A stretch of DNA of 46,879 nucleotides from Rhodothermales bacterium (lineage in GTDB: Bacteria > Bacteroidota > Rhodothermia > Rhodothermales > VXPQ01), in assembly GCA_040904565.1 (NCBI GenBank), contig JBBDTI010000025.1, positions 1-46,879 of the forward strand, given 5' to 3'. How positions within the stretch are numbered: the stretch's first letter is position 1; the number at the start of each line of letters is the position of its first letter. The notes under the pieces were generated by a model. That model saw only the letters and a program-made list of their open reading frames with translations. It was not told the DNA's origin and did not search any database. Of the stretch, positions 1 to 46,879 are shown piece by piece. A program made the translations under genes and the position numbers.

Positions 1-223
1 GTGACGAATCGATCGAGCGTAGATACTGGTCGTAACGATCGCGCAGTACTTCCATCTGTTTGGCTTCGGTAAATGCGGACGGGTCGTCCGATGGGCGGAG
101 AACGCGTTTGCCGGAACTGAGCTGCTCCTGTATGCGGGCGAGCTCCATTTCCCGAGCCTGTACGGCATGTTTGGAGAATGCCGTAAAGAGGCTGCGTTCG
201 CGTGCTAGGTTAACGGCGGGCAT
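1..223 (-). CDS. flgL: Flagellar hook-associated protein 3 (FlgL), N-terminal part; truncated by window edge
   Basis: Not in the ORF track. Manual translation from ATG at 223 gives MPAVNLARERSLFTAFSKHAVQAREMELARIQEQLSSGKRVLRPSDDPSAF, containing the flagellin/FlgL N-terminal motif QLSSGKR...PSDDP. Lies directly downstream of flgK. Confidence 0.88.
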   Translation of the reverse strand, partial: MPAVNLARERSLFTAFSKHAVQAREMELARIQEQLSSGKRVLRPSDDPSAFTEAKQMEVLRDRYDQYLRSIDSS

Positions 224-261
224 GAGAATCCGAAATTAGTGCGTCCATAAAGGGAGGTCGA

Positions 262-1680
262 CTACAGGGCGAGCAGGGTGTCCATCATTTCTTCGGCCGC
301 GGTGATGACGCGGGCAGAGGCGGAGAACGCCTGTTGGAATTCGATCAGACTCGTCATCTCCTCTTCGAGCGATACGCCCGAAACGCCCTCCGCCATGGCC
401 TGGACGTGATTCGAGAATGCCGCGTGGGACTCGTACAGGTTGCCGGCGCGCTCCGCGACGGCCCCGATGCCGCTGACCATATTGATGACGAAGGTCTCGA
501 CCGTTTCCGTGTTGCCGTTCATGACCGTATTCTCGCGCAGTGCCAGGATGTCGTTCGCGACGCCCGAGTCGTTGACGCCCAGGCTTGGATCGCCCTGCGA
601 GGCAACGATGGCGCGGCTGTTTGCCTTCACGGCATTGGAGAGCGTGATGGACGTAGCCTTGATCCCTTCCTCGGGCGGCCCCGCCGCGTAATGGAAAAAG
701 TCGACGTTCGTATTGCCGTCCAGGTCGAAACCCGTGGTGTGAATGGCGTTCACTTCCTTTACGATCGTCTCGGCGATGCTGTCGAGGCGCGCCAGCGTGT
801 CCGGAAGCGTGGTCTGGAGTCCGCGAAGGAGCCCGGCCAGCTTGCCGCCGCCCTCGGGGGGTACGCCCATCGACACGTTTGTGCCCGCGATCTTAATCTC
901 CGGCGTAACGCCCGAGTTGTCGATGCTGAGCGTTTGAGCGCGCTGCTCGGACACGAGGTTCATGCCGTCGAGCGTTACGCTGAACGATCCGTTCTCCTGC
1001 TCGTGCACGCGGAACGTGCCCATTTCCGACAGCTTGTTGACGAGCAGACCCCGCCGGTCCTCGGCGACGTGGTCCGGCTTACCGAGATAGCGCCCGCGCG
1101 TTACCTTGGCATTCAATTCGGCGATCTCCGCGAACATCTTGTTGGCGTCGTCGACGTGGCCGGCAAGGGCCCGTTTGGATTCGGCCTCGAGGTGATTCAC
1201 GTCGGCGGACATTCGGTTGAGCGTCCCGGCGAGAGCGGCACCGCGCGAGCGCAGCGCGAGCCGAACGCCATTGTCGGTTGGATTGTCGGCCAGGTCGCTC
1301 CATGCATTGAAGAAACGGTCGAGCTGGTTGGTGAGCGAACCCTCGGTCTGTACGGCGAATATGCTCTCCAGGGCGGCTACGACGCGGTGCTCTTCTTCGG
1401 ACGCGCCCATGAAGCCGTTGGAATGCCAGGCCGTGCGATCGAGCAGCTCGTCACGCATCCGTTCGTAGCTTTCGACCTTGACGCCCGTGCCGGAGAACGT
1501 ATTGATCGTGCCGCGCGTGATCCGGCCCTGCGGGGCGACGTTCTGCGCCGATAGGGTCGTCATCCGACGCGAGTACCCTTCGGATTCCGCGTTAGCCACG
1601 TTCTGGCCGACCGTATTCATGGCCGCCCTGTAGGCCAGGAGCGAGCTTTTCGCCGTATGGAGTAGTTGTGTGATGCTCAT
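262..1680 (-). CDS. flgK: Flagellar hook-associated protein 1 (FlgK)
   Basis: N-terminal AMNTVGQNVANAESEGYSRR and C-terminal SGVSLEEEMTSLIEFQQAFSASARVI motifs. Start placed at MSITQ (1680), just after the flgN stop. Confidence 0.95.
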   Translation of the reverse strand: MSITQLLHTAKSSLLAYRAAMNTVGQNVANAESEGYSRRMTTLSAQNVAPQGRITRGTINTFSGTGVKVESYERMRDELLDRTAWHSNGFMGASEEEHRVVAALESIFAVQTEGSLTNQLDRFFNAWSDLADNPTDNGVRLALRSRGAALAGTLNRMSADVNHLEAESKRALAGHVDDANKMFAEIAELNAKVTRGRYLGKPDHVAEDRRGLLVNKLSEMGTFRVHEQENGSFSVTLDGMNLVSEQRAQTLSIDNSGVTPEIKIAGTNVSMGVPPEGGGKLAGLLRGLQTTLPDTLARLDSIAETIVKEVNAIHTTGFDLDGNTNVDFFHYAAGPPEEGIKATSITLSNAVKANSRAIVASQGDPSLGVNDSGVANDILALRENTVMNGNTETVETFVINMVSGIGAVAERAGNLYESHAAFSNHVQAMAEGVSGVSLEEEMTSLIEFQQAFSASARVITAAEEMMDTLLAL

Positions 1681-1691
1681 GAGTGGTCTCG

Positions 1692-2249
1692 CTACCCGAT
1701 CCTGTTTACGAAGGCCGCGGAGCCGGACGATTCGACGGCCCCGCCTTTCGGCGTGTATACTTTCGTGGCCCCCGTTGGGGCCATGCCCTGGAGGACCTGC
1801 AGCAGGTCCCGGCCGAGAAGCACGGCATATTCGAGCGCGAACTCCAGATCGCGGCATCGACGCTGCGTACGCTCCGCTTCTCGACGGATGTTGGTGCGAA
1901 GACGCTCGATGCTGCGTGCGTCTTCCGCCGTCTCTTCGCTGCCGCTGAGGATTTGGGTGACATCCTCGATGGTCGCCGGATCTCCCTCTACGCGCAGTAC
2001 GCGGCCGAGGAGTCGGAGCTTCCGATCCCGCTGGTGTTTGAGTCCGGCCAGGCGGCTGATCTCGTCGTTCGTCTCGTGCGTGGCGTCGGTTATGCCCGAC
2101 TTCTCACGTTGGCGGAGGGCGAGGATGTGCGCGTCAAAGTGACCGCGCAGTCGCACGAGCGAGTCGTATTCCTCCTGAAGGGTGTCCACCAGGGATGATG
2201 CCAGCGCGGCTGGTCCTCTGGGGGCTGAATCGGTGGCCTGGTCGGTCAT
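1692..2249 (-). CDS. flgN: Flagellar export chaperone FlgN
   Basis: Helical protein between flgJ and flgK with a FlgN-like C-terminal 'KVYTPKG'. ATG at 2249 overlaps the flgJ stop (ATGA). Confidence 0.8.
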   Translation of the reverse strand: MTDQATDSAPRGPAALASSLVDTLQEEYDSLVRLRGHFDAHILALRQREKSGITDATHETNDEISRLAGLKHQRDRKLRLLGRVLRVEGDPATIEDVTQILSGSEETAEDARSIERLRTNIRREAERTQRRCRDLEFALEYAVLLGRDLLQVLQGMAPTGATKVYTPKGGAVESSGSAAFVNRIG

Positions 2250-2611
2250 GATGGGTCCTCCGTCTTGTCGGATGGCGCACCGAATGCCGGAGCGTCGGTG
2301 TCTGACCGGCGCGCCCACTGCTTCATGAGCAGCTCGGCGATGCCGAGGCGGCCGTCTTCGGTGATCTTGTTTGCCAGTTCCTCGGTCAGCACGTCGCTCT
2401 GCATGTCGCTGTAGGCGCCCATCCATTCGGGTGCGTCGTCGCCGGCGATGCTGCCGTCAAACAGATCCTTCGTCATGGCCTGGACCATCTGCTTTACGAG
2501 GATGTGTTCGAACTGCCGGGCCGCTTCCTGTGGATTCCGTGGACGCTCGGCGTCGGGGGACGCGGCCTGGACGTTCTGTGGGAGGATGCTGCCGTCGATG
2601 TGCACGTTCAT
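2246..2611 (-). CDS. flgJ: FlgJ rod-binding protein (no muramidase domain)
   Basis: EAARQFEHILVKQMVQAM and GRLGIAELL rod-binding motifs; 121 aa; follows flgI. Confidence 0.85.
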   Translation of the reverse strand: MNVHIDGSILPQNVQAASPDAERPRNPQEAARQFEHILVKQMVQAMTKDLFDGSIAGDDAPEWMGAYSDMQSDVLTEELANKITEDGRLGIAELLMKQWARRSDTDAPAFGAPSDKTEDPS

Positions 2612-2623
2612 GAGTCAATCGGG

Positions 2624-3784
2624 TTAAAGGATGATCAGCTCGCCCTGGAGGGCGCCCGCCCGGTCGATGGCCTGGAAGATGGCGATGACGTCGCGCGAGG
2701 TCAGGCCCAGTTCGTTCAGGGCGGTCGCGAGCTGGCCGACGTCCGTGTTGGGAGGGAGGACGACCGAGCGGGCGGTCTCTTCCTCGATGCCGGCCGAGCC
2801 GATCGTGCCGGTTATGGTTTCGCCGCCGGACAGGGCAGGGGGCTGGGAGACGAACGGATCTTCCTGGGTGGAGATGACGATACTTCCGTAGGTCACCATG
2901 ACCTCGTTCACCCGTATGCCCCCACCGGCTACGATCGTTCCCGTGCGCTCGTTGATGACGACGCGGGCCGGCACGTCGACGGCCACGTTTAGTTCTTCCA
3001 TCGCGGCCAGGAAGGCGTTGGCACCACCGTCGACCGCGGCGACGTCCACCTGAATCCGTCCGGCATGCGATACGGTCGCCGGCGCGAGGTCGGCGGATAT
3101 CGCGTCCGCGATGCGTTGCGCATTCGTGAAGTCCGGCCGACGAAGAACCAGCGCAAGCTCGTCTGAAGCCGCCATGTCGAGTCCCTGCGAGGAGGTGACG
3201 ACGCCGCCGTTCGGAATCCGACCGGTGTTGGAGTGATTCACCTGTACGCTCGAACCCACGCCGGAGGCCTGGATCGAACCGGTAGAAATAGGTCCCTGCG
3301 CCATGGCGTGAAGCTCATCGGTAATGGGGTTGATCAGGGGCGTTTGCAGCAGGACGCCGCCGGAGAGCGAACGGGCGTCACCGAGGGCGGATATCGTCAC
3401 GTCGATCGAACTCCCTTCACCGTTGAACGCCGTTACGGTGGCGCTCACCATGACGGCGGCGGCGTTCCGCGTCGAAAGATCGTCCGGGTTGACGTTGACG
3501 CCGAAGCGCCTCAGCATATTGGCTACGCTCTGTACCGTGTAGGGCGCTCCCCGGCTGCCGCGTGCCCGGTCGCCGGTCCGGTCGAGTCCGACGACGAGCC
3601 CATAGCCCGTTAGCTGGACGGATGAGGCGCCTTCGAGGACGACGAGGTCTTTCAGGCGCGCCGATCCGGCCTCCTGGGCCCGGGATGGGACGGTCGTTCC
3701 CAGCAGCACGGCGACGAGCAGCGTCGCAACGAGCGGGTATGTTGGACGAGGGGTCATAAGGGTTGGATACGGCTTGGGGGTCAT
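2624..3784 (-). CDS. flgI: Flagellar P-ring protein FlgI
   Basis: QLTGYGLVVGL, NAAAVMVSA, ARVVINERTGTIV and AGALQGEL motifs plus a signal peptide. Start could be 3784 or 3757. Confidence 0.96.
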   Translation of the reverse strand: MTPKPYPTLMTPRPTYPLVATLLVAVLLGTTVPSRAQEAGSARLKDLVVLEGASSVQLTGYGLVVGLDRTGDRARGSRGAPYTVQSVANMLRRFGVNVNPDDLSTRNAAAVMVSATVTAFNGEGSSIDVTISALGDARSLSGGVLLQTPLINPITDELHAMAQGPISTGSIQASGVGSSVQVNHSNTGRIPNGGVVTSSQGLDMAASDELALVLRRPDFTNAQRIADAISADLAPATVSHAGRIQVDVAAVDGGANAFLAAMEELNVAVDVPARVVINERTGTIVAGGGIRVNEVMVTYGSIVISTQEDPFVSQPPALSGGETITGTIGSAGIEEETARSVVLPPNTDVGQLATALNELGLTSRDVIAIFQAIDRAGALQGELIIL

Positions 3785-3788
3785 CGAA

Positions 3789-4382
3789 TTAAGAGCCGAG
3801 GGCGACGGCGGCAGCGAGCAGGCCAAGGGCCCCGATTCGTGCCAGCATGCCCGGCCTGAAGAACCGACGATGGATACCGCTGCGACGATACTCGATTTCC
3901 GCGTTGGCGATGTCGGGGGAGAGGATCGTGTTGTTCGATCGCACGTCGATCGGGCGCACGATGCCGGAGATGCGAAGCAGGTGCGTCTCGCCGTTCACGT
4001 TGAGTTTTCTTTCCCCTTCGATAAAGAGGTTGCCACCCTCATCGACCTGCACCACACGCGTCGTGACCGTGCCGTTGAGCAGATCTTCCTGGGAGGACCG
4101 GTTGTTGCTCTGAGCGGCCTTATTAAACGATGCGTCGGCCGAGAATATACCGGAGATCGTGCCTCCACCGACGTCGCCGCTTCCGCCGAGAGCGGAGTTC
4201 GCGGCGTTGCTCCAGGCGCTCTGGCGCTGCGCGCTCGTGCGCTCTACGAGCACGACGGTAAGGAGATCTCCCGCGTTGGCGGCCTTGGGATCCGCATACA
4301 TGGATCGCTGCGCCTGGGCCGGAATCACGGCTCCGACGAGCAGCAGTGTGATGATTGCCGCTCGGAGGGGTAAAGTCTGCAT
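3789..4382 (-). CDS. flgH: Flagellar L-ring protein FlgH (atypical: no lipobox Cys)
   Basis: GDLLTVVLVE, GNLFIEGERKLNVN, SGIVRPIDV and NTILSPDIANAEIEY motifs; located between flgA and flgI. Confidence 0.93.
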   Translation of the reverse strand: MQTLPLRAAIITLLLVGAVIPAQAQRSMYADPKAANAGDLLTVVLVERTSAQRQSAWSNAANSALGGSGDVGGGTISGIFSADASFNKAAQSNNRSSQEDLLNGTVTTRVVQVDEGGNLFIEGERKLNVNGETHLLRISGIVRPIDVRSNNTILSPDIANAEIEYRRSGIHRRFFRPGMLARIGALGLLAAAVALGS

Positions 4383-4414
4383 GGGGTTTCGAAAGCTGTA
4401 TGTGTGGAAAGGTA

Positions 4415-5164
4415 TCAAAGTGTTTCGATCCATTCGGCCTCGGCACGGCCGGTCAGGCGCGCCTTGTAGGTGGATTGCGTGGACTCGTTGTAGAGTCGTA
4501 CGACGTCGCCGACGACGCCGGGCCGGCGTGCGCGGCAGGTCATCGTGAGGTGGATGGGGCCGCGTCGATAAGTGAGCGTGACCTGCTCGCCCGTGTCGAC
4601 GGCGAGGGGTGGTCGGAGATCACCGTCTCTCAGTATGTCGCCGGACGTGATGCGCTTGACGGCATAGATCGCTTCGTCATCGCGGAGCTGCTCGAGGTTA
4701 CGGCGATTCAGAGGGCGGCCCCGGAACGTGGTGACGTCGATCCACGCCGTACCGATATCGGAAGCGGCAACCCGATCGCCTGCCGAGAGATCGCTGCGCG
4801 CGACGGCAATGGAATCGAAATGGGTCACGTAGAGGACGGCCCATCCGGCATTGGTCGAGCCCGATCCCGTGTCGGTATGCAGCCGTGCCTGCGTGTGCCC
4901 TCGGGGCACGCCGTCGTCCGACGTGATGTCGAGCCGCAGTGGGGCCTCCGGGCCCAGCGACGTGTTGAGGCGAACGACCCGCACGCGCAGCCGGTCGACG
5001 TGGTCCGGGAAGCGAACGGCGAGGTATGCCTCTGCAGCTGTTTGGACGCGTTCAGTGATACGATCGTCGTCGGCCGGACCGGTATTGAGGGCGCCGTCCG
5101 CGGAGGCACGCACGGTCATCCCGGCGAGCAACACGATCATCGCTATGTATGGGACAGGCCTCAT
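4415..5164 (-). CDS. flgA: Flagellar P-ring formation chaperone FlgA
   Basis: Signal peptide, SAF-like region (VARSDLSAGD) and C-terminal GDVVRLYN motif; position in flgG-flgA-flgH. Confidence 0.88.
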   Translation of the reverse strand: MRPVPYIAMIVLLAGMTVRASADGALNTGPADDDRITERVQTAAEAYLAVRFPDHVDRLRVRVVRLNTSLGPEAPLRLDITSDDGVPRGHTQARLHTDTGSGSTNAGWAVLYVTHFDSIAVARSDLSAGDRVAASDIGTAWIDVTTFRGRPLNRRNLEQLRDDEAIYAVKRITSGDILRDGDLRPPLAVDTGEQVTLTYRRGPIHLTMTCRARRPGVVGDVVRLYNESTQSTYKARLTGRAEAEWIETL

Positions 5165-5953
5165 CTATCGCTTGACGTTGTTGGCTACCTGGAGCATCTC
5201 TTCGCTGGTCGTCACCATCTTCGAATTGATCTCGTAGGCGCGCTGGGCCGTGATGAGGTTGACCATCTCCTGCACGACTTCGACGTTCGAGACCTCCAGA
5301 TACCCCTGGCGAATGACTCCGAGGCCGTCGCGGCCGGGCGTGGCTATCGCCGGCTCTCCGCTCGCCTGTGTCGCGGAGTATAGATTGCCGCCCTCGGCCA
5401 TGAGACCCGACGGATTGGAAAAGCGAGCGAGCTCGATCTGACCGATTTCGGTATGGTCGGCCTCGCCGTTGAAACGGACCTTCACCACGCCGTCCTGGCT
5501 GATGTGAACCTCCGTCGCGTCCATGGGAATGCTGACGTCCGGCTCGAGCTGGAGCCCCGTCTGCGTCATCAGGTAACCGTCGTCGCTGATGGTCAACGAA
5601 CCGTCACGGGAATAGGAGACCGTGCCGTCGGGCATGCGCACCTGAAAAAATCCGTCGCCGTTTATGGCGAGGTCGAAGGAGTTTCCGGTTTGCTCGAGTC
5701 CGCCCTGCGTGAAGTTGCGCATCGTGGCGACCGGGGCTGCGCCGTGTCCGATCTGGAGCGTGGCGGGAGCGGGGCCGCCTTCGCCTTCCGCCTGGCCGTG
5801 AGCCTGCACGTTCTGGTACAGCAGGTCCTGAAAGATGACGTTGGAGCGCTTGTAGCCCGTCGTGTTCGCGTTGGCCAGGTTGTGCGCGATGTTGTCAACC
5901 CCGGTCTGCTGTGCCTTCATGCCCAGTGCCGCGGTTCGGAGTGCTCGTAGCAT
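5165..5953 (-). CDS. flgG: Flagellar basal-body distal rod protein FlgG
   Basis: NLANANTTGYK, FQDLLYQ, DLAINGDGFFQV and EMVNLITAQRAYEINSK motifs. Confidence 0.97.
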   Translation of the reverse strand: MLRALRTAALGMKAQQTGVDNIAHNLANANTTGYKRSNVIFQDLLYQNVQAHGQAEGEGGPAPATLQIGHGAAPVATMRNFTQGGLEQTGNSFDLAINGDGFFQVRMPDGTVSYSRDGSLTISDDGYLMTQTGLQLEPDVSIPMDATEVHISQDGVVKVRFNGEADHTEIGQIELARFSNPSGLMAEGGNLYSATQASGEPAIATPGRDGLGVIRQGYLEVSNVEVVQEMVNLITAQRAYEINSKMVTTSEEMLQVANNVKR

Positions 5954-6000
5954 GTGTGATGTCTCTTTTTCGTCGTCAGAAGGTCGGGCGGGATACGATG

Positions 6001-6723
6001 CTAGAATTTGCCCAGCTCACGCGTTACGTGACCGAGTATCTGGTCGTGTGTGCTGAGTACCTTTTGCTGCGATTCGAATTGCCTGAAATGCGCGATCATC
6101 TCGGTCATCTCTCTGATCGGATCGACGTTGCTCGTCTCGATGAACCCCTGTCGCACGGACGGTTGTTCGACTTCTAGTGGCTCGGCGCCGTCCGCCGTGA
6201 AGGCCGCTCCATCGACGCGGGTGAGCGCCATCGGATTCTCGAACCGTACGAGCCGAAGCGTTCCGACCGGCTGGTCGTCAGCCCGGATCGTGCCGTCGGC
6301 CTGGATCGCGATCGTGGCAGCGTCGCGCGGAATTTGTATCGGGCCGTTCAAGCCTTCGACGAGCTGGCCGCCCGGACTCCGAAGCATCCCCTGATCGTCC
6401 TGCGTGAAGCGCCCGGCACGCGTATAGCGCTCGGGGCCGCCCTCCTGATCGGTCAATACGAAGAACCCATCGTTCTCGATGGCGACGTCGAGCGGACCTC
6501 CAGTGGCTTCGAACGCTCCCTGCTCGAGGGACGCCCACTGCTCGGTACGTCGGTCGCTCTGCGGTCCACCTTCTACGTCGAGATATTCTTCGAGCGTAGC
6601 CGTGAACGTCCGATCTTGCTTGTAGCCGATCGTGTTCGCATTGGCGAGATTGTTGGCCGTCCGCTCCTGCTCTCGGATCATCGAGGTCATGGAGCGAAAC
6701 GCGTTTTGAAGCCGTAGCAGCAT
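6001..6723 (-). CDS. flgF: Flagellar basal-body rod protein FlgF
   Basis: ANNLANANTIGYK, DVAIENDGFF, YTRAGRF and ETSNVDPIREM motifs. Start at MLLRLQ (6723); first gene of the operon. Confidence 0.9.
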   Translation of the reverse strand: MLLRLQNAFRSMTSMIREQERTANNLANANTIGYKQDRTFTATLEEYLDVEGGPQSDRRTEQWASLEQGAFEATGGPLDVAIENDGFFVLTDQEGGPERYTRAGRFTQDDQGMLRSPGGQLVEGLNGPIQIPRDAATIAIQADGTIRADDQPVGTLRLVRFENPMALTRVDGAAFTADGAEPLEVEQPSVRQGFIETSNVDPIREMTEMIAHFRQFESQQKVLSTHDQILGHVTRELGKF

Positions 6724-6763
6724 GGGAATCGAATCGAATGGATTGAACTCGAACACCAGCTCG

Positions 6764-6780
6764 AACAAACGGCACGCCAA
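6764..6780 (-). promoter_or_regulatory. Putative sigma-54 (-24/-12) promoter of the flgF operon
   Basis: Minus strand TTGGCGTG-CCGT-TTGTT (consensus TGGCACG-N4-TTGC), about 40 bp upstream of the flgF ATG. Confidence 0.55.
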
Positions 6781-6982
6781 CTTGGGAACGGTAGGGAGGG
6801 TGTCCAGCGAGGCCGTGCGCGAAGCACGTTCAGGGGCAGGAATTTCCTGGAATTCGCGGCAGATCTTGCCAGCGGGGCGACCCTGGCGTCGCCGTGCGAG
6901 ATCGGCTCGTAACGGGACGCCGTCTATCGGCGGCGACGGGTGGCATCCGAACCAAGTCGACCCGCCGCACGTGTGAGAGGCC

Positions 6983-7855
6983 ATGCAAGTAACGAGCCGA
7001 ACGACGCAACTCTATCACGCGACGCGCGCCGTCCTCATCGGAGGCGGGGTAGGCGTCGTGTCCGAGATCGCGACGAGCGTAGGATGGTATCCTGGCCTGG
7101 CCGTCTTTGTGATCGTGCTCGCGCTGGGTCTTCGCCGTTCCATCCGGCGTGCCCGGGCCGTGCGGCGTCCCCTGACGGGCTCCGTGCGCTCCTGGCTGGT
7201 GGACCGATTTCCCTCCTACGACTGGGTCGATGCGGATCGGTTTGAACGCGATCTCAAGATCGTACTGGACGAGTGGATTTTCGAAGGCGTTGGAGGGGTG
7301 GAGGTGACGGACGAGGCGAAGGCAGGTGTTGCGGCAGGCGCGGCGCTGCTGCTGAACGGACGGCCGAACTGGGAGCTCCCATATCGGCAGACCGTGCTCT
7401 TCTATCCCGATCGGTTCGATAACGACTATCTTTCCGGAGACTCGGGCGAATTCGACGGCATGGCGCACCAGCAGGGTCCGGTCATCCTGTCGTCGGTGGC
7501 CGTGGATGAAAGCTGGGCGTATCCGGAGGATGGAAGCAACGTCGTCCTCCACGAACTGGCCCACCTGCTCGATTATGAGAATGCTTTCGCGGACGGCGTG
7601 CCGTCTCTCGTGGATCCTGGTTCGGAAGTAGCGTGGCGAGAACTCGTGAAGAAGGAGATACGGCGCGTGCGCATCGGACGATCAATGCTCCGGCGATACG
7701 CCGCGACGAATCCTGCCGAGCTGTTCGCCGTGTCCGTCGAGAATTTCTTCGAGCGGCCTGAGGCGATGGCGACCGGGCATCCCGAGCTGTTTGGCGCGCT
7801 GAAGAGCCTCTTCAATCTGGATCCCGCCGGCACGTCCCAACCCAATTCAGAATGA
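6983..7855 (+). CDS. Zinc-dependent peptidase, MtfA/M90 family, with N-terminal hydrophobic segments
   Basis: DGSNVVLHELAHLLD (HEXXH) and YAATNPAELFAVSVENFFERP motifs typical of MtfA. Start uncertain. Confidence 0.85.
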   Translation: MQVTSRTTQLYHATRAVLIGGGVGVVSEIATSVGWYPGLAVFVIVLALGLRRSIRRARAVRRPLTGSVRSWLVDRFPSYDWVDADRFERDLKIVLDEWIFEGVGGVEVTDEAKAGVAAGAALLLNGRPNWELPYRQTVLFYPDRFDNDYLSGDSGEFDGMAHQQGPVILSSVAVDESWAYPEDGSNVVLHELAHLLDYENAFADGVPSLVDPGSEVAWRELVKKEIRRVRIGRSMLRRYAATNPAELFAVSVENFFERPEAMATGHPELFGALKSLFNLDPAGTSQPNSE

Positions 7856-7924
7856 CGCGCGGCGTGAAGCAGGGCAGCCTTCTCAAGCCGTCGATTGTGC
7901 CTCGTTGACCCGCGTTCACAGCGA

Positions 7925-7939
7925 TGGCACAGTACTTGA
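7925..7939 (+). promoter_or_regulatory. Putative sigma-54 promoter of the TPR gene
   Basis: TGGCACA-GTAC-TTGA, ending 48 bp upstream of ATG 7988. Confidence 0.55.
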
Positions 7940-7987
7940 ACGTGTTGGTGGCGAAGTCAAACCTCCAACTCACGCAACGCAAACGCC

Positions 7988-8485
7988 ATGCAATCGTACG
8001 ATCGACTTATCGAACAGGCCGAAGAGCGGCTCCGCGGGCAGGACACCGTGCAGGCCATGCAGCTCTACGCCGAAGCCGCCAAGGCCGCGCCGGAGCGCAA
8101 AGAACCGCTGATCGAGCTCGCGCTGCTCTTCATTGCTCACGACGATGTGGACGGAGCCATCGGGTTTCTCGAGAAGGCGCTGTCCCTCGACGGTACCGAT
8201 CCCTTCATCCGGCTCAATCTGGCACTTGCGTGCTACGAGATGAACCGGAGTGAGGAGGCCGCGGATCACTTGACGAAGGCCGTGCTCCTCATTCAGTATC
8301 TCGTCAGCGAGACGCGGATCAACAACATGTTCGGTTCTGCATCCGAGATGGATCTGAAACAGGCCGAAGAGATGGAGACGACGGGCGAGTACGCCATCGA
8401 GCTACTCAAGGAAATGGCCGGTATCACCGAGCCGGACGCGCAGCCCGTCGAGATCCGGAGACCGACGTTCCGTCTGGCCTCATAG
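7988..8485 (+). CDS. Standalone tetratricopeptide repeat protein
   Basis: TPR pattern (AIGFLEKALSLDGTDPFIRLNLALACY); colinear with 16355..16846. Confidence 0.8.
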   Translation: MQSYDRLIEQAEERLRGQDTVQAMQLYAEAAKAAPERKEPLIELALLFIAHDDVDGAIGFLEKALSLDGTDPFIRLNLALACYEMNRSEEAADHLTKAVLLIQYLVSETRINNMFGSASEMDLKQAEEMETTGEYAIELLKEMAGITEPDAQPVEIRRPTFRLAS

Positions 8486-8487
8486 GG

Positions 8488-8516
8488 TGGTTGACAGGCA
8501 GCATGGTTGACAGGCA
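8488..8516. repeat. 13-bp direct repeat TGGTTGACAGGCA, 16-bp period
   Basis: Exact copies at 8488-8500 and 8504-8516 in the intergenic region. Confidence 0.8.
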
Positions 8517-8712
8517 AGGTCTTCCGAATGTGGTAGACCTGCGTGTCGCCGTTCACGTCGTGGAGCGTTCTTCTCCGTCGGATTTCCGATGGTGAGGAAG
8601 AATCTCGGTGTCGCTGCGGGACCGACGGGCAGCCGCCGGGAAGAGCATGAAATTCGGGCATTGAGGATAGCAGCAAGATTAAGATAAGAAGTACGATTGC
8701 GTCTTTTCTACC

Positions 8713-9972
8713 ATGAGCGATAGTCCACACGTACGCCGGATCAAGAAAGGAGAAGACCTTTTCCTGGCCGGCGATCACGCCGCTGCCCTGGACGTTTTCG
8801 AGGCCGTACTTGATGAGGTGCCCGATCATGTCGGTGCGCTCAACGATGCAGCCCTCGCTGCGGCCGAGACGGGCGACGTGGTCAAAGCGGTGCGCTACTT
8901 TGAGCGCGTTCTGGAGCTCGACTCGAGTCAGGAAAACGCGTTCTATAATTTCATCGACCTTCTTGTTCAGGAAGATGCGGCCGATCTCGCCCGGGACGTC
9001 GTTCGGACATACCGATCGGACATACCGGCATCCAGCGAGCTCACGAAGTACGAATCTGCGCTCGGGGTGCTGCCTGATGGCGCGGCGCGCGGAACGGCGG
9101 TGACGGACGTATCCGTGAAGAGCAACCTCGAACCGTCGGGTGACAGGCGCCACGTTATCATCGTAGCGCAGCCGCGAAGCGGCACGACGATTCTGTGGAA
9201 AACGCTCCGTCAGGACCGGCGCCTGGTATGCTTCGACGAGCCGTTTCGACCGCATTTGCGACGATACGTGCTCCAGGAAAGCGACGATAAGAAACAGACG
9301 ATGGGAGAGTATCTCGCCCGCCCCGATCTGATAGAGTCACACTGGAGCACGCTCCAGCCGTTCGAGGAGTTCGATCCGAATCTTGTGGGGCACCAGCGCA
9401 CCTACCTTCAAACGCTTGCTGCGCAGGGTGAGCACGTATGTATGGACTTCGTACGGTGCAGCGCTCATATCGCCGCGCTTCGCCGAGCCGTCCCCGACGC
9501 CTTAATCGTGCATCTGGTCCGTGATCCCCGGGCGTGGGTGACCAGCCATCTCAGACCGTACGGGCGCTGGATGCCCGGGCTGCCCCAAGCTTTTTTCACG
9601 CACGAGGGGAGTTTTGATTTCTGGAGGCGGCAGCAGGCCGCTCAAGTTTTGGGCGCGAAGGGATATGCCCACGAGCAGCTCCTGCAGGTCTGGGATCGTC
9701 TGGTGGCGCTGGCCGAGACGGCTCGCCCGGATCTGACGATCCGCTTCGAGCATTTCGCACTACAACCCGATGACGTGTTGCAGGTGATCTACGAAAGGAT
9801 GAACCTCGACTACCCGTCTCTGGACACCTCGATCGTTCGTAAGCCGAATCCGCCGTTTGCGTTCGATGATGCCCGCTGGGAGCCGGCACTGGCACGATGC
9901 CTCAGTCCGGCTAACCACACGTTTCTGTTCGACTACGAGTCCTGTACGCCGGCGGGGTCGGTCGCAGCGTAG
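8713..9972 (+). CDS. TPR-domain sulfotransferase
   Basis: N-terminal TPR pair; PAPS 5'-binding loop QPRSGTTIL; 3'-phosphate-binding motif HLVRDPRAWVTS; IRFE motif. Confidence 0.85.
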   Translation: MSDSPHVRRIKKGEDLFLAGDHAAALDVFEAVLDEVPDHVGALNDAALAAAETGDVVKAVRYFERVLELDSSQENAFYNFIDLLVQEDAADLARDVVRTYRSDIPASSELTKYESALGVLPDGAARGTAVTDVSVKSNLEPSGDRRHVIIVAQPRSGTTILWKTLRQDRRLVCFDEPFRPHLRRYVLQESDDKKQTMGEYLARPDLIESHWSTLQPFEEFDPNLVGHQRTYLQTLAAQGEHVCMDFVRCSAHIAALRRAVPDALIVHLVRDPRAWVTSHLRPYGRWMPGLPQAFFTHEGSFDFWRRQQAAQVLGAKGYAHEQLLQVWDRLVALAETARPDLTIRFEHFALQPDDVLQVIYERMNLDYPSLDTSIVRKPNPPFAFDDARWEPALARCLSPANHTFLFDYESCTPAGSVAA

Positions 9973-9991
9973 CGGCGTTTAAGCCCCCATC

Positions 9992-10011
9992 CTCGCGGCG
10001 ATCGTCGCGAG
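9992..10011. terminator. Hairpin between convergent genes (possible terminator)
   Basis: CTCGCGGC-GATC-GTCGCGAG stem with one G-U pair, between stops at 9972 and 10022. No U-tract. Confidence 0.35.
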
Positions 10012-10021
10012 CCCACATCCT

Positions 10022-13000
10022 TCAGGCGGCATCGCGCCGCCGGCTCGCAAATCGATCCGCGATCGATTCCGCGGATGCACTAGCCGGTGAAGCCATGCTG
10101 CCGGACATACTTGTTATAGCGAGCTGTGACGCCGGCCGCGACGTCACCACGTTCTCCACGAGTGCATCGATTCGTTCGAGCTGTGTGGCGGCCGTCAGGT
10201 CGTTATCGGTCAGAAGGGACCGATAACGGTGCGGTTCATAGGGAGAATCGTCCAGCATACGGTCGAGAAATTCGTTGAGATTCCTGAAGATGAACTCCTC
10301 CGGCCAGATCTCGCGGCTCTCGCGCCACGCATGGATCACGGGCTTCAGCCCTGCAGCCATTCCGTTTCCGACCGCATAGTGGAAGGATTCTTCGAGCGAA
10401 AAGCTGAGAATATGTGATTTGTCAACGAGCCATGCATCCAGGTCGTCGATCCATTCCTCGACGATCGTGATGTGGGAATGGAGATCCAGCTCATCCATCA
10501 TCGTCTCGACGGCCATTTTGTAGCGTAAGTCCTGCCAGTCGCCCCGAATGAACAGCCGGTATGCCGGGTCCTCGCGCCGCAGTGCGTCGAAAAACTGCAG
10601 AAGCATCGGGAGGCCCTTTCGGTGATTGATGTGACCGAGAAGCAGGAGATTCTTGGTATTCGACTTGTCGGGAGGAATCGCGAATCGATCCACGGTCACG
10701 CCGTTTCGAATGACGACCTGATCGACATCCGCTGCCGGAACGAGACGGTTGAACAGGTCGCGCTTGTGCTCGGCGACGAAGACGAGTCGGTCGACGACGG
10801 ACCAGTTGATATCACGGATATACGGCGTAAACACTTCGAAGCCGTGCAGTCGGCAGATGACGGATCTCGACGAGAGGGCGTCGATCTCGTGGGTCACCTT
10901 CGCCGTAAGTGGACTCGCCCACTCCAGCCAGACGACGTCCGCTTCGTCTATGGCGCGGCGGGCCGTGGTCAGGTCCGTCGTCTTGAGATACGTGGCGCTG
11001 CACTTCGACCGCCAGTGCTCGACCACGTGATCGAGATGTCCGCCGGTGCTGATGCCGTCCTGCTCGAGAAACAGAATCCTGCTCGGCGTGCTGTGGTCGG
11101 GCGTGCTGTGGGCGGGCGTGATGCGAGACCCGGCCTCGTCGCGCTCCGGAGGTCGACTCGAACTCTGTGGGCGCTCGTAGCCGAAGAACCGGATCTGATC
11201 GCGGCATTCCCGCTCCAGTATGGCGTGTTGCTCGTCGGACCAATCTGAAGGCAGGGGGAATTCTCCCTGTTTCTGAGCATTCAATTTCTTGTTCAGGATG
11301 TCCGCGGCGGCGTCGCGATCGAATCCGTCGAGGCCGAGAACGTCGAACAGGTGCCGGGTTACGTCGGGATCCTCTACGAGGTCCTCGAAGCGGACGATGA
11401 CGTAGCGGTCGTCGGGGAGCCGGTCGATCTCTTCACGAATGCGACGATACGTCTCGTTCCACAGCCAGCACACCTTTTCGAACGGCGTGCGATCCGTCCA
11501 CCCTGCGGCTTCGGCGTGATCCGGCTCGGGGCGCAGTCGCCCGGCGTCCCACGCGTGCCCGCGGTAATACCCGCGCCGCATTCCGGAACGCACGAAGTCC
11601 CACGGATTTCGTACGAGGACGATGAATCGGGCTTCGGCGATATCCTGCCGTATGACGGAGGCGAAGGCGGTCATGTTATGATCCAGCTCGCCGAATACAA
11701 GGCTGTCCTTCCAGGCATCACGCAGGACGTGCCCGCGAGCATTCCAGAAGGTCTTTCGGGCGTCGATATCTTCGTGATAGGCGGCGAGTGTTTCTTCGAC
11801 GAGGTACGGACGAGGGTGGTGGTATACTCTGGCGTTCGCGGCGGTGCCGAGGAGCGCGGACAGCGTCTGGGTGCCGCAGCGCCCGGATGACAGGCAGAAA
11901 AAGGCCTCCCCGGTCGTATCTGAAAGATGGTACCGTCCATAACCGTTCGGCTTCTCCACATCCCGCCAGCGATCGAGATGCTGTGCTACCGAGGCGGCAA
12001 TCCGTTCGTCCAGGCCGGTTGCCAGGGGGGCCGGCAGGTCGTAGACGGCTGCAGACCCCTCCGCTTCATACCCTCCCTCTTCGATCATTGCCGACGTGGG
12101 TAGATAGGCTTTGAGACCGTTCGAATATCCCAGGATGGCCGACCAGTCCGGAAGGTCGGTGTGCCGGGACACGTATCGGGCGAGCTCCCCGACGACTTCA
12201 CCGGGGCACGTGATGAAACACGTGCCCTCGCCTAACGCGAGAAATTGAACCTCGATCGATAAATCCCTCGCCCGCTCGTCCTCCGGGATGGCGGCCTGCC
12301 GGCCCGCCCACTGCCTGTTCACCAGCGGAACGTCATCACTCTTTGCCATTGCCTCGAGCACCTCCGTTGACGGAGGCGGCTGGAAGTCGAGCCGGATCGT
12401 ATCGGTCCGGGCGAAGATGGGACCGTTTACGGACCGAATGCTTCGTCTGAGGGCGTCCGTAACGGCTCGTCCGAGACATCTTGCGTTCAGGTCGACGCCT
12501 TCCGGCGATGTGGTGAATGACGTTTCTCCGTTTTTTACACGGGTCTGCTTTGCGCTTCCGCCGGCGGCCTGCAAGAACATGACTGTATGTGCCACGTCCG
12601 CCTCGACAAGATGAGCCCGCAGGGAGCCGGGAAAATCCGCGGATATAACCTCCCGGTTTCCCAGCCCGGTTGGATGGCAGCCGTGGGCGACCACGGCGGT
12701 GGTCGATCCGTCGTGAAGATGATCGACGACGAGGATCGGCGTGTCTTCAGCATAGAATCCTTCATCGTTGATGCCGAACTGGATCCGGCCGTCCACTTCG
12801 ACGCGGCGATTGGAACCTATCCTCGCATCCGTGCCGGTTGCATAGATAAAGCACGGGCGGAGCCGCTCGAAGAGCTGCGGCAGCAGCTCGCGTATCGTAG
12901 CGGTGACCTTGTTGGTATACGATGCGTCGAAAGCACCGATGGCCGGCGTGACGTGCCGGCACGTGCCGGGGGCGTAATGGGTGTGCGATGCGTTCAGGAG

Positions 13001-13666
13001 AAGGGCCTCCGGAGGAATGCCCCATTCGCGCGCTGTGCGGCGAACGTGCGCGACCGTTGTGTCGTCGAAGCCGAAGAGATCCGCGCTTACGATAAGGCAC
13101 CGGGAGCCGCACTCGTCTTCGAGTAGAAGGAGCTGAAGGAGAAGGGGCGAATGAACGGCTCGAGCGGTTCGGGGCGGTCCTGTAAATCCCTGCAGGACGG
13201 GTCCATCTTCACCCGGCTGGGGCGTAATATTGACGGAGACCTGTGCGGCCCGGTAGGGGGTGGAAGCCTGCGTCAACCCGCCCAGTACGGCGGCACACCG
13301 CCGATCGTCGGGCGACACCCCGCCGGCGCGCGGTGAGTCGTCGCGCAGTGATTCGGCATGCGATGATTCGTCGCGCAGTGATTCGGCATACGCCTTCACG
13401 TAGTCGTGGATGGCAGGTTCTTTAACCAGCTCCGAGAGATTCTCGATAATGCCCTTGTTGGAAGGATCTAGACGCAGCGCGTGCAGATGAGCGTCGACGC
13501 CTTTCTGTATGTCCCCGGAGTGGAGTGCGGCGATACCGACGTTCGTCAGGACGGAGACGTCTCGTGGATGCTCGGCCAGCAGATCCTCGAAGAGCGTAAG
13601 CGCTTCATCAGGCCTGTCATCCCGGAGCAATTGTTCTCCACGTTGAAGGTGTTCGTGAACGTCCAT
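10022..13666 (-). CDS. Multidomain protein: TPR + neutral/alkaline ceramidase-like amidase + sulfotransferase + GT4 glycosyltransferase (1214 aa)
   Basis: TPR N-terminus; ceramidase-family motifs NASHTHYAPG, GCHPT, ISADFPG, PGE, GYSNG..YLPT..EGGYE; sulfotransferase motifs SGRCGTQTL and LVRNPWDFVRS; GT-B motifs RLHGFE, KG and SLEESFHYAVGNGMAAG. Start placed at MDVHE. Confidence 0.85.
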   Translation of the reverse strand: MDVHEHLQRGEQLLRDDRPDEALTLFEDLLAEHPRDVSVLTNVGIAALHSGDIQKGVDAHLHALRLDPSNKGIIENLSELVKEPAIHDYVKAYAESLRDESSHAESLRDDSPRAGGVSPDDRRCAAVLGGLTQASTPYRAAQVSVNITPQPGEDGPVLQGFTGPPRTARAVHSPLLLQLLLLEDECGSRCLIVSADLFGFDDTTVAHVRRTAREWGIPPEALLLNASHTHYAPGTCRHVTPAIGAFDASYTNKVTATIRELLPQLFERLRPCFIYATGTDARIGSNRRVEVDGRIQFGINDEGFYAEDTPILVVDHLHDGSTTAVVAHGCHPTGLGNREVISADFPGSLRAHLVEADVAHTVMFLQAAGGSAKQTRVKNGETSFTTSPEGVDLNARCLGRAVTDALRRSIRSVNGPIFARTDTIRLDFQPPPSTEVLEAMAKSDDVPLVNRQWAGRQAAIPEDERARDLSIEVQFLALGEGTCFITCPGEVVGELARYVSRHTDLPDWSAILGYSNGLKAYLPTSAMIEEGGYEAEGSAAVYDLPAPLATGLDERIAASVAQHLDRWRDVEKPNGYGRYHLSDTTGEAFFCLSSGRCGTQTLSALLGTAANARVYHHPRPYLVEETLAAYHEDIDARKTFWNARGHVLRDAWKDSLVFGELDHNMTAFASVIRQDIAEARFIVLVRNPWDFVRSGMRRGYYRGHAWDAGRLRPEPDHAEAAGWTDRTPFEKVCWLWNETYRRIREEIDRLPDDRYVIVRFEDLVEDPDVTRHLFDVLGLDGFDRDAAADILNKKLNAQKQGEFPLPSDWSDEQHAILERECRDQIRFFGYERPQSSSRPPERDEAGSRITPAHSTPDHSTPSRILFLEQDGISTGGHLDHVVEHWRSKCSATYLKTTDLTTARRAIDEADVVWLEWASPLTAKVTHEIDALSSRSVICRLHGFEVFTPYIRDINWSVVDRLVFVAEHKRDLFNRLVPAADVDQVVIRNGVTVDRFAIPPDKSNTKNLLLLGHINHRKGLPMLLQFFDALRREDPAYRLFIRGDWQDLRYKMAVETMMDELDLHSHITIVEEWIDDLDAWLVDKSHILSFSLEESFHYAVGNGMAAGLKPVIHAWRESREIWPEEFIFRNLNEFLDRMLDDSPYEPHRYRSLLTDNDLTAATQLERIDALVENVVTSRPASQLAITSMSGSMASPASASAESIADRFASRRRDAA
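13338..13389. repeat. 22-bp direct repeat (30-bp period) in a linker of the fusion gene
   Basis: TCGTCGCGCAGTGATTCGGCAT at 13338-13359 and 13368-13389; encodes AESLRD twice. Confidence 0.85.
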
Positions 13667-14003
13667 CGTCGATGCGATTGTAATTGGGAAGGCCTGGTGT
13701 GTCGTGTGACGGCACAAAAAACATTCCCTGGTGCGAGGTCGGGCCGCGCACGGTGCATCTCGCCATCGGGACGTGCCATCCGACGATCCGTCGAGCAGAG
13801 CTATCTGCGCTCGGCGAGCGTCGCCGCGCCAGGGAAAGGATGGGATCGCCGGATTGGGGCGCGACGACATCGCACGCGAACCGTCGCGCGCGTGGCGTGA
13901 GGCAAGAAAGTATTTCCGGGATGATGCAAGGACTGCCTATGGGACGAAGCCGTCAGCCCGCGTATCAGGCGGGTTCTTGAGAGAAGTTACCTCGGCCTTG
14001 TGT

Positions 14004-14019
14004 TGGTAGGCTATTTGCA
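14004..14019 (+). promoter_or_regulatory. Putative sigma-54 promoter of the sugar-modification operon
   Basis: TGGTAGG-CTAT-TTGCA with exact GG-N10-GC spacing, about 100 bp upstream of ATG 14118. Confidence 0.6.
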
Positions 14020-14117
14020 CCGTCGGCAAGAGAACGCGATCCGTGCCCGGAACCGCCTCGCGAGGCGTACCGCTCGATCGCACCATACGTTCGAGAGTGA
14101 CACCAAAGAGCCTACCC

Positions 14118-15089
14118 ATGGCTGATATTAAAGGAAGCCGCGTGCTCGTTATCGGAGGCGCCGGCTTTATCGGATCTCATATCGTCGATCGATTGCTACG
14201 TGAAGATGTGGGAGAGGTCGTCGTCTTCGACAATTTCTGCAGGGGTTCCAGAGAAAATCTCGCTCAAGCGCTGACGGACGACCGGGTTCGAATTTTTGAA
14301 GCGGGCGGCGACATCACCCGGCCCGACATCCTGCGAGCGGCGGCGGAGGGATGTGACTACGCCTTTCACCTCGCCGCGCTGTGGCTGCTTCAATGCCACG
14401 AATATCCGCGCGCGGCCTTCACCGTCAACGTCGAGGGGACGTTCAACGTCCTCGAGGCGTGCCGCGATGCCGGCATTAAGAAGCTCGTCTATTCTTCGTC
14501 CGCCTCCGTGTATGGGGATGCGCTCGAAACGCCCATGACTGAGGATCACCCGTACAACAATCGCACGTTTTACGGTGCGACCAAGATTGCCGGCGAACAT
14601 ATGTGCCGGGCGTTTAACGAACGATACGGGCTCGATTACGTCGGCCTTCGCTACATGAACGTGTACGGGCCGCGGCAGGATTATAAGGGGGCGTATGTGT
14701 CCGTCATTATGAAAATCCTGGATCGTATCGACGCCGGACTTCCCCCCATCGTCTATGGAGACGGTTCGCAGGCGTACGATTTTATCTATGTGGAGGAAGT
14801 GGCCCGCGCCAATCTGCTCGCCTTGCAGTCCGACGCGACGGACGAATGCTTTAACGTAGGGTGCGGCCGGAGCACGTCCATCAAGGCGCTCTGCGAGCTT
14901 CTCCTGGAGCTGACGGGCAGCACGCTGCCGATCCAGTACGAGCCGGCCGGACAAACCTTCGTGACGCGGCGCGTGGGGTCGACCGAAAAGGCGGAGAGGC
15001 TGCTGGACTTCAATTCAGAGGTAGAACTCGCTGACGGACTGCAGCGCCTCATTCGATGGCGGCGCGCCGATATAGCCCTCGCCGCCTGA
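14118..15089 (+). CDS. NAD-dependent NDP-sugar epimerase/dehydratase (extended SDR)
   Basis: GGAGFIGSH, SSSASVYG, YGATK and RYMNVYGPRQ motifs. Confidence 0.95.
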   Translation: MADIKGSRVLVIGGAGFIGSHIVDRLLREDVGEVVVFDNFCRGSRENLAQALTDDRVRIFEAGGDITRPDILRAAAEGCDYAFHLAALWLLQCHEYPRAAFTVNVEGTFNVLEACRDAGIKKLVYSSSASVYGDALETPMTEDHPYNNRTFYGATKIAGEHMCRAFNERYGLDYVGLRYMNVYGPRQDYKGAYVSVIMKILDRIDAGLPPIVYGDGSQAYDFIYVEEVARANLLALQSDATDECFNVGCGRSTSIKALCELLLELTGSTLPIQYEPAGQTFVTRRVGSTEKAERLLDFNSEVELADGLQRLIRWRRADIALAA

Positions 15090-15112
15090 ATCCAACCAAT
15101 CCACTTCTGACG

Positions 15113-16300
15113 ATGCAAAATATACCCATTACCAGAGTGCTTTTCGACGAGGCGGAAATAGAGGCCGTCCAGGAGCCCCTGCGCAGCGGCTGGATCGTGC
15201 AGGGGCCGTACGTGGCCGAGTTCGAACGTAAGTTCGCCGACTTCGCGGGGTCGAAGCACGCCATCGCAACTACATCTTGCACGACGGCGCTACATCTATC
15301 GCTGGCCGCGGCGGGAATCGGACCGGGCGACGAAGTGATCGTACCCGCGTTCACGTGGGTGGCGACGGCGAACGTCGTCGAGTACATGGGTGCGAAGCCG
15401 GTCTTTTGCGACATCGACCTCGAGACGTTCAATGTGGACGTCGACCTGCTGCCGGACCTGATTACGGATCGGACGCGGGCGATCATACCCGTGCACCTCT
15501 TCGGACTTCCGGCCGACATGTACGCGATACGGCGTCTGGCCAGGTGGCACGACCTCGTCGTCGTAGAAGACGCCGCCTGTGGATTTGGAGCCACGTATGA
15601 AGGCACCCACGTCGGCACGCTCAGTCATTTCGGCTGCTTCAGCTTCCATCCTCGAAAAGCGATCACGACGGGCGAAGGCGGGATGATTCTCACACAGCGC
15701 GACGACGCGGCCGAGCTGTGCCGGACGCTGCGGGATCACGGAGCCAGCAAAACCGACCTGTCGCGACACGCAGGAAGCGGCGGATTCCTGCTACCCGCCT
15801 ACGATCACCTCGGCTACAATTATCGCATGACGGACCTTCAGGGCGCGATAGGGTCCATGCAGATGGATAAGGCCGGCGAAATCCAATCCGCCCGCGTTCA
15901 CCGGGCCGAACGATACGACGACCTGCTCGAGTCCACGTCGTGGCTTCGGACGCCGACCGTTCCCGAAGGCAGCACGCACGCCTACCAGTCGTATGTCTGC
16001 CTTTTCCGACCCGAGCCGGTGTCCACGAAGAACGTCGACCGGCTGCATCAGCGCCGGAACGCGCTGATGGCCGAACTCGAATCGCGCGGCATCGCAACGC
16101 GGCAGGGGACCCACGCCGTCACGTCCCAGGGCTACTATCGACGGAAGTACGGCATCCATCCTGAAGCGTATCCCCAGGCTCTCCTCGCGGAGCGCCTCTC
16201 GCTGACGCTTCCGGTGTATCCGCAGATGACCGACGAAGAACAAGACTACGTGGTGGCCCAGCTTCACCAGGTGTTCGAGTCGTACCGGCGCGCGGCCTGA
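15113..16300 (+). CDS. DegT/DnrJ/EryC1/StrS family PLP-dependent sugar aminotransferase
   Basis: SCTTALHL, PVHLFG, VEDAAC, FSFHPRKAITTGEGG and GYNYRMTD motifs. Confidence 0.96.
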   Translation: MQNIPITRVLFDEAEIEAVQEPLRSGWIVQGPYVAEFERKFADFAGSKHAIATTSCTTALHLSLAAAGIGPGDEVIVPAFTWVATANVVEYMGAKPVFCDIDLETFNVDVDLLPDLITDRTRAIIPVHLFGLPADMYAIRRLARWHDLVVVEDAACGFGATYEGTHVGTLSHFGCFSFHPRKAITTGEGGMILTQRDDAAELCRTLRDHGASKTDLSRHAGSGGFLLPAYDHLGYNYRMTDLQGAIGSMQMDKAGEIQSARVHRAERYDDLLESTSWLRTPTVPEGSTHAYQSYVCLFRPEPVSTKNVDRLHQRRNALMAELESRGIATRQGTHAVTSQGYYRRKYGIHPEAYPQALLAERLSLTLPVYPQMTDEEQDYVVAQLHQVFESYRRAA

Positions 16301-16354
16301 CGGCAAGGACCCACTAATACCGTTATTGCAATCCAAGAACAACGAGAGACTATC

Positions 16355-16846
16355 ATGGAGACGTACGAGCAGCTACTGGATCAGGGTGAACGACTCGTGA
16401 GAAGCGGCGACCAGGTGGCCGGCGTTCGCAAATACGCGCGCGCGGCCGAACTCGACCCCAAGCGAAAGGAGGCTTTCACGAAGCTGGGGCTTGTCTATCG
16501 GGAGTACGGGGACGTCGATAGCGCGATGAACTTCTTTGCTCAGGCGGCGAGCCTCGACGAGAAGGACGCCTTCGTTCGATTCAATCTCGGTCTGATCCAG
16601 TACGGGGAAGGGATGCTGGATAGGGCGCGTGAGACGCTCGAGGAAGCCGTATCGATCGTGCAGACGGGCATTGCCGGTGCACGCGTCGAAGCGGAGGGGC
16701 TGCGGTCCGACAAGCAGGGCATCCTGCTCCACCAGTGTGACGAGTTGGAACAGACGGTCGTTGACGCGCAGGCGCTGCTCGCGCAGATCGCCACGGATCA
16801 GGCGGCGACGCCGGAGTCCGGGTTCGCGAGCGGTCAGGCGGGATAG
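16355..16846 (+). CDS. Standalone tetratricopeptide repeat protein
   Basis: TPR repeats (AAELDPKRKEAFTKLGLVY; AASLDEKDAFVRFNLGLIQY); paralog of 7988..8485. Confidence 0.85.
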   Translation: METYEQLLDQGERLVRSGDQVAGVRKYARAAELDPKRKEAFTKLGLVYREYGDVDSAMNFFAQAASLDEKDAFVRFNLGLIQYGEGMLDRARETLEEAVSIVQTGIAGARVEAEGLRSDKQGILLHQCDELEQTVVDAQALLAQIATDQAATPESGFASGQAG

Positions 16847-16886
16847 CCTGCACGGCTGAGGGTTAGCATAACCACGGGAGAACGCC

Positions 16887-18842
16887 ATGTGCGGTATAGC
16901 AGGCATTATGAACGCGGACGGCCGGCCGATTTCCGGTCCCTTGCTGCGGCGAATGACGAACGCGCTTCGCCATCGGGGACCGGATGGGGAAGGGTACGTC
17001 GTCAGCGGTCGAATCGGACTCGGACATCGACGACTGGCCGTCCTCGATCCCTCGCCGGCGGGTCATCAGCCGATGCAGACGGAAGACGGTCGCTTCGTGA
17101 TCAGCTATAACGGCGAAGTGTATAATTTCCAGAATCTGCGCCTGACGCTGGAGTCGCTCGGCCACGTGTTTCGCTCGAAGACGGACACGGAAGTGGTCCT
17201 ACGGGCATTCCGGGAGTGGGGGCCGGACTGCGTCAAGCGGTTCAACGGCATGTTCGCATTCGCCGTGTGGGATGCCGTGGAACGGCGGCTCGTGCTCGCG
17301 CGGGATCGGTATGGGATCAAGCCGCTCTATTATACCCACTCAGACGGTTCGTTTCTCTTCGGCTCGGAGATCAAGGCGATCCTGGCCCATCCGTCCGTCT
17401 CCGTACGGGTATGCATCGAGGCAATGAACGAGTATTTCTCGTTCCAGAACGTGTTTTCCGACCGGACCCTCTTCGAAGGAATCAGGATGCTTCCCGCGGG
17501 AACGATCATGCTCGTCAGTGCGGACGGAACGGTTCGCAGCGAGCGGTACTGGGATTTCGATTTCAGAGACTCCGATACGTTAACCGAGTCGGAATGCATC
17601 GAAGGATTTCAGTATTACTTCGAGCAGGCCGTCAACCGCCAGCTGGTCGCCGATACGGAGGTGGGCTCATTCCTCAGCGGCGGGATCGACTCCGGATCCA
17701 TCACGTCGGTCGCGTCCAAGAGCTTTGACTTTTTGAAGACCTTCACCTGCGGCTTCGATCTTCGATCCGCCTCAGGGCTCGAGTTGAACTTCGACGAGCG
17801 AGAGCGGGCCGAACATCTATCCTACCTGAACGGCACCGAGCATTACGAGGTCGTGTTGAAAGCCGGCGACATGGAGCGCGTCATGCCGGACCTCATCCGC
17901 CACATGGAGGACCTCCGCGTCGGACAGAGCTATCCCAACTATTACGTCAATCGCCTGGCCGGCAAATTCGTAAAGGTCGCGCTTTCGGGCACCGGAGGAG
18001 ACGAACTCTTCGCCGGATATCCGTGGCGCTACTATCGCGCCGTCGTGAATGCCGATGCCGACCATTACATGGACAAGTACTATCGCTACTGGCAGCGACT
18101 CATCCCGGACCGCATCAAGCCGGACTTTTACCAGCCGGACATCTACCCGGAAGTGTGGAATCACCAGACGAAGGACGTATTCAACCAGGTTATGAACGGC
18201 CGGGCAGAGAATCTGGCGACGCCGGAAGAATACGTCAATCGGTCCCTCTATTTCGAGGCCAAAACCTTCCTGCACGGACTCCTGGTCGTCGAAGACCGGC
18301 TCAGCATGGCGCACGGGCTCGAGGTCCGCGTGCCGTTTCTGGACAACGATCTCGTGGACTTTGCGATGAAGGTGCCCGTCCGGTACAAGCTGCGCGATCT
18401 GCGTGACGTCGTTCGGCTCAATGAAAATGAGCCGGGGCGGAAAACCCAGCAATATTTTTCCCGCACGAACGACGGCAAGCTCCTCCTGAGAAAGGCTCTG
18501 GAACGGTACGTGCCGGCCGAATACGCGCACGGCTGCAAGCAAGGATTCTCGGCGCCGGACGGCAGCTGGCTCAAAGGGGAGAGCATCGATTACGTACGAG
18601 ACCTCCTGTTTGACGACCGGGCTCGCATCTACGATTACATCCAGCCCGAGACGGCGCAGGGGCTCATGCGGGAACACTTTGAAGGTCGCACGAACCGCCG
18701 GCTTCTCATCTGGTCCCTGCTCTGCTTCGAATGGTGGTGCAAGACGTTCATGGAGGACCGGCATGCGCCCGAAAAGGGCCTTCGATCCAACGGCCGCCGT
18801 CAAGAGACTGTCCCCATTCAGACATTGTCCGCAGCAGCATGA
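16887..18842 (+). CDS. asnB: Asparagine synthase (glutamine-hydrolysing)-family amidotransferase, probably acting on a sugar
   Basis: MCGIAG N-terminus, HRGPD, GHRRL, YNGEVYN, LSGGIDS, SGTGGDELFAGY and EVRVPFLD motifs. Confidence 0.95.
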   Translation: MCGIAGIMNADGRPISGPLLRRMTNALRHRGPDGEGYVVSGRIGLGHRRLAVLDPSPAGHQPMQTEDGRFVISYNGEVYNFQNLRLTLESLGHVFRSKTDTEVVLRAFREWGPDCVKRFNGMFAFAVWDAVERRLVLARDRYGIKPLYYTHSDGSFLFGSEIKAILAHPSVSVRVCIEAMNEYFSFQNVFSDRTLFEGIRMLPAGTIMLVSADGTVRSERYWDFDFRDSDTLTESECIEGFQYYFEQAVNRQLVADTEVGSFLSGGIDSGSITSVASKSFDFLKTFTCGFDLRSASGLELNFDERERAEHLSYLNGTEHYEVVLKAGDMERVMPDLIRHMEDLRVGQSYPNYYVNRLAGKFVKVALSGTGGDELFAGYPWRYYRAVVNADADHYMDKYYRYWQRLIPDRIKPDFYQPDIYPEVWNHQTKDVFNQVMNGRAENLATPEEYVNRSLYFEAKTFLHGLLVVEDRLSMAHGLEVRVPFLDNDLVDFAMKVPVRYKLRDLRDVVRLNENEPGRKTQQYFSRTNDGKLLLRKALERYVPAEYAHGCKQGFSAPDGSWLKGESIDYVRDLLFDDRARIYDYIQPETAQGLMREHFEGRTNRRLLIWSLLCFEWWCKTFMEDRHAPEKGLRSNGRRQETVPIQTLSAAA

Positions 18843-19534
18843 ATGACGTTGACGTACAGGCGGTCGTAGACCGGAGACTTGAAGGGCTCGAACGATACGG
18901 GCGGTCTGCCGCCGCACTGGGCGACGGCAAGGGCGGTCGACAGGACGTGCGCTTCGCCGTCTACGCGGAGTACATCCTGGACCATGACGATGCGTCCGTG
19001 CTGGATCTGGGGTGCGGATTTGCCGATCTGTTCGAATATCTACGGCGCCGGGGATGGCGCGGCAGATATAGGGGCGTCGAGATCGTGCCGGAATACGTCG
19101 AGCAGATACGGCGGATCCATCCGGAATTGGAGGTCCTGCAGGGCGACGTCGAGACGATGCTGGAAGACCTGCCGACCCACGATTTCGTCGTTGCGGCGAG
19201 CATCATGAATCTCCGGCTGAAGGCCGGCGAGAATGAAGCCTATATCCGACGCATGATGCGCCGCATGTTCGACCGGGCCGACGTAGCGGCGGGGATGGAC
19301 TTCATGACCACGTATGTGGACTGGCAACATCCGGATGCGTGGCACACGGACCCGGCATGGGCGGTCACCGAAGCGAGTCGCCTGACACGGCGCGTCGTGC
19401 TCCGCGCCGATTTTATGCCCTATGAGTTCGTGCTCATTCTCTTCAAGGATGATCGAGCGTCAGTCCGCAACGTCTACCGGGCGTTCGAGGCACGTTTAGA
19501 CGCGTCGGAGGTCGGAGGCGGGGATGATGCGTGA
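18839..19534 (+). CDS. Class I SAM-dependent methyltransferase
   Basis: SVLDLGCGFAD motif I and YRGVEI motif; ATG overlaps the asnB stop (ATGA). Confidence 0.88.
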   Translation: MNDVDVQAVVDRRLEGLERYGRSAAALGDGKGGRQDVRFAVYAEYILDHDDASVLDLGCGFADLFEYLRRRGWRGRYRGVEIVPEYVEQIRRIHPELEVLQGDVETMLEDLPTHDFVVAASIMNLRLKAGENEAYIRRMMRRMFDRADVAAGMDFMTTYVDWQHPDAWHTDPAWAVTEASRLTRRVVLRADFMPYEFVLILFKDDRASVRNVYRAFEARLDASEVGGGDDA

Positions 19535-20810
19535 CGGGTACCTCGCCGTACTGGGCGGCAACAAGATGGCCTGCCACGGTATCGAACGACTCGAAGCCCT
19601 GGGCTATCGCCTGCTCGTGCTAGACGGCAATCCACAGGCCGCCGCCCGTACGCCCGGACGTCCCTTCCTGGCCGTCGATTTCTCCGACACAAACGCAGCG
19701 CTCCGCGCGCTGGAGCCGTTCGAGCTGGGTGGCATCATGCCGTTGAACGATTTCGCGGTTCGCTCGTCGTCCCGCATCGCAAGAGAGCGTGGACTCCGGG
19801 GATGGACCGAGGAGACGGCGTACCGGTTGACCAATAAGGCGGCCATGCGAGCGGTCTGGCGTGAGGCGAACCTGCCACAGCCGTCCTACTGTTCCGTGTC
19901 CATCGAAGACCTGCTCGCCGGTCAGCATCCCGTATGGGATTCATTCCCATGCATCGTCAAGCCCGCCTTCGCGGGAGGCGCCAGCCGGGGCGTCCACCTC
20001 GTGCACGACTGGGATGAGGCACGCGCCGTCGTCGAAGCCACGCGCGACGTCTACCTGGATGCCGACGTCGTCATCGAAGAATACGTACGCGGCACCGAGC
20101 ATACCCTTGAAGTCGTCGTAAGGGATGGCCGGCCGACGCTCCTCTCCATCTCCGACAAACAGAATTACCCGGGTCACGTCAGCGTCGTCCAGAACCTCTA
20201 CTTTCCCGGCCCGGTCGGGTGGGCCGCGCACGATCGATTATGCGACCTTGTTTTTGCCGCCTGCGGCGCTCTGGGGGTGACCGACGGAGCCTGCCATTTC
20301 GAAGTGCTGCTTACCGAGCACGGCCCGCTCCTTCTAGAGGTGGGCGGACGGCCGGGCGGTGGACTCAACTTCGATCCGATCTGCCGGCTTTCGACGGGCT
20401 TCGACTATCCGAGCCTGCTCGCCTGCATTCTAACCGGAGAATCTCCCCGGTTCGTCCGTCAAGAGCCGTGTCACCTGGCCTGGCACTACTTCGACGGCGG
20501 GGACGGAACGGTCCAGGACATCATAGGAATGGACGAGGTCGATGGGGCCGATGGCGTCGTGGATGTCGAATGCTACGAGCGCGTGGGAGAGCCGCGCCGC
20601 CGCCTCACCGACGACCTTGAACGCCCCGGCTACGTGCTCGTCCGCGCCGACAGCCATGGCGCCGCCCGAACGCTCGCCGCACGGATGTGCGACCGTATAG
20701 AAGTTTTGACCCACGCGCCGACATCGAAGTCGCTCCATACCGAACACCTAGCTACCGCATCACATGAAGATACTGGTTGGTACACACGAGATATGCCGGC
20801 AGGCGTATGA
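19524..20810 (+). CDS. ATP-grasp domain ligase
   Basis: NKAAMR, IVKP..GGASRGV, VIEEYVRG.E, HFEV and LLEVGGRPGG motifs. Confidence 0.88.
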   Translation: MMRDGYLAVLGGNKMACHGIERLEALGYRLLVLDGNPQAAARTPGRPFLAVDFSDTNAALRALEPFELGGIMPLNDFAVRSSSRIARERGLRGWTEETAYRLTNKAAMRAVWREANLPQPSYCSVSIEDLLAGQHPVWDSFPCIVKPAFAGGASRGVHLVHDWDEARAVVEATRDVYLDADVVIEEYVRGTEHTLEVVVRDGRPTLLSISDKQNYPGHVSVVQNLYFPGPVGWAAHDRLCDLVFAACGALGVTDGACHFEVLLTEHGPLLLEVGGRPGGGLNFDPICRLSTGFDYPSLLACILTGESPRFVRQEPCHLAWHYFDGGDGTVQDIIGMDEVDGADGVVDVECYERVGEPRRRLTDDLERPGYVLVRADSHGAARTLAARMCDRIEVLTHAPTSKSLHTEHLATASHEDTGWYTRDMPAGV

Positions 20811-22401
20811 CCTGGCCGCGGCGTTTCGTACCCTCGGCCACGAGGCTGAAACCGTTATGGTGGCCCGAAATCCACAGCACCCTGAACTCGTCTACGACCA
20901 CGTGTACGATCAGGGTGCTCTCTGGCAGCACTACGTACGATTGACGAAGCAGCCGATCGAGTCCTGGCTCCACCCGGAGCCCGATCTCGTTCGGCTGCGC
21001 GACATGCTGACCGGCTACGACGCCTACGTATTCCAGTTCTCGCACAGCCTGCTGCCGTTCAATCAGGATTTTCCCATCCTGCGCCGGCTGGGCAAGAAAA
21101 TCCTATCACTCTTCAATGGAAGCGATATTCGCCACTGGTCGGCCGCAAAGCCTATCGCGGATAAATACGGGTATCACGTACCGGATCTTCTCTGGCAGCC
21201 GCCGTACAACGATCTCAATTCACGCATGCACAACCTACGCATGGCGGAGCGGTATGCGGACGCCCTGTTTGGAGCACCGGGGTGTTCCCAGCTGGCCGTT
21301 CGACCGTACTGGCAGTTTCCGATTCCGGTAGACCTGTCGCGGCTCGTCGAGAACGTGCCCCGGCGCGACGTCCCGGTCGTCGTGCACGCCCCATCCCGTC
21401 GCGGTTATAAGGGGACGACCGAGATCCTGGAGGTACTCGAGCGACTGGAAAGGGAAGGCATTCGATTCGATCTTCGGTTGCTAGAAGACGTACCTAACCG
21501 GGAGGTCCTCCGAGAGCTCACGCAGGCAGACGTCGTTCTGGATCAGCTCAATGCTCCGAATTATGCGATGCTCGCCCTGGAAGGGATGGCCACGGGCTGC
21601 GTCGTCGCCGGAGGTAGGAATCCGAACTACATGCCGTTCTACAGTAGTGCTCCCGTCTACGAAATCACGCGGGAGGGCCTCTACGAACAGCTCAAACGAC
21701 TCCTTACATCCAAAGACCTGCGTACGGAATTCGCCGTACAGGGACGTTCCTACGTGGAGCGCACGCACGGTCGCATCGCCGTCGCCGAATATCTCCTGTC
21801 GCGTCTCGAGACGTCTGACGAACCGGACTACTTTCCGACCTTCGTGGCGCGGCGATATCATGTGCCGGAGGAGTGCCAGGTGTCCGATCGCGTCAGGAAG
21901 TTGACGGCCGAGGTGGTGCAGCGGCACGGACTGCCTCACGGTGTAACGGCACAGGACATGGCGCGGCGCGGACTGCTAAATCCGGATGTGCTCGACGCGT
22001 CGCGCCCGATCACGTCCTGGCAGCCCCTCCACGAAGATCAAGCGGAGGAGATCTGGGGATGGAGCCGCTTACTGCGAAGTGTCGATCGTCCGGGGACTCC
22101 GTGCGTGGCCGGCACGATCCTTCACCACGTTTCCCGCGCGATCCGTGCCGTCGAGGAAAAGGACTTCGACACGGCTTCCGGGCTGCTTCAAGAATGCATC
22201 ACGCTGTTGACGGAGCACGACGCCGTCACTATGGACGCTGCCGTGCTGAAGGCGATCGGGCGTTTAGCGCGCGAACTCAACGAGCCGGCGCTTGCCGCCG
22301 GACTGTGGCGGCAGGCGGCCGCACTCGACCCGGACTCGGATCAGGAGCTGGCTCCCGCTATCGCCGAATTGGATGCTCCTACGTCCGTGCAGGCAGCGTA
22401 G
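20764..22401 (+). CDS. GT-B glycosyltransferase with C-terminal TPR-like helices
   Basis: [27 protein letters not shown] and ALEGMATG motifs; C-terminal [14 protein letters not shown]-like segment. Confidence 0.82.
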
Positions 22402-22407
22402 GGGACC

Positions 22408-22427
22408 ATTCGGCCTCGGGGCCGAAT
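22408..22427. terminator. Hairpin between convergent GT and rpmA genes
   Basis: Perfect 8-bp stem ATTCGGCC-TCGG-GGCCGAAT. Confidence 0.55.
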
Positions 22428-22687
22428 CAGGCTTCCGAGGGCTGTACGTGTACGAACCGGCGGTTGCCACGACTGCGGGAAAAGTGCACCTTACCCGTTG
22501 CCTTGGCGAACAGCGTGTCGTCGCCTCCGCGACCGACGTTGTCGCCCGGATGGAATTTCGTGCCCCGCTGGCGAACGATGATGCTGCCGGCCTTGACGAA
22601 CTCGCCGCCGAAAGCCTTGACGCCAAGCATGTTCGGATTCGAGTCACGGCCGTTCTTTGTCGAGCCTAGACCTTTCTTATGAGCCAT
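22427..22687 (-). CDS. rpmA: 50S ribosomal protein L27
   Basis: [16 protein letters not shown]...[13 protein letters not shown]. Confidence 0.99.
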
Positions 22688-22788
22688 TACAACCTCACCG
22701 TATTCAATTCAACGATTATCGTGCGTGCACGCCATCAACCCATTAACAACTCGTGCGGGCGTGCTCCATCAAGAACGTGCGTGCCCTC

Positions 22789-23301
22789 TTACGAAGAGGC
22801 CTCGTCTTTCTTGTCGGACGCCTTCTCAGGCGAGGCCGATTTGTTCGCCTTGGCGGATGCCTTGGCTTTCGGCTTCTCATCCGGTGTGTCCGCCGCCGCG
22901 GCCTCAACCTGATCGTCCGCCGTCTTCTCGGGATCGGACGATTTAGACGTCGAGGTCGACTTCTTCGAAGGCTTACTCTCCGGCTTCTCGACGGAAAGTC
23001 CGCTCACCTCGATCTTCGTATACGGCTGACGATGCCCACGTTTGACCTTGAAGCGCTTGCGGCGCTTCTTACGGAAAACGAGGATCTTATCGCCTTTAAC
23101 GTGCTCGACAATGGTTGCCGTTACGGACGCATCCTCCACCACCGGCGTACCGAGCTGGATGTCTTCGTCGCCGTTCGCGACGAGCAAGACGCGGTCGAAC
23201 GTCACCGTATCGTCCACGTCACCGCTCAGCCGGGGTACCACGAGCTTATCTTTTTCGTGTACCTTATACTGCTTGCCGGCGATCTCTACGATTGCATACA
23301 T
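22789..23301 (-). CDS. rplU: 50S ribosomal protein L21 with low-complexity C-terminal extension
   Basis: MYAIVEIAGKQYKV...GHRQPYT; upstream of rpmA. Confidence 0.98.
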   Translation of the reverse strand: MYAIVEIAGKQYKVHEKDKLVVPRLSGDVDDTVTFDRVLLVANGDEDIQLGTPVVEDASVTATIVEHVKGDKILVFRKKRRKRFKVKRGHRQPYTKIEVSGLSVEKPESKPSKKSTSTSKSSDPEKTADDQVEAAAADTPDEKPKAKASAKANKSASPEKASDKKDEASS

Positions 23302-23381
23302 ATCTTTCCTCTTCTTTGGAGCGCCGGATTGGCTACCGCCGCGAGAGCTTCATATTCGGGGTTGAAAAATCATCGAGCCTA

Positions 23382-23389
23382 CAAATATA
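23382..23389 (-). promoter_or_regulatory. Bacteroidota-type -7 promoter element for rplU-rpmA
   Basis: TATATTTG on the minus strand (TAnnTTTG consensus), 80 bp upstream of rplU. Confidence 0.55.
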
Positions 23390-23429
23390 TAAACACGTGT
23401 GTTCCGCAGCTACTCGTTAAGAAACAACG

Positions 23430-24101
23430 ATGATGGAGATTGCCCTGCCTACGAGCGGACTGGTAACGAGTCCGGGGAAGCTTATTTGTATCGGCCGAAA
23501 TTACGCGCGGCATGCGTCCGAGATGCAAAGCGACGTCCCCGAAGAGCCGGTAATTTTCTTGAAGCCGCCGTCTGCACTTGTAGGACAGGGGGGGAAAGTC
23601 GTCCTTCCGTCGGCGTCCCAAGACGTTCATCACGAGCTCGAGCTGGTGGTGGCCATCGGCCGAGGCGGGAAGAACATACCGGTAGACGAGGCGCTCAATC
23701 ACGTCGACGGGTACGGCATCGGGCTCGACATGACCGCGCGGGACATCCAGGCTGAGGCGAAACGGCAGGGACTTCCGTGGACCGTAGCGAAGGGATTCGA
23801 CACGTTTGCTCCACTGGGCGCGCTGGTGTCGGCTCACGAGGTCGGGGATCCGCAGCAGCTTACGCTGGAGCTGTACGTCAATGGATCGCTTCGACAGCGA
23901 GCTCACACGGCCGAGATGATCTTTCCCGTGGCCGATCTCATCGCGTACAGCTCTACGATCTTCACGCTGATGCCTGGCGATCTCATCTTTACGGGCACGC
24001 CCGAAGGGGTTGCAGCGGTGGAGGAAGGGGACCGTCTCGAAGCACGTGGGGAAGGGTTTCCGGACCTGAGGATTAAGGTGCTGCGCGAGCGTCGGAATTG
24101 A
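23430..24101 (+). CDS. Fumarylacetoacetate hydrolase family protein
   Basis: CIGRNY, FLKP, HHELEL, DMTARD, AKGFDTF and TGTPEGV motifs. Confidence 0.95.
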   Translation: MMEIALPTSGLVTSPGKLICIGRNYARHASEMQSDVPEEPVIFLKPPSALVGQGGKVVLPSASQDVHHELELVVAIGRGGKNIPVDEALNHVDGYGIGLDMTARDIQAEAKRQGLPWTVAKGFDTFAPLGALVSAHEVGDPQQLTLELYVNGSLRQRAHTAEMIFPVADLIAYSSTIFTLMPGDLIFTGTPEGVAAVEEGDRLEARGEGFPDLRIKVLRERRN

Positions 24102-24155
24102 CCCCTGCAGCGTCTGACGTGTTCGGATTCGATAATGCCTCGATCACGTCGCGCG

Positions 24156-25187
24156 TCACCCGAAGCGCCGCTTCAGGATGTTTACGGCACGCTCGACGTC
24201 ATCCATCGTTACGTCGCGGTGAAGTGTTGCGCGAAGCGTACGCGGCCCGAAAGGGACCAGGTAGAGATCGTCCTCGGCCAGGGTTTCAAGCACGACGTCG
24301 GCGTCTCGGTCGACGAGGTCACCTGCGAGATCAAAGAGCACGATATTGGTCTCGACGCTATCAAGGTCTACCGAGAAGCTGTCCATCGCGTGGATTGCCT
24401 CGGCAAGCCGGCGGGCCTTGCGATGGTCTTCCGGAAGGTGCGCCCGGTGGTGTTCGATCGCGTAGAGTCCGGCTGCAGCCAGCATGCCGATCTGCCGCAT
24501 ACCGCCGCCGAACATCTTACGATAGCGCCGGGCGGATTCCATCCGTTCGCGTGAGCCTGCGATCAGGGAGCCCACCGGCGCCCCCAGGCCCTTCGACATG
24601 CAGACCGTGACGGTGTCGAACGGGGCCGCGAACTCTCGTTCCGAGATTCCGGTTGCCGCTGAGGCGTTCCAGAGGCGCGCTCCGTCCAGGTGCAGGTACA
24701 GACCGCGGTCGCGAGCAGCCTCAGCCACGCGCTGCGTCGCCTCGATGGGGTAGATGCGGCCGCCGGCCTTGTTGATCGTATTTTCGAGGCATACCAGGCG
24801 CGTCGGGGTATCCCAGTAGGCCCCCGGACGGATCGCCTTCCGGACCTGGGCAGCCGTCAATACACCTCGGTCGCCATCGACCACGTGCAGCTGAACGCCC
24901 GATAATACGGCCGGCCCGCCGGATTCGTAATTAAAGATGTGACTGCTTCGGTCTACGATGACCTCGTCGCCGGGCTGCGTTAATACCTTTATGGCGAGCT
25001 GGTTGCCCATGACGCCGGACGGCACGAAAAGGGCATCTTCCTTTCCCAGAAGCTCCGCCACGCGGTGCTGCAGTTCGAGGGCCGAGGGATCCTCTCCAAA
25101 CACGTCGTCGCCCACCTCAGCCGCATGCATGGCCTCGCGCATGGCATTTGTGGGCTTCGTGACCGTGTCGCTCCGGAGGTCGATCAT
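24156..25187 (-). CDS. ltaE: Low-specificity L-threonine aldolase
   Basis: [31 protein letters not shown] and [10 protein letters not shown] motifs. Confidence 0.95.
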
Positions 25188-25247
25188 GATGGCTAGATCA
25201 ATTCCAGGGTGTGAGACGGCATGCGACACCGGCCATGTTCGTGCGGT

Positions 25248-25727
25248 TTATCGGCTGATTTCAAGGATCTCGAACTTGACCTTGCCTGCGGGGACGTCGA
25301 CCTCGACCATATCGCCGACCTCCTTGCCGAGAAGTCCGGCACCGATCGGGCTCTTTATCGAGATCTTTCCTTCGCGCAGGTTCGCCTCTTGCGCAGATAC
25401 GAGCTTAAAGGTTTGCTCCGATCCCGTCCTGTCATTCCGGACGCGTACGTTGGAAAGGATGTACGCCTTGCTCGCATCTACCTGCTTTTCGTCGACGAGA
25501 CGCGCACTGGAGATCGTGGTTTCCATCTTAGCGATGCGCGCTTCGAGATGTCCCTGTTCTTCTTTCGCAGCGTCATATTCCGCGTTTTCGGAAAGATCTC
25601 CCTTGTCGCGGGCTTCCTGGATGGCCTGGGCGATTCGGGCTCGCTCCTTCGTCTTAAGGAATCGGAGTTCCTTCTTGAGCTTTGCGAGTCCTTCCTCGGT
25701 CAGATAGACTGTCTCCTGTTCCTCCAT
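25248..25727 (-). CDS. greA: Transcription elongation factor GreA
   Basis: GDLSENAEYDAAKEEQ and ISIKSPIG motifs. Confidence 0.98.
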   Translation of the reverse strand: MEEQETVYLTEEGLAKLKKELRFLKTKERARIAQAIQEARDKGDLSENAEYDAAKEEQGHLEARIAKMETTISSARLVDEKQVDASKAYILSNVRVRNDRTGSEQTFKLVSAQEANLREGKISIKSPIGAGLLGKEVGDMVEVDVPAGKVKFEILEISR

Positions 25728-25852
25728 AGACGTAATGCGACGGAATGATGCGTGATCTGCGAAAGCGAATACAAAGGCATGCCGACGGTGGCCGTGCGCC
25801 AGTCGCCGTCGCCTGCCTGATCGATGATTTCCTGTTGGTAACCCAGCCTCGT

Positions 25853-25888
25853 AAATAGAAACGCCACGGCCTCAAACGGGCTGCGGCG
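25853..25888 (-). terminator. Intrinsic terminator-like hairpin upstream of greA
   Basis: Minus strand CGCCGCAGCC-CGTTTGA-GGCCGTGGCG followed by TTTCTATTT. Confidence 0.5.
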
Positions 25889-25942
25889 CTCCGGCGAAGG
25901 CACGGATTAGCTGACGGGGCACAATTGGAAACGGCTGGACGC

Positions 25943-25969
25943 CGAAGTTAATTTCTTTCGAAGTTAATT
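25943..25969. repeat. 11-bp direct repeat CGAAGTTAATT, 16-bp period
   Basis: Copies at 25943-25953 and 25959-25969 in the AT-rich region upstream of greA. Confidence 0.75.
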
Positions 25970-26086
25970 CCGAAATCCAGCCGATCTTAAAAATATTACA
26001 CGCGCGTCCGAGGGGTTAGATCCCGTCGAGACCTGGGTGCAGGCTCCGGCCGGTGGGAACTGGTTGATGGGATCTCGTGCGAAGGG

Positions 26087-26698
26087 CTACCAGCCTACCC
26101 GGCGCGTACGATCTCGGGGCCGTTCGGGCGTGCCTCGATCCTCGGTTACGGGTTGCGCCAGCGCTGGAAGGTCGCCGGCCAGCACGCGACGTGACGTCCA
26201 ATAAGATCCGCGCCAGTAGGGCAGTTCGATGTCGGAAACCATCACGCCCGCAGTGGTGGACACGTGGGCAAACTCACCGTCGTTCAGGTAGATGCCGACG
26301 TGGTTCGTTTTCGTCGGTGGCTGAAAGAAGACGAGGTCGCCCGCCTGCAGCTCCGACATGTTAACACGCCGGCCTTCCTCGACCTGCTCCTCGGTGGTTC
26401 GGGGTAGATCGAACTGAAAGGCATCGGCAAATACCCGCTGTACGAATGCAGAGCAATCCATCCCCGATTCCGACATCCCGCCCAGCACGTGCGGCGTACC
26501 TTCCCATCGTGCTACGAGCCGTCGGAGGGCGGGCTCTACGGCGGAATCCGGAGCTGCTTCGATTTCGTGCGACGTCGGGTACGACGTTGTGGCGGGTACG
26601 CGGGACGACGTGCAACCGGTGAGCAGTACGACGGCGCCCAGAAGGGCGGGAAACGCGCGCCACAATCCAGTTGGCAGCACGGTTAGACGTGCTAGCAT
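26087..26698 (-). CDS. NlpC/P60 (C40) family lipoprotein peptidase
   Basis: Lipobox LLTGC, GMDCSAF catalytic Cys, GDLVFF and HVGIY motifs. Start at 26698; the ORF extends upstream to 26827. Confidence 0.92.
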   Translation of the reverse strand: MLARLTVLPTGLWRAFPALLGAVVLLTGCTSSRVPATTSYPTSHEIEAAPDSAVEPALRRLVARWEGTPHVLGGMSESGMDCSAFVQRVFADAFQFDLPRTTEEQVEEGRRVNMSELQAGDLVFFQPPTKTNHVGIYLNDGEFAHVSTTAGVMVSDIELPYWRGSYWTSRRVLAGDLPALAQPVTEDRGTPERPRDRTRRVGW

Positions 26699-26903
26699 AT
26701 ACGCAACCGCATCGGCGCCCACGGTGTTGGTGCCCACAGCATCCACGCGCACGCCATGGATGCCCAGGGATTCGGTGCCGACGACGCGGGTATGCCGGCT
26801 ATGATTAAACGGTCGGGACGACGGCATGCGGATGTACGTAGAGCTGTGGGTAGACGGGGGTTGTCGTGTGGATCAAAGGGGACGCCATATCGTTTCCTAA
26901 TCG

Positions 26904-26911
26904 CAAAAATA
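26904..26911 (-). promoter_or_regulatory. Bacteroidota-type -7 element upstream of the NlpC/P60 gene
   Basis: TATTTTTG on the minus strand. Confidence 0.4.
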
Positions 26912-26985
26912 CAGCGTCTTGTGTGCAATCGCGCGCATACAGGCGACAGTTTCCGATTTCATCCAACCAAGTTGGTTCCTATATC

Positions 26986-27498
26986 ATGCCCTACCCAGAA
27001 GCCCTCGTGCAGCCGATGAGGCAAGAGCTCGTAGATCTCGGCGTCGACGAACTGCGCGACGCGGATGCCGTCGATACCGCCGTACGAGAAAGCGAAGAAG
27101 GTACGATGCTCGTCGTCATCAATTCCGTCTGCGGATGTGCGGCGGCCAACGCGCGGCCGGCGGTCGCTCTGGCACGGCGCCACGACAAGCAGCCGAATCG
27201 GTACGTCACCGTGTTTGCCGGGCAGGATCTAGACGCAACATCACGCATGCGCAAGCATCTTGCCGGTATTCCACCTTCGTCTCCGTTTATAGCGCTCTTG
27301 AAGCACGGTGATCCCGTGTTCGTCGTCGAGCGGCGGCACATCGAAGGCCGGAGCGCCAGCGCGATTGCCGCCGACCTCGTGAAGGCGTTCGATAAGTACT
27401 GTGGTGATGGGGCGGCAGGCAATGGACAGACCGAGCGACCGGACGTCGCCGAAGCGCAGCACGACAGTCTGCCGTCTACGTTTCGTTCCATCAAATAA
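26986..27498 (+). CDS. BrxA/BrxB family bacilliredoxin
   Basis: YPEALVQPMRQEL, NSVCGCAA (CGC motif), TVFAGQD, PPSSP and ERRHIEGR motifs. Confidence 0.92.
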   Translation: MPYPEALVQPMRQELVDLGVDELRDADAVDTAVRESEEGTMLVVINSVCGCAAANARPAVALARRHDKQPNRYVTVFAGQDLDATSRMRKHLAGIPPSSPFIALLKHGDPVFVVERRHIEGRSASAIAADLVKAFDKYCGDGAAGNGQTERPDVAEAQHDSLPSTFRSIK

Positions 27499-27522
27499 GA
27501 GGAGCGGCCGGTCGGCTGTCGC

Positions 27523-28980
27523 CTATCGGCGCTCCAGCAACCTCTCTTTCCAGATTACAATCCCTACATAGAGGAGCCCGACAACCGCTGCCGTCAGGGC
27601 AACGGCCCAGGGTGGCCAGACCTCTTTGATCAGCCAGACAGGTACGGCGAGAGGGACCCCGATGGAGAGGTAGCGGAGATATGGGCGTAGGGCTTGACGG
27701 AGGCCTACGTCGGCCAGGCGCAGCAAGACGAAGAGCTGCAGCAGGCGCACGAGCCCGCCCGCCAGGGCGATGAGCCCTATCGTTAGCACGATATCGCCGG
27801 CTTGACCACCGATCACGAGAGCCGACGTGAGTGCGACACTCGTTCCGAGGCTGATCAGCAGCTCCGTCCGTTGCTGTTCGAGGACGTCGAAGAGGCGCGT
27901 CAGGGGGGAGGCCACGCCACTCAGAAAAAACCACGGGGCCAGGTACTGTTCGTACGTGCCGGCGATCCGCCATTCGCCGCCGAATACGAATTCAAAAAGC
28001 TGCGGTCCGGCGAGGACGAGTACGATGGTCGGGAAGATGCCGAGCATAACGAGACGTGCGTGCACGGTGTCGGCCAATGGCGCCAGCCGTCCTTCGCGGT
28101 ATGCTTCGGCGGCGTGCACGAAGAAAACCTGCGAAACGGCCGTCCCGATCAGGCTGAGCGGTACGGCCAGCGCTACGAATGCGCGGCCGAAGAGTCCGAC
28201 CGCCTCGAATCCGAAATAGACGGGCAGCAGCAGCACCGGAAGACGGGCCACGATGGAATTCAAGAGGGACGACGGCAGGGCGAATGTGGGAAAACGCCGG
28301 TATCGACTCGCTACGAAGCGAAGCTTGCCGGGAGCCGGCAGCGTCCGAAGCGGCGAGGTATCTGATCGCCACAGCGCGGTCAAATAGTACAATCCGGATG
28401 CGAGCTGCCCGACGGCAAATCCTCCGATGAGTCCGCCTGCACCAAGCGTCGTCGCCGCCCCGGCACCGAGTCGGGACGAGAGCATGGTCACTTTATTGGC
28501 GACGTCCCCTAGGGTGATGGTGCGAAACGCCTTCTCTCGGGAGAGCCACACTTCGCTGAGCCGGGTGAACCGCATCAGCAGCAGCGTCGGTCCGAGCAAC
28601 CAGAGCCACGGTGCAACGGCTTCCACTCGAAGGGCGGCGGCGAGCTCGCGGCCCCATAGCGTCGCGATGGCGACGAGAGCCGACGTCGCGACGGCAAGCA
28701 GCAGTGCGAGCCGGAAGACGGACGCGGCCCGAGCACGGTCGTCCGGCAGCATCATAGCATCTTCGTACCGGAGCGAGGCGATCGTCACGAGGACGCTCAC
28801 CATCATGACGAAATAGTCGGAAATCCCGAACTGCTCGGGGGTAAAAAGACGGGTCAGGATGGGTACGGCGAGGTACGAGAGCACGAGCGTGACGGCCGTA
28901 CCTGACAGGAGCGTCACGACGGGACCGCGAAATCCGTCGCGCGAATACAGTCGTGAGACCCGGGTTCGCAAGCGCGTCAT
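27523..28980 (-). CDS. Oligosaccharide flippase (Wzx/MATE-like polysaccharide biosynthesis protein)
   Basis: Multiple TM helices; PILTRLFTPEQFG, SLRYE and YRRFP motifs. ATG 28980 overlaps the upstream stop (ATGA); alternative start 29028. Confidence 0.88.
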   Translation of the reverse strand: MTRLRTRVSRLYSRDGFRGPVVTLLSGTAVTLVLSYLAVPILTRLFTPEQFGISDYFVMMVSVLVTIASLRYEDAMMLPDDRARAASVFRLALLLAVATSALVAIATLWGRELAAALRVEAVAPWLWLLGPTLLLMRFTRLSEVWLSREKAFRTITLGDVANKVTMLSSRLGAGAATTLGAGGLIGGFAVGQLASGLYYLTALWRSDTSPLRTLPAPGKLRFVASRYRRFPTFALPSSLLNSIVARLPVLLLPVYFGFEAVGLFGRAFVALAVPLSLIGTAVSQVFFVHAAEAYREGRLAPLADTVHARLVMLGIFPTIVLVLAGPQLFEFVFGGEWRIAGTYEQYLAPWFFLSGVASPLTRLFDVLEQQRTELLISLGTSVALTSALVIGGQAGDIVLTIGLIALAGGLVRLLQLFVLLRLADVGLRQALRPYLRYLSIGVPLAVPVWLIKEVWPPWAVALTAAVVGLLYVGIVIWKERLLERR

Positions 28981-29918
28981 CGCCACATGTTTCGAAGCGT
29001 GCGGAGCAGGGTCAAATCTTCGCGGCACCGGGTGAGGGCAAAGTACGGAACGAGCCGCGCGCCGAACTTCCGCTTAAATTCGGCGATGCCGGGTGTATTT
29101 GCTCCCATGAAGTCGAACAGCTCGATCCCCTGGTTGAACAGTCTGGGCAGCAGTTCGCCGATGAGGACCGTCATGCCGTCCCCCGGCCGGCTGCCGGCAA
29201 TCCAGTAGTACGCGGTTCGGCCGTCATTTAGGATGACGACGGCGGCGTGGATCTCGTCTGACGACTTATGTCGGACGGCGAACGCGGACGCGAGTCCGGA
29301 TGCGGTCAGACGGTTGACGAGACCGCCGAGCGAATTCGCGCTCAGCGGAGGGGACCGGTCGTGGCGCGCGTAGCTCGCTTCAGCGAGGCGGACGGCCGCG
29401 GCCGAGGCGGACCGATCCTCCACGAATACATAATCGTTCCGGGCATTTCGGAAGTTTCGGAGCACGCTCTCCGACCATCCGTCCGTTCCGGGCGTGGAGC
29501 AGACGTACGTATACAAGGGCTCTGCCGACCAGCCGGCCCACTGCGCGGGCCGCACGTCGGCCAGTGACGGATGGAGGTGAAGGCGAAGCGCGTGAAATGG
29601 TCTTTCCAGGGTGCGAAGCAGCTCTCCGAGCGCCGTGTTGCCGGCGTGGACATCGGGCTCCGCCGGGACGTCGCGGAGCAGGATCGCCGAAAATGGGGTG
29701 AACGGCGGCACGATGATCTCCCGATACGGACCATGACGTCTCCACGTAATAGCTGCGCCTCCTGCGTCGGCATCCGCAAAGAATACCCCGGCGTGGAGTC
29801 CGGCTGCCTCCGCCGCATACCGAACGTATTTTAGCTGCGAAAAAGGAGAGCGCTGAGGGGATGCATCCCACAGCGCTCTCCAGCGGCGTTCCACGTCAGG
29901 GTCGTTCGTGTCGAGCAT
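28977..29918 (-). CDS. GNAT/FemAB-like acyltransferase
   Basis: C-terminal AYYWIAGS...FDFMGANTPGIAEFKRKFGA motif of Fem-like GNATs. Confidence 0.8.
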   Translation of the reverse strand: MLDTNDPDVERRWRALWDASPQRSPFSQLKYVRYAAEAAGLHAGVFFADADAGGAAITWRRHGPYREIIVPPFTPFSAILLRDVPAEPDVHAGNTALGELLRTLERPFHALRLHLHPSLADVRPAQWAGWSAEPLYTYVCSTPGTDGWSESVLRNFRNARNDYVFVEDRSASAAAVRLAEASYARHDRSPPLSANSLGGLVNRLTASGLASAFAVRHKSSDEIHAAVVILNDGRTAYYWIAGSRPGDGMTVLIGELLPRLFNQGIELFDFMGANTPGIAEFKRKFGARLVPYFALTRCREDLTLLRTLRNMWR

Positions 29919-29935
29919 GATGCCGGGACGGCGAC

Positions 29936-31369
29936 TCAGAGGATGTACTGGCTGAGGTCTCTGTTCGTGGCGACGGAGCTCAGCTTCTCGTCCACCATCT
30001 CCTCATCTACGACCACACGCTTGGTAACGTCGTCCGGAACGCTGAAGAGCACGTCTTCGAGCAGCGTCGTCAGGATCGTGTGCAGCCGGCGAGCACCGAT
30101 ATTCTCTACCTCGGAGTTCACCTGGGCGGCGATGGCGGCGATGCGCCGCACGGCCGCCTCCGTAAATTCGATATCGACCTTCTCGGAAGCCAGAAGCGCG
30201 GTGTACTGCTTAATGAGTGCGTTTTTCGGTTGCGTCAGAATCTTAAAAAAGTCCTCTTCATGGAGGCTTCTCAGCTCTACGCGTATCGGGAAGCGCCCCT
30301 GCATTTCGGGAATCAGGTCGCTCGGCTTCGAGACGTGAAACGCGCCGCTGGCGATGAACAGGACGTGATCCGTCTTGACCATGCCGTGCTTCGTCTGCAC
30401 GTTGGAGCCCTCGACGATCGGCAACAGGTCGCGCTGTACGCCCTCGCGAGAGACGTCCGGTCCGCCACCCGTTCCACTGCGTACGGCGACCTTATCGATC
30501 TCGTCGATAAAGACGATGCCGGAATGCTGGACGCGTTCGAGCGCCTCCTTCTTGACCTTGTCCATATCGATGAGCTTCTGGGCTTCCTCCTTGGCCAGCA
30601 ACCCTCTCGCCTCACTGATCGGGACGCGGCGCTTCTTGCTCTTCTTGCCGCCCATATTGCCGAAGAGGTCCTGCAGGTTTACGCCCATCTCCTCGAGGCC
30701 CATGGGACCGAAAACCTGCAGCATGGGTGAGCTGTCGGACGAGACCTCGATCTCGATCTCACGCTCGTCCAGTTCTCCGTCCTCAAGTTTCTTGCGGAAT
30801 TTCTTTCGGGTGCGTTCCCGCAGCTCGTCCTCCGACATGGAGCGGGCGGAATCCGATTCGCCGTCACCGTTCTCCGCCCGCAGGGTAAAGCCGGGTCCGG
30901 AGACGTCCTGGCCCGGACGCTGTTTGCCGGCGGGAGGGATGAGGATGTCGAGAATCCGTTCTTCAGCCAGTTCGCGAGCTCGTCCCTCGACCGACTCTGT
31001 CTGTTCTTCCCGCACCATGTCGATGGCGATGTCGACGAGGTCGCGGATCATGCTGTCTACGTCGCGTCCGACGTAGCCTACTTCCGTAAACTTGGTCGCT
31101 TCGACCTTCATGAACGGAGCCCCTGCCAGCTTTGCGAGGCGCCGAGCAATTTCCGTTTTACCGACCCCTGTCGGTCCGATCATGATGATGTTGTTCGGCA
31201 TGATCTCATCCCGCATCTCCTCCGGCGCGTTGCGGCGACGCCAGCGGTTTCGCAGAGCGATGGCGACGCTCTTCTTGGCGTCATCCTGCCCGATGATATA
31301 CTTGTCGAGTTCCCGCACGATGTCTCGCGGCGTGAGCTCTCTGGTTTTCTGGAGAACGAGATCTTCCAC
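29936..31369 (-). CDS. hslU: ATP-dependent protease ATPase subunit HslU
   Basis: [41 protein letters not shown] and [10 protein letters not shown] motifs. Confidence 0.99.
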
Positions 31370-31428
31370 GTGGTCAGGTAAGGTTAAACAGGGTAGTTCG
31401 TGTTCGGTGACCGCGGACGAGTGCGCGG

Positions 31429-32496
31429 TCAGGGGCGATCTGCGCCCGAATGTGCTTCGTCGTCGACGAAGTGGCCGTCCTCATACGGCGGCACGGCGTC
31501 AGGATCGTCGACAGGAACCTCGCCGTCGTCCCGTTCTCCGTTGTACCGATAGGATTCGTCGAGGTCCGCCTCGTCGAATTCTTCATACCCGGACGACGGC
31601 TCTTCGTAATAATACGAGCTGCGCTGCGATCTCGATCGGACGCGGTCGACCGCCGGATGCCCGTCTTCCAGGATCAACACCGTGTAATCGTGGGGGAAGC
31701 CCTGTCGTTTCTCGAGCCGAACGGCCTGATGCTCTTCGAGCTCGCCAATCAGGTTCTTGGGGTCGTAGCGCTGATCGTCGAGCAAATCGGAGAGTTTTCT
31801 GAGAAGCGGCGTCAGGTATACTTCCTCGTACTGGCCGAAATGCTCTTCGATGATCTCCAGCGTCCGGATCAGTATCGGATCGTTCACGGCGTCGATGCTT
31901 TCGTTCGCCTCGGCCGATTCGTGCGGATCGAAAGACGTGAGCTGCCGCCGCGCGGCGGAGCTCAACAGGTCGCGCGCCGGGAAGTACCAGTCGCCGTCGA
32001 GCTGCGGAATGTCGTCCAGCGTGGAAGGTTCGTCTAGACCTACGACGAGCACCCGGCGTCCGTATCGCCGCATCATGCGTACGAGGGGAAGGTAGATGCG
32101 GCGGCCGGTAAGCAGAACGAACGTCGAAATGTCGGAGCGATGGTGCAGCAAGTCCATCGCGTCGACGCATAGCTGCAGCTCTACCGCGTGTTCGTCCCGC
32201 GCTCCGGGGACGTAATGAGGCTCGACCCCTTGCAGATACAGCGAACGCTGAATTCGTTCGCCGGTCTGCTCGAGCGACGCGAAATCCGCGTACGCTCTCG
32301 CCACGGCACTCTGAACGAATCGATCCTCCAACAGGCTGCGCTGGATGCCTTCCAGCATTTCGGAGATCAATTCGATCGGAACGGTACGGCTTCCGGCCGT
32401 GTGCGCGAGAAAGCGATACAGGTTGTCATAATCGATGAAAATTGCGGCGCGGTCGGGTTGACGATCGCGCGCGCCGTCTTGCTGCGTATACGCCAT
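31429..32496 (-). CDS. NYN (LabA/DUF88)-domain protein with degenerate active site, C-terminal helical domain and acidic tail
   Basis: [31 protein letters not shown] and GRRVLVVG secondary-structure pattern of NYN. Confidence 0.8.
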
Positions 32497-32580
32497 TATT
32501 CCGTAAGATATTGATGGTCGCTGCGAATGCGATCCAGCGCGTTCACGGCCGGTCCGGTCGTCCGGCAGATGTCGGAACGT

Positions 32581-33150
32581 CTACTCGGCATCGATTTCCA
32601 TGACCGTGATGTAATCGTTCGTGTAGATGCAGATCTCCGCTGCAATCCCGAGTGAATGCTCGACCACTTCTTTAGCGGACAGATGACCGGCATGTTTCAG
32701 CGTCGCCCGTGCCGCGGCGAGGGCATACGACCCCCCGGAGCCGATGGAGATGATCTCGTCGTCGGGTTCGATGACGTCGCCGTTACCACTGATGAGCAGT
32801 AGACGATCGGGTGCTCCGACGGCGAGCAGAGCTTCGAGTCGCCGAAGGAAGCGATCGGTTCGCCAGTCCTTGGCGAGCTCTACGGCGGACCGCGTCACGT
32901 TTCCGCTGTACTGCTGGAGTTTCTCTTCGAATCGTTCGAACAGGGTAAACGCATCGGCCGTGGCCCCGGCAAACCCAACGAGAATCTTCCCGTCGTAGAG
33001 GGTCCGTACCTTCTGCGCCTTGTGTTTCATGACGGTATCGTTCATCGTCGCCTGCCCGTCGGATCCAAGCGCGACCTTGCCGTTGTGTCGCAGTCCGATG
33101 ACCGTCGTGCCGTGCATGTGCGGGATACCGGATGCACTGGAGGTGCCCAT
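32581..33150 (-). CDS. hslV: ATP-dependent protease peptidase subunit HslV
   Basis: HGTTVI (catalytic Thr), [22 protein letters not shown] and ICIYTN motifs. Start 33150 or 33117. Confidence 0.98.
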
Positions 33151-33310
33151 ATATATCGGTAAAAAGTGGATGTATCGTTGCGGGTGGTCTTAGACGAAAA
33201 ATCCCCTTCAAGGTTCGAAGGCAGCCGCGCTACTGCCCGGCGTCTCGACCTGCGGGGTGGACAGAGGGCGGCACACGCCGTATCGTTGTCGCCGATGGTT
33301 CGACTTCGGA

Positions 33311-34843
33311 TCAGGGTTGATATCGGGCCAGCGCATGCACGATGGCGTCCTGAGCGGCGCGGACGCGCGAGGCGGGCGACGTGAAGTGATTGCATGCTAT
33401 CGAGAAGGCAATCGTACGTCCGCCGGCAGATTCGACGTAGCCGCTCAAAGTACTGACGCCGCTCAAGGATCCCGACTTGCCCCGCATCCGCCCTGCCGCG
33501 GGCCCGTCGGCCAGCCGGTAGCGCAGCGTGCCCGTCTCGGCGGCCAGTGGGAGAGAGGCGTAGAAAGCCTCGCGAATCAATCGATCGTCGTGCCGCCACA
33601 TATACTCGAGGAGGGACGTCGTCATGTTCGGAGCGATCAGGTTGAGGCGCGAAAGTCCGGATCCATCCACCAGCCGGATCCTGCTCGTATCGATGCCCGC
33701 GCGTACAAATGTCTTCATGGCGATGTCGATGCCCCGTTCCGAGGATCCGGGCGCGAGATCGTCGTCGTCATGCGGAACGTGTGCTGCAAGCGTTTTGATG
33801 AGATTGTCTGCGTATAGATTCTGACTCGCCTTGTTGACGAGCGCTGCAACGTCCGGCAGCAGGGGGGAGCGGTGGACGGCGATACGGCGCAAGTGGGCGC
33901 CTTCGTAGTCGGGCTTGATTGAGATGTCGTCCACGTCGATGGGTTTGCCGGCGACGGCGATGCCGGAGCGCATGAGGCTCTCTCGAAGGACGTGTACGAA
34001 GTATCGCGTGGGATTCTCAACCGTGATTTCTTCTACGTCCTCGCCGCCGACGGGTACCCGGCTCGTGACGTCGATCGTGTTCGTCCCTCGAACGCGTCGG
34101 TAGCCTTCCTCGACGGTCTGTTCCTGATCGACCGTGAGAGAGCGATTGACGACGTCGACGTAGCTCGTGTTGAAGGGCTCCCAGCGAACGGCAGCAGGTC
34201 CCCCCGGATCCGTTCCCTCTACATGCAGGTGGATGACGTTATCGTGAAAGCTGAGCCCGCCGATCTGCGCCGAGTAATAGTACGTTTCGTCGTCCCACGA
34301 CCAGCTTGCTCCGAGCGGCTCATCGTCGATCACGTCGTCGTCGCCAACGATGTCTCCGTCGACGTATCGGATGCCCGCAGCGCGGAGCGAGTCGGCCCAG
34401 CCGCGGAAGGGGCTCAGCCCATCGATGTTACGGTCCCACGTGCCGCTCTGCGCGTGGTAGTGTCCGCCGAAGGTGGGGTCGGCCGCACCGCGGACGATCA
34501 GATTGCCTCGCAGGATACCGTTTTCAACCGGTCCGTCGACGTAAAGGGACGTCTCGTACCTGAAAAAAGGCCCGAGCTGGTCGAGTGCGGCGGCCGTCGT
34601 GTACAGCTTGACGTTCGAGGCAGGTACGAAGTTCTTGCTCGCATTTCGGGAGTAGATCGTGCGTCCGGTTTCCATGTCGACGGCATGGACGCCCCAGAAC
34701 GCGTGTGAAAAGGCATCCGCGTCAATGAGTCGGTCAATTTCAAGCTGAAGCGCCGGGTCGACGTCGACCGGCTGCTGGGCTCGCGCCGGGAGGAAGGCCG
34801 GCAGAAGAACGAGCAGTGACAGGAGGAGGGACGGTCGTAACAC
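33311..34843 (-). CDS. dacB: D-alanyl-D-alanine carboxypeptidase/endopeptidase (PBP4, S13)
   Basis: PASNVK (SxxK), SQN (SxN), DGSGLSR and KSG(S/T) motifs; signal peptide. Confidence 0.95.
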   Translation of the reverse strand: MLRPSLLLSLLVLLPAFLPARAQQPVDVDPALQLEIDRLIDADAFSHAFWGVHAVDMETGRTIYSRNASKNFVPASNVKLYTTAAALDQLGPFFRYETSLYVDGPVENGILRGNLIVRGAADPTFGGHYHAQSGTWDRNIDGLSPFRGWADSLRAAGIRYVDGDIVGDDDVIDDEPLGASWSWDDETYYYSAQIGGLSFHDNVIHLHVEGTDPGGPAAVRWEPFNTSYVDVVNRSLTVDQEQTVEEGYRRVRGTNTIDVTSRVPVGGEDVEEITVENPTRYFVHVLRESLMRSGIAVAGKPIDVDDISIKPDYEGAHLRRIAVHRSPLLPDVAALVNKASQNLYADNLIKTLAAHVPHDDDDLAPGSSERGIDIAMKTFVRAGIDTSRIRLVDGSGLSRLNLIAPNMTTSLLEYMWRHDDRLIREAFYASLPLAAETGTLRYRLADGPAAGRMRGKSGSLSGVSTLSGYVESAGGRTIAFSIACNHFTSPASRVRAAQDAIVHALARYQP

Positions 34844-34915
34844 GGCGCGGAGAGGTCTGCTGCAGGAACGGTCGGGCTTGAGGGGGTTTCGGAATCGAGC
34901 CGAGGCCGAGCTCTT

Positions 34916-35743
34916 TTATCGGAAAGATTCGCGTTCCAGGGCCAGGCGCTCGGGATCCGGCTGCTGCATCACGACGAAAACGTGCTCGGCCGTAGACATC
35001 GGCGCTGCGGGGCGTAAGAAGATAGTAAGCTCGTTGCGCCCCGTCCGGGCGGATACGGAATCGACGGTACCGACGGCAAGGCCGGGCGGGAAGACGCCGC
35101 TATAGCCGGCGGTAACGACGAGCTGCCCAGCTTCGACCGGTTCGGTCTTCACGATATGGTCCAGGCGCAGCCGGTCCATCCGCGTTCCCTCCCAGCGCAC
35201 GATGCCGAAAGCCTGCAGCGGCTGCACTTTCGCAGGAATGCGGAAATCGGTGTTGGCATAGGGCATCACCTTGGCGTAGTGCGTGCTGACGAGCACGACT
35301 TTCCCGAGGATGCCGCGCTCGTCGATGACGGCCATGTCGACGCCGACGCTGTCCAGCGCACCTACGTCGAGCGTGAGGTAATTCCACTGCTGGGTAAAAT
35401 CCTTATTGATGATGCGCGCGGCCAGCAGATCGTACCCCGTGGTGTCGCTGAAGCCCACGAGACGGCGAAGTCGTTCGTTCTCCAGCATCGCCTCGCGCGA
35501 ACGGGCGACGCGGCTCGAAAGCTCGATGTTTTCTTCGCGCAGTACCTCATTTTCAGCCAACGCTTGAAAATAACCGCCGACCCAGGCAAAGCGTGCTTCG
35601 AGCCATGCGGTGCTTTCCAGCGCCGTCGCGCGCAGGCCCGCGAGGAGCGACTGATTGGCCGTAAGCATCGTGATGAGCGAGACGGTCAGCAGCACGCCCA
35701 GGATGACCCAGTCACGGATTCGGTCCCAGAGGCGAAACGTCAT
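34916..35743 (-). CDS. mreC: Rod shape-determining protein MreC
   Basis: N-terminal TM plus coiled coil (ENERLRRL), GILGKV and VFPPGLAVG motifs; downstream of mreB. Confidence 0.95.
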   Translation of the reverse strand: MTFRLWDRIRDWVILGVLLTVSLITMLTANQSLLAGLRATALESTAWLEARFAWVGGYFQALAENEVLREENIELSSRVARSREAMLENERLRRLVGFSDTTGYDLLAARIINKDFTQQWNYLTLDVGALDSVGVDMAVIDERGILGKVVLVSTHYAKVMPYANTDFRIPAKVQPLQAFGIVRWEGTRMDRLRLDHIVKTEPVEAGQLVVTAGYSGVFPPGLAVGTVDSVSARTGRNELTIFLRPAAPMSTAEHVFVVMQQPDPERLALERESFR

Positions 35744-35820
35744 GGAAGGGAAAACGGTCAGCCGAAGTTCGATGTCCTCAGCTTATCCGACGACGGAAGG
35801 GCCGGTGGTGATCCAGGGAT

Positions 35821-35890
35821 CGGTTCGACGGTCGACGGTTGGTCCAGGTCGACTGCCTTCGGTTCGAAAAAAGAACGGTCCACGGTCGAC
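35821..35890. repeat. Degenerate GGTCGAC/GGTCCAC heptamer cluster in the mreB-mreC spacer
   Basis: ggttcgac, ggtcgac, ggtcca, ggtcgac, ggtccac and ggtcgac within 70 bp. Confidence 0.5.
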
Positions 35891-35893
35891 GAC

Positions 35894-36904
35894 CTACGTC
35901 AGAACGCGTTCGAAATCCTCGATGTTTTCGAGCACCTTGCCCGTGCCGCGAACTACCGCGGTAAGCGGATCCTCCGCGATGTAGACGGGGAGTTCGACGC
36001 GGTTGCGAACCATGGTATCGAGGCCCTTCAACATGGCGCCTCCCCCGGTCAGCATGATGCCGCGTTCCAGAATGTCGGATCCCAGCTCGGGAGGCGTGCG
36101 CTCCAGGCAGCGGAGGATCGCCGCCGTAATCTGTGCGACGGAATCGCGCAGCGCCTCGCGGACGTCCTCAGACGAGATGGTGCGCACCTTGGGAATGCCG
36201 CTGACCAGGTCGCGCCCCTTTACCGAGACTTCCAGCTCCGGATCGAGCTCGATGGCGCTGCCGACCTCGCACTTGATGCGTTCGGCCGTTCGATGTCCGA
36301 TAAGGAGGTTGTGATTCCGCTTGAAGTATTGAACGATCGCATTGTCGAGCTCGTCGCCTCCCACGCGAATGGACTCGTTGATGACGATGCCGGAGAGCGC
36401 GATGACAGCGATTTCGGTCGTTCCTCCGCCGATGTCCACGATCATGTTGCCGACGGGTTCTTCGACGTTGAGCCCGATGCCGACGGCGGCGGCCATGGGC
36501 TCATCGATCAGATAAACTTTCCGCGCGCCGGCATGCTCTGCCGAGTCTCGTACGGCACGCTTCTCGACTTCCGTAATCCCGCTCGGCACGCAAACGACCA
36601 TATTGCGGATGGACGTCACCCAGCTTTTCTGGACCTTTCGGATCAGGCCTCGGATGAGCTGTTCCGCGACTTCGAAGTCGGCGATCACGCCGTCTTTGAG
36701 CGGTCGAATCGTCTCGATCTCCTTGTGCGTTCGCTCATGCATCTGCTGGGCCTCGTACCCGATGGCCAGCGTCTTCTGGCTATTTCGGTGCACGGCGACG
36801 ATGCTCGGTTCGTTGAGAACGATGCCGCGGCCCTTAATATAGATCAGGGTATTCGCCGTGCCAAGGTCGATGGCAACGTCGGTAGAGAGATTGAAGAAGC
36901 CCAT
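35894..36904 (-). CDS. mreB: Rod shape-determining protein MreB
   Basis: AIDLGTANT, RPLKDGVIADF, DIGGGTTE and LTGGGA motifs. Confidence 0.99.
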   Translation of the reverse strand: MGFFNLSTDVAIDLGTANTLIYIKGRGIVLNEPSIVAVHRNSQKTLAIGYEAQQMHERTHKEIETIRPLKDGVIADFEVAEQLIRGLIRKVQKSWVTSIRNMVVCVPSGITEVEKRAVRDSAEHAGARKVYLIDEPMAAAVGIGLNVEEPVGNMIVDIGGGTTEIAVIALSGIVINESIRVGGDELDNAIVQYFKRNHNLLIGHRTAERIKCEVGSAIELDPELEVSVKGRDLVSGIPKVRTISSEDVREALRDSVAQITAAILRCLERTPPELGSDILERGIMLTGGGAMLKGLDTMVRNRVELPVYIAEDPLTAVVRGTGKVLENIEDFERVLT

Positions 36905-37022
36905 GTGTGTCTCTGAAAAGATTGCCGGCTACGGCGATGTCGTGAATGCTATGGATCAAATGGTTGTAATGCCAGGGCAGCACACCATGTAACGGCACCG
37001 GTTGCTCGTAACCAACGCAATT

Positions 37023-38624
37023 CTAGTGCCGGAAGTGGCGATTACCGGTAAATACCATCGCCATGCCGTGTTCGTTCGCGGCTTCAATCACTTCGTCGTC
37101 GCGAATGGAACCGCCGGGTTGGATGGCGGCTCGCGCCCCGTTGCGGGCGGCCTCGATCAATCCGTCGGCAAAGGGAAAGAAGGCATCCGACGCCACCACG
37201 GAGCCCGCGAAGTCGAGCTCCGATTTCTCGCCCTTCATCACGGCCAGTTCGGACGAATCGATACGGCTCATCTGTCCGGCCCCGATACCGAGCGTCCGAC
37301 GGCCGCCGGCATAGACGATGGCATTGCTCTTCACGTGCTTGACGACGCGCCAGCCGAAATCGAGGTCCTGCCACTCGGCCTCCGAGGGCGTTCGCTGCGT
37401 TACCACGCGCATCCGCTTTTGAAGTTCGCGGCGACCGGGTAGGGCGGGGTCTCTGGACTGAACCAGGAGGCCTCCGGTTACGCTTCGGACATCCGGACGC
37501 CGATCGTCGCGGGCGGGATTCAGCGAGCGAACCAGTCGCCTGTTCTTCTTTTGCTGGAGGAAGTCGAGGACGCCGTCCTCGAAGTCCGGTGCGATGATGA
37601 TTTCCGTGAAGATCTCGTCGATGGCTTCCGCCGTGTCGCGGTCCAGTGCGCGATTCACGACGACGATGCCGCCGAAGGGCGACTGCCGGTCGGTGGCGAA
37701 GGCCCGGCTGTAGGCCTCCGGCAATGTATCGGCCATGGCTACGCCACACGGATTGGTGTGTTTGAGTATGGCACAGGCCGGCACGTCCGCGGAGAATTCG
37801 TCGACGAGCTGCAGCGCGGCGCTCAGGTCGATGAGGTTGTTGAAGGAGAGGTCTTTTCCGTGCAGCTTTTCGTAGAACGGCGAAGTGTCGCCGTACAGCG
37901 CGGCCTGCTGATGGGGGTTTTCACCATACCGGAGTGCCTGCTGCCGGGGGAGGTGGATGTTGACCGTACCAGGGAGCGCTTCCGGGACATCCTCGTCAGT
38001 CCCCGATCGAGCGAAATAGTCCGTGATGGCTCGATCGTATTCCGCCGTACGCCGAAAGGCGGAGGCGGCGAGTGCGCGCCTGGTCTCCATGGTCAGCTTG
38101 CCGCCACTCGACGCGATCTCCTTCGCGACATCGTCGTACTGATCGGGCGCCGTCACGACGGCGACGAAGAAAAAGTTCTTCGCGGCGGCCCGAATCATGG
38201 TGGGTCCGCCTATGTCGATGTTTTCGACGGCTTCCGCCTCGTCGGCGCCGCGGTCGGCCGCCTGTTCGAACGGGTAGAGGTTCACGACGACGAGATCGAT
38301 AGGCTCGATGTCCAGGTCACGGAGGGCTTCCAGATCGTCCTCATCGTTGCGCCGGGCGAGGAGTCCGCCGTGCACGACGGGATGCAGCGTTTTCACGCGT
38401 CCGTCGAGTATTTCCGGATAGCCCGTAACGTTAGATACGTCCGTAACCTCGAGTCCGGCCTCTCGCAGCGTCCGCGCCGTACCTCCCGTAGAGATCAGCT
38501 CCACGCCGGCGCCGTCCAGTTGTCGAGCAAACGGTACGAGGCCCGATTTATCATACACGGATAGCAGTGCTCGTCGAATGGGATACGCGTCCTTCGGTTT
38601 GGGCAGGTCCTTTACCTTGATCAT
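37023..38624 (-). CDS. purH: Bifunctional AICAR transformylase/IMP cyclohydrolase
   Basis: [44 protein letters not shown] and RHFRH motifs. Confidence 0.99.
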
Positions 38625-38655
38625 GCGTGCTGACGGATTGGGCAGGTTAAGTGGA

Positions 38656-39303
38656 TTACAAAGTGGATTGCGGCGGTAGTATTCGGACGCGCCGGCCGTC
38701 TAAGTCGATCCGCCCCTGCGCGAAAAGCCGCAGAGCTTCGGGGTAGAGCCTGTGCTCGACCTTCAGGACGCGTGCAGCCACGTCGCCGGGGGTGTCGTCA
38801 GGGTAGACGGGGACGGGTTCCTGAAGCACGATCGGACCGGTGTCGTAGGCGTCCTCGACGAGGTGGACGGTGGCTCCCGTCCAGTGGACGCCGTAGTCGA
38901 CGACGGCTTCATGGACGCGTCCGCCATACATACCTTTGCCGCCGAAGGCCGGCAGAAGGGTGGGGTGAATATTCAAGATGCGATTCGGAAACCGTCGAAC
39001 GACGGGAGCCGGCACTTTCTTCAGGTATCCGGCCAGGGCGATGAAATTAGCGGCGTGTTTTTCCAGCAGCTTGAGGAGTGCGTCGGCATAGCTCGAGGAA
39101 TCTTCGTACGCATCGGGGTGCAGGACCGCGACGGGCACGCCGCGTTTGCTCGCTCGATCGAGCGCTCCGGCGGTTTCCCGATCCGATATACAGCAGACGA
39201 CGTCGATGTCCAGATCACCCGCATCTACCGCGTCGAGAATCGACTGAAAGTTGGATCCGCGTCCCGATGCGAATACGGCGACACGAAGACGGGAGGGAGT
39301 CAT
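38656..39303 (-). CDS. purN: Phosphoribosylglycinamide formyltransferase
   Basis: SGRGSNF, LAGY, NIHP, GATVHLV and DTGPI motifs. Confidence 0.98.
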   Translation of the reverse strand: MTPSRLRVAVFASGRGSNFQSILDAVDAGDLDIDVVCCISDRETAGALDRASKRGVPVAVLHPDAYEDSSSYADALLKLLEKHAANFIALAGYLKKVPAPVVRRFPNRILNIHPTLLPAFGGKGMYGGRVHEAVVDYGVHWTGATVHLVEDAYDTGPIVLQEPVPVYPDDTPGDVAARVLKVEHRLYPEALRLFAQGRIDLDGRRVRILPPQSTL

Positions 39304-39390
39304 CAGTTTCTTCTGGGAGTCATAGGCGTCTTCGTTCAGGCGTTGGCCGCTTGTCGTTCAGGCTCATTCCAGACGTTTTCCAGGCATCAT

Positions 39391-40326
39391 TCACCGTCCA
39401 TCGACGACGGGTTCCAGCACGCTCAAACGGGCAGAATCGGAATTTACCCGCAGTCTACCGCGAACTCCAACCGGTACGGTATTCTTCACTGGAAAATGAC
39501 CGTACACGAGGCCGCGAGCTACGGGATAGGGGGCGGTGGAGAGATAGTGGTCGAAGATGTCGTTCAAACTGAGGCTCGGCAGGTCGTCCGCCGGCTCACA
39601 ATCCGTAAATCCACCGAGAACGAGGCCACCGAGTCGATCGAGCAGGCCCGAAAGATGCAGCTGCGCGAACATGGCATCGATGCGGTAGGGCTCTTCTCCG
39701 ACGTCCTCCACAAAAAGAATGGCACCGTCTAGGGACGGCAGGTACGGCGTCCCCAGCAGCCGAACGATCGTTGCGAGATTGCCGCCGAGCAAGACACCGT
39801 CGATCGTGCCCTCCCGTACGGGCTGCAGCGATTCACCGCCCGGACCGAGCAAGGGATCGGGCGTGTCCCCCCGGGCGAGCGCCCAGAACAGTCGCTCGGA
39901 TGCGGCTTCGGGCTGGTCCCATTCGACGCCAACCATGGGACCCGAGAGTCCGGGCAGGCCCGCATGCTCGTACAACGCGAGGTGCAGCGCGGTGATATCG
40001 CTGTATCCGACCACGAGCTTGGGATGGGCTCGCGCGGCGTCGTAATCGATGCCCTCTAGCAGGCGCAGTGAACCATACCCGCCCCGTGCGGCGATCAGCA
40101 TCTTCACGTCGGAGCGGCGCAGGTACGCATTGAGCTCGTCGAGTCGTTCCGCGTCGGACCCGCTCAGGTATCCTCGGCGGCTGTACGAAGGGCGTCCCAC
40201 TTCTACGTCGTAGCCTCGCTCCCGTAATTGTTCGACACCGGCCTGGAAGCGCGCCATGCTTCGCGGTACGCTTGCCGGCGCAACGACTGCGATCTTGTCG
40301 CCGGGTTGGAGGGGGAGAGGCTTCAA
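39391..40326 (-). CDS. ldcA: LD-carboxypeptidase (S66)
   Basis: RGGYG, GYSDITAL, GGNL, LFVED and GH motifs. TTG start; exact start uncertain. Confidence 0.93.
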   Translation of the reverse strand: MKPLPLQPGDKIAVVAPASVPRSMARFQAGVEQLRERGYDVEVGRPSYSRRGYLSGSDAERLDELNAYLRRSDVKMLIAARGGYGSLRLLEGIDYDAARAHPKLVVGYSDITALHLALYEHAGLPGLSGPMVGVEWDQPEAASERLFWALARGDTPDPLLGPGGESLQPVREGTIDGVLLGGNLATIVRLLGTPYLPSLDGAILFVEDVGEEPYRIDAMFAQLHLSGLLDRLGGLVLGGFTDCEPADDLPSLSLNDIFDHYLSTAPYPVARGLVYGHFPVKNTVPVGVRGRLRVNSDSARLSVLEPVVDGR

Positions 40327-40395
40327 CAGGTCGAGGAGATCATGCGACAGGGATGAACGCCGGATGTGTCGGCGGCGTGATCGATGAAAGGATGC

Positions 40396-40713
40396 TCAAT
40401 CGGGTTTCCACGGCTTCGGGTCCGTCGACTTCGGGTCGGAAGCATGCGACGACTTCGGTGCATCACCCGATAACGATTCGGATGTAGCGCTCTTTTCGAG
40501 ATGCCGTATCCGGTTTTTGCGCTTTACCATCGTGGGCAAGGCGGCGAGAATGCCCACCACGACGCCCAGCGAAAACGTGATCATCAAAATGAGCGCCGTC
40601 GAGCCCGTCACATCGAAGGGGCCGAGATTAACGTTGATGGGGTCAGGATTCTGCAGGGCGAAAACGACGGCCAATACGGCTATCAGCAGGGATATTACGA
40701 GCGTGATTCGCAT
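40396..40713 (-). CDS. LapA/DUF1049 family membrane protein
   Basis: Two TM helices with the FALQN motif and a basic/coiled C-terminus. Confidence 0.8.
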   Translation of the reverse strand: MRITLVISLLIAVLAVVFALQNPDPINVNLGPFDVTGSTALILMITFSLGVVVGILAALPTMVKRKNRIRHLEKSATSESLSGDAPKSSHASDPKSTDPKPWKPD

Positions 40714-40759
40714 GGATGCGGGCTTTTGGATCGTTTGACTTTCAACAACATAATATAGA

Positions 40760-41527
40760 ATGCGCTGTAGAGCATATTTGTGCGAAGCGTGTAATGACGA
40801 AACGTTGCGTCGATTTCCGCCCGTGGCCCCATTCCGATCTTATGTAGCCGTACGACCGCCGGAGTACTGGCCACGCCCGCTCTTCCTGGCTCTCGTCGAC
40901 GCGGCGGATCGCTTCGTTCTTGCCGACACGTTCCAGTACAGCCGCCAGTCCTACCAGAATCGGACGCCGGTGCGTACCCCGCAGGGTAGTCACTGGCTGA
41001 GCGTTCCGCTGGCGGGCAATCAGCACGGCCGTCCCGTCGTCGACGTACGTATACACGGCCGGCACCGCTGGATCCGCAAGCACTGGCGGGCGCTCCACTA
41101 TAACTATCGAACGACACCCTTCTTCGCCTTCTACGAGCCGCGTCTCGCTCCGCTCTTCGATCGTGAATGGGACCGGCTTGGGCAGCTGACATGTACGTCC
41201 GTTTGCGTGCTGGCGGATCTTTTCGGTATCGATACGCCGATTGTACGGGCATCTGAGATGCCCGAATCGTCGCAGTCCATGTCCGACATACTTCGCGCAT
41301 GCGAGTCCGATCGGCTGCTTTCCGCGGAAGATACGGTGGAGGCAGACAGACAGCTGGCCGACGTACACGGGGTCGTTTCCATACAGGACCTCACCTATCA
41401 TCAAAACTTCGACGGCTTCGAGCCCGGAATGTCGGCCCTGGACCTGCTCTTTAACTACGGCCCGGAGGCGTTGGCGATGGTGCGTCGTGCGACCTACGCG
41501 GATCTTACCACGGTCCGGCAGATGTGA
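40760..41527 (+). CDS. WbqC family protein
   Basis: DTFQYSRQSYQNR, WLSVP, NYRTTPFF and YHQ...MSALDLLFNYG motifs. The real start is probably later (e.g. GTG 40823). Confidence 0.88.
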   Translation: MRCRAYLCEACNDETLRRFPPVAPFRSYVAVRPPEYWPRPLFLALVDAADRFVLADTFQYSRQSYQNRTPVRTPQGSHWLSVPLAGNQHGRPVVDVRIHGRHRWIRKHWRALHYNYRTTPFFAFYEPRLAPLFDREWDRLGQLTCTSVCVLADLFGIDTPIVRASEMPESSQSMSDILRACESDRLLSAEDTVEADRQLADVHGVVSIQDLTYHQNFDGFEPGMSALDLLFNYGPEALAMVRRATYADLTTVRQM

Positions 41528-42834
41528 CGGCATCGCCTATCGAGGCCGCGACGCAGGAGACGCGCCGTCGTACTATCTTGGACGCGTCGCAAGCCGTGTC
41601 GAGCAATCGTGATGTGGACGGTATGGCAGTACGCCGCTTGAGAAAATACTGGACGGCATCCCTCGTGCTGTTCGTCGTCGCCGTATGTACGGGCGTATTG
41701 TATCGTGCCGGACAGGCCTACGGGTTCACGGGAGGGTTGGATATGGTCAATATCCGGCATGCCCACTCGCATACCATGTATTTCGGCTGGGTGACCCCGG
41801 TCCTCTTCCTCTTCATCGGTCTGCGCGTAGGGATACAGGGCTTGGGGCGACTTCTCGCCTGGGTCATTGGAGCATCGGCCCTGGCCTACGTGCTCTTCCT
41901 GTTCTTCGGCTACCGGCCGGTAGCGATCGGACCGGTCACGATGCCCGTTTCCGTCGTCGCCGCTACACTGAATACAATCATCTGGTACGTCTTCGCGGCG
42001 GCCTACTTTCGCACGAGGGACGCGGCGGATCGCAGTCCGCCCCATCAACTGTGGGATGCGTCCCTTGCTTTCTTGCTGCTGGCGACGATCGGAGCGTTGG
42101 GGCTGGCCTTTTTGAAGCCGCTTGGGTTGGACGATCCCGTCTGGTCGATGGCATTGACCCACCTCTTTCTCGACCTGTTTTCCGAAGGCTGGTTCGTGCT
42201 CGGCGTGCTGGGCATCGCGTTCGGTCGGTTCGGCTTTCACAATGCGTCCCGATTGTTTCAGGCCGGACTGCTGCTCGTCGTCGTAGGTTTGCCGTTCACG
42301 TTTGCGATGGGAATGCCGCAGGGACTGGTTGCCGAACCGCTGCAATGGCTGGCGCGGGCGGGGAGCTTGTTCGTGGGCTGCGGATTGCTCCTGCTTGCCG
42401 CACTGCTGTGGCTTCGCATTCCCTGGCGATCCGCCTGGTTTATCCCACTCACGTTTCTGACGCTCAAGGCCCTGGGCCAGGCCACCGCCGCACTGGGTAT
42501 CGGATTCTGGCCGGCGGACCACCACGGTTTTCGTATTCTGTATCTGCACGTCATGCTTCTTGGTTTCGTCTCGTGCGTGCTGGTGGCGGAAGCACGAGCG
42601 GCGCTCGGAGTCGTATCCGACAGAGGGTTAAAGCTCTTTCTGGCCGCCGTGACGGCCGTCATTCTGTCCCTCATGCCGCTCGCCGGTATCGTACCTGCCG
42701 AGCAATGGATGTACACGACGGCAACCTGGGTGGCGATATTGCCTGCGGTTGCGGGGGCATATCTTGTCGTAGCGGGCGCTCGAGGCGGAGAGTGGACCTA
42801 CCACGGCGTGAATTCGGGCAGCGACGAGGGATAG
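41524..42834 (+). CDS. Polytopic membrane protein with conserved His motifs (heme-copper oxidase subunit I/NnrS-like appearance)
   Basis: About 12 hydrophobic segments; HAHSHTMYFGW, HLFLDLFSEGW and YLHVMLLGFVS motifs. Start uncertain (alternative ATG near 41623). Confidence 0.65.
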   Translation: MTASPIEAATQETRRRTILDASQAVSSNRDVDGMAVRRLRKYWTASLVLFVVAVCTGVLYRAGQAYGFTGGLDMVNIRHAHSHTMYFGWVTPVLFLFIGLRVGIQGLGRLLAWVIGASALAYVLFLFFGYRPVAIGPVTMPVSVVAATLNTIIWYVFAAAYFRTRDAADRSPPHQLWDASLAFLLLATIGALGLAFLKPLGLDDPVWSMALTHLFLDLFSEGWFVLGVLGIAFGRFGFHNASRLFQAGLLLVVVGLPFTFAMGMPQGLVAEPLQWLARAGSLFVGCGLLLLAALLWLRIPWRSAWFIPLTFLTLKALGQATAALGIGFWPADHHGFRILYLHVMLLGFVSCVLVAEARAALGVVSDRGLKLFLAAVTAVILSLMPLAGIVPAEQWMYTTATWVAILPAVAGAYLVVAGARGGEWTYHGVNSGSDEG

Positions 42835-42836
42835 TA

Positions 42837-44198
42837 GTGATCGAGCCCGCATCATCACGGCGCGCGTTGATTGGAGACGCGGAGGCGATTTTCCGGGCGG
42901 GCCTTCGCGCCGTTCAGGCAGATCGGCTTTTAGCCGACGTTGACTGGATCTCCTGGGCACATAGAAAGCTATCCGACTACGACCGCGTGATCGTCGTCGG
43001 CATGGGCAAGGCATCCATGGCGCTGGCCGGGGAGATCGAACGACGGCTGGGGGATCGCATGACGTCCGGCTTCGTCGCGGTACCGGAAGGGCATCCGGAT
43101 TCGTTTCCGAGCGAGCTCTCGCGCCCGCACCGCATCGCCGTGATGGAGTCGGCCCATCCGGTTCCCGACGATCGCAGCGTGCAGGCGGCTCGGCGGATGC
43201 TCGACGTGGCGGCGTCGTGCGGCCCCGAAGATCTGCTGCTCGTGCTGATTTCTGGTGGAGGGTCGTCGCTCTGCACCGATTTTGCGGGGGATATTTCCCT
43301 CTCCGAGGCACAGGATACGTTTCACCTGCTGCTCGAGTCCGGGGCGGACATCCGCGCCGTCAACACCGTGAGAAAGCATCTTTCACGGATCGGCGGCGGC
43401 CGCCTGGCGGTGGCGGCCGGCGGGACGGACGTACTCGCACTCGTGGTGTCGGACGTGGTCGGTGACGATCTCTCCGTCATCGCCAGCGGCCCGACCGTGC
43501 CGGATCCGACGACGGCGAAGGACGCCGTCGCCGTGCTGCGCCAGTTCGATCTATGGGAGGCCGTAGCGCCGAGCGTTCGAACCCATCTCTCCGATGTAAT
43601 GGAGGATTCCTCTCTCGAGACACCCGACGCCGGATCAGGCTATTTCAAACGCGTGCGCACGGAACTCCTCGGCACGAACCGGCTTGCACTGGAAGCCTGC
43701 GCTCGCGAGGCCGGGCGGCGGGGCTATGCGGTGGAGATCCGCTCCTCCGAGCTGATCGGGGAAGCCCGCGATGTCGGCCGCGATCTCGTCGGTGACCTGC
43801 TCGAGGCTAAGGGGAAGCGTTGCCTGCTCTGGGGCGGTGAGACGACCGTCACCGTTACCGGGGACGGTCGGGGCGGTAGGAACCAGGAGCTTGCGCTTTC
43901 GGCCGCTCTCGCGCTCGAAGGTGCGGCCAGGCCCGTGGTGCTGTTGAGCGGCGGGACGGACGGTAGGGACGGGCCGACACCCGCGGCGGGCGGCGTCGTG
44001 ACCGACCGTACGGCCGGAGAGGCCCGGGAGGGAGGCATCGAACCGGAAGCCTATCTCGCCCGCAACGATGCGTATCATTTCCTCAAGCGGGCGGGCGGAC
44101 TTGAGCAGGCGGGCGGGGTTCAGCGGGCGGGCGGGTTGCTGATCACGGGGCCCACGCATACGAACGTGATGGATCTGCAGGTGGGAATCGTCTGCTAA
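42837..44198 (+). CDS. Glycerate 2-kinase (DUF4147/MOFRL family)
   Basis: GMGKAS, HPVPD, LISGGGS, SDVVGDD..IASGPT, GGETTV, GGRNQE, GTDGRDG and TGPTHTNVMD motifs. GTG at 42837 follows the upstream stop. Confidence 0.93.
   Translation: MIEPASSRRALIGDAEAIFRAGLRAVQADRLLADVDWISWAHRKLSDYDRVIVVGMGKASMALAGEIERRLGDRMTSGFVAVPEGHPDSFPSELSRPHRIAVMESAHPVPDDRSVQAARRMLDVAASCGPEDLLLVLISGGGSSLCTDFAGDISLSEAQDTFHLLLESGADIRAVNTVRKHLSRIGGGRLAVAAGGTDVLALVVSDVVGDDLSVIASGPTVPDPTTAKDAVAVLRQFDLWEAVAPSVRTHLSDVMEDSSLETPDAGSGYFKRVRTELLGTNRLALEACAREAGRRGYAVEIRSSELIGEARDVGRDLVGDLLEAKGKRCLLWGGETTVTVTGDGRGGRNQELALSAALALEGAARPVVLLSGGTDGRDGPTPAAGGVVTDRTAGEAREGGIEPEAYLARNDAYHFLKRAGGLEQAGGVQRAGGLLITGPTHTNVMDLQVGIVC
44086..44139. 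repeat. Imperfect 18-bp tandem triplication inside the glycerate kinase gene
   Basis: AGCGGGCGGGCGGACTTG / AGCAGGCGGGCGGGGTTC / AGCGGGCGGGCGGGTTGC, encoding RAGGLE-QAGGVQ-RAGGLL. Confidence 0.75.
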
Positions 44199-44283
44199 TC
44201 CGTAGACGCCCCCACACGCGACGACGGTCATGTAGGAGCCGCTATGGTGCGGGCTGCCGCTACGCGTGTGATCATGTATAACA

Positions 44284-44329
44284 TAAACAAAAAGCCGCAA
44301 CCCCATGATATACAAGGAATTACGGCTTT
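44284..44329 (-). terminator. Intrinsic terminator downstream of tRNA-Asp
   Basis: Minus strand AAAGCCGTAATTCC...GGGGTTGCGGCTTT followed by TTGTTTA. Confidence 0.7.
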
Positions 44330-44336
44330 ATATCAG

Positions 44337-44411
44337 CGGTCCGGACGGGACTCGAACCCGCGACCTCCTGCGTGACAGGCAGGCGTTCTAACCAAACTGA
44401 ACTACCGGACC
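44337..44411 (-). tRNA. tRNA-Asp (GTC)
   Basis: GGTCCGG acceptor stem, TAGTTCAGTTTGGTTAGAAC D arm, CCTGC-CTGTCAC-GCAGG anticodon arm, GGTTCGAGTCC T arm. CCA not encoded. Confidence 0.97.
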
Positions 44412-44816
44412 CCGTAGGGTGGATGTAGGATGTATGCTGCGTAGACGGAGCGTGGAATTCTTCGTTCCGGTCGCATCGAACATCCCCTTCTTCGCGCTAG
44501 AAATTCAAGATAAGATGCCTTTCCGACAGGGCGCAACCGGCCGTACGACATTCACGGAAAGCCCACAATGGTCGCTGCGGCTGATTAGCGGAAAGTGCCG
44601 CACACGGGTCTGCATTCTCACCTTGCGCGTCCACTGTACTTAAGCAATGCGAGTGGGTTCCGAGTGCAGATATTTTGTTTAGAGCAGTACGTTCGGTCCC
44701 AGATCTGTACAGGATCTGAGACGATGCGCGTGGTGTTCGAGGATGCGTTGCCGCCGGTTCAGCATCTTCACCGCTATTCAGACCACCCTGCGCGGTAATG
44801 CGACATGTCGGGGTTG

Positions 44817-44832
44817 CGGCAGTCTATTTGTA
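44817..44832 (+). promoter_or_regulatory. Putative sigma-54 promoter
   Basis: CGGCAGT-CTAT-TTGTA, ending 53 bp upstream of ATG 44886. Confidence 0.4.
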
Positions 44833-44885
44833 GATGCCGACGGATCCACCACCACCTGCCTAACCCCCCACCAGGGTTACCCTAT

Positions 44886-45440
44886 ATGAAAGAGGAAGAC
44901 GAGCCGAAAGATACGGCCTATCTCTCGAGTCTCTCCCTCCATAAGCTTGGAGCGTACGCTATGGAGGAAGAGTTGATCGAAGGGATAGAGATTCGGGACG
45001 ATGTCGTAACTATTGTTCAGGGCGACAACCGTTTCGTCCTGCCTCCGAAACAGGCCGCCACGTTTCTCGTGGGGATGCTCAGGGGTCGATCGTGGTTCAT
45101 ACAGCCGGGCGATCCGGAGGGTCGGCCCGCCGAGCCGGGGAGCGACCCTTCCGAACCGGGGGAAGACCCTGCCGAACCTGGACGCGACCCGGAGCATGCG
45201 GCGGATGAACCCGGCGGCGGGCAGGGCGTCCACAATCAATCTCTGGAGCGGACGCTCGATTCGTTGCTTGCCTTCGCTCAGGACGCCGGCATTCTCGATG
45301 GGTACGAGAAGGACGCGGAGACGCAGACGGTCCGTATCGACATTCCCGCCTGTTCGACGACCCTGTCTTACATCGATGCGCTCGGCTACCTTCTCGACTG
45401 TATCCAGTACGAGCTCCGAGCGTACCGAGAAGAAGAATAG
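44886..45440 (+). CDS. Hypothetical protein with two copies of a ~55-aa domain joined by a Pro-rich linker
   Basis: Acidic, globular-looking ORF. Its two halves resemble each other and 46116..46358. Linker is (PxEPGxD)3. Start set at ATG 44886; the ORF track starts at 44805. Confidence 0.75.
   Translation: MKEEDEPKDTAYLSSLSLHKLGAYAMEEELIEGIEIRDDVVTIVQGDNRFVLPPKQAATFLVGMLRGRSWFIQPGDPEGRPAEPGSDPSEPGEDPAEPGRDPEHAADEPGGGQGVHNQSLERTLDSLLAFAQDAGILDGYEKDAETQTVRIDIPACSTTLSYIDALGYLLDCIQYELRAYREEE
45126..45188 (+). repeat. Three 21-bp units encoding PAEPGSD-PSEPGED-PAEPGRD
   Basis: Read directly from the sequence, in frame with 44886. Confidence 0.85.
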
Positions 45441-45599
45441 GCAGGCCGAGACGGGCCCTGCCGTCGCGATCGGCAGGTGCCCGACCCGGTGCACGCAGCA
45501 CATCATTGATGCACCTTATAGACACCTGAAGGCCGGCATATATAACCTGTCCCGTTCCGATGTCGCGTTGAGCGCGGCTTTAGATCGATCGCTTTCTGC

Positions 45600-45626
45600 T
45601 TAAGGGGACGTGAAATCGGTCGATAC
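45600..45626 (+). promoter_or_regulatory. Putative sigma-28 (FliA) promoter of the response regulator
   Basis: TTAAG-N14-GTCGATAC (consensus TAAAG-N14-GCCGATAA), 70 bp upstream of ATG 45697. Confidence 0.5.
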
Positions 45627-45696
45627 GTCCAGTACGATCCCAACACAGGTATCCGCACAGTATCGAACCGTCGCACCGGCGAAAGCCCGCTACGCA

Positions 45697-46065
45697 ATGA
45701 AAGCATTACTTATTGAGGACAACCTCGTACTGGCTACGATCACGAGCCGGAGTCTTCAGGCTCTGCGCTTCACGCACGTGGACGTAGCGCATAACGGTGA
45801 GGAAGCACTAAAATTCCTCACGCGGCAAAAGTACAATGTCATCCTCGTCGACTGGATGCTTCCGAAGACGAGCGGGCTGGAGATCGTCAAGGCGATTCGA
45901 GCGAGCACGGATCACCACAATACGCCGATCATCATGACGACCGGCAAGAGCGAACGTCAGGACATCATCAAGGCGCTTAAGTCCGGCGTAGATTCTTATC
46001 TCGTCAAACCGATCAGTCCGCACGTTCTCAAGGACCGCATCGACAAGGTGCTGGCGACGCCCTGA
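45697..46065 (+). CDS. Single-domain CheY-like response regulator
   Basis: LLIEDN, ILVDWMLPKTSGLE (phospho-Asp), IIMTT and YLVKP motifs; no output domain. Confidence 0.92.
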   Translation: MKALLIEDNLVLATITSRSLQALRFTHVDVAHNGEEALKFLTRQKYNVILVDWMLPKTSGLEIVKAIRASTDHHNTPIIMTTGKSERQDIIKALKSGVDSYLVKPISPHVLKDRIDKVLATP

Positions 46066-46115
46066 CTGCAGCGTGCCGTCCGTACCTACCTGCCACCGTT
46101 GGTTTCGCGGGCCCC

Positions 46116-46358
46116 TCATGCTTGAGAGTGGCATCGTTCTCGGGCCGGACTCCCGGCACGTTCATCTCGGTGTTTGATGGCGGCTCCATAGAGCACGCCC
46201 TGTAGAAAGAATCGGGCGTCGGCCCGGCTCATGTACAGCTCACATCCGTCGATCACTAGATGTACCACCGTCACCCTTAGTTCGTAGCGGTCAACCACGT
46301 TGACGCGCTGGGAGAGTTTGAGAAGAGTGTGGAGCGACACGCTTCGCAGATTGTGCAT
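46116..46358 (-). CDS. Small hypothetical protein (one copy of the ~55-aa domain)
   Basis: MHNLRSVSLHTLL...FFLQGVLYG aligns without gaps to the N-domain of 44886..45440. A sigma-54-like element upstream supports ATG 46358. Confidence 0.7.
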   Translation of the reverse strand: MHNLRSVSLHTLLKLSQRVNVVDRYELRVTVVHLVIDGCELYMSRADARFFLQGVLYGAAIKHRDERAGSPARERCHSQA

Positions 46359-46399
46359 GAATAGGAGCCGTTCGGGGTGGGAATTCACCCGAACGTATA

Positions 46400-46414
46400 T
46401 CAAGAGCCGTACCA
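46400..46414 (-). promoter_or_regulatory. Putative sigma-54 promoter
   Basis: Minus strand TGGTACG-GCTC-TTGA, 41 bp upstream of ATG 46358. Confidence 0.55.
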
Positions 46415-46525
46415 TTCTTGCTTATCCGCCGGTCGCCTCCAGCAGAGCGGATCGTCTCGAAACGTATCCGGACGTGCCGTAGGCACCGCCGCGCACGACG
46501 TGCACAGGGCGTGGGCAGGCCGTGC

Positions 46526-46577
46526 GCACTGCAAGGGGCGGTGCGAGAGGCTCTACTAGGGGCACTGCAAGGGGCGG
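46526..46577. repeat. 16-bp direct repeat GCACTGCAAGGGGCGG
   Basis: Exact copies at 46526-46541 and 46562-46577. Confidence 0.8.
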
Positions 46578-46723
46578 CTTCGCACGCCGTCACGTATCTC
46601 ACGTCACGCTTTTTTTTCGAAACCGCGACCTCAGCCTCCGGGTATTACGTGCTCGCCGAGCAGCAGCGCCGTGGTTTCCCCTTAAAGCTGATGTGAATCC
46701 GCGCGCCTTGGAGACGTGGGGGG

Positions 46724-46755
46724 TTGTTTCCTGCCGGACGGTTCGGTTATATTTT
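46724..46755 (+). promoter_or_regulatory. Bacteroidota-type -33/-7 promoter of tRNA-Phe
   Basis: TTG at 46724, 21-nt spacer, TATATTTT at 46748. Confidence 0.45.
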
Positions 46756-46818
46756 CGCGCTCGACATCGTATGGGAGTCCGGCCAAATAAGCAGGACGAA
46801 CGACACGACAAACAAGAG

Positions 46819-46879
<61 letters not shown>

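Follow-up and report, generated by a model that had tools for sequence, protein, structure and literature searches.

A predicted cytoplasmic glycosylation island with sulfotransferases beside the flagellar flgF-flgL operon of a Rhodothermales bacterium

A 46,879-nucleotide stretch of DNA from a Rhodothermales bacterium (contig JBBDTI010000025.1, assembly GCA_040904565.1; here, the window) probably carries an island of genes whose cytoplasmic products glycosylate the flagellar filament protein. The island occupies a hypervariable site next to flgF-flgL. Across the Rhodothermales, this site normally holds a TPR-glycosyltransferase built like FlmG of Caulobacter. In the window, the decoration of flagellin is probably a modified, sulfated amino sugar. 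The initial annotation had proposed flagellar glycosylation, a reading supported by synteny, co-occurrence with flagella, a PAPS synthase and the absence of export and membrane parts; these, together with domain identities and folds and tight operon packing, were observed directly, and from them we infer the chemistry of the glycan, its acceptor and its sulfation.

Gene content and borders of the island

Profile searches (Pfam and NCBIfam) bore out the ten genes first annotated beside the flg operon (7988-22401), which lie between flgFGAHIJNKL and housekeeping genes. The island is bordered on one side by an M90 peptidase gene and on the other by a small conserved ORF upstream of a gene for an FAA hydrolase.

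17..6984, minus strand: flagellar operon of flgL (partial, 17-163, Flagellin_N-type match), flgK, flgN, flgJ-like, flgI, flgH, flgA, flgG and flgF (Pfam matches; gene order the same in relatives)
6983..7855, plus strand: M90 (MtfA-like) peptidase (PF06167, E 3.7e-52), divergent from flgF; conserved edge of the variable site
7988..8485, plus strand: stand-alone TPR protein 1, 165 aa (Pfam TPR families); candidate acceptor-binding adaptor
8713..9972, plus strand: TPR plus PAPS-type sulfotransferase, 419 aa (Sulfotransfer_3, 53.1 bits, cut-off 27)
10022..13870, minus strand: giant ORF, 1282 aa (TPR; Sulfotransfer_3, 41.7 bits for the whole protein; Glyco_trans_1_4)
14043..15089, plus strand: SDR nucleotide-sugar enzyme, 4-epimerase class, epimerase/dehydratase family (Epimerase, E 1.5e-59)
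15056..16300, plus strand: DegT-family PLP sugar aminotransferase (PF01041, E 7.8e-114)
16355..16846, plus strand: stand-alone TPR protein 2, 163 aa (TPR families); paralogue of TPR protein 1 (33.5% identity over 155 aa)
16887..18842, plus strand: AsnB-type glutamine-dependent amidotransferase (Asn_synthase and GATase_7; N-terminal M-C-G-I nucleophile present)
18731..19534, plus strand: SAM-dependent methyltransferase (Methyltransf_25/11)
19524..20810, plus strand: ATP-grasp amide ligase of the L-amino-acid-ligase type (ATP-grasp_4 and LAL_C2)
20764..22401, plus strand: 545-aa GT-B (GT4-like) glycosyltransferase with a C-terminal helical TPR-like repeat (fold model)

The M90 gene also adjoins flgF in nine of 18 relatives' loci and in locus L067. 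Pfam and fold models agree with the enzyme domains originally listed (epimerase, DegT, AsnB, methyltransferase, ATP-grasp, two GT-B and two sulfotransferase domains). Four of the five proteins described as TPR bearing are clear cases, but the fifth, the 545-aa glycosyltransferase, has one sub-threshold C-terminal TPR_2 match (E 7.7e-4, 19.8 bits, cut-off 27) and a modeled helical repeat. Pfam otherwise gives this protein a weak Glyco_trans_1_2 match only; its model (pLDDT 93.7) is GT-B/GT4-like, with MshA, BshA, PimA and PglA as top Foldseek matches. Its 76 relatives at an E value of ≤0.001 (own cluster included) mostly carry no source name or are called "hypothetical protein," and a few are named glycosyltransferase.

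The seven plus-strand genes from the SDR to the 545-aa glycosyltransferase form a tightly packed operon, in which the methyltransferase likely starts at 18839, as suggested by an ATGA overlap with the AsnB stop codon. The best solved relatives of the SDR are NAD-dependent epimerase/dehydratase family proteins (as deposited) and UDP-glucose 4-epimerases, with WbpP and WbgU also among them. Its sequence contains S-S-S-A-S-V-Y-G and Y-x-x-x-K and lacks the T-D-E dehydratase motif. ArnB and perosamine synthases are the nearest solved relatives of the DegT protein, which scores below the NCBIfam PseC/LegC equivalog cut-offs. As read, the sugar pathway is incomplete, which counts against the proposed function: the SDR belongs to the epimerase class, and the island contains no dehydratase or oxidase to supply a keto substrate for the aminotransferase. 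The ATP-grasp protein is closest to the solved L-amino acid ligase 3vot (E 9.9e-16), and an AsnB homologue (57-59% identical) adjoins Maf in Desulfamplus.

The 419-aa TPR-sulfotransferase has P-R-S-G-T-T and R-D-P...S motifs. Its TPR is 41-48% identical to that of relatives' flagellar-locus TPR-glycosyltransferases, pointing to the same targeting module, here on a sulfotransferase. A TPR-sulfotransferase of the same architecture (TPR 47% identical) is found in locus L058. PAPS could be supplied by the genome's PUA_2, ATP-sulfurylase and APS-kinase fusion (Sat-CysC), the synthesis route that the initial annotation had suggested searching for.

The cytoplasmic appearance originally noted holds: no 19-residue hydropathy window exceeded 1.6 in any of the ten island proteins, whereas FlgH, FlgI, the M90 peptidase and a Wzx-like protein, used as controls, all did. 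Pfam detected no initiating phosphoglycosyl transferase, flippase, polymerase or chain-length regulator within the island. The claim that a flippase is lacking stands for the island itself but not for its surroundings, as a Wzx-like gene (27523-29028) lies 5 kb beyond it, past housekeeping genes. This gene and one for a FemAB-like acyltransferase are located 5-7 kb downstream. Pseudaminic/legionaminic acid synthase genes were first reported as missing, and indeed neither NeuB nor a CMP-sugar synthetase is encoded in the window; a clear NeuB is encoded on another contig, in an O-antigen-like locus with Wzy. MAF_flag10/Maf was found neither in the window nor elsewhere in its genome.

All four flagellin genes of the genome are on other contigs. 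The central stretch of the encoded flagellins is rich in Ser/Thr (19-23% S+T), and the flagellins of 279-280 aa have two tyrosines each, both in conserved terminal helical regions. A sigma-28-like promoter pattern (TTAAG-N13-18-[GC]CGATA), which precedes flagellin genes on two contigs other than the window's, had no match in the entire window, so that co-regulation with late flagellar genes lacks support, and this counts against the flagellar reading.

The giant protein

The giant protein combines TPR, neutral-ceramidase-fold hydrolase, sulfotransferase and GT-B domains, in that order. Its true start is probably Met69 (13666), given that a stored identical protein is 1214 aa long and that an ATG lies at 13664-13666.

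13421..13663, minus strand: N-terminal TPR domain, residues about 70-150 (TPR_14/TPR_16)
11951..13273, minus strand: neutral-ceramidase-fold hydrolase domain, residues about 200-640 (AlphaFold and Foldseek)
11171..11923, minus strand: sulfotransferase domain, residues about 650-900 (Sulfotransfer_3, 46.9 bits for the domain alone)
10121..10993, minus strand: C-terminal GT-B (GT1-type) domain, residues about 960-1250 (Glyco_trans_1_4, 29.7 bits for the domain alone, cut-off 27)

The hydrolase domain, of roughly 440 residues, had escaped the initial annotation and has no Pfam match (PF04734 included). In the AlphaFold model it has a pLDDT of 91.8, the top Foldseek matches are the neutral ceramidases 2zws (E 1.1e-24), 2zxc and 4wgk, and Ceramidase_alk clusters make up 27 of 30 matches by Atlas features. 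Invariant or near-invariant alignment columns include H296/H298, R355/R356, H396/H399, E558, Y589 and Y601. A lipid substrate is unlikely. The sulfotransferase domain resembles the CurM sulfotransferase and TPST-2 folds (Foldseek) and has invariant G-R-x-G-T and R-x-P...S columns. Fusion of a ceramidase-like hydrolase to a sulfotransferase domain is a combination undescribed so far.

Distribution and synteny

Among 120 genomes of the order, not counting the window's own, 35 carry relatives of the giant's GT domain. Flagellin is encoded in 34 of these 35 carriers, compared with 66 of the 120 genomes overall, and only one of 54 genomes without a flagellin match has the GT domain, related genomes being non-independent samples in these counts. 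The single carrier without flagellin (G097) is 96% complete and in 530 contigs. In two families of the order with nine genomes between them (f5 and f6), the carriers are exactly the two genomes with flagellin. The domain thus does not concentrate in nonflagellated relatives, a distribution that would have spoken against the initial annotation.

Synteny was compared within ±10 kb of 18 hand-picked matches from the 35 carrier genomes. As anticipated in the initial annotation, the GT relative adjoins the flg operon or flagellin genes in 15 loci (M90/flgF in 11, flagellin in four); in the other three, this flank contains no flagellar gene. Most relatives are plain TPR-glycosyltransferases, those at the flg-side site being 598-723 aa long. 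Site architectures include TPR-GT1, TPR-GT1-methyltransferase, TPR-GT1-GT4-GT2 plus a TPR-sulfotransferase, sulfotransferase proteins with PylC-like ATP-grasp, and giants of 1390-1400 aa (GT1-TPR-GT2-TPR-sulfotransferase), and sulfotransferases are present in four of the 18 loci. The flgF-side site is hypervariable across the order, and its mixed architectures identify it as a variable glycosylation island.

The closest full-length relative of the giant (54% identity, uncultured Rhodothermales record) sits at the same site, with the FAA hydrolase on one side and M90/flgF on the other. The hydrolase-sulfotransferase core is also present in other phyla. It lies beside Maf, flagellin, FliD or APS kinase in six of 32 wider loci, and in the remaining 26 the flank covered shows no flagellar gene. 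In locus L069, the core is flanked by a Maf-TPR protein and by GT41-TPR, flagellin and FliD; in L075, it lies between flgI/flgK and a flagellin, immediately following an APS kinase gene; and in L071 and L085, flagellin genes are within 10 kb. A hydrolase-only relative (no sulfotransferase domain) adjoins Maf in L093, with SDR, DegT and AsnB homologues. All 15 other core-carrier genomes tested have flagellin genes.

Proposed function and alternatives

The seven-gene operon would tailor a nucleotide sugar: the epimerase-class SDR and DegT aminotransferase may generate an amino sugar, AsnB may amidate a carboxylate, the ATP-grasp ligase may attach an amino-acid or carboxylate cap via an amide bond, and the methyltransferase may add a methyl group. 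The giant's GT-B domain and the 545-aa enzyme would attach the sugars to Ser/Thr of flagellin that is still unfolded and awaiting export, aimed by TPR modules that are either fused to enzymes or free, as in the two small TPR proteins. Later tailoring would take place on the protein-bound glycan. There, the ceramidase-fold domain may strip an N-acyl group, and the giant's sulfotransferase domain and the separate TPR-sulfotransferase may add sulfate from PAPS made by Sat-CysC.

An acceptor other than flagellin is unlikely, be it a different flagellum-exported or flagellum-resident protein (hook, FlgK/FlgL or cap) or a cytoplasmic or secreted protein unrelated to the flagellum. In 11 of 18 loci, the neighbor of the GT relative is the rod/hook-associated operon (flgF..flgL) rather than flagellin, and the genome's flagellin genes lie on other contigs, but four loci place the GT relative directly against flagellin genes, and the core adjoins Maf and flagellin outside the order. 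The Ser/Thr-rich center of the flagellins likewise favors them, and they are the only acceptors demonstrated for TPR-bearing flagellar glycosyltransferases in the portions of the literature examined.

Sulfation of flagellin itself, on Tyr, Ser or Thr side chains rather than on a glycan, is very improbable, even though the closest solved folds of the giant's sulfotransferase domain include the tyrosylprotein sulfotransferases 3ap3 and 5wri (E about 1e-6 to 1e-7) and one sulfotransferase is fused to a flagellin-type TPR without a glycosyltransferase. The few tyrosines are confined to the terminal helical regions, sulfotransferases accompany glycosyltransferase domains in the giant and in four of 18 loci, and the CurM-type sulfotransferase outscores TPST in Foldseek.

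Least probable is a cluster for tailoring a surface polysaccharide (LPS, capsule or EPS) that neighbors flg genes incidentally and whose sulfated product would be exported via the nearby Wzx-like flippase or O-antigen-like machinery elsewhere. In its favor are the downstream Wzx-like and FemAB-like genes, another locus of the genome with AsnB, sulfotransferase, NeuB, GT4s and Wzy (which makes amidated, sulfated surface glycans plausible in this organism) and two distant relatives of the 545-aa protein fused to flippase domains (P0128 and P0131). Against it, the island has no initiation, export, polymerization, chain-length or membrane components, and housekeeping genes stand between the island and the Wzx-like gene. 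Across all 18 loci, the 10-kb flanks of the GT relative yielded neither a Wzx nor a FemAB homologue. The GT domain also follows the distribution of flagella, and TPR targeting modules suit a protein acceptor.

Comparison with known systems

Several known systems resemble parts of the proposed flagellin glycosylation island. The giant's hydrolase domain shares its fold with the neutral ceramidases of Pseudomonas aeruginosa (2zws/2zxc) and human ASAH2 (4wgk) (E 1e-24 to 4e-21, TM 0.49-0.52 on target) and a conserved HxH, Arg, His, Glu and Tyr...Tyr pattern, its two tyrosines being 12 residues apart, as are human Tyr579/Tyr591 in the available text of PMC6952831. Unlike those enzymes, it is cytoplasmic, without a signal peptide or a PF04734 match, shares a polypeptide with a sulfotransferase and is encoded in a sugar context. 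Heparan-sulfate N-deacetylase/N-sulfotransferase NDST1 (8chs, a weak Foldseek match of the giant's sulfotransferase domain at rank 35, E 1.8e-4) likewise combines an amide hydrolase and a PAPS sulfotransferase in a single polypeptide. The neutral-ceramidase fold is unrelated to the NDST deacetylase domain; the likeness is one of logic alone, and N-sulfation is hypothetical.

The literature searched contained no sulfated bacterial flagellin. The Type B flagellin O-glycan of the Gram-positive Clostridium difficile is described, in the available part of PMC5207245, as a sulfonated peptidylamido-glycan in which an amino sugar and an O-methyl sugar are accompanied by a peptide cap in amide linkage and a sulfur-oxygen acid group. 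In the island, DegT, methyltransferase, ATP-grasp/AsnB and sulfotransferase genes hint at chemistry of this kind. The C. difficile glycan differs in having a C-linked sulfonate from taurine rather than PAPS sulfate, and no sulfotransferase is named in that part.

According to the accessible portions of PMC7591256 and 10.1101/2023.12.03.569772, flagellin is bound by the TPR domains of FlmG and Maf-1, and there are also stand-alone specificity factors. In the Maf systems so described (TPR-bearing Maf-1; Maf-2/GlfM), flagellin binding falls to the TPR, and a small, separate specificity factor is encoded next to the enzyme. By analogy, the two free TPR proteins could act as GlfM-like adaptors, although GlfM is a four-helix bundle and not a TPR protein; no MAF_flag10 domain is present in the window or was found in its genome, but Maf genes adjoin homologues of the giant in L069 and L093.

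FlmG of Caulobacter crescentus and Brevundimonas subvibrioides transfers pseudaminic or legionaminic acid, whereas the window has no NulO synthase or CMP-sugar synthetase, and the giant inserts hydrolase and sulfotransferase domains between TPR and GT. The likeness is architectural, sequence kinship not being demonstrated: as described in the published text available, this flagellin O-glycosyltransferase, like the giant, begins with a TPR and ends with a GT-B domain, is soluble and cytoplasmic, and is encoded with flagellar genes, and the giant's relatives in the order are likewise TPR-GT proteins.

Gene content of the island

The favored reading of the ten genes at 7988-22401 is a cytoplasmic island for flagellin glycosylation. 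The window is a complete contig of 46,879 bases, one of 95 from a 4.02-Mb genome (G+C content, ~61.5%; completeness, 94.9%), and Pfam and NCBIfam scans bore out the ten genes that the initial annotation had placed beside the flg operon.

Features of the flagellar region and island (coordinates, strand, and identity)
17-163: flgL fragment
262-6984 (-): flgK-N-J-I-H-A-G-F operon (Pfam and NCBIfam scans)
6983-7855 (+): M90 (MtfA-like) metallopeptidase gene, divergent from flgF
7988-8485 (+): TPR protein 1 (Pfam/NCBIfam)
8713-9972 (+): TPR-sulfotransferase (Pfam/NCBIfam)
10022-13870 (-): giant ORF, 1282 aa (Pfam/NCBIfam)
14043-22401 (+): tightly packed row encoding SDR, DegT aminotransferase, TPR protein 2, AsnB, methyltransferase, ATP-grasp enzyme, and a 545-aa protein

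The AsnB stop codon overlaps the methyltransferase start as ATGA (18839-18842), and the giant protein probably starts at Met69 (13666), because an identical stored protein has 1214 aa. Four island proteins have clear TPRs, while the fifth of the five TPR-bearing proteins counted initially was assigned from a sub-threshold match. The 545-aa protein has weak Pfam matches; its model (pLDDT 93.7) has a GT-B/GT4-like fold, with MshA, BshA, PimA, and PglA as best fold matches, and a C-terminal helical repeat. No 19-residue hydropathy window above 1.6 was found in the ten island proteins, a value exceeded by FlgH, FlgI, M90, and a Wzx-like protein elsewhere in the window. The absence of hydrophobic segments from all ten agrees with the cytoplasmic location, without signal peptides, claimed for the island.

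TPR protein 1 and the TPR-sulfotransferase were also considered as halves of one broken gene, which was rejected because each starts with its own TPR domain and TPR protein 1 has a full-length paralogue. Downstream of the island, an Arg/Leu-rich ORF of 226 aa (22753-23433, +) has no family match; its translated relatives are 35 to 41% identical and adjoin the FAA hydrolase gene in three relatives' loci (L053, L055, and L067), which points either to a small conserved gene or to conservation of another frame. Within 29936-33150 (-), hslU and hslV, normally adjacent, are separated by an NYN-domain gene of 355 aa (31429-32496).

Flagellar linkage within the Rhodothermales

Compared with the closest named record (uncultured Rhodothermales), FlgF, -G, -H, and -I are 62 to 76% identical and FlgA, -J, -N, and -K are 39 to 54% identical. 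The giant protein and a flagellin family were each searched against 120 other genomes of the order. The GT domain (residues ~910-1280) was matched in 35 genomes at 27 to 39% identity, and flagellin was found in 66. All GT-domain carriers but one (34/35; the exception is genome G097) have flagellin, and of the 54 genomes in which no flagellin was matched, one has the domain; this is to be read as a pattern rather than a statistic, since the genomes are related and therefore non-independent. Families f5 and f6 comprise nine genomes, and the GT domain is present in the two that have flagellin and in no other. The co-occurrence check proposed initially thus places these relatives mainly in flagellated genomes.

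Synteny gave the same picture. Flanks of ±10 kb were fetched at 18 of the 35 matches, hand-picked for contig size and family spread, and flagellar genes were located by tblastn. The GT relative adjoins M90/flgF in 11 loci and flagellin genes in four, so that 15 of the 18 are adjacent to flagellar genes; no flagellar neighbor was found within ±10 kb in the other three (L052, L059, and L060). The divergent pairing of the M90 gene with flgF is itself kept in nine of the 18 loci and in L067.

The four flagellin genes of the window's genome lie on other contigs, and the three read fully or nearly so encode Ser/Thr-rich central parts. Sigma-28-like sequences (TTAAG-N14-15-GCCGATA) lie upstream of flagellin genes at C48:3300 (+) and C14:27496 (-), on two of these contigs. 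The broader motif TTAAG-N13-18-[GC]CGATA has 44 matches genome-wide and none in the window, which weighs against the flagellar reading, and no co-regulation signal was obtained.

Variable enzyme content of the site

Pfam scanning of 52 proteins from the 18 loci revealed different enzyme sets.

Gene content at relatives' loci within the order
L051, L062: TPR-GT1
L049, L050, L054: TPR-GT1-methyltransferase
L058: TPR-GT1-GT4-GT2 and TPR-sulfotransferase (TPR 47% identical to the window's)
L055: two sulfotransferase proteins, PylC-like ATP-grasp, and GFO/IDH/MocA oxidoreductase
L057, L064: GT1, GT2, and a 1390- to 1400-aa GT1-TPR-GT2-TPR-sulfotransferase

These sets mark the site as a variable glycosylation island. 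The order Rhodothermales (Bacteroidota-related) as a whole would have, beside the rod operon, an FlmG-like, TPR-guided glycosylation site whose enzymes change rapidly. Sulfotransferases occur at four of the 18 loci, in addition to the window and L067, and this recurrence of PAPS sulfotransferases turns sulfation of a bacterial flagellum into a concrete prediction.

Sulfotransferases and PAPS

Both island sulfotransferase domains were recognized by PF13469 (cut-off, 27 bits), with 53.1 bits for the TPR-sulfotransferase and 41.7/46.9 bits for the giant protein. The former contains P-R-S-G-T-T and R-D-P...S, and the family of the latter has an invariant G-R-C-G-T and R-N-P...S; in both domains, we take these motifs to be the PAPS-binding 5'-phosphosulfate loop and 3'-phosphate motif. 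Structural matches, including CurM ST and TPST-2, support the sulfotransferase fold for the giant protein's domain specifically, and a single-sequence PDB search with this domain gave weak matches (CurM-type ST, E 0.0037). The same type of search with the domain of the TPR-sulfotransferase gave chance-level matches only (E ≥ 0.55). The initial proposal to look for PAPS synthesis genes led to a Sat/APS-kinase-type fusion of 601 aa (PUA_2, ATP-sulfurylase, and APS-kinase) on another contig of the genome.

The TPR region of the TPR-sulfotransferase is 41 to 48% identical to that of the relatives' TPR-glycosyltransferases. According to two reports, such a module binds flagellin in FlmG and Maf-1 (PMC7591256; 10.1101/2023.12.03.569772). 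By analogy, a flagellin-binding module of the FlmG/Maf-1 type may here be joined to a sulfotransferase, an arrangement which argues for sulfation of a protein-bound substrate and not of a free nucleotide sugar. Complex prediction for flagellin (6-row alignment) and the TPR of the TPR-sulfotransferase (residues 1-135; 7-row alignment) scored 0.00 in two runs and counts neither way.

In an uncultured delta proteobacterium (L075, 9241-13936), a flagellar locus has an APS kinase gene directly before the giant protein's homologue, where it is an on-site PAPS supply.

Hydrolase-sulfotransferase core of the giant protein

The initial annotation overlooked a ceramidase-fold hydrolase domain in the giant protein. 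TPRs lie at residues ~70-150 and Glyco_trans_1_4 at ~1070-1190, and alignment with 21 homologues revealed a strongly conserved core between them. Pfam gave no family at an E value of ≤1 for residues 150-650, and its blindness to this region required a fold search; PDB sequences gave no match to the hydrolase domain at an E value of ≤10, and a profile search of the protein's family against them was dominated by TPR matches. PF04734 is present solely in stored annotations of some relatives.

Residues 180-930, folded with 28 homologues (pLDDT 91.8; pTM 0.90), matched neutral ceramidases first in a Foldseek search of the PDB (2zws, E 1.1e-24; 2zxc; 4wgk, E 6.3e-22), and the second half of the folded core matched the CurM sulfotransferase 4gbm, followed by TPST-2. 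A protein-atlas feature search placed 27 of 30 matches in Ceramidase_alk clusters (score, 0.93). HxH, RR, HxxH, E, and Y-12-Y show little or no variation across the 22 aligned sequences. For human neutral ceramidase, a review names His196, Arg257, Tyr579, and Tyr591 (PMC6952831), and the conserved sequence pattern fits these residues, which makes the conserved positions candidate zinc and catalytic residues. The giant protein is therefore built, in this order, of TPR, ceramidase-fold hydrolase, sulfotransferase, and GT-B.

The pairing of hydrolase and sulfotransferase would suggest, by analogy with animal NDST, de-N-acylation followed by sulfation, the most daring of the readings. The stronger proposal, that the core is a convergent bacterial NDST counterpart that would deacylate a flagellin-bound amino sugar and N-sulfate the freed amine, we consider rather improbable. 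If true, it would put sulfamate/sulfate glycans on the filaments of Rhodothermales, Desulfobacterota, Planctomycetota, and Myxococcota-type lineages.

Distribution of the core

No full-length orthologue of the giant protein was found in the 120 genomes of the order. A profile search of genome contigs, run from the alignment of the family, yielded 32 loci, including a full-length orthologue (L067; 54% identical) at the same site, flanked by the FAA hydrolase gene and M90/flgF.

Flagellar or Maf-associated loci with homologues of the giant protein
L069 (Desulfobacteraceae): Maf-TPR, homologue, GT41-TPR, 831-aa flagellin, FliD
L075: flgI, flgK, flagellin-N protein, APS kinase, homologue (with GT2), radical SAM and methyltransferases, flagellin
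L093 (Desulfamplus magnetovallimortis): Maf, TPR, GT2 and ceramidase-like protein, SDR (62%), DegT, AsnB (57-59%)

Flagellin lies <10 kb away in two further loci (L071 and L085). Flagellar or Maf genes were present in the examined flank of six of the 32 loci, many of the others being short contigs, and whole-genome searches for 15 of the other 26 found flagellin genes in all 15, records titled Myxococcota, Myxococcales, and Bradymonadia among them. The core occurs in flagellin islands of several phyla.

Some flagellin-family proteins in these genomes are very large. Two adjoin glycosylation genes: an 831-aa protein with a hexapeptide-repeat insert (L069, 17577-20072) and a 1234-aa protein in which an N-terminal flagellin region only was detected (L075, 4542-8246). 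Genomes G121-G125, G131, and G132 (loci L076-L083 and L087; titled Myxococcota, Myxococcales, Bradymonadia, and, in two cases, "bacterium") each have between 5 and 25 flagellin-family matches, a number of which fall within open frames of 1300 to 2269 aa. Such lineages are usually regarded as gliding, and these matches are therefore unexpected.

Predicted glycan and its destination

The closest matches to the SDR are epimerase/dehydratase-family entries and UDP-glucose 4-epimerases, and WbpP and WbgU match as well. The enzyme has the serine-rich motif, which presumably marks epimerases, and no T-D-E motif, which presumably marks 4,6-dehydratases. For the DegT aminotransferase, the closest matches are ArnB and perosamine synthases, and it falls below the PseC and LegC cut-offs; the N-terminal cysteine of AsnB is present, and the ATP-grasp enzyme belongs to the L-amino-acid-ligase type. 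From these sequences, the likely product would be a methylated, aminated sugar that is amidated or carries a peptidyl cap. The keto-sugar step for the aminotransferase is not evident in the island, and the pathway as read is therefore incomplete.

Hook-associated proteins, instead of flagellin, may be the acceptor. The cluster could otherwise serve a surface polysaccharide (a Wzx/Wzy- or ABC-dependent locus), for which Wzx-like and FemAB-like genes 5 to 7 kb from the island might speak, but housekeeping genes intervene before the Wzx-like gene, homologues of neither gene accompany the GT relative in the 18 order loci, and the ten island genes include no initiating transferase, flippase, ABC exporter, or polymerase. 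The initial statement that the last three are lacking thus holds for the island, with a Wzx-like gene 5 kb away. This flippase gene (Polysacc_synt_3) and the FemAB-like GNAT gene (Acetyltransf_6) adjoin hslU at 27523-29918 (-), with no other glycan genes around.

Elsewhere in the genome, an O-antigen/capsule-like locus (L015; contig C40, 235-18748) contains Wzy_C, GT4, GT2, NeuB, a cytidylyltransferase-HAD fusion, AsnB, and sulfotransferase genes. Its product may be a sulfated, amidated nonulosonic-acid surface glycan, and by this gene content the organism may also sulfate a surface polysaccharide.

Comparison with known systems

Most knowledge of flagellin glycosylation comes from the nonulosonic-acid systems (Maf and FlmG) of Proteobacteria and Firmicutes, and TPR-guided cytoplasmic glycosylation of flagellin is already established by FlmG and Maf-1. 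Literature searches returned no description of a flagellin glycosylation locus with a sulfotransferase, of a sulfated bacterial flagellin, or of a sulfamate/sulfate filament glycan; one paper combining flagellin, sulfotransferase, and glycosylation island mentions sulfotransferases for O-chain loci only. Charge on filament glycans is relevant to the adsorption of phages, to attachment to surfaces, to how stable filaments are in hot or saline habitats, and to recognition by hosts or predators. The modular combination of TPRs with enzymes is also interesting for protein glyco-engineering.

Maf (MAF_flag10, PF01973) is absent from the window's proteins and was not found in the 94.9%-complete genome. 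The donor of FlmG, CMP-pseudaminic or CMP-legionaminic acid, has a dedicated pathway with no counterpart here: the window encodes neither NeuB nor a cytidylyltransferase, in line with the claimed lack of the usual synthase genes, and the genome's clear NeuB is in a Wzy-containing locus on another contig.

Neutral ceramidase (PF04734/PF17048) shares its catalytic-domain fold with the giant protein's hydrolase domain; it is secreted or extracytoplasmic and acts on ceramide, whereas the giant protein has no signal peptide or transmembrane segment and is fused to sugar-modifying domains. The island's predicted product resembles the type B flagellin glycan of Clostridium difficile, which comprises Fuc3N, Rha3OMe, and a taurine-Ala-Gly cap (PMC5207245); this glycan, which is sulfonated, is also the nearest case found to a sulfated bacterial flagellin.

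When the class of an Alphaproteobacteria-titled MAG was searched with the GT domain from a plain TPR-GT relative, 19 of 201 genomes matched, 17 of the 19 at weak E values of 1e-9 to 1e-12, and membership in the FlmG family is not claimed. FlmG combines TPR and GT-B in one soluble polypeptide, as do the giant protein and the plain TPR-GT proteins of order relatives, and its genetic linkage to flagella is shared by the GT-domain relatives (15/18 loci and 34/35 genomes). The giant protein may be likened to FlmG in architecture and flagellar linkage.

Follow-up and report, generated by a model that had tools for sequence, protein, structure and literature searches.

Six of the ten genes of a putative flagellin glycosylation island in a Rhodothermales bacterium encode proteins that end in two alanines, and this clustering of Ala-Ala (AA) ends is real and well past chance. 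The dipeptide is selected at the level of the protein and not of the DNA. We give an even chance to the explanation that these tails are C-terminal degrons that mimic the ssrA tag and are read by the protease that deals with tagged proteins.

Results

Ala-Ala ends in the island and the window

The island lies in a window of 46,879 nucleotides, the whole stretch of DNA that was analysed, and its putative assignment comes from gene context: genes for sugar-nucleotide modification and glycosyl transfer (epimerase, DegT, AsnB, methyltransferase, ATP-grasp, sulfotransferase and glycosyltransferase (GT) genes) adjoin a flagellar block running from FlgK to FlgF, as is expected of such islands. None of the genes in that block has an AA end (Table 1). 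TPR sequences are abundant in the island, which encodes two small TPR proteins as well as three enzymes with TPR regions, and the second small protein is likely a paralog of the first, judging from similar length, the same TPR families and similarity by eye. The fusion protein has a middle part without an assigned domain, between its TPR and sulfotransferase regions, and a low-complexity tail of Ser and Ala. The true start of the methyltransferase is probably the ATG at 18843, right after the AsnB stop codon (18840-18842). In the relative G006, a 301-aa ORF occupies the place of the metallopeptidase, the two being matched by position and similar size alone.

Table 1. Genes of the island and its flagellar flank, with the C-terminal residues of the island proteins
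Feature	Position	Strand	Length (aa)	C-terminus	Remarks
Flagellar genes (FlgK-, rod-binding-, FlgI-, FlgH-, FlgA-, FlgG-, FlgF-like)	262..6984	-			context
M90 (MtfA-like) metallopeptidase	6983..7855	+			context, between flgF and island
Small TPR protein	7988..8485	+	165	RLAS	island, non-AA
TPR + sulfotransferase protein	8713..9972	+	419	GSVAA	domains from Pfam
Fusion protein	10022..13870	-	1282	RRDAA	TPR, sulfotransferase, GT1 glycosyltransferase
NAD-dependent sugar epimerase/dehydratase	14043..15089	+	348	IALAA	
DegT/DnrJ/EryC1-type sugar aminotransferase	15056..16300	+	414	YRRAA	
Small TPR protein	16355..16846	+	163	GQAG	island, non-AA
AsnB-type glutamine amidotransferase	16887..18842	+	651	LSAAA	
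Methyltransferase	18731..19534	+		GGDDA	island, non-AA; longest ORF
ATP-grasp L-amino-acid-ligase-like protein	19524..20810	+		MPAGV	island, non-AA
Glycosyltransferase with C-terminal TPR-like region (GT-TPR)	20764..22401	+	545	SVQAA	

Genes were called with a dicodon log-odds caller; the methyltransferase was missed and was added from direct translation. From the translated C-termini, it is clear that all six AA ends listed in the preliminary description read exactly as given there, and its statement that AA is absent from the other genes holds in this independent calling, where 44 genes were called in the window and AA occurs in six island genes and 0/38 others. Its view that gene overlap constrains the non-AA ends is weak, since the epimerase, whose gene runs 34 nt into the DegT gene, is AA-ended all the same, and to speak of a whole modification pathway overstates a signal present on six genes out of ten. 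Pfam places the AA-ended enzymes in unrelated families, as had been claimed, with domains common only to the two sulfotransferase/TPR proteins.

Clustering in the genome

As had been proposed, the last two residues were tabulated for the whole proteome, and AA is rare, ending 72 of 3154 genes (2.3%; 72/2886 at gene scores of at least 30 and 62/2510 at scores of at least 60). It is the commonest C-terminal dipeptide in the genome; given how often Ala occupies the two final positions, 1.3% would be expected. The probability of finding at least six among ten genes is 4.6 × 10−8. When the AA labels were shuffled 2000 times, the highest count in any 10-gene window was 2 in 724 shuffles, 3 in 1176, 4 in 99, 5 in one and 6 in none, while the genome itself reaches the level of six twice. 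The 14 C-terminal dipeptides next in frequency stay at or below 3 in every 10-gene window.

These numbers bear on the possibility that the ends have no dedicated function and reflect the shared history of islands acquired from a donor whose tails are Ala-rich, an Ala- and GC-rich composition and the choice of a feature after the fact, which we regard as unlikely. The genome has a GC content of 61.5%, and no residue is more frequent than Ala at the two final positions, as that explanation would have it; however, neither the two clusters of six nor the failure of other dipeptides to cluster is accounted for, and the twelve AA proteins of the island and of a second operon (below) belong to nine or more Pfam families.

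That second operon, a glycan operon on contig C2, is apparently non-flagellar, and all six of its consecutive genes are AA-ended, the glycosyltransferase at 6511-7881 with AMAA. On contig C16, a cluster of five genes contains three AA-ended epimerases. Among flagellar proteins, FliA, FliS and MotA end in AA, and a test by gene set, as had been suggested, gave a modest enrichment over the flagellar gene regions (4/44, P = 0.013). Thus the idea of a proteolytic timer for a motile stage agrees with the AA ends of FliA, FliS and MotA, but a timer specific to motility is too narrow, because the apparently non-flagellar C2 operon is AA-ended too. That every glycan enzyme ends in AA was also considered and is refuted by the GT1 (4/22), GT2 (1/26) and DegT (1/2) proteins; for epimerases the count is 4/16, or 5/17 with one added ORF. 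Housekeeping EF-G ends in GAVAA, with AA in 23/30 orthologs, so that AA by itself is not strongly destabilising. Such an Ala-rich tail, persisting without being a degron, is a further point for those who would deny the ends any function.

Selection on the protein and appended tails

The two alanines are encoded variably by GCA, GCC, GCG and GCT, all three stop codons are used, the spacing of neighbouring AA genes varies between 4 and 73 nt where they do not overlap, and downstream contexts differ. A shared DNA motif was sought around 12 stop codons (30 nt on the 5′ side and 40 nt on the 3′ side), which have only GCN GCN stop in common; a mobile 3′ cassette was sought by a BLAST search of the genome with the 12 tail regions as queries, which returned self-matches and four chance matches of 19-26 nt. 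Since synonymous Ala codons vary, there is no conserved nucleotide signal, and the dipeptide is selected as protein.

The same observations make it very improbable, in our judgement, that the last two codons are selected for translation termination or expression level and not for a function of the finished protein. C-terminal residues do affect expression through termination and degradation, as stated in PMC7246954, and AA on 6/6 genes of the C2 operon, absent from their orthologs elsewhere, points to operon- or host-specific selection. Yet the diversity of stop codons, downstream contexts and gene spacing and the synonymous variation of the Ala codons argue against selection on termination, as do the persistence of AA on distant, monocistronic-looking FliA, FliS and MotA orthologs and the gain of whole extensions of 28-30 residues, well beyond two codons.

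Tail accessibility and disorder were gauged from Pfam boundaries and alignments. Across the window and the C2 operon, the AA tails run 11-51 residues past the last Pfam match, the TPR-sulfotransferase extending about 51 residues beyond the end of its Sulfotransfer_3 match. AsnB continues for about 28 residues past the point where most of 97 homologs stop, so that residues ~624-651 (nt ~18756-18839) form a tail absent from most of them, and the C2 carbamoyltransferase exceeds its 119 nearest homologs in length by about 30 residues. Neither tails nor AA are present in the closest homologs of the C2 and AsnB proteins, so that these tails were gained in this lineage once it had diverged; AA tails are often lineage-specific extensions.

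Upstream of the dipeptide, Gly, His and Asn are found at position -3 in 0/72 of the AA-ending proteins (Gly elsewhere, 7%), and Lys plus Arg are enriched there, at 19/72 against 320/2814 in other proteins (P = 5 × 10−4). According to PMC10862746, AA is needed but insufficient in E. coli, the best tags being [LFYW][LAR]LAA, and the tag screen in that species found Pro, His, Gly and short polar residues disfavoured at -3. Of the window and C2 tails, IALAA (window) and AMAA (C2) are the only ones that resemble the E. coli consensus, which may not be that of this host, or the host's own native tag; in the remaining tails, -3 is occupied by D, R, K, Q, V or A.

Conservation in orthologs

The expectation that orthologs keep AA while the preceding tail diverges was borne out in part. 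It holds across the order for FliA, with AA in 25/30 orthologs and a variable position -3 (in family f21, 7/8, one of the eight being already in the count of 30), for FliS (18/19, pattern [R/K/N/S]-[Q/K/R]-A-A) and for MotA (15/17, with the longer motif L-[S/A]-[K/R/Q]-A-A). It holds also for the epimerase/DegT/AsnB cassette of G037 (locus L082), 68-73% identical, in which 3/3 genes retain AA on tails of other length and sequence, and for full-length GT-TPR orthologs (44-49% identity), of which 10/15 end in AA. As controls, variable-tailed neighbour genes keep their last dipeptide in 1/15, 1/28, 0/16, 0/9 and 2/10 orthologs. Related genomes are non-independent samples, so that ortholog counts overstate the support.

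Conservation fails in other cases. The sole full-length ortholog of the fusion protein, in G006, has a flagellar context like that of the island, carries an extra C-terminal region and ends in NEHAS. Homologs of the epimerase, DegT and AsnB genes in other lineages have AA in 5/81, 5/103 and 2/97, respectively; the GT-TPR orthologs of f21 in 0/4 and the shorter or more distant GT-TPR homologs in 2/60; the C2 carbamoyltransferase in 1/7 close orthologs and 4/119 nearest homologs; and the close orthologs of the C2 GT2 and GT in 0/3 each. Close relatives of the AsnB cassette occur in one of 200 genomes of the order. A metagenome search with the TPR-sulfotransferase as query gave no closer island relative, and the metagenome GT-TPR alignment holds one full-length match, ending in KKAA, and 57 others that are more distant or partial. 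The many orthologs without AA, and islands so patchy across the order as to fit horizontal transfer, are what ends without function would lead one to expect; the retention of AA amid turnover of adjacent residues, and its absence together with the tails from the nearest C2 and AsnB homologs, are not. Whether AA tails vary across families together with the tmRNA tag or with FliA was examined and dropped as a test, since it does not discriminate: in f21, GT-TPR lacks AA, yet the tmRNA tag ends in ALAA and FliA in AA.

tmRNA tag and protease

The genome's own tmRNA (ssrA) tag is ANDYSYAMAA. The clpP gene is present; clpX was not found in this assembly, which is 94.9% complete with 94 gaps of 100 N, so that it may merely be unassembled. 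ClpX occurs in 39/40 relatives, including 18/18 of the same family, and in that of G006 the GYVG, ITRDV and GGRKHP stretches are identical to those of the solved ClpX chain 9ndj_F. ClpX contacts to Ala-Ala-COO− are made by Y153, V154, T199, V202, R228 and H230, as given in PMC7652416.

Discussion

If the tails are degrons, the Ala-Ala end would copy the terminus of the cell's tmRNA tag, and an exposed tail would deliver its protein to the AAA+ protease that clears tagged proteins, most likely ClpXP, as against FtsH, ClpAP or Lon, with FtsH plausible for membrane proteins. The candidate carriers are FliA, FliS, MotA, the six island enzymes, the six-gene surface-glycan operon and three sugar epimerases. 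Since the flagellar and glycan programmes carry one signal, they could be short-lived or erased jointly, which suggests that one protease might be able to remove AA-tailed glycan enzymes and flagellar proteins together. The degron role of the tails, the identity of the protease and any timing role are what we infer.

A different function of the finished protein would be docking, in which a partner other than a protease binds Ala-Ala-COOH and brings the enzymes and the flagellar proteins together in assemblies. The candidate partners are a C-terminus-binding domain of the TPR or PDZ type and a flagellar or membrane scaffold; we consider docking quite unlikely. TPR domains do bind free C-termini, as in Hop/EEVD and PEX5/PTS1, and the island is TPR-rich; the longer MotA and FliS motifs look less like a bare degron than like binding motifs, position -3 is enriched in basic residues, and AA is tolerated on EF-G. 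However, no TPR or PDZ protein was found in the C2 operon or its flanks, the carriers range very widely, from soluble enzymes and membrane proteins to a chaperone and a sigma factor, and no candidate receptor emerged, TPR proteins being rejected as a general receptor. In the Caulobacter GT-TPR enzyme FlmG, moreover, the TPR domain binds flagellin and not enzyme tails, which we count against docking.

Returning to degradation, we would advance tentatively, as possible but rather doubtful, a wider version for a lineage of Rhodothermales-like bacteria, in which the AA end serves as an address. The proteins that bear it, from the flagellar sigma factor, chaperone and stator to the flagellum-linked glycosylation island and whole surface-glycan operons, would form a regulon controlled after translation by a single ssrA-tag protease. 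The cell could then erase or reset motility and its surface sugars jointly without transcriptional control, and a new operon would join once its proteins acquired tails ending in AA, which seems to have happened to the C2 operon and AsnB. If true, a regulon organised through protein ends instead of promoters would be new, and degrons would be quickly gained, since AA-ended tails some 30 residues long are seen here on enzymes but are missing from their nearest homologs. If the degron reading is wrong, there is still an unusually strong, unexplained constraint on the two terminal residues of unrelated proteins. C-terminal Ala-Ala degrons on single regulators are already known; our full-text literature search found no description of AA tagging across an operon together with a flagellar sigma factor, chaperone and stator.

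The closest known systems are the ssrA tag and the signals resembling it that ClpX reads at natural C-termini, which in E. coli make up the 'C-motif 1' class of ClpXP substrates. The free C-terminal Ala-Ala, the AMAA end of the host's own tmRNA tag and the ClpX loop motifs of a relative that match the solved chain are shared with them, whereas the upstream residues here mostly differ from YALAA or [LFYW][LAR]LAA; moreover, the ssrA tag is placed on stalled chains, and its natural counterparts on single regulators, while here the signal would be encoded in the genes for enzymes of whole operons. For Caulobacter CtrA and other cell-cycle ClpXP substrates, terminal AA is required for turnover in a switch between motile and sessile cells; timing there comes from adaptors and localisation, while the present case is known from sequence. 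LpxC and WaaA, which FtsH degrades via a non-polar C-terminal tail, are likewise envelope-glycan enzymes controlled via a tail that an AAA+ protease reads; unlike the operon-wide ends seen here, theirs is a longer motif, found on individual enzymes that catalyse committed steps.

FliA is a target of Lon proteolysis in V. cholerae and E. coli, as reported in the part of PMC6598108 available, again making a flagellar sigma factor a regulated proteolysis substrate, although the protease is Lon and that part does not describe a terminal AA signal. For SigmaAntA, an orphan ECF sigma factor of Streptomyces, PMC7142297 gives AA in 67/71 orthologs, degradation by ClpXP and stabilisation by an AA-to-DD change. 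Our case differs in that FliA is of the sigma-28 family and from another phylum, that biosynthetic enzymes carry the AA end too and that it is drawn from sequence. What the two have in common is a sigma factor with a conserved AA end (67/71 there and 25/30 for FliA here) and a biosynthetic or developmental programme that is, or here would be, tied to proteolysis.

AA ends in the island and across the genome

The genome that holds the window (contig C25) comprises 4.02 Mb in 95 contigs with 61.5% GC, and its genes were called using a dicodon log-odds caller trained on this genome; the C-terminus of an ORF is unaffected by the choice of start codon. Judged solely by gene content and position, the ten-gene island following the flagellar genes is consistent with a role in glycan modification linked to flagellin or to the flagellum. 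A Wzx-like flippase and an acetyltransferase, neither of them ending in Ala-Ala (AA), lie 5–7 kb past it.

The preliminary description had reported degron-like AA tails on six of the ten island enzymes, and these C-termini were confirmed exactly (GSVAA, RRDAA, IALAA, YRRAA, LSAAA and SVQAA). Its statement that AA ends are confined to the island also holds for the 44 genes called in the window, the six being the only ones. Tabulation of the last two residues over the proteome, a check it had proposed, gave AA in 72 of 3154 called genes (2.3%, or 2.5% with stricter caller score cut-offs); AA is the commonest terminal dipeptide genome-wide, an approximately 1.7-fold excess over the 1.3% that the frequency of Ala at these two positions predicts. 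The probability of at least six AA genes among ten is 4.6 × 10−8. When the AA label was shuffled over the gene order 2000 times, the highest count in any run of ten genes was between 2 and 5 and never 6. In the actual gene order, no other common terminal dipeptide rose above 3 per 10 genes.

A 10-gene scan of the genome found a second place reaching six AA genes on contig C2 (13.6 kb, 65% GC), and the genes flanking this operon, on the opposite strand or in separate operons, have no AA ends. Beside it are three small ORFs (164, 92 and 114 aa) that match no Pfam family and end alike in TLLDIFID, TLLDIFID and ALLEVLIE. Contig C16 holds a third group, its epimerase count including one ORF missed by the dicodon caller. 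In the main flagellar cluster (contig C26), FliS, MotA, the FliA-type sigma factor and a 93-aa membrane protein encoded upstream of FliA are AA-ended. The flagellar regions, a gene set that the preliminary description had suggested testing, are modestly enriched (4 of 44 genes, P=0.013). Other AA-ended proteins include an additional epimerase, a GT1 resembling tRNA-queuosine mannosyltransferase (QTMAN_N), a GT20 and a GT5; the rest of the 72 are mostly miscellaneous, with EF-G, Asd, IspH, GltB, SMC, ZapA and CoaBC among the housekeeping proteins. A general trait of glycan enzymes is ruled out by the frequencies in GT1 (4/22), GT2 (1/26), epimerases (4/16, or 5/17 with the added C16 ORF) and DegT proteins (1/2). 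No AA ends occur in the large clusters of contigs C30, C40 and C49.

The signal sits in the protein rather than in the DNA. The twelve clustered genes (island and C2) use GCA, GCC, GCG and GCT as Ala codons and TGA or TAG as stop codons (TAA too among the 72), and lie 4 to 73 nt from the next gene or overlap it; the sequences around their stop codons have nothing in common, and searching the genome by BLAST with the tail regions revealed no repeated element.

Features and their positions (window positions where no contig is named)
Feature	Position	Strand	Remark
Flagellar genes	262-6984		FlgK-, rod-binding-, FlgI-, FlgH-, FlgA-, FlgG-, FlgF-like
M90 (MtfA-like) peptidase	6983-7855	+	between flgF and island
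Ten-gene island	7988-22401		after M90 peptidase; two small TPR proteins, TPR-sulfotransferase, fusion protein, NAD-dependent epimerase/dehydratase, DegT aminotransferase, AsnB-type amidotransferase, methyltransferase, ATP-grasp ligase, GT-TPR
Fusion protein	10022-13870	-	1282 aa; TPR, sulfotransferase, GT1
GT-TPR	20764-22401	+	glycosyltransferase with TPR-like C-terminal part
Flippase and GNAT acetyltransferase	27523-29918	-	Wzx-like, Polysacc_synt_3
hslU	29936-31369	-	best match to clpX model
NYN-domain gene	31429-32496	-	355 aa; between hslU and HslV-type gene
HslV-type proteasome subunit	32581-33150	-	
Small ORFs beside C2 operon (L001)	C2 1099-1593, 1711-1989, 3896-4240	+	
Six consecutive AA-ended genes	C2 4277-11963	-	VKAA, EQAA, AMAA, SRAA, PRAA, VKAA; methyltransferase, WecA-type GT4 membrane transferase, GT4/GT1, carbamoyltransferase, GT2, GT1
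Third AA group	C16 5547-11522		three NAD-dependent epimerases among five genes
Methyltransferase/D-Ala-D-Ala-ligase-like ATP-grasp fusion	C46 13359-15278	+	639 aa, ends VAVAA; echoes the island's separate methyltransferase and ATP-grasp genes
clpP	C57 4263-4982		5-kb contig
EF-G	C90 126-2219	-	Ala-rich tail (..ATGAVAA) conserved across family (orthologs L322-L351)
ORF beside flgF in relative G006	G006:C78 13767-14672		301 aa, of like size and at the place of the M90 peptidase; matched by size and position
Fusion-protein ortholog in G006	G006:C78 16718-21622	-	1634 aa, ~390 extra C-terminal residues without Pfam match; 655-aa methyltransferase-domain gene directly downstream

Conservation of the tails among orthologs

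Since the genomes compared are related and not independent, the ortholog counts describe a pattern rather than give statistics. AA is found in 25 of 30 FliA orthologs (this genome included, 52–94% identity), preceded variously by K, L, M, R, F, S, Y, T or V; family f21 adds 7/8 AA to this tally, its eighth member (G038) being already within the 30. FliS has AA in 18/19 orthologs, MotA in 15/17, after a hypervariable acidic linker, and the 93-aa membrane protein in 9/18. For comparison, proteins encoded at these loci whose tails vary retained their last dipeptide in 1/15, 1/28, 0/16, 0/9 and 2/10 orthologs, and proteins with the whole C-terminal motif conserved did so in 27/28 and 14/15. Among 50%-identity cluster representatives, AA is present in each of the eight nearest full-length FliA relatives and in 12 of 125 more distant ones, so the trait recurs outside the order. 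Genomes of genus g51 (G071, G084, G116 and G138; loci L359–L365) have two FliA-type sigma factor genes each, and the copies examined, both in the first three and one of the two in G138, end in MAA.

For the glycan enzymes, the preliminary description had proposed checking whether orthologs keep AA while the preceding tail diverges, and the outcome differs from gene to gene. The epimerase-DegT-AsnB cassette occurs in MAGs of many phyla at 58–73% identity, which points to a putative wide horizontal spread; loci L071–L150 carry the labels Bacteroidota, Gemmatimonadaceae, Ignavibacteria, Calditrichia, Cyanobacteria, Nitrospirota, Proteobacteria and others. AA ends are rare in cassette loci of other lineages (5/81, 5/103 and 2/97), and most AsnB homologs terminate around query residue 623 (...FEWW..F..), 28 residues short of the end of the window AsnB. 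The sole close relative of the cassette (G037, contig C187, locus L082) keeps AA in all three genes (LRKAA, YRMAA and LPIAA), on tails unlike those of the window in both length and sequence. Retention in GT-TPR is partial: AA ends 10 of 15 full-length orthologs (44–49% identity, typically ..K.AA) but just 2 of the 60 homologs that are shorter or more distant. Within the order, GT-TPR is AA-ended in families f6, f9 and f16 (6 genomes) and in none of the four f21 genomes; in f6, a different epimerase adjoining GT-TPR is also AA-ended (3/3). The sole full-length ortholog of the fusion protein (G006, same family) does not keep AA and ends in NEHAS. Nor do the nearest orthologs of the C2 operon, from other families of the order (carbamoyltransferase 1/7, GT2 0/3, GT 0/3). 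Among the 119 protein-database sequences closest to the carbamoyltransferase (62–67% identity), 4 are AA-ended and almost all are ~30 residues shorter. From these comparisons, several genes of a single operon appear to have acquired their AA-ended tails within this lineage.

Possible readers of the signal

The tmRNA tag is ANDYSYAMAA in this genome and ANDYSYALAA in family f21. clpP is present, and clpX was not found in the whole assembly (94.9% complete, 94 N-gaps), where it is probably unassembled; it is present in 39/40 relatives, including 18/18 of the same family. The G006 ClpX can be aligned from end to end with solved ClpX structures, and its stretches GYVG, ITRDV and GGRKHP hold residues reported as contacts of Ala-Ala-COO- (PMC7652416). 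In E. coli the terminal AA is critical yet insufficient, and upstream residues count (PMC10862746); at position -3 of the 72 AA-ended proteins Gly, His and Asn are absent and Lys/Arg enriched. The hslVU pair, which the NYN-domain gene interrupts in an unusual way, places an AAA+ protease 8–11 kb from the island.

Interpretation and comparison with known systems

The most economical explanation of the AA tails is a putative one, to which we give an even chance: they would mimic the ssrA tag as an encoded C-terminal degron, read by the protease or proteases that clear ssrA-tagged proteins. Counted against it are EF-G, which is AA-ended in 23/30 orthologs and is a natural control, terminal AA being tolerated on an abundant protein; the unlikeness of most tails to the optimal tag; the several orthologs without AA; and the missing clpX. 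The ClpXP timer for a motile stage, proposed in the preliminary description, is likewise putative and rates lower than the degron itself: FliA, FliS and MotA speak for it, and the C2 and C16 clusters, without visible flagellar link, speak against it.

The degron type itself is already known. In the main texts of a limited paper collection we found no description of AA on whole enzyme operons together with the regulator, chaperone and stator of the flagellum, kept across an order. Precedents for the degron reading are sigmaAntA (PMC7142297) and the regulated proteolysis of FliA (PMC6598108).

Follow-up and report, generated by a model that had tools for sequence, protein, structure and literature searches.

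A four-module protein with TPR, ceramidase-like amidase, sulfotransferase and GT4-like modules, encoded between flagellar and amino-sugar genes

We analyzed a 46,879-nucleotide stretch of DNA from a Rhodothermales bacterium (the window), in which the gene for a single four-module protein (the fusion) lies between a flagellar block running from flgL to flgF and a divergent cluster of amino-sugar genes. The features discussed below are as follows.

17..6984, minus strand: flagellar block (Pfam), with a flgL fragment at the contig end (Flagellin_N-like match at 17-163), flgK, flgN, a flgJ-like rod-binding gene, flgI, flgH, flgA, flgG and flgF
8713..9972, plus strand: convergent neighbor, a 419-aa protein with TPR and a second Sulfotransfer_3 domain (Pfam, 6.5e-14)
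10022..13666, minus strand: whole fusion gene (TPR, ceramidase-like amidase, sulfotransferase and GT4-like modules), 1214 aa plus stop codon
10025..10132, minus strand: Ser/Ala-rich, low-confidence C-terminal tail, residues 1179-1214 (model residues 594-629, pLDDT<50)
10133..11086, minus strand: GT-B / GT4-like glycosyltransferase domain, residues ~861-1178 (Pfam Glyco_trans_1_4, Foldseek, invariant residues)
11087..11161, minus strand: disordered linker 2, residues 836-860 (model residues 251-275, pLDDT<50)
11162..11926, minus strand: PAPS-type sulfotransferase domain, residues ~581-835 (Pfam Sulfotransfer_3, fold, invariant residues; E660 also marked)
11927..13279, minus strand: predicted metallo-amidase domain of neutral-ceramidase fold, residues ~130-580 (AF2, Foldseek, VIA, profile alignment, invariant columns)
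13280..13381, minus strand: low-complexity linker 1, residues ~96-129 (sequence; model residues 1-10, pLDDT<50)
13382..13666, minus strand: N-terminal TPR module of 2-3 repeats, residues 1 to ~95 (Pfam TPR_14/TPR_16; PDB TPR designs, E 3e-16)
14043..22401, plus strand: divergent amino-sugar/glycan cluster (Pfam), encoding in order an SDR epimerase/dehydratase, a DegT aminotransferase, a TPR protein, an AsnB-like amidotransferase, a methyltransferase, an ATP-grasp ligase and a 545-aa Glyco_trans_1_2 protein

Counted from its first ATG, the reading frame spans 10022..13870 (minus strand; 1282 aa), and the ATG at 13666 gives 1214 residues with no internal stop codon; 13666 is the likely start because relatives, too, open with a TPR module. 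The cluster representative of the gene caller (P0002) has the same length of 1214 residues and is 99% identical, which bears out the uninterrupted frame described in an earlier, sequence-only reading of this DNA. All motifs quoted in that reading were found, both in the N-terminal half (SHTH 227-230, CHPT 330-333, SADFPG 342-347 and PGE 488-490) and in the C-terminal half (GRCGT 595-599, LVRNP 684-688, RLHGFE 939-944 and EESFH 1092-1096). Every domain junction is crossed by single Logan contigs from three runs, with no differences, indels or joints. The matching records cover 10319-12175 and 12146-14000 in run X1, 9900-12499 in X2, and 11312-12052 and 13218-13573 in X3, where X1 and X2 may be source samples and X3 belongs to a different sample from the same study. 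The fusion is therefore not an assembly chimera, a question that the sequence-only reading had left to read-level checking.

The protein consists of four folded modules under strong constraint across the family. They are the modules which that reading had proposed; here the TPR, sulfotransferase and GT4-type modules were recognized by Pfam and the amidase by structure and a family profile. The TPR_14 match covers residues 5-41 (26 bits, cut-off 23.5), and linker 1, which follows the TPR module, holds the near-repeat ESLRDES/ESLRDDS. Low-complexity linkers had been claimed between the modules; they separate TPR from amidase and sulfotransferase from glycosyltransferase, but amidase and sulfotransferase abut; in 97 relatives the gap between the two has a median of 1 residue. 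Hydropathy averaged over 19 residues peaks at 1.28, and the N-terminal end is polar. Neither a membrane segment nor a signal peptide was predicted from hydropathy and the N-terminus, and the fusion is thus probably cytoplasmic.

The middle domain is, by modeling, a zinc amidase of the neutral-ceramidase fold. An AlphaFold (AF2) model of the amidase-sulfotransferase stretch had a pLDDT of 92.7 and a pTM of 0.86, and its amidase part matched the ceramidase 2ZWS with a Foldseek E of 1.8e-24 and, by VIA, a Z of 36.6 (rmsd 3.6, 405 aligned residues); Z was 33.7 for 4WGK chain A. The family profile A1 also aligned with 2ZWS (E 1.5e-13). Sequence searches with residues 130-580 (451 aa) returned no Pfam family even at E<=10, the PF04734 model failing, and no match in the PDB, and a precomputed PF04734 match exists for 10 of 102 closer relatives. 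In the profile alignment, H228, H331, E490 and Y521 fall on H97, H204, E411 and Y448 of 2ZWS, which we take to be zinc ligands, and H230, R287 and Y533 fall on the identical residues H99, R160 and Y460, presumably catalytic; these role assignments reportedly originate with Inoue et al. in 2009. Six of the seven (H228, H230, R287, H331, E490 and Y521) are invariant in 30/30 aligned sequences, and at least 90% of these keep Y533. With the Z of 36.6 and with metal and catalytic residues intact, the ceramidase-like character ascribed to the middle region from motifs holds.

Compared with neutral ceramidases (PaCD of P. aeruginosa, 2ZWS/2ZXC; human ASAH2, 4WGK; PF04734), which hydrolyze ceramide by way of a deep hydrophobic tunnel, the fusion shares the catalytic-domain fold over ~400 aligned residues, with 14-16% identity and no PF04734 match. 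The chemistry of that family is Zn2+-dependent amide hydrolysis (PMC10243590). The ceramidase C-terminal beta-sandwich domain is missing, the alignment covering chain residues 1-492 of 630, and its place is occupied by the sulfotransferase (from model residue ~457). Moreover, the fusion joins the ceramidase fold to glycan enzymes and lies among sugar and flagellar genes, not lipid genes. In more distant relatives the ceramidase-like domain is joined to GH5, M23 or alpha/beta-hydrolase domains; the fold is therefore not bound to ceramide.

Sulfotransfer_3 matched with 41.8 bits in the whole protein and 47.4 bits in the domain alone (cut-off 27), and profile matches included 4GOX and 4GBM. By VIA, tyrosylprotein sulfotransferases and the CurM/OLS sulfotransferases were nearest (Z 16.4-17.4, TPST1 at 17.4), with NDST at Z 14.1 and 3-OST at 13.9. 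Across 30 sequences no variation occurs at S593, G595, R596, G598, T599, R686 or S694; we take S593-T599 to be the PSB loop and R686...S694 the 3'-phosphate motif. The domain shares the fold of TPST1/2, CurM and OLS and has an Arg-containing PSB loop (SGRCGT); it differs from them in being rigidly joined to an amidase, and their acceptors are tyrosine or a beta-hydroxyacyl thioester. Judged from the model, its structural neighbors leave the acceptor, and with it N- versus O-sulfation, undecided. The cell should be able to supply PAPS: the same genome encodes an APS kinase, and two of the 12 fused loci covered by the Pfam scan (L013 and L015) have an APS kinase gene immediately upstream of the fusion.

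The glycosyltransferase domain matched Glyco_trans_1_4 with 29.2 bits alone and a borderline 27.1 in the full protein (cut-off 27), and BshA (3mbo) by Foldseek (E 9.5e-11, TMt 0.71); the protein O-GlcNAc transferases SdgB and GtfA were among its top structural matches. EX7E is a motif of GT4 enzymes and R-K-G is a motif of phosphate-binding type. With the retaining GT4 enzymes (BshA 3MBO/6N1X, TarM, SdgB, GtfA, PimA) the domain shares the GT-B fold, the R-K-G motif (R1016-K1017) and the first Glu of EX7E (E1092-E1093), but at 10-17% identity, inside a four-module protein, and with N1101, 8 positions past E1093 and invariant as Asn in 21/21 family members, where the canonical motif has its second Glu. 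Because of this replacement the donor, and even the activity, of the module is uncertain.

The sequence-only reading had judged the architecture unusual, which its distribution contradicts. In 97 of the 119 relatives listed the sulfotransferase comes straight after the amidase (median gap 1 residue), and 12 carry the complete set of four modules; the pair and the four-module order recur, and the architecture is thus already common in metagenomes. The pairing of amidase and sulfotransferase is obligate and rigid, without a linker, and 53 of the 97 relatives with this pair carry TPR modules. The literature searched contained no characterized member among the relatives.

The flagellar and amino-sugar context of the gene makes a protein-linked glycan, specifically of flagellin, a likely target; the sequence-only reading had left this context out. 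DegT and/or SDR homologs flank 14 of 21 fused loci, and NDP-sugar genes are present at other loci. The nearest relative (L001) is syntenic, with an M90 peptidase and flgF/G/A/H/I/J, and its contig (G001:C78) carries four flagellin genes and one flgL-like gene. At L015 the upstream side encodes FlgI, FlgK and a 1234-aa Flagellin_N protein, and a further two flagellins follow 8-11 kb downstream; at L019 a Maf-type protein is encoded upstream and an 831-aa flagellin ~4.4 kb downstream. Flagellin or Maf genes and an APS kinase gene adjoin the fusion at two Desulfobacterota loci. Speaking against a flagellar link, the nearest flagellin gene on the same contig is ~53 kb away in three Myxococcota-type genomes. 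All 24 carrier genomes encode flagellin, and in a sample of one phylum, where 123 of 301 genomes do, the full fusion occurs in 5 of 301, all 5 with flagellin. Because the carrier genomes are related to each other, neither the 24/24 nor the 5/5 is a tally of independent events.

We propose that the fusion works in the cytoplasm as a soluble multi-enzyme and tailors a glycan containing amino sugars, here most likely a flagellin O-glycan before export, a reading to which we give about an even chance; put more broadly, its probable role is to decorate a sugar coat of the cell surface, which may be the one on the flagellum. The TPR module would dock a protein substrate, by analogy with FlmG; the glycosyltransferase domain would add a sugar taken from a nucleotide donor; the amidase would strip an N-acyl (amide-linked) group off the amino sugar made by the neighboring SDR, DegT, AsnB and ATP-grasp genes; and the sulfotransferase would then sulfate the glycan, on the freed amine, as in NDST, or on a hydroxyl. 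Of what had been proposed from sequence, the four modules, the ceramidase fold and its unlikeness to NDST have stood, and the unusual architecture has not; the assembly-line order of steps, from binding through glycosylation and N-deacylation to N-sulfation, is putative.

FlmG of Caulobacter crescentus, a flagellin O-glycosyltransferase, has a similar layout, with an N-terminal TPR module, a C-terminal GT-B domain and a gene placed with flagellar genes. Its N-terminal TPR region binds flagellins, and these are glycosylated in the cytoplasm by the C-terminal GT-B domain (PMC7591256). FlmG differs in having no amidase-sulfotransferase insert and a TPR region of ~313 aa, versus ~95 aa in the fusion. 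A closer FlmG analog may be the 545-aa Glyco_trans_1_2 protein that the window encodes separately.

The strongest competitor, to our minds a minority view, is that the same chemistry, N-deacylase/N-sulfotransferase plus glycosyltransferase, acts on a lipid-linked or secreted polysaccharide such as capsule, O-antigen or EPS; the enzyme would then work on sugar chains in the way the sequence-only reading had suggested. Ten of the 12 fused loci in the Pfam scan have NDP-sugar and glycosyltransferase genes and no flagellar genes within ~10 kb, and the window itself encodes a Wzx-like flippase (27523-29028) and, with it within 27523-29918, a GNAT protein, ~14 kb from the fusion. The amidase also precedes the sulfotransferase in a single chain as in NDST1. 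Against a polysaccharide, none of the 12 scanned fused loci has a Wzy, Wza or initiating phosphotransferase gene beside the fusion, the frequent TPR module is a typical protein-docking module, and flagellin, Maf or flg genes adjoin the fusion in the window and at L001, L015 and L019.

A modifier of the protein itself, in which the sulfotransferase would sulfate tyrosine, like TPST or RaxST, on a TPR-bound protein that the glycosyltransferase would O-glycosylate and on which the ceramidase-like domain would act by trimming an acyl or peptide amide, strikes us as unlikely. The tyrosylprotein sulfotransferases as best matches, SdgB and GtfA among the glycosyltransferase matches and the TPR module itself all suit such an enzyme. 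However, the Z gaps are small and the TPST range also takes in the CurM/OLS sulfotransferases (Z 16.4); both tyrosines of the genome's own 279-aa flagellin lie, as we read its sequence, outside the Ser/Thr-rich central stretch; and the DegT/SDR genes at 14/21 loci argue for a sugar substrate.

Also unlikely, in our estimate, is a lipid pathway in which the ceramidase-fold domain cleaves or makes a ceramide-like N-acyl lipid that the glycosyltransferase and sulfotransferase turn into a sulfated glycolipid, a sulfatide analog. Every solved structure with this fold is that of a ceramidase, neutral ceramidase can run in reverse, and several host phyla include sphingolipid producers (Myxococcota, Bacteroidota relatives). 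Such a pathway fits poorly with a protein that has no predicted membrane segment, lacks the ceramidase C-terminal domain and has distant relatives with the GH5, M23 and alpha/beta-hydrolase pairings, and sphingolipid synthesis genes were absent from the window and from 14 Pfam-scanned loci (12 fused, 2 amidase-only). Finally, we give next to no weight to an assembly chimera or a decayed, inactive fusion: the source genome is a 95-contig metagenome bin and the Pfam score of the glycosyltransferase module is borderline, but the bridging contigs agree without exception, 12 other clusters from several phyla have the identical domain order, and each module has invariant residues by the dozen.

Within the preferred reading, that of an enzyme tailoring a flagellin glycan, NDST-like N-deacylation and N-sulfation are plausible by analogy. 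NDST, too, has a metal amidase ahead of a PAPS sulfotransferase in one chain, and the sulfotransferase fold is shared (Z 13.9-14.1), but NDST works on heparosan chains in the Golgi, whereas the amidase here has a ceramidase fold and N-sulfation is putative. The NDST deacetylase is homologous to Agd3 and folds as a (beta/alpha)7 barrel with a His-His-Asp triad (PMC10864358); the claim that this amidase fold differs from that of eukaryotic NDSTs is upheld. It is a tentative and rather doubtful further step to see in the didomain an N-deacylase/N-sulfotransferase of the bacterial cytoplasm that uses the neutral-ceramidase fold, is convergent with eukaryotic NDST and produces N-sulfo amino sugars on a flagellin or surface glycan. 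Were it true, bacterial flagella would be coated with sulfated, possibly N-sulfated, sugars. The second sulfotransferase of the locus, in the convergent 419-aa neighbor, is merely 22% identical to the sulfotransferase domain of the fusion.

The fusion gene (10022–13666, minus strand) encodes a four-module protein that is real, conserved, and soluble, with a sulfotransferase rigidly joined to an amidase and a GT-B domain present. The open frame on the minus strand spans 10022–13870, and the ATG at 13666, the likely start because relatives begin directly with TPR, gives 1214 residues without an internal stop; the gene caller's cluster representative (P0002) has equal length (1214 aa) and 99% identity to the fusion. 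A sequence check recovered every motif quoted in the sequence-only reading, in the order described there. Its worry about an assembly artefact can be set aside, as the fusion is not a chimera and single contigs span each domain junction. Logan contigs of sequencing runs X1, X2, and X3 cover 9900–14000 with 0 differences, 0 indels, and 0 joints; the amidase/sulfotransferase and sulfotransferase/GT junctions are bridged by single contigs X1 10319–12175 and X2 9900–12499, and the TPR/amidase junction by X1 12146–14000 and X3 13218–13573. The genome bin (4.02 Mb, 95 contigs, 94.9% complete, with the window as the whole of contig C25) may derive from the samples of X1 and X2, and X3 represents a further sample from that study; all three are sediment metagenomes. 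The conclusion rests on these three runs; X4 covered only 19 of 30 bins, and X5 and X6 small shares.

The middle domain (residues 130–580) gave no match in Pfam, with the threshold relaxed to E ≤ 10, or in NCBIfam; it had no PDB sequence match, and a whole-protein phmmer search of PDB returned only TPR matches and one weak sulfotransferase match. We built an AlphaFold2 model of residues 125–830 on a 30-sequence alignment (mean pLDDT 92.7, pTM 0.86), for which the top Foldseek ranks were the neutral ceramidases of P. aeruginosa (2zws, E 1.8e-24; 2zxc) and human (4wgk, 2.8e-22). VIA-align superimposed model residues 10–451 on chain residues 1–492 of 2zws (Z 36.6, rmsd 3.6, 405 residues) and gave Z 33.7 for 4wgk, and the family profile matched 2ZWS at E 1.5e-13. 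In the profile alignment, H228/H230 correspond to H97/H99 of 2ZWS, R287 to R160, H331 to H204, E490 to E411, Y521 to Y448, and Y533 to Y460; in the 30-sequence alignment the first six fusion residues are invariant and Y533 is at least 90% conserved. Inoue et al. (2009) reportedly assigned zinc binding in 2ZWS to H97, H204, E411, and Y448 and a catalytic role to H99, R160, and Y460. The model thus upholds the earlier description of the middle region as ceramidase-like, and shows a predicted neutral-ceramidase-fold amidase with an intact ceramidase-type metal site. The fusion's amidase differs from ceramidases in sharing only 14–16% identity with them and in missing their C-terminal domain past chain residue ~492, where the sulfotransferase stands in its place.

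Pfam assigned TPR repeats to residues 5–70, Sulfotransfer_3 (47.4 bits with the domain searched alone, cut-off 27), and Glyco_trans_1_4 (29.2 bits, cut-off 27). Sulfotransferase invariants in the 30-sequence alignment were the loop S593-G595-R596-G598-T599 and E660, R686, and S694. A second model, of residues 586–1214 on 21 sequences (pLDDT 82.2), left the linker 836–860 and the tail 1179–1214 disordered and gave the C-terminal domain a GT-B fold, nearest in Foldseek to the GT4 enzymes BshA (E 9.5e-11, TMt 0.71), TarM, SdgB, GtfA, and PimA. Across these 21 sequences, STGGH 873–877, E915, R939, E944, H967-K968, R1016-K1017, and E1092-E1093 were invariant. The GT4 motif EX7E would place its second Glu at residue 1101, where 21 of 21 family sequences have Asn. 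The TPR–amidase linker carries an imperfect tandem peptide repeat, ESLRDES../ESLRDDS.. (13280–13381, minus strand, residues ~94–112).

The four-module architecture had been put forward as unrecognised; we found it to be recurrent rather than unique. A search with residues 130–580 returned 168 proteins, and phmmer mapping of the four query modules on 119 relatives (from the best 120 of 168, with the window's own cluster left out) placed the middle domain in 119/119 and a homologous sulfotransferase directly after it in 97 (median gap 1 residue, range −4 to 26). TPR was also present in 53 of these 97, a homologous GT domain in 21, and all four modules in 12; in other listed relatives, precomputed Pfam matches show the GT swapped for GT2, GSCFA, methyltransferase, hexapeptide-transferase, or FkbM. 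The constant core is therefore the amidase–sulfotransferase didomain, and the family's hosts are MAGs of Rhodothermales, Desulfobacterota, Myxococcota, and Planctomycetota. The closest homologue, the 1590-aa P0003 of locus L001, has ~430 extra C-terminal residues past the GT without a listed Pfam family. In Desulfamplus-type genomes, L022:8894–12301 and L026:8174–12433 encode a ceramidase-like domain that lacks the sulfotransferase and is joined to GSCFA or GT2.

Genes for amino-sugar biosynthesis accompany the fusion, which in the window's lineage lies inside a flagellar cluster.

Genes around the fusion in the window
17–163, minus strand: flgL fragment at the left contig end
Left of the fusion, after flgL, minus strand: flgK, flgN, rod-binding FlgJ-like gene, flgI, flgH, flgA, flgG, flgF (Pfam)
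Between flgF and 8713–9972: M90 peptidase, TPR protein (Pfam)
8713–9972, plus strand: TPR + Sulfotransfer_3 protein, 419 aa, convergent to the fusion
Right of the fusion, divergent: SDR epimerase/dehydratase, DegT aminotransferase, TPR protein, AsnB-like amidotransferase (Pfam)
Right of the fusion, after the AsnB-like gene, divergent: methyltransferase, ATP-grasp ligase, 545-aa Glyco_trans_1_2 protein (Pfam)

Because 8713–9972 encodes a second, distantly related sulfotransferase, the island holds two PAPS-type enzymes. The genome encodes APS kinase. With 22% identity to the sulfotransferase of the fusion (E 0.014), the neighbour at 8713–9972 is no duplicate of it, and no similarity was found between the 545-aa GT and the fusion's GT. 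The amino-sugar cluster includes a small TPR protein (16355–16846, plus strand) and the 545-aa Glyco_trans_1_2 protein (20764–22401, plus strand); this gene pair might be an FlmG-like flagellin glycosyltransferase split in two, and the Myxococcales locus L010 has a like pair of 565-aa TPR and 537-aa Glyco_trans_1_2 proteins. Four flagellin genes lie elsewhere in the genome. Three of these, of the 279-aa type (L059–L061), form a tandem on the 6.3-kb contig G000:C48, which by synteny with the contig of L001 probably adjoins the window's left end.

Scanning GTDB representative genomes yielded 57 loci, and the fused didomain is present in 21. The nearest, L001 of a Rhodothermales MAG (modules 44–68% identical to the window's), is syntenic, flanked by FAA hydrolase plus one unknown gene and, on the opposite side, by M90 and flgF/G/A/H/I/J; four flagellin genes and a flgL-like gene lie further along its contig (G001:C78). 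DegT and/or SDR homologues flank 14 of the 21 fused loci. By Pfam, the neighbours of 12 fused and 2 amidase-only loci are mainly NDP-sugar genes (nucleotidyltransferase, 4,6-dehydratase, 3,5-epimerase, C-/O-methyltransferases, DegT, ATP-grasp, formyl-/acetyltransferases, GT2/GT4). APS kinase is directly upstream of the fusion at L013 and L015. Genes for FlgI, FlgK, and a 1234-aa Flagellin_N protein also occur at L015; at L019 there are genes for an 831-aa flagellin, a Maf-type protein, and a GT41-TPR protein, and the amidase-only L026 has a Maf-type protein nearby. At L026, the adjacent homologues of the window's Epim, DegT, and AsnB genes have identities of 62%, 32%, and 59%.

From this context we infer that the fusion tailors an amino-sugar glycan, most likely a flagellin O-glycan. 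FlmG binds flagellins through its TPR region and glycosylates them with its GT-B domain in the cytoplasm (PMC7591256), and is a precedent for TPR and GT-B acting on flagellin. The amidase would probably remove an amide-linked acyl group, and the joining of the didomain without a linker suggests that amidase and sulfotransferase could act in consecutive steps on one site, with NDST-like logic. The NDST deacetylase has a different fold, a (β/α)7 barrel (PMC10864358), so any likeness to NDST would be convergent. Co-folding of the TPR module (residues 1–125, alignment A3) with the own-genome 279-aa flagellin scored 0.00, which weighs neither way on binding.

Flagellin is encoded in 24 of 24 carrier genomes tested; no flagellar genes were found within ~10 kb in 10 of 12 fused loci scanned with Pfam, and the same chemistry on a polysaccharide target is a possible, if unlikely, reading. 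In a one-phylum sample of 301 genomes, 123 have flagellin and 5 the full-length fusion, all 5 with flagellin; these carriers are related to one another, and in 3 of the 5 the nearest same-contig flagellin is ~53 kb off. Of 40 genomes related to the window's own, only that of L001 carries the full fusion, which is therefore a sporadic, island-type gene. A protein-tyrosine sulfation system appears quite improbable; by VIA-align the sulfotransferase module is near TPST1/2 (Z 16.6–17.4), CurM/OLS sulfotransferases (16.4), NDST1 (14.1), and 3-OSTs (13.5–13.9), and these structural neighbours do not decide between amine, sugar hydroxyl, and tyrosine as acceptor. A sulfated glycolipid pathway is the least probable; neutral ceramidases use Zn2+ and have a roughly 20 Å lipid tunnel (PMC10243590), and the fusion differs from ceramidases in that neither a membrane segment nor a signal peptide is predicted for it (peak hydropathy over 19 residues, 1.28).

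If the flagellin-glycan reading is true, a neutral-ceramidase fold, solved so far for ceramidases only among the structure matches, was recruited to tailor glycans in the cytoplasm, with a sulfotransferase permanently attached, and sulfated bacterial flagellin or surface glycans would be indicated. In the literature searched, with most subscription journals outside it, we found no paper tying the ceramidase fold to sulfotransferases or glycan tailoring, and none that speaks of 'sulfated flagellin' or 'flagellin sulfation'. Searches combining ceramidase, sulfotransferase, and flagellin glycosylation found only unrelated sphingolipid literature; for flagellin, sulfotransferase, and sulfated glycan, the matches listed concerned N-glycan sulfation in archaea (Halobacterium) only. 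There would be practical interest in a soluble bacterial N-deacylase/N-sulfotransferase; according to PMC13353177, microbial heparin synthesis is held back by the difficulty of expressing active NDST in bacteria. Because the family is large and multi-phylum, one characterisation would annotate many genes.

In carrier genomes (L019:17577–20072, L015:4065–7769, and genomes G012, G014, G021, and G024) numerous flagellin genes are often present, up to 25 matches in G012, along with very long flagellin-type frames that run from 800 to more than 2000 aa; the L019 flagellin contains a hexapeptide-repeat match. Elsewhere in the window, the DUF4147 and MOFRL domains (glycerate-kinase type) of an 837-aa ORF (41685–44198, plus strand) begin only at residue ~399; either its N-terminal ~400 residues lack a Pfam match or its start is miscalled. 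Between hslU (29936–31369) and hslV (32581–33150), in the minus-strand span 29936–33150, a 355-aa NYN-domain protein is encoded.

What the first reader, a model, noticed from the sequence alone, without database searches (positions are those of the whole stretch)
44886..46358. Unrecognised ~55-aa domain in three copies flanking a CheY-like regulator
Seen: YLSSLSLHKL...EIRDDVVTIV...AATFLVGMLRG (44886 N-half) aligns without gaps to NLRSVSLHTL...ELRVTVVHLV...ARFFLQGVLYG (46358 gene), with 17 of 56 identities by my count. The C-half TLDSLLAFAQDAGILDGYE...VRIDIPAC...DALGYL fits the same helix-strand-strand-strand-helix pattern with a 2-residue gap. Both genes have sigma-54-like promoters and converge on a single-domain response regulator that has a sigma-28-like promoter. 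All three genes lie between two outward-facing tRNAs. Inference: a lineage-specific small signalling domain in the motility regulon, for example a receiver partner, phosphatase or adaptor.
Basis: partly seen in the sequence, partly recalled or inferred. Interest (0 to 1): 0.7.

Follow-up and report, generated by a model that had tools for sequence, protein, structure and literature searches.

The report
Unannotated small domain flanking response regulator
Two real genes on either side of a flagellar-type response regulator carry three copies of a small protein domain that occurs only in Rhodothermales bacteria and matches no curated family; it often sits next to two-component signalling genes, which suggests but does not prove that it is a signalling partner.

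Summary
Gene A (44886-45440, +) has two alpha-beta3-alpha domains joined by a disordered acidic, proline-rich linker. Gene C (46116-46358, -) is a third, diverged copy of the N-type domain. A 122-aa stand-alone receiver (45697-46065, +) lies between them. The block sits between tRNA-Asp (-) and tRNA-Phe (+).

The domain matches nothing in Pfam, NCBIfam, PHROGs, PADLOC or PDB sequences, and has no convincing fold match. The family is small: 84 clusters among 1.84 billion representatives, and 20 of 201 Rhodothermales genomes. No member is fused to a receiver.

The promoter calls survive at motif level:
- The receiver has a TAAG-N14-GNCGATA motif. The same motif precedes three flagellin genes and flgM, and it is conserved in a second genus.
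- Genes A and C carry GG-N8-TTG motifs like those before fliS and a rod gene.

A receiver-domain ORF lies within 2.2 kb at 12 of 43 family loci, against 6% for random places. This supports a role as a two-component accessory or target protein.

Against that reading, gene A's ortholog persists without the receiver in two relatives where no flagellin was found. Binding is untested and the function remains inferred. This is a modestly interesting, lineage-specific new family.

The parts
44336..44411 (-). tRNA-Asp (GTC), left border of the block
   Evidence: ARAGORN; Rfam tRNA, 71.8 bits. The same tRNA borders the orthologous block in G006, G001 and G004.
44817..44831 (+). Sigma-54-type promoter-like motif CGGCAGTCTATTTGT (GG-N8-TTG), starting 69 nt before the ATG of gene A
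   Evidence: Conserved as YGGMAG-N4-TTTTG in the 4 orthologous upstream regions, which otherwise diverge. Positions. Motif level only.
44886..45440 (+). Gene A (P0001, 184 aa, pI 4.2): N-type domain, disordered linker, C-type domain
   Evidence: Translation. 15 homologues at 35-60% identity, all unnamed. AlphaFold2 mean pLDDT 80.3. pI.
44916..45101 (+). N-type alpha-beta3-alpha domain of gene A (about residues 11-72)
   Evidence: H18-27, E33-36, E41-45, E48-52, H54-65, with pLDDT 89-97. Conserved FLxGMLRGRSW motif.
45102..45221 (+). Acidic, Pro-rich linker (about residues 73-112), predicted disordered and variable in length among homologues
   Evidence: pLDDT 43-50. Indel-rich columns in the family alignment.
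45222..45437 (+). C-type alpha-beta3-alpha domain of gene A (about residues 113-184)
   Evidence: H114-133, E139-143, E148-152, E157-161, H162-183, with pLDDT 94-97. Profile-profile match to the N-type domain, E=3.7e-6.
45601..45625 (+). Sigma-28 (FliA)-type promoter-like motif TAAG-N14-GTCGATA; the receiver ATG lies 96 nt after the motif's first base
   Evidence: Block conserved in G006 within an otherwise diverged spacer. The pattern has 14 genome hits against 4 for the control, including sites before 3 flagellin genes and flgM. A FliA gene is present.
45697..46065 (+). Stand-alone receiver (P0003, 122 aa), CheY-like
   Evidence: PF00072, E=5.6e-26. D8, D52, T82 and K104 are invariant in 24 homologues. 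85-86% identical ortholog next to the gene A ortholog in G006.
46116..46358 (-). Gene C (P0002, 80 aa, pI 9.6): single N-type domain plus a short tail
   Evidence: Translation. Family profile 24.1 bits. AlphaFold2 pLDDT 84.5, pTM 0.69, H9-18, E24-27, E31-36, E39-44, H45-67. 84% identical homologue P0019. The domain part 46161-46374 is kept at about 89% nucleotide identity in contigs of three other studies, while both flanks are replaced.
46400..46414 (-). Sigma-54-type promoter-like motif TGGTACGGCTCTTGA upstream of gene C
   Evidence: Its spacing to the domain start is similar to that at gene A (55 against 58-68 nt).
46526..46577 (.). Two exact 16-nt direct repeats GCACTGCAAGGGGCGG, 36 nt apart, 115-165 nt upstream of the gene C motif; possibly an activator site
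   Evidence: the repeat finder family D3. The region is not kept in the relatives' contigs, so its role is doubtful.
46819..46879 (+). tRNA cut by the window end (tRNA-Phe by synteny), right border of the block
   Evidence: Rfam tRNA, 49.4 bits, cut at its 3' end. tRNA-Phe(GAA) is at the same place in G006, G001 and G004.

Best explanation
Genes A and C encode members of a Rhodothermales-restricted family of small, non-enzymatic alpha-beta3-alpha domains. These domains most likely act as protein-protein partners (accessory, connector or target proteins) of two-component signalling proteins. In this locus the stand-alone receiver is transcribed from a FliA-type promoter as part of the late flagellar regulon. 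It is inferred to signal through, or be modulated by, the acidic two-domain protein A and the basic single-domain protein C. Both A and C appear to be driven by sigma-54-type promoters. Shown here: the three domain copies, their shared fold, the family's narrow range, the conserved promoter-like motifs, and the enrichment of receiver genes next to family members. Inferred only: physical binding, the direction of signalling, and any effect on motility.
For: 1) Homology of the three copies. All three share the same predicted fold at pLDDT about 96. 2) Receiver-domain ORFs lie within 2.2 kb at 12 of 43 family loci, against 6.3% of random 500-bp segments of this genome. 3) The contexts differ from one another, so the signal does not come from one inherited arrangement: gene A ortholog followed by the receiver (window, G006); N-type paralog directly after a roughly 1500-aa Reg_prop/Y_Y_Y/HisKA/HATPase/receiver hybrid kinase (L073, L075, L078), or with one sugar-transferase gene between (L071, L076, L077); member then GAF-PAS kinase then LuxR regulator (L060); LuxR regulator then member (L079); AccD-receiver convergent with a member (L064, L070). 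4) The receiver ortholog was found only beside a gene A ortholog. Among G001, G004, G006, G002 and G005, only G006 has it, at that place. Two metagenome receiver homologues share their recorded contig length with gene A homologues: 18996 and 3357 nt. 5) Relatives in three other studies keep receiver plus gene C together. 6) No polar residue is invariant across the family, and two-domain members are uniformly acidic with pI 4.2-7.0. This fits a binding module, not an enzyme or a DNA binder. 7) Promoter motifs.
Against: 1) In 2 of 4 syntenic loci (G001, G004) the gene A ortholog sits between the same tRNAs with no receiver. No receiver ortholog was found elsewhere in those genomes. So gene A works without it. 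2) Gene C is missing from G006. 3) 31 of 43 loci have no receiver within 2.2 kb, including nearly all small single-domain members. Their neighbours are heterogeneous. 4) No fusion to a receiver or kinase appears among the 84 hits. 5) In L064 and L070 the receiver and the member are convergent, not co-transcribed. 6) The loci are related genomes and not independent, and the background rate was measured in one genome only. 7) The sigma-54-type pattern as a regex is not enriched genome-wide: 188 hits, about what chance gives. It also lacks the usual C of the -12 GC.
Confidence: 0.4

Rival explanations
1. The family has a role unrelated to two-component signalling, for example a sigma-54-controlled envelope or polysaccharide-associated accessory protein. 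On this reading the receiver next to gene A is a lineage-specific insertion between two tRNA genes, with no functional coupling.
For: The gene A ortholog persists without the receiver in G001 and G004. Neighbours often include polysaccharide genes: Bac_transf, GNVR/Wzc-like, UDP-glucose dehydrogenase, glycosyltransferase and WbqC. 31 of 43 loci lack a nearby receiver. The receiver is far better conserved than gene A between G000 and G006 (86% against 46%), as expected if they evolve under separate constraints.
Against: Receivers are enriched about fourfold over background, in several unrelated arrangements. The receiver ortholog was only ever seen next to gene A.
Confidence: 0.27
2. The domain is a nucleic-acid-binding module of the dsRBD-like alpha-beta3-alpha class, and the proteins are RNA- or DNA-binding regulators.
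For: The topology is the same as a dsRBD. dsRBD proteins (TARBP2, Staufen, DRB4, ADAR, DCL4) recur among the weak Foldseek and VIA rows for both models. Gene C is basic, pI 9.6.
Against: All matches lie in the noise range: Foldseek E 0.16-1.4, VIA Z no higher than 4.4 for dsRBD rows. There is no Pfam dsrm hit at E<=10. Two-domain members are strongly acidic, and the close homologue of gene C has pI 6.4. No basic patch is conserved.
Confidence: 0.1
3. The family is a very diverged analogue or relative of the flagellar protein FlaG, or another late flagellar accessory factor, acting on filament assembly rather than on signalling.
For: Both solved FlaG representatives (6jsx, 2hc5) appear in the top 50 of 48,161 chains for both models, Z 3.5-5.0. 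PF03646 was found in none of 201 Rhodothermales genomes, 89 of which have flagellin. Genes A and C carry the motif type seen before fliS and flgB. 16 of 20 family-bearing genomes have flagellin, against 73 of the other 181.
Against: The Z values are below the tool's stated noise level. 73 flagellin-bearing genomes have no family member, and 4 family-bearing genomes have no flagellin hit. There is no sequence match to PF03646. The paralogs' contexts are not flagellar.
Confidence: 0.07
4. Gene C, or both genes, are chance ORFs of a GC-rich genome and not real genes.
For: The window has 61% G+C and many shadow ORFs. One example is a 209-aa antisense ORF over gene A. Gene C has a single close homologue in the 5.8-billion-protein search.
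Against: The fold predictions are confident. Gene A has 46 relatives at E<=1e-10. Gene C fits the family profile. Its domain part is kept at about 89% nucleotide identity in three other studies while the adjacent non-coding DNA is replaced. P0002 and P0019 differ at 8 of residues 1-66, while a 1222-nt contig has 23 nucleotide differences over 213 nt. That contig has the same length as the one on record for P0019.
Confidence: 0.03

Closest known systems
Small accessory or 'connector' proteins of two-component systems (PmrD, MgrB, SafA, CacA, small DUF1127 proteins)
   Same: They are small, non-enzymatic, often lineage-restricted proteins encoded near or under control of two-component systems, and they act by binding a kinase or a receiver. 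The class is described in papers seen as a search listing and abstracts only (PMC8404706, PMC3533512, PMC12501420).
   Different: There is no sequence or fold relationship to any of them. Here the unit is a duplicated alpha-beta3-alpha domain, present as tandem and as single-domain paralogs. Binding is not demonstrated. Gene A also occurs without the receiver.
CheY and its partners (FliM, CheZ/CheX-type phosphatases)
   Same: The middle gene is a stand-alone receiver with the full phospho-acceptor set and a FliA-type promoter. The flanking proteins would then correspond to targets or modulators of such a receiver.
   Different: The receiver scores 72.4 bits against the 189-bit cut-off of the CheY equivalog model. 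No MCP signalling domain and only one weak CheW-domain hit were found in the genome. The flanking proteins resemble neither FliM nor any known CheY phosphatase, and they lack conserved catalytic-type residues.
dsRBD-like alpha-beta3-alpha domains (dsRBD, HPF/RaiA core, FlaG/YvyC, T7 Gp1.2, kinesin-3 MBS)
   Same: The order of secondary-structure elements is the same, and two helices pack on a three-stranded sheet. These folds fill the weak rows of all four fold searches.
   Different: The best scores are Foldseek E=0.16 and VIA Z=6.0 (gene A) or 4.9 (gene C), below the level the tool calls meaningful. There is no sequence-profile match.

Membership tests
Any curated protein family (Pfam-A, NCBIfam, PHROGs, PADLOC, PDB sequences) | Profile match at or near the curated threshold | tested here: not met
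   Genes A and C have 0 families at E<=10 in Pfam and NCBIfam. PHROGs gives only a 0.25 E-value stub for gene C. PADLOC gives none. The PDB profile search gives 0 at E<=10. Among 35 single-domain members, no Pfam family is matched by more than 1 member.
dsRBD (Pfam dsrm) | alpha-beta-beta-beta-alpha topology | tested here: met
   DSSP on the AlphaFold2 models.
dsRBD (Pfam dsrm) | Significant sequence or structure similarity to solved dsRBDs | tested here: inconclusive
   There is no Pfam hit. Foldseek rows for dsRBD proteins have E 0.16-1.4. VIA Z is 3.5-4.4.
FlaG (PF03646) | Match to the FlaG profile | tested here: not met
   Genes A and C have no hit at E<=10. PF03646 has no hit in this genome at E<=0.1, nor in 201 genomes of the order.
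FlaG (PF03646) | Fold similarity to solved FlaG (6jsx, 2hc5) | tested here: inconclusive
   VIA Z is 5.0 and 4.7 for the gene A C-domain, and 3.5 and 4.3 for gene C. These are within the noise range.
CheY (NCBIfam NF007901, for the middle gene) | Stand-alone receiver with the phospho-acceptor residues | tested here: met
   The protein is 122 aa and PF00072 covers residues 4-115. D8, D52, T82 and K104 are invariant in the alignment of 24 sequences.
CheY (NCBIfam NF007901, for the middle gene) | Score above the equivalog cut-off | tested here: not met
   72.4 bits against a cut-off of 189.
CheY (NCBIfam NF007901, for the middle gene) | Chemotaxis partners (MCP, CheA/CheW) in the genome | tested here: inconclusive
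   MCPsignal has 0 hits. A CheW domain has 1 hit at 28.4 bits. The genome is 94.9% complete.
Two-component connector or accessory proteins (functional class) | Direct binding to a sensor kinase or a receiver that changes signalling output | not testable with these tools
   Only genomic association is available: 12 of 43 loci against a 6.3% background.

The most novel reading that the evidence does not exclude
The alpha-beta3-alpha domain is a previously undescribed, Rhodothermales-specific output or adaptor module for receiver domains. Stand-alone receivers, and hybrid kinases that lack any DNA-binding output, would dock onto it. The tandem and single-domain paralogs, including an acidic/basic pair at this locus, would form a small private interaction network. 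That network would link the sigma-54 and sigma-28 tiers of the flagellar hierarchy to other pathways such as exopolysaccharide synthesis.
Probability: 0.2. Interest if true: 0.65.

Novelty: new variant of a known kind. Interest (0 to 1): 0.42.

Why it matters
If the domain really is a receiver partner, it would add a new structural class to the short list of two-component accessory proteins. It would also give a handle on two open problems. One is how stand-alone receivers signal in a flagellated lineage where no MCP was found. The other is how roughly 1500-aa hybrid kinases with no DNA-binding output pass on their signal. In practical terms, it defines an unannotated family of about 84 clusters that could be added to domain databases. 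If the association is incidental, this is simply one more lineage-specific family of unknown function.

Tried and rejected
- Complex prediction of the gene A N-domain, its C-domain and the receiver gave a 'no answer' verdict: ipSAE 0.00 in two runs, controls not run. This is neither support for nor evidence against binding.
- Search for sequencing runs: no RNA holder is listed, so expression could not be examined.
- Fold searches on both models gave nothing at Foldseek E<=1e-3. The best VIA Z was 6.0 (kinesin-3 MBS) and 4.9 (LEM domain, Rho N-terminal domain).
- The ESM Atlas search gave only sub-threshold leads: stand-alone TRCF-domain clusters at 0.82, and 67-70-aa cyanobacterial hypothetical proteins by structure.
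- The search for related loci with the broad alignment failed for lack of a conserved stretch. The narrower alignment gave 4 loci: three Rhodothermales MAGs, and a 24-residue match in a Gammaproteobacteria MAG that was not followed.
- The canonical sigma-54 pattern with 3 mismatches is uninformative: 285 hits against 323 expected. My first GGCAG-N5-TTTG pattern had the wrong spacing.
- FlaG-replacement idea: PF03646 is not found in any of 201 genomes of the order, and 73 flagellin-bearing genomes have neither it nor this family. There is therefore no complementary distribution.
- Toxin-antitoxin or defence idea for the small paralogs: neighbours are heterogeneous and include no recurrent partner, and PADLOC has no hit.
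- Integration-island idea: a 15/16 match to the tRNA-Asp T-arm at 46617-46632 lies on the wrong side for an att duplication and may be chance.
- Earlier notes of this scan hold nothing on this locus or on this sequence.
Full report
ANATOMY

The last 2.6 kb of the window holds five features:
- tRNA-Asp(GTC) on the minus strand, 44336-44411.
- Gene A, 44886-45440, plus strand, 184 aa, protein P0001.
- A 122-aa gene, 45697-46065, plus strand, protein P0003.
- Gene C, 46116-46358, minus strand, 80 aa, protein P0002.
- A plus-strand tRNA cut by the window end, 46819-46879.

P0003 is a receiver domain (PF00072, E=5.6e-26). D8, D52, T82 and K104 are invariant in an alignment of 24 homologues. Only gene C converges on the receiver. 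Gene A is upstream of it on the same strand.

- BLASTP of P0001 against P0002 gives 17/55 identities without gaps, E=2e-5.
- A profile of 22 family members scores gene C at 24.1 bits (E=3.8e-6 over the ORFs of 43 loci), on the N-domain positions.
- The N- and C-halves of the family, compared as profiles, match with 87% probability, E=3.7e-6, over 50 columns with one 2-residue gap.
- AlphaFold2 on the family alignment gives gene A two domains of helix, three strands, helix at pLDDT about 96. They are joined by a disordered acidic, proline-rich linker, residues 76-111. pTM is 0.41, so the relative position of the two domains is undefined.
- Gene C, modelled with 34 single-domain relatives, adopts the same order of elements: pLDDT 84.5, pTM 0.69.

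BOTH GENES ARE REAL

Gene A:
- It has 15 homologues at 35-60% identity in the 5.8-billion-protein search. None carries a functional name.
- The profile finds 84 clusters at E<=1e-3 among 1.84 billion representatives; 46 reach 1e-10 and 21 reach 1e-30.

Gene C:
- It has one close homologue, P0019, with 67/80 identities.
- Contigs from three other studies (runs X5, X7, X8) keep the receiver gene and the domain part of gene C (46161-46374) at about 89% nucleotide identity. The spacer 46066-46160 and the region upstream of gene C are replaced by unrelated letters.
- Within the receiver, 15 of the 17 listed differences fall on third codon positions. The table showed only 40 of 282 differences, and none of those shown lies in gene C.

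A 209-aa antisense ORF over gene A is a shadow ORF of a 61% G+C genome.

NO KNOWN FAMILY MATCHES

- Pfam and NCBIfam at E<=10: no family for A or C.
- PHROGs: only a 0.25 E-value stub for gene C.
- PADLOC: none.
- PDB sequence profile search at E<=10: none.
- Pfam on 35 single-domain members: no family is matched by more than one member.
- Foldseek finds nothing at E<=1e-3 for either model. The best VIA Z is 6.0 for gene A and 4.9 for gene C, below the tool's noise level of 7-8.

The weak rows are filled by other alpha-beta3-alpha domains: dsRBDs, HPF, FlaG/YvyC, T7 Gp1.2 and the kinesin-3 MBS. The topology is therefore a common one, and no relationship can be claimed.

RANGE AND ARCHITECTURE OF THE FAMILY

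- The relatives' records are titled Rhodothermales.
- The profile hits 20 of 201 genomes sampled from the order. By family the counts are f1 6/18, f2 6/7, f18 3/4, f24 3/24 and f3 1/7, with 1-6 matches per genome.
- This genome has gene A, gene C, a two-domain paralog on contig C79, an N-type paralog on C80 and a small one on C58.
- Forms are two-domain (about 160-230 aa), N-only and C-only (64-150 aa).
- No hit is fused to a receiver or a kinase. One 825-aa outlier with 8 short stretches was not followed.
- Invariant or nearly invariant columns are almost all hydrophobic, so there is no catalytic-looking residue.
- Two-domain members are acidic, pI 4.2-7.0. Gene C has pI 9.6, but its homologue P0019 has pI 6.4.

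SYNTENY

The block tRNA-Asp(-), gene A ortholog, tRNA-Phe(+) is kept in G006, G001 and G004.
- G006 also has the receiver (85-86% identical), but nothing like gene C.
- G001 and G004 have only 340-370 bp between gene A and tRNA-Phe, and no receiver.

Among G001, G004, G006, G002 and G005, a receiver ortholog was found only in G006, at that place. Two metagenome receiver homologues share their recorded contig lengths with gene A homologues: 18996 and 3357 nt. So the receiver has been seen only next to gene A, while gene A also exists without it.

PROMOTER-LIKE MOTIFS

Sigma-28 type, before the receiver:
- TAAG-N14-GTCGATA (45601-45625) lies in a block conserved between G000 and G006 inside an otherwise diverged spacer.
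- The pattern TAAG-N14-GNCGATA occurs 14 times in the genome, against 4 for the control.
- It lies upstream of 3 of the 4 full flagellin genes, of an FlgM gene (PF04316), of this receiver, and of a second receiver-like ORF at the end of contig C21.
- FliA is encoded in the genome.

Sigma-54 type, before genes A and C:
- CGGCAGTCTATTTGT, starting 69 nt before the gene A ATG, is conserved in all four orthologous upstream regions.
- Gene C has TGGTACGGCTCTTGA at a similar distance.
- Among 53 family members, this GG.A-N6-TTG motif is found upstream of the gene A orthogroup and gene C, plus three scattered hits. The background is 2.8% per 260 nt.
- Sites of the same type sit 47 nt before fliS (PF02561) and 74 nt before a rod-protein gene (PF00460) on contig C26.
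- RpoN and 11 Sigma54_activat hits are present, one of them next to flgM.
- The regex alone is not enriched genome-wide (188 hits), and the sites lack the C of the usual -12 GC. This is therefore motif-level evidence only.

LINK TO MOTILITY

- The window begins with flgK-J-I-H-A-G-F (262-6984). About 38 kb of modification and housekeeping genes separate that cluster from the finding.
- Flagellin is found in 89 of 201 genomes of the order. It is found in 16 of the 20 family-bearing genomes and in 73 of the other 181.
- The four family-bearing genomes without a flagellin hit are G001, G004, G109 and G186. They include the two whose gene A ortholog lacks the receiver.
- The receiver therefore tracks flagella. 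The domain family tracks flagella only loosely.

LINK TO TWO-COMPONENT SIGNALLING

A receiver-domain ORF lies within 2.2 kb at 12 of the 43 family loci examined. The rate for random 500-bp segments of this genome, which has 48 receiver ORFs, is 6.3%. The binomial p is 9e-6, but this is overstated because the loci are related.

The arrangements differ from one another:
- The gene A ortholog is followed by the receiver (window, G006).
- An N-type paralog lies directly after a roughly 1500-aa hybrid kinase, in L073, L075 and L078. In L075, the one scanned, the domains are Reg_prop, Y_Y_Y, HisKA, HATPase and receiver, and no DNA-binding domain was detected.
- The same pair occurs with one sugar-transferase gene between, in L071, L076 and L077. 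L077 is this genome's C80 copy.
- A member is followed by a GAF-PAS-HisKA_3 kinase and a LuxR regulator (L060).
- A LuxR regulator is followed by a member (L079).
- AccD-receiver is convergent with a member (L064, L070).
- In L063, a divergent kinase plus two regulators lie just beyond the 2.2-kb cut-off.

By contrast, the 19 loci of small single-domain members have heterogeneous neighbours and no receiver within 2.2 kb.

READING

The best-supported explanation, at about 40%, is a lineage-specific, non-enzymatic protein-binding module that partners with receiver domains. At this locus it would couple a FliA-controlled stand-alone receiver to proteins A and C. The main rival, at about 27%, is that the neighbourhood is incidental and the family has another role under sigma-54 control. 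Nucleic-acid binding, a FlaG-like flagellar role and non-coding ORFs are less likely.

NOVELTY

The family is absent from the curated libraries searched. Two literature searches found no paper on such a domain. The first, 'Rhodothermales' with 'response regulator' and 'flagell', returned one paper, seen as listing and abstract only, on an unrelated transcriptome. The second, on connector proteins, returned 23 papers, of which 10 were listed and seen as listing and abstracts; none concerned this family. The functional kind, small accessory proteins of two-component systems, is well known.

Noticed in passing
window 46526-46541 and 46562-46577: Two exact copies of the 16-mer GCACTGCAAGGGGCGG, 36 nt apart, lie 115-165 nt upstream of the sigma-54-type motif of gene C. 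This is the usual distance for an activator binding site, but the region is replaced in the relatives' contigs.
   Followed up: partly
window 46617-46632: A 15/16 match to the T-arm part of the tRNA-Asp gene (44352-44367), in the same orientation and close to tRNA-Phe. It may be a tRNA remnant or chance.
   Followed up: no
window 262-6984 and 7925-22401: The flagellar cluster flgK-flgJ-flgI-flgH-flgA-flgG-flgF is followed by a block of TPR, sulfotransferase, glycosyltransferase, aminotransferase, asparagine-synthase-like and ATP-grasp genes. The block starts behind a near-canonical sigma-54 motif, TGGCACAGTACTTGA, at 7925-7939. This may be a flagellin-modification island.
   Followed up: partly
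G000 whole genome: This flagellated genome has 5 Flagellin_N hits, FliA, RpoN and FlgM. No MCPsignal hit and only one weak CheW-domain hit (C26:24161-24541, 28.4 bits) were found at 94.9% completeness.
   Followed up: partly
L075:239-4822 (also L073, L078; partial in L071, L076, L077): A roughly 1500-aa hybrid kinase has Reg_prop repeats, Y_Y_Y, HisKA, HATPase, a receiver and a second kinase-like end, but no DNA-binding domain was detected. It is followed by an N-type family member that carries its own conserved C-terminal extension (F-R-x-x-L...W...RY...G-x-P...W-I-x-Y).
   Followed up: partly
G000:C21:48619-48964 (L110): A second receiver-like ORF lies behind a TAAG-N14-GACGATA motif, cut by the contig end. 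Pfam gave no hit for the 73-aa fragment.
   Followed up: partly
L071:4816-6065, L076:5046-6223, L075:5016-5753, L078:1154-2226, L072:4451-5241: Family members occur in local clusters of two or three. These often include a convergent small copy, which echoes the layout of genes A and C in the window.
   Followed up: partly
L058:4872-4961: A Gammaproteobacteria MAG contig matches 24 residues of the FLxGMLRG region at 57% identity. This would lie outside the family's known range, or it may be chance.
   Followed up: no
window 44877-45506 (-) and L056:5917-6648 (-): Long antisense ORFs (209 and 243 aa) overlap gene A and its G006 ortholog. They are taken as shadow ORFs of a GC-rich genome.
   Followed up: partly
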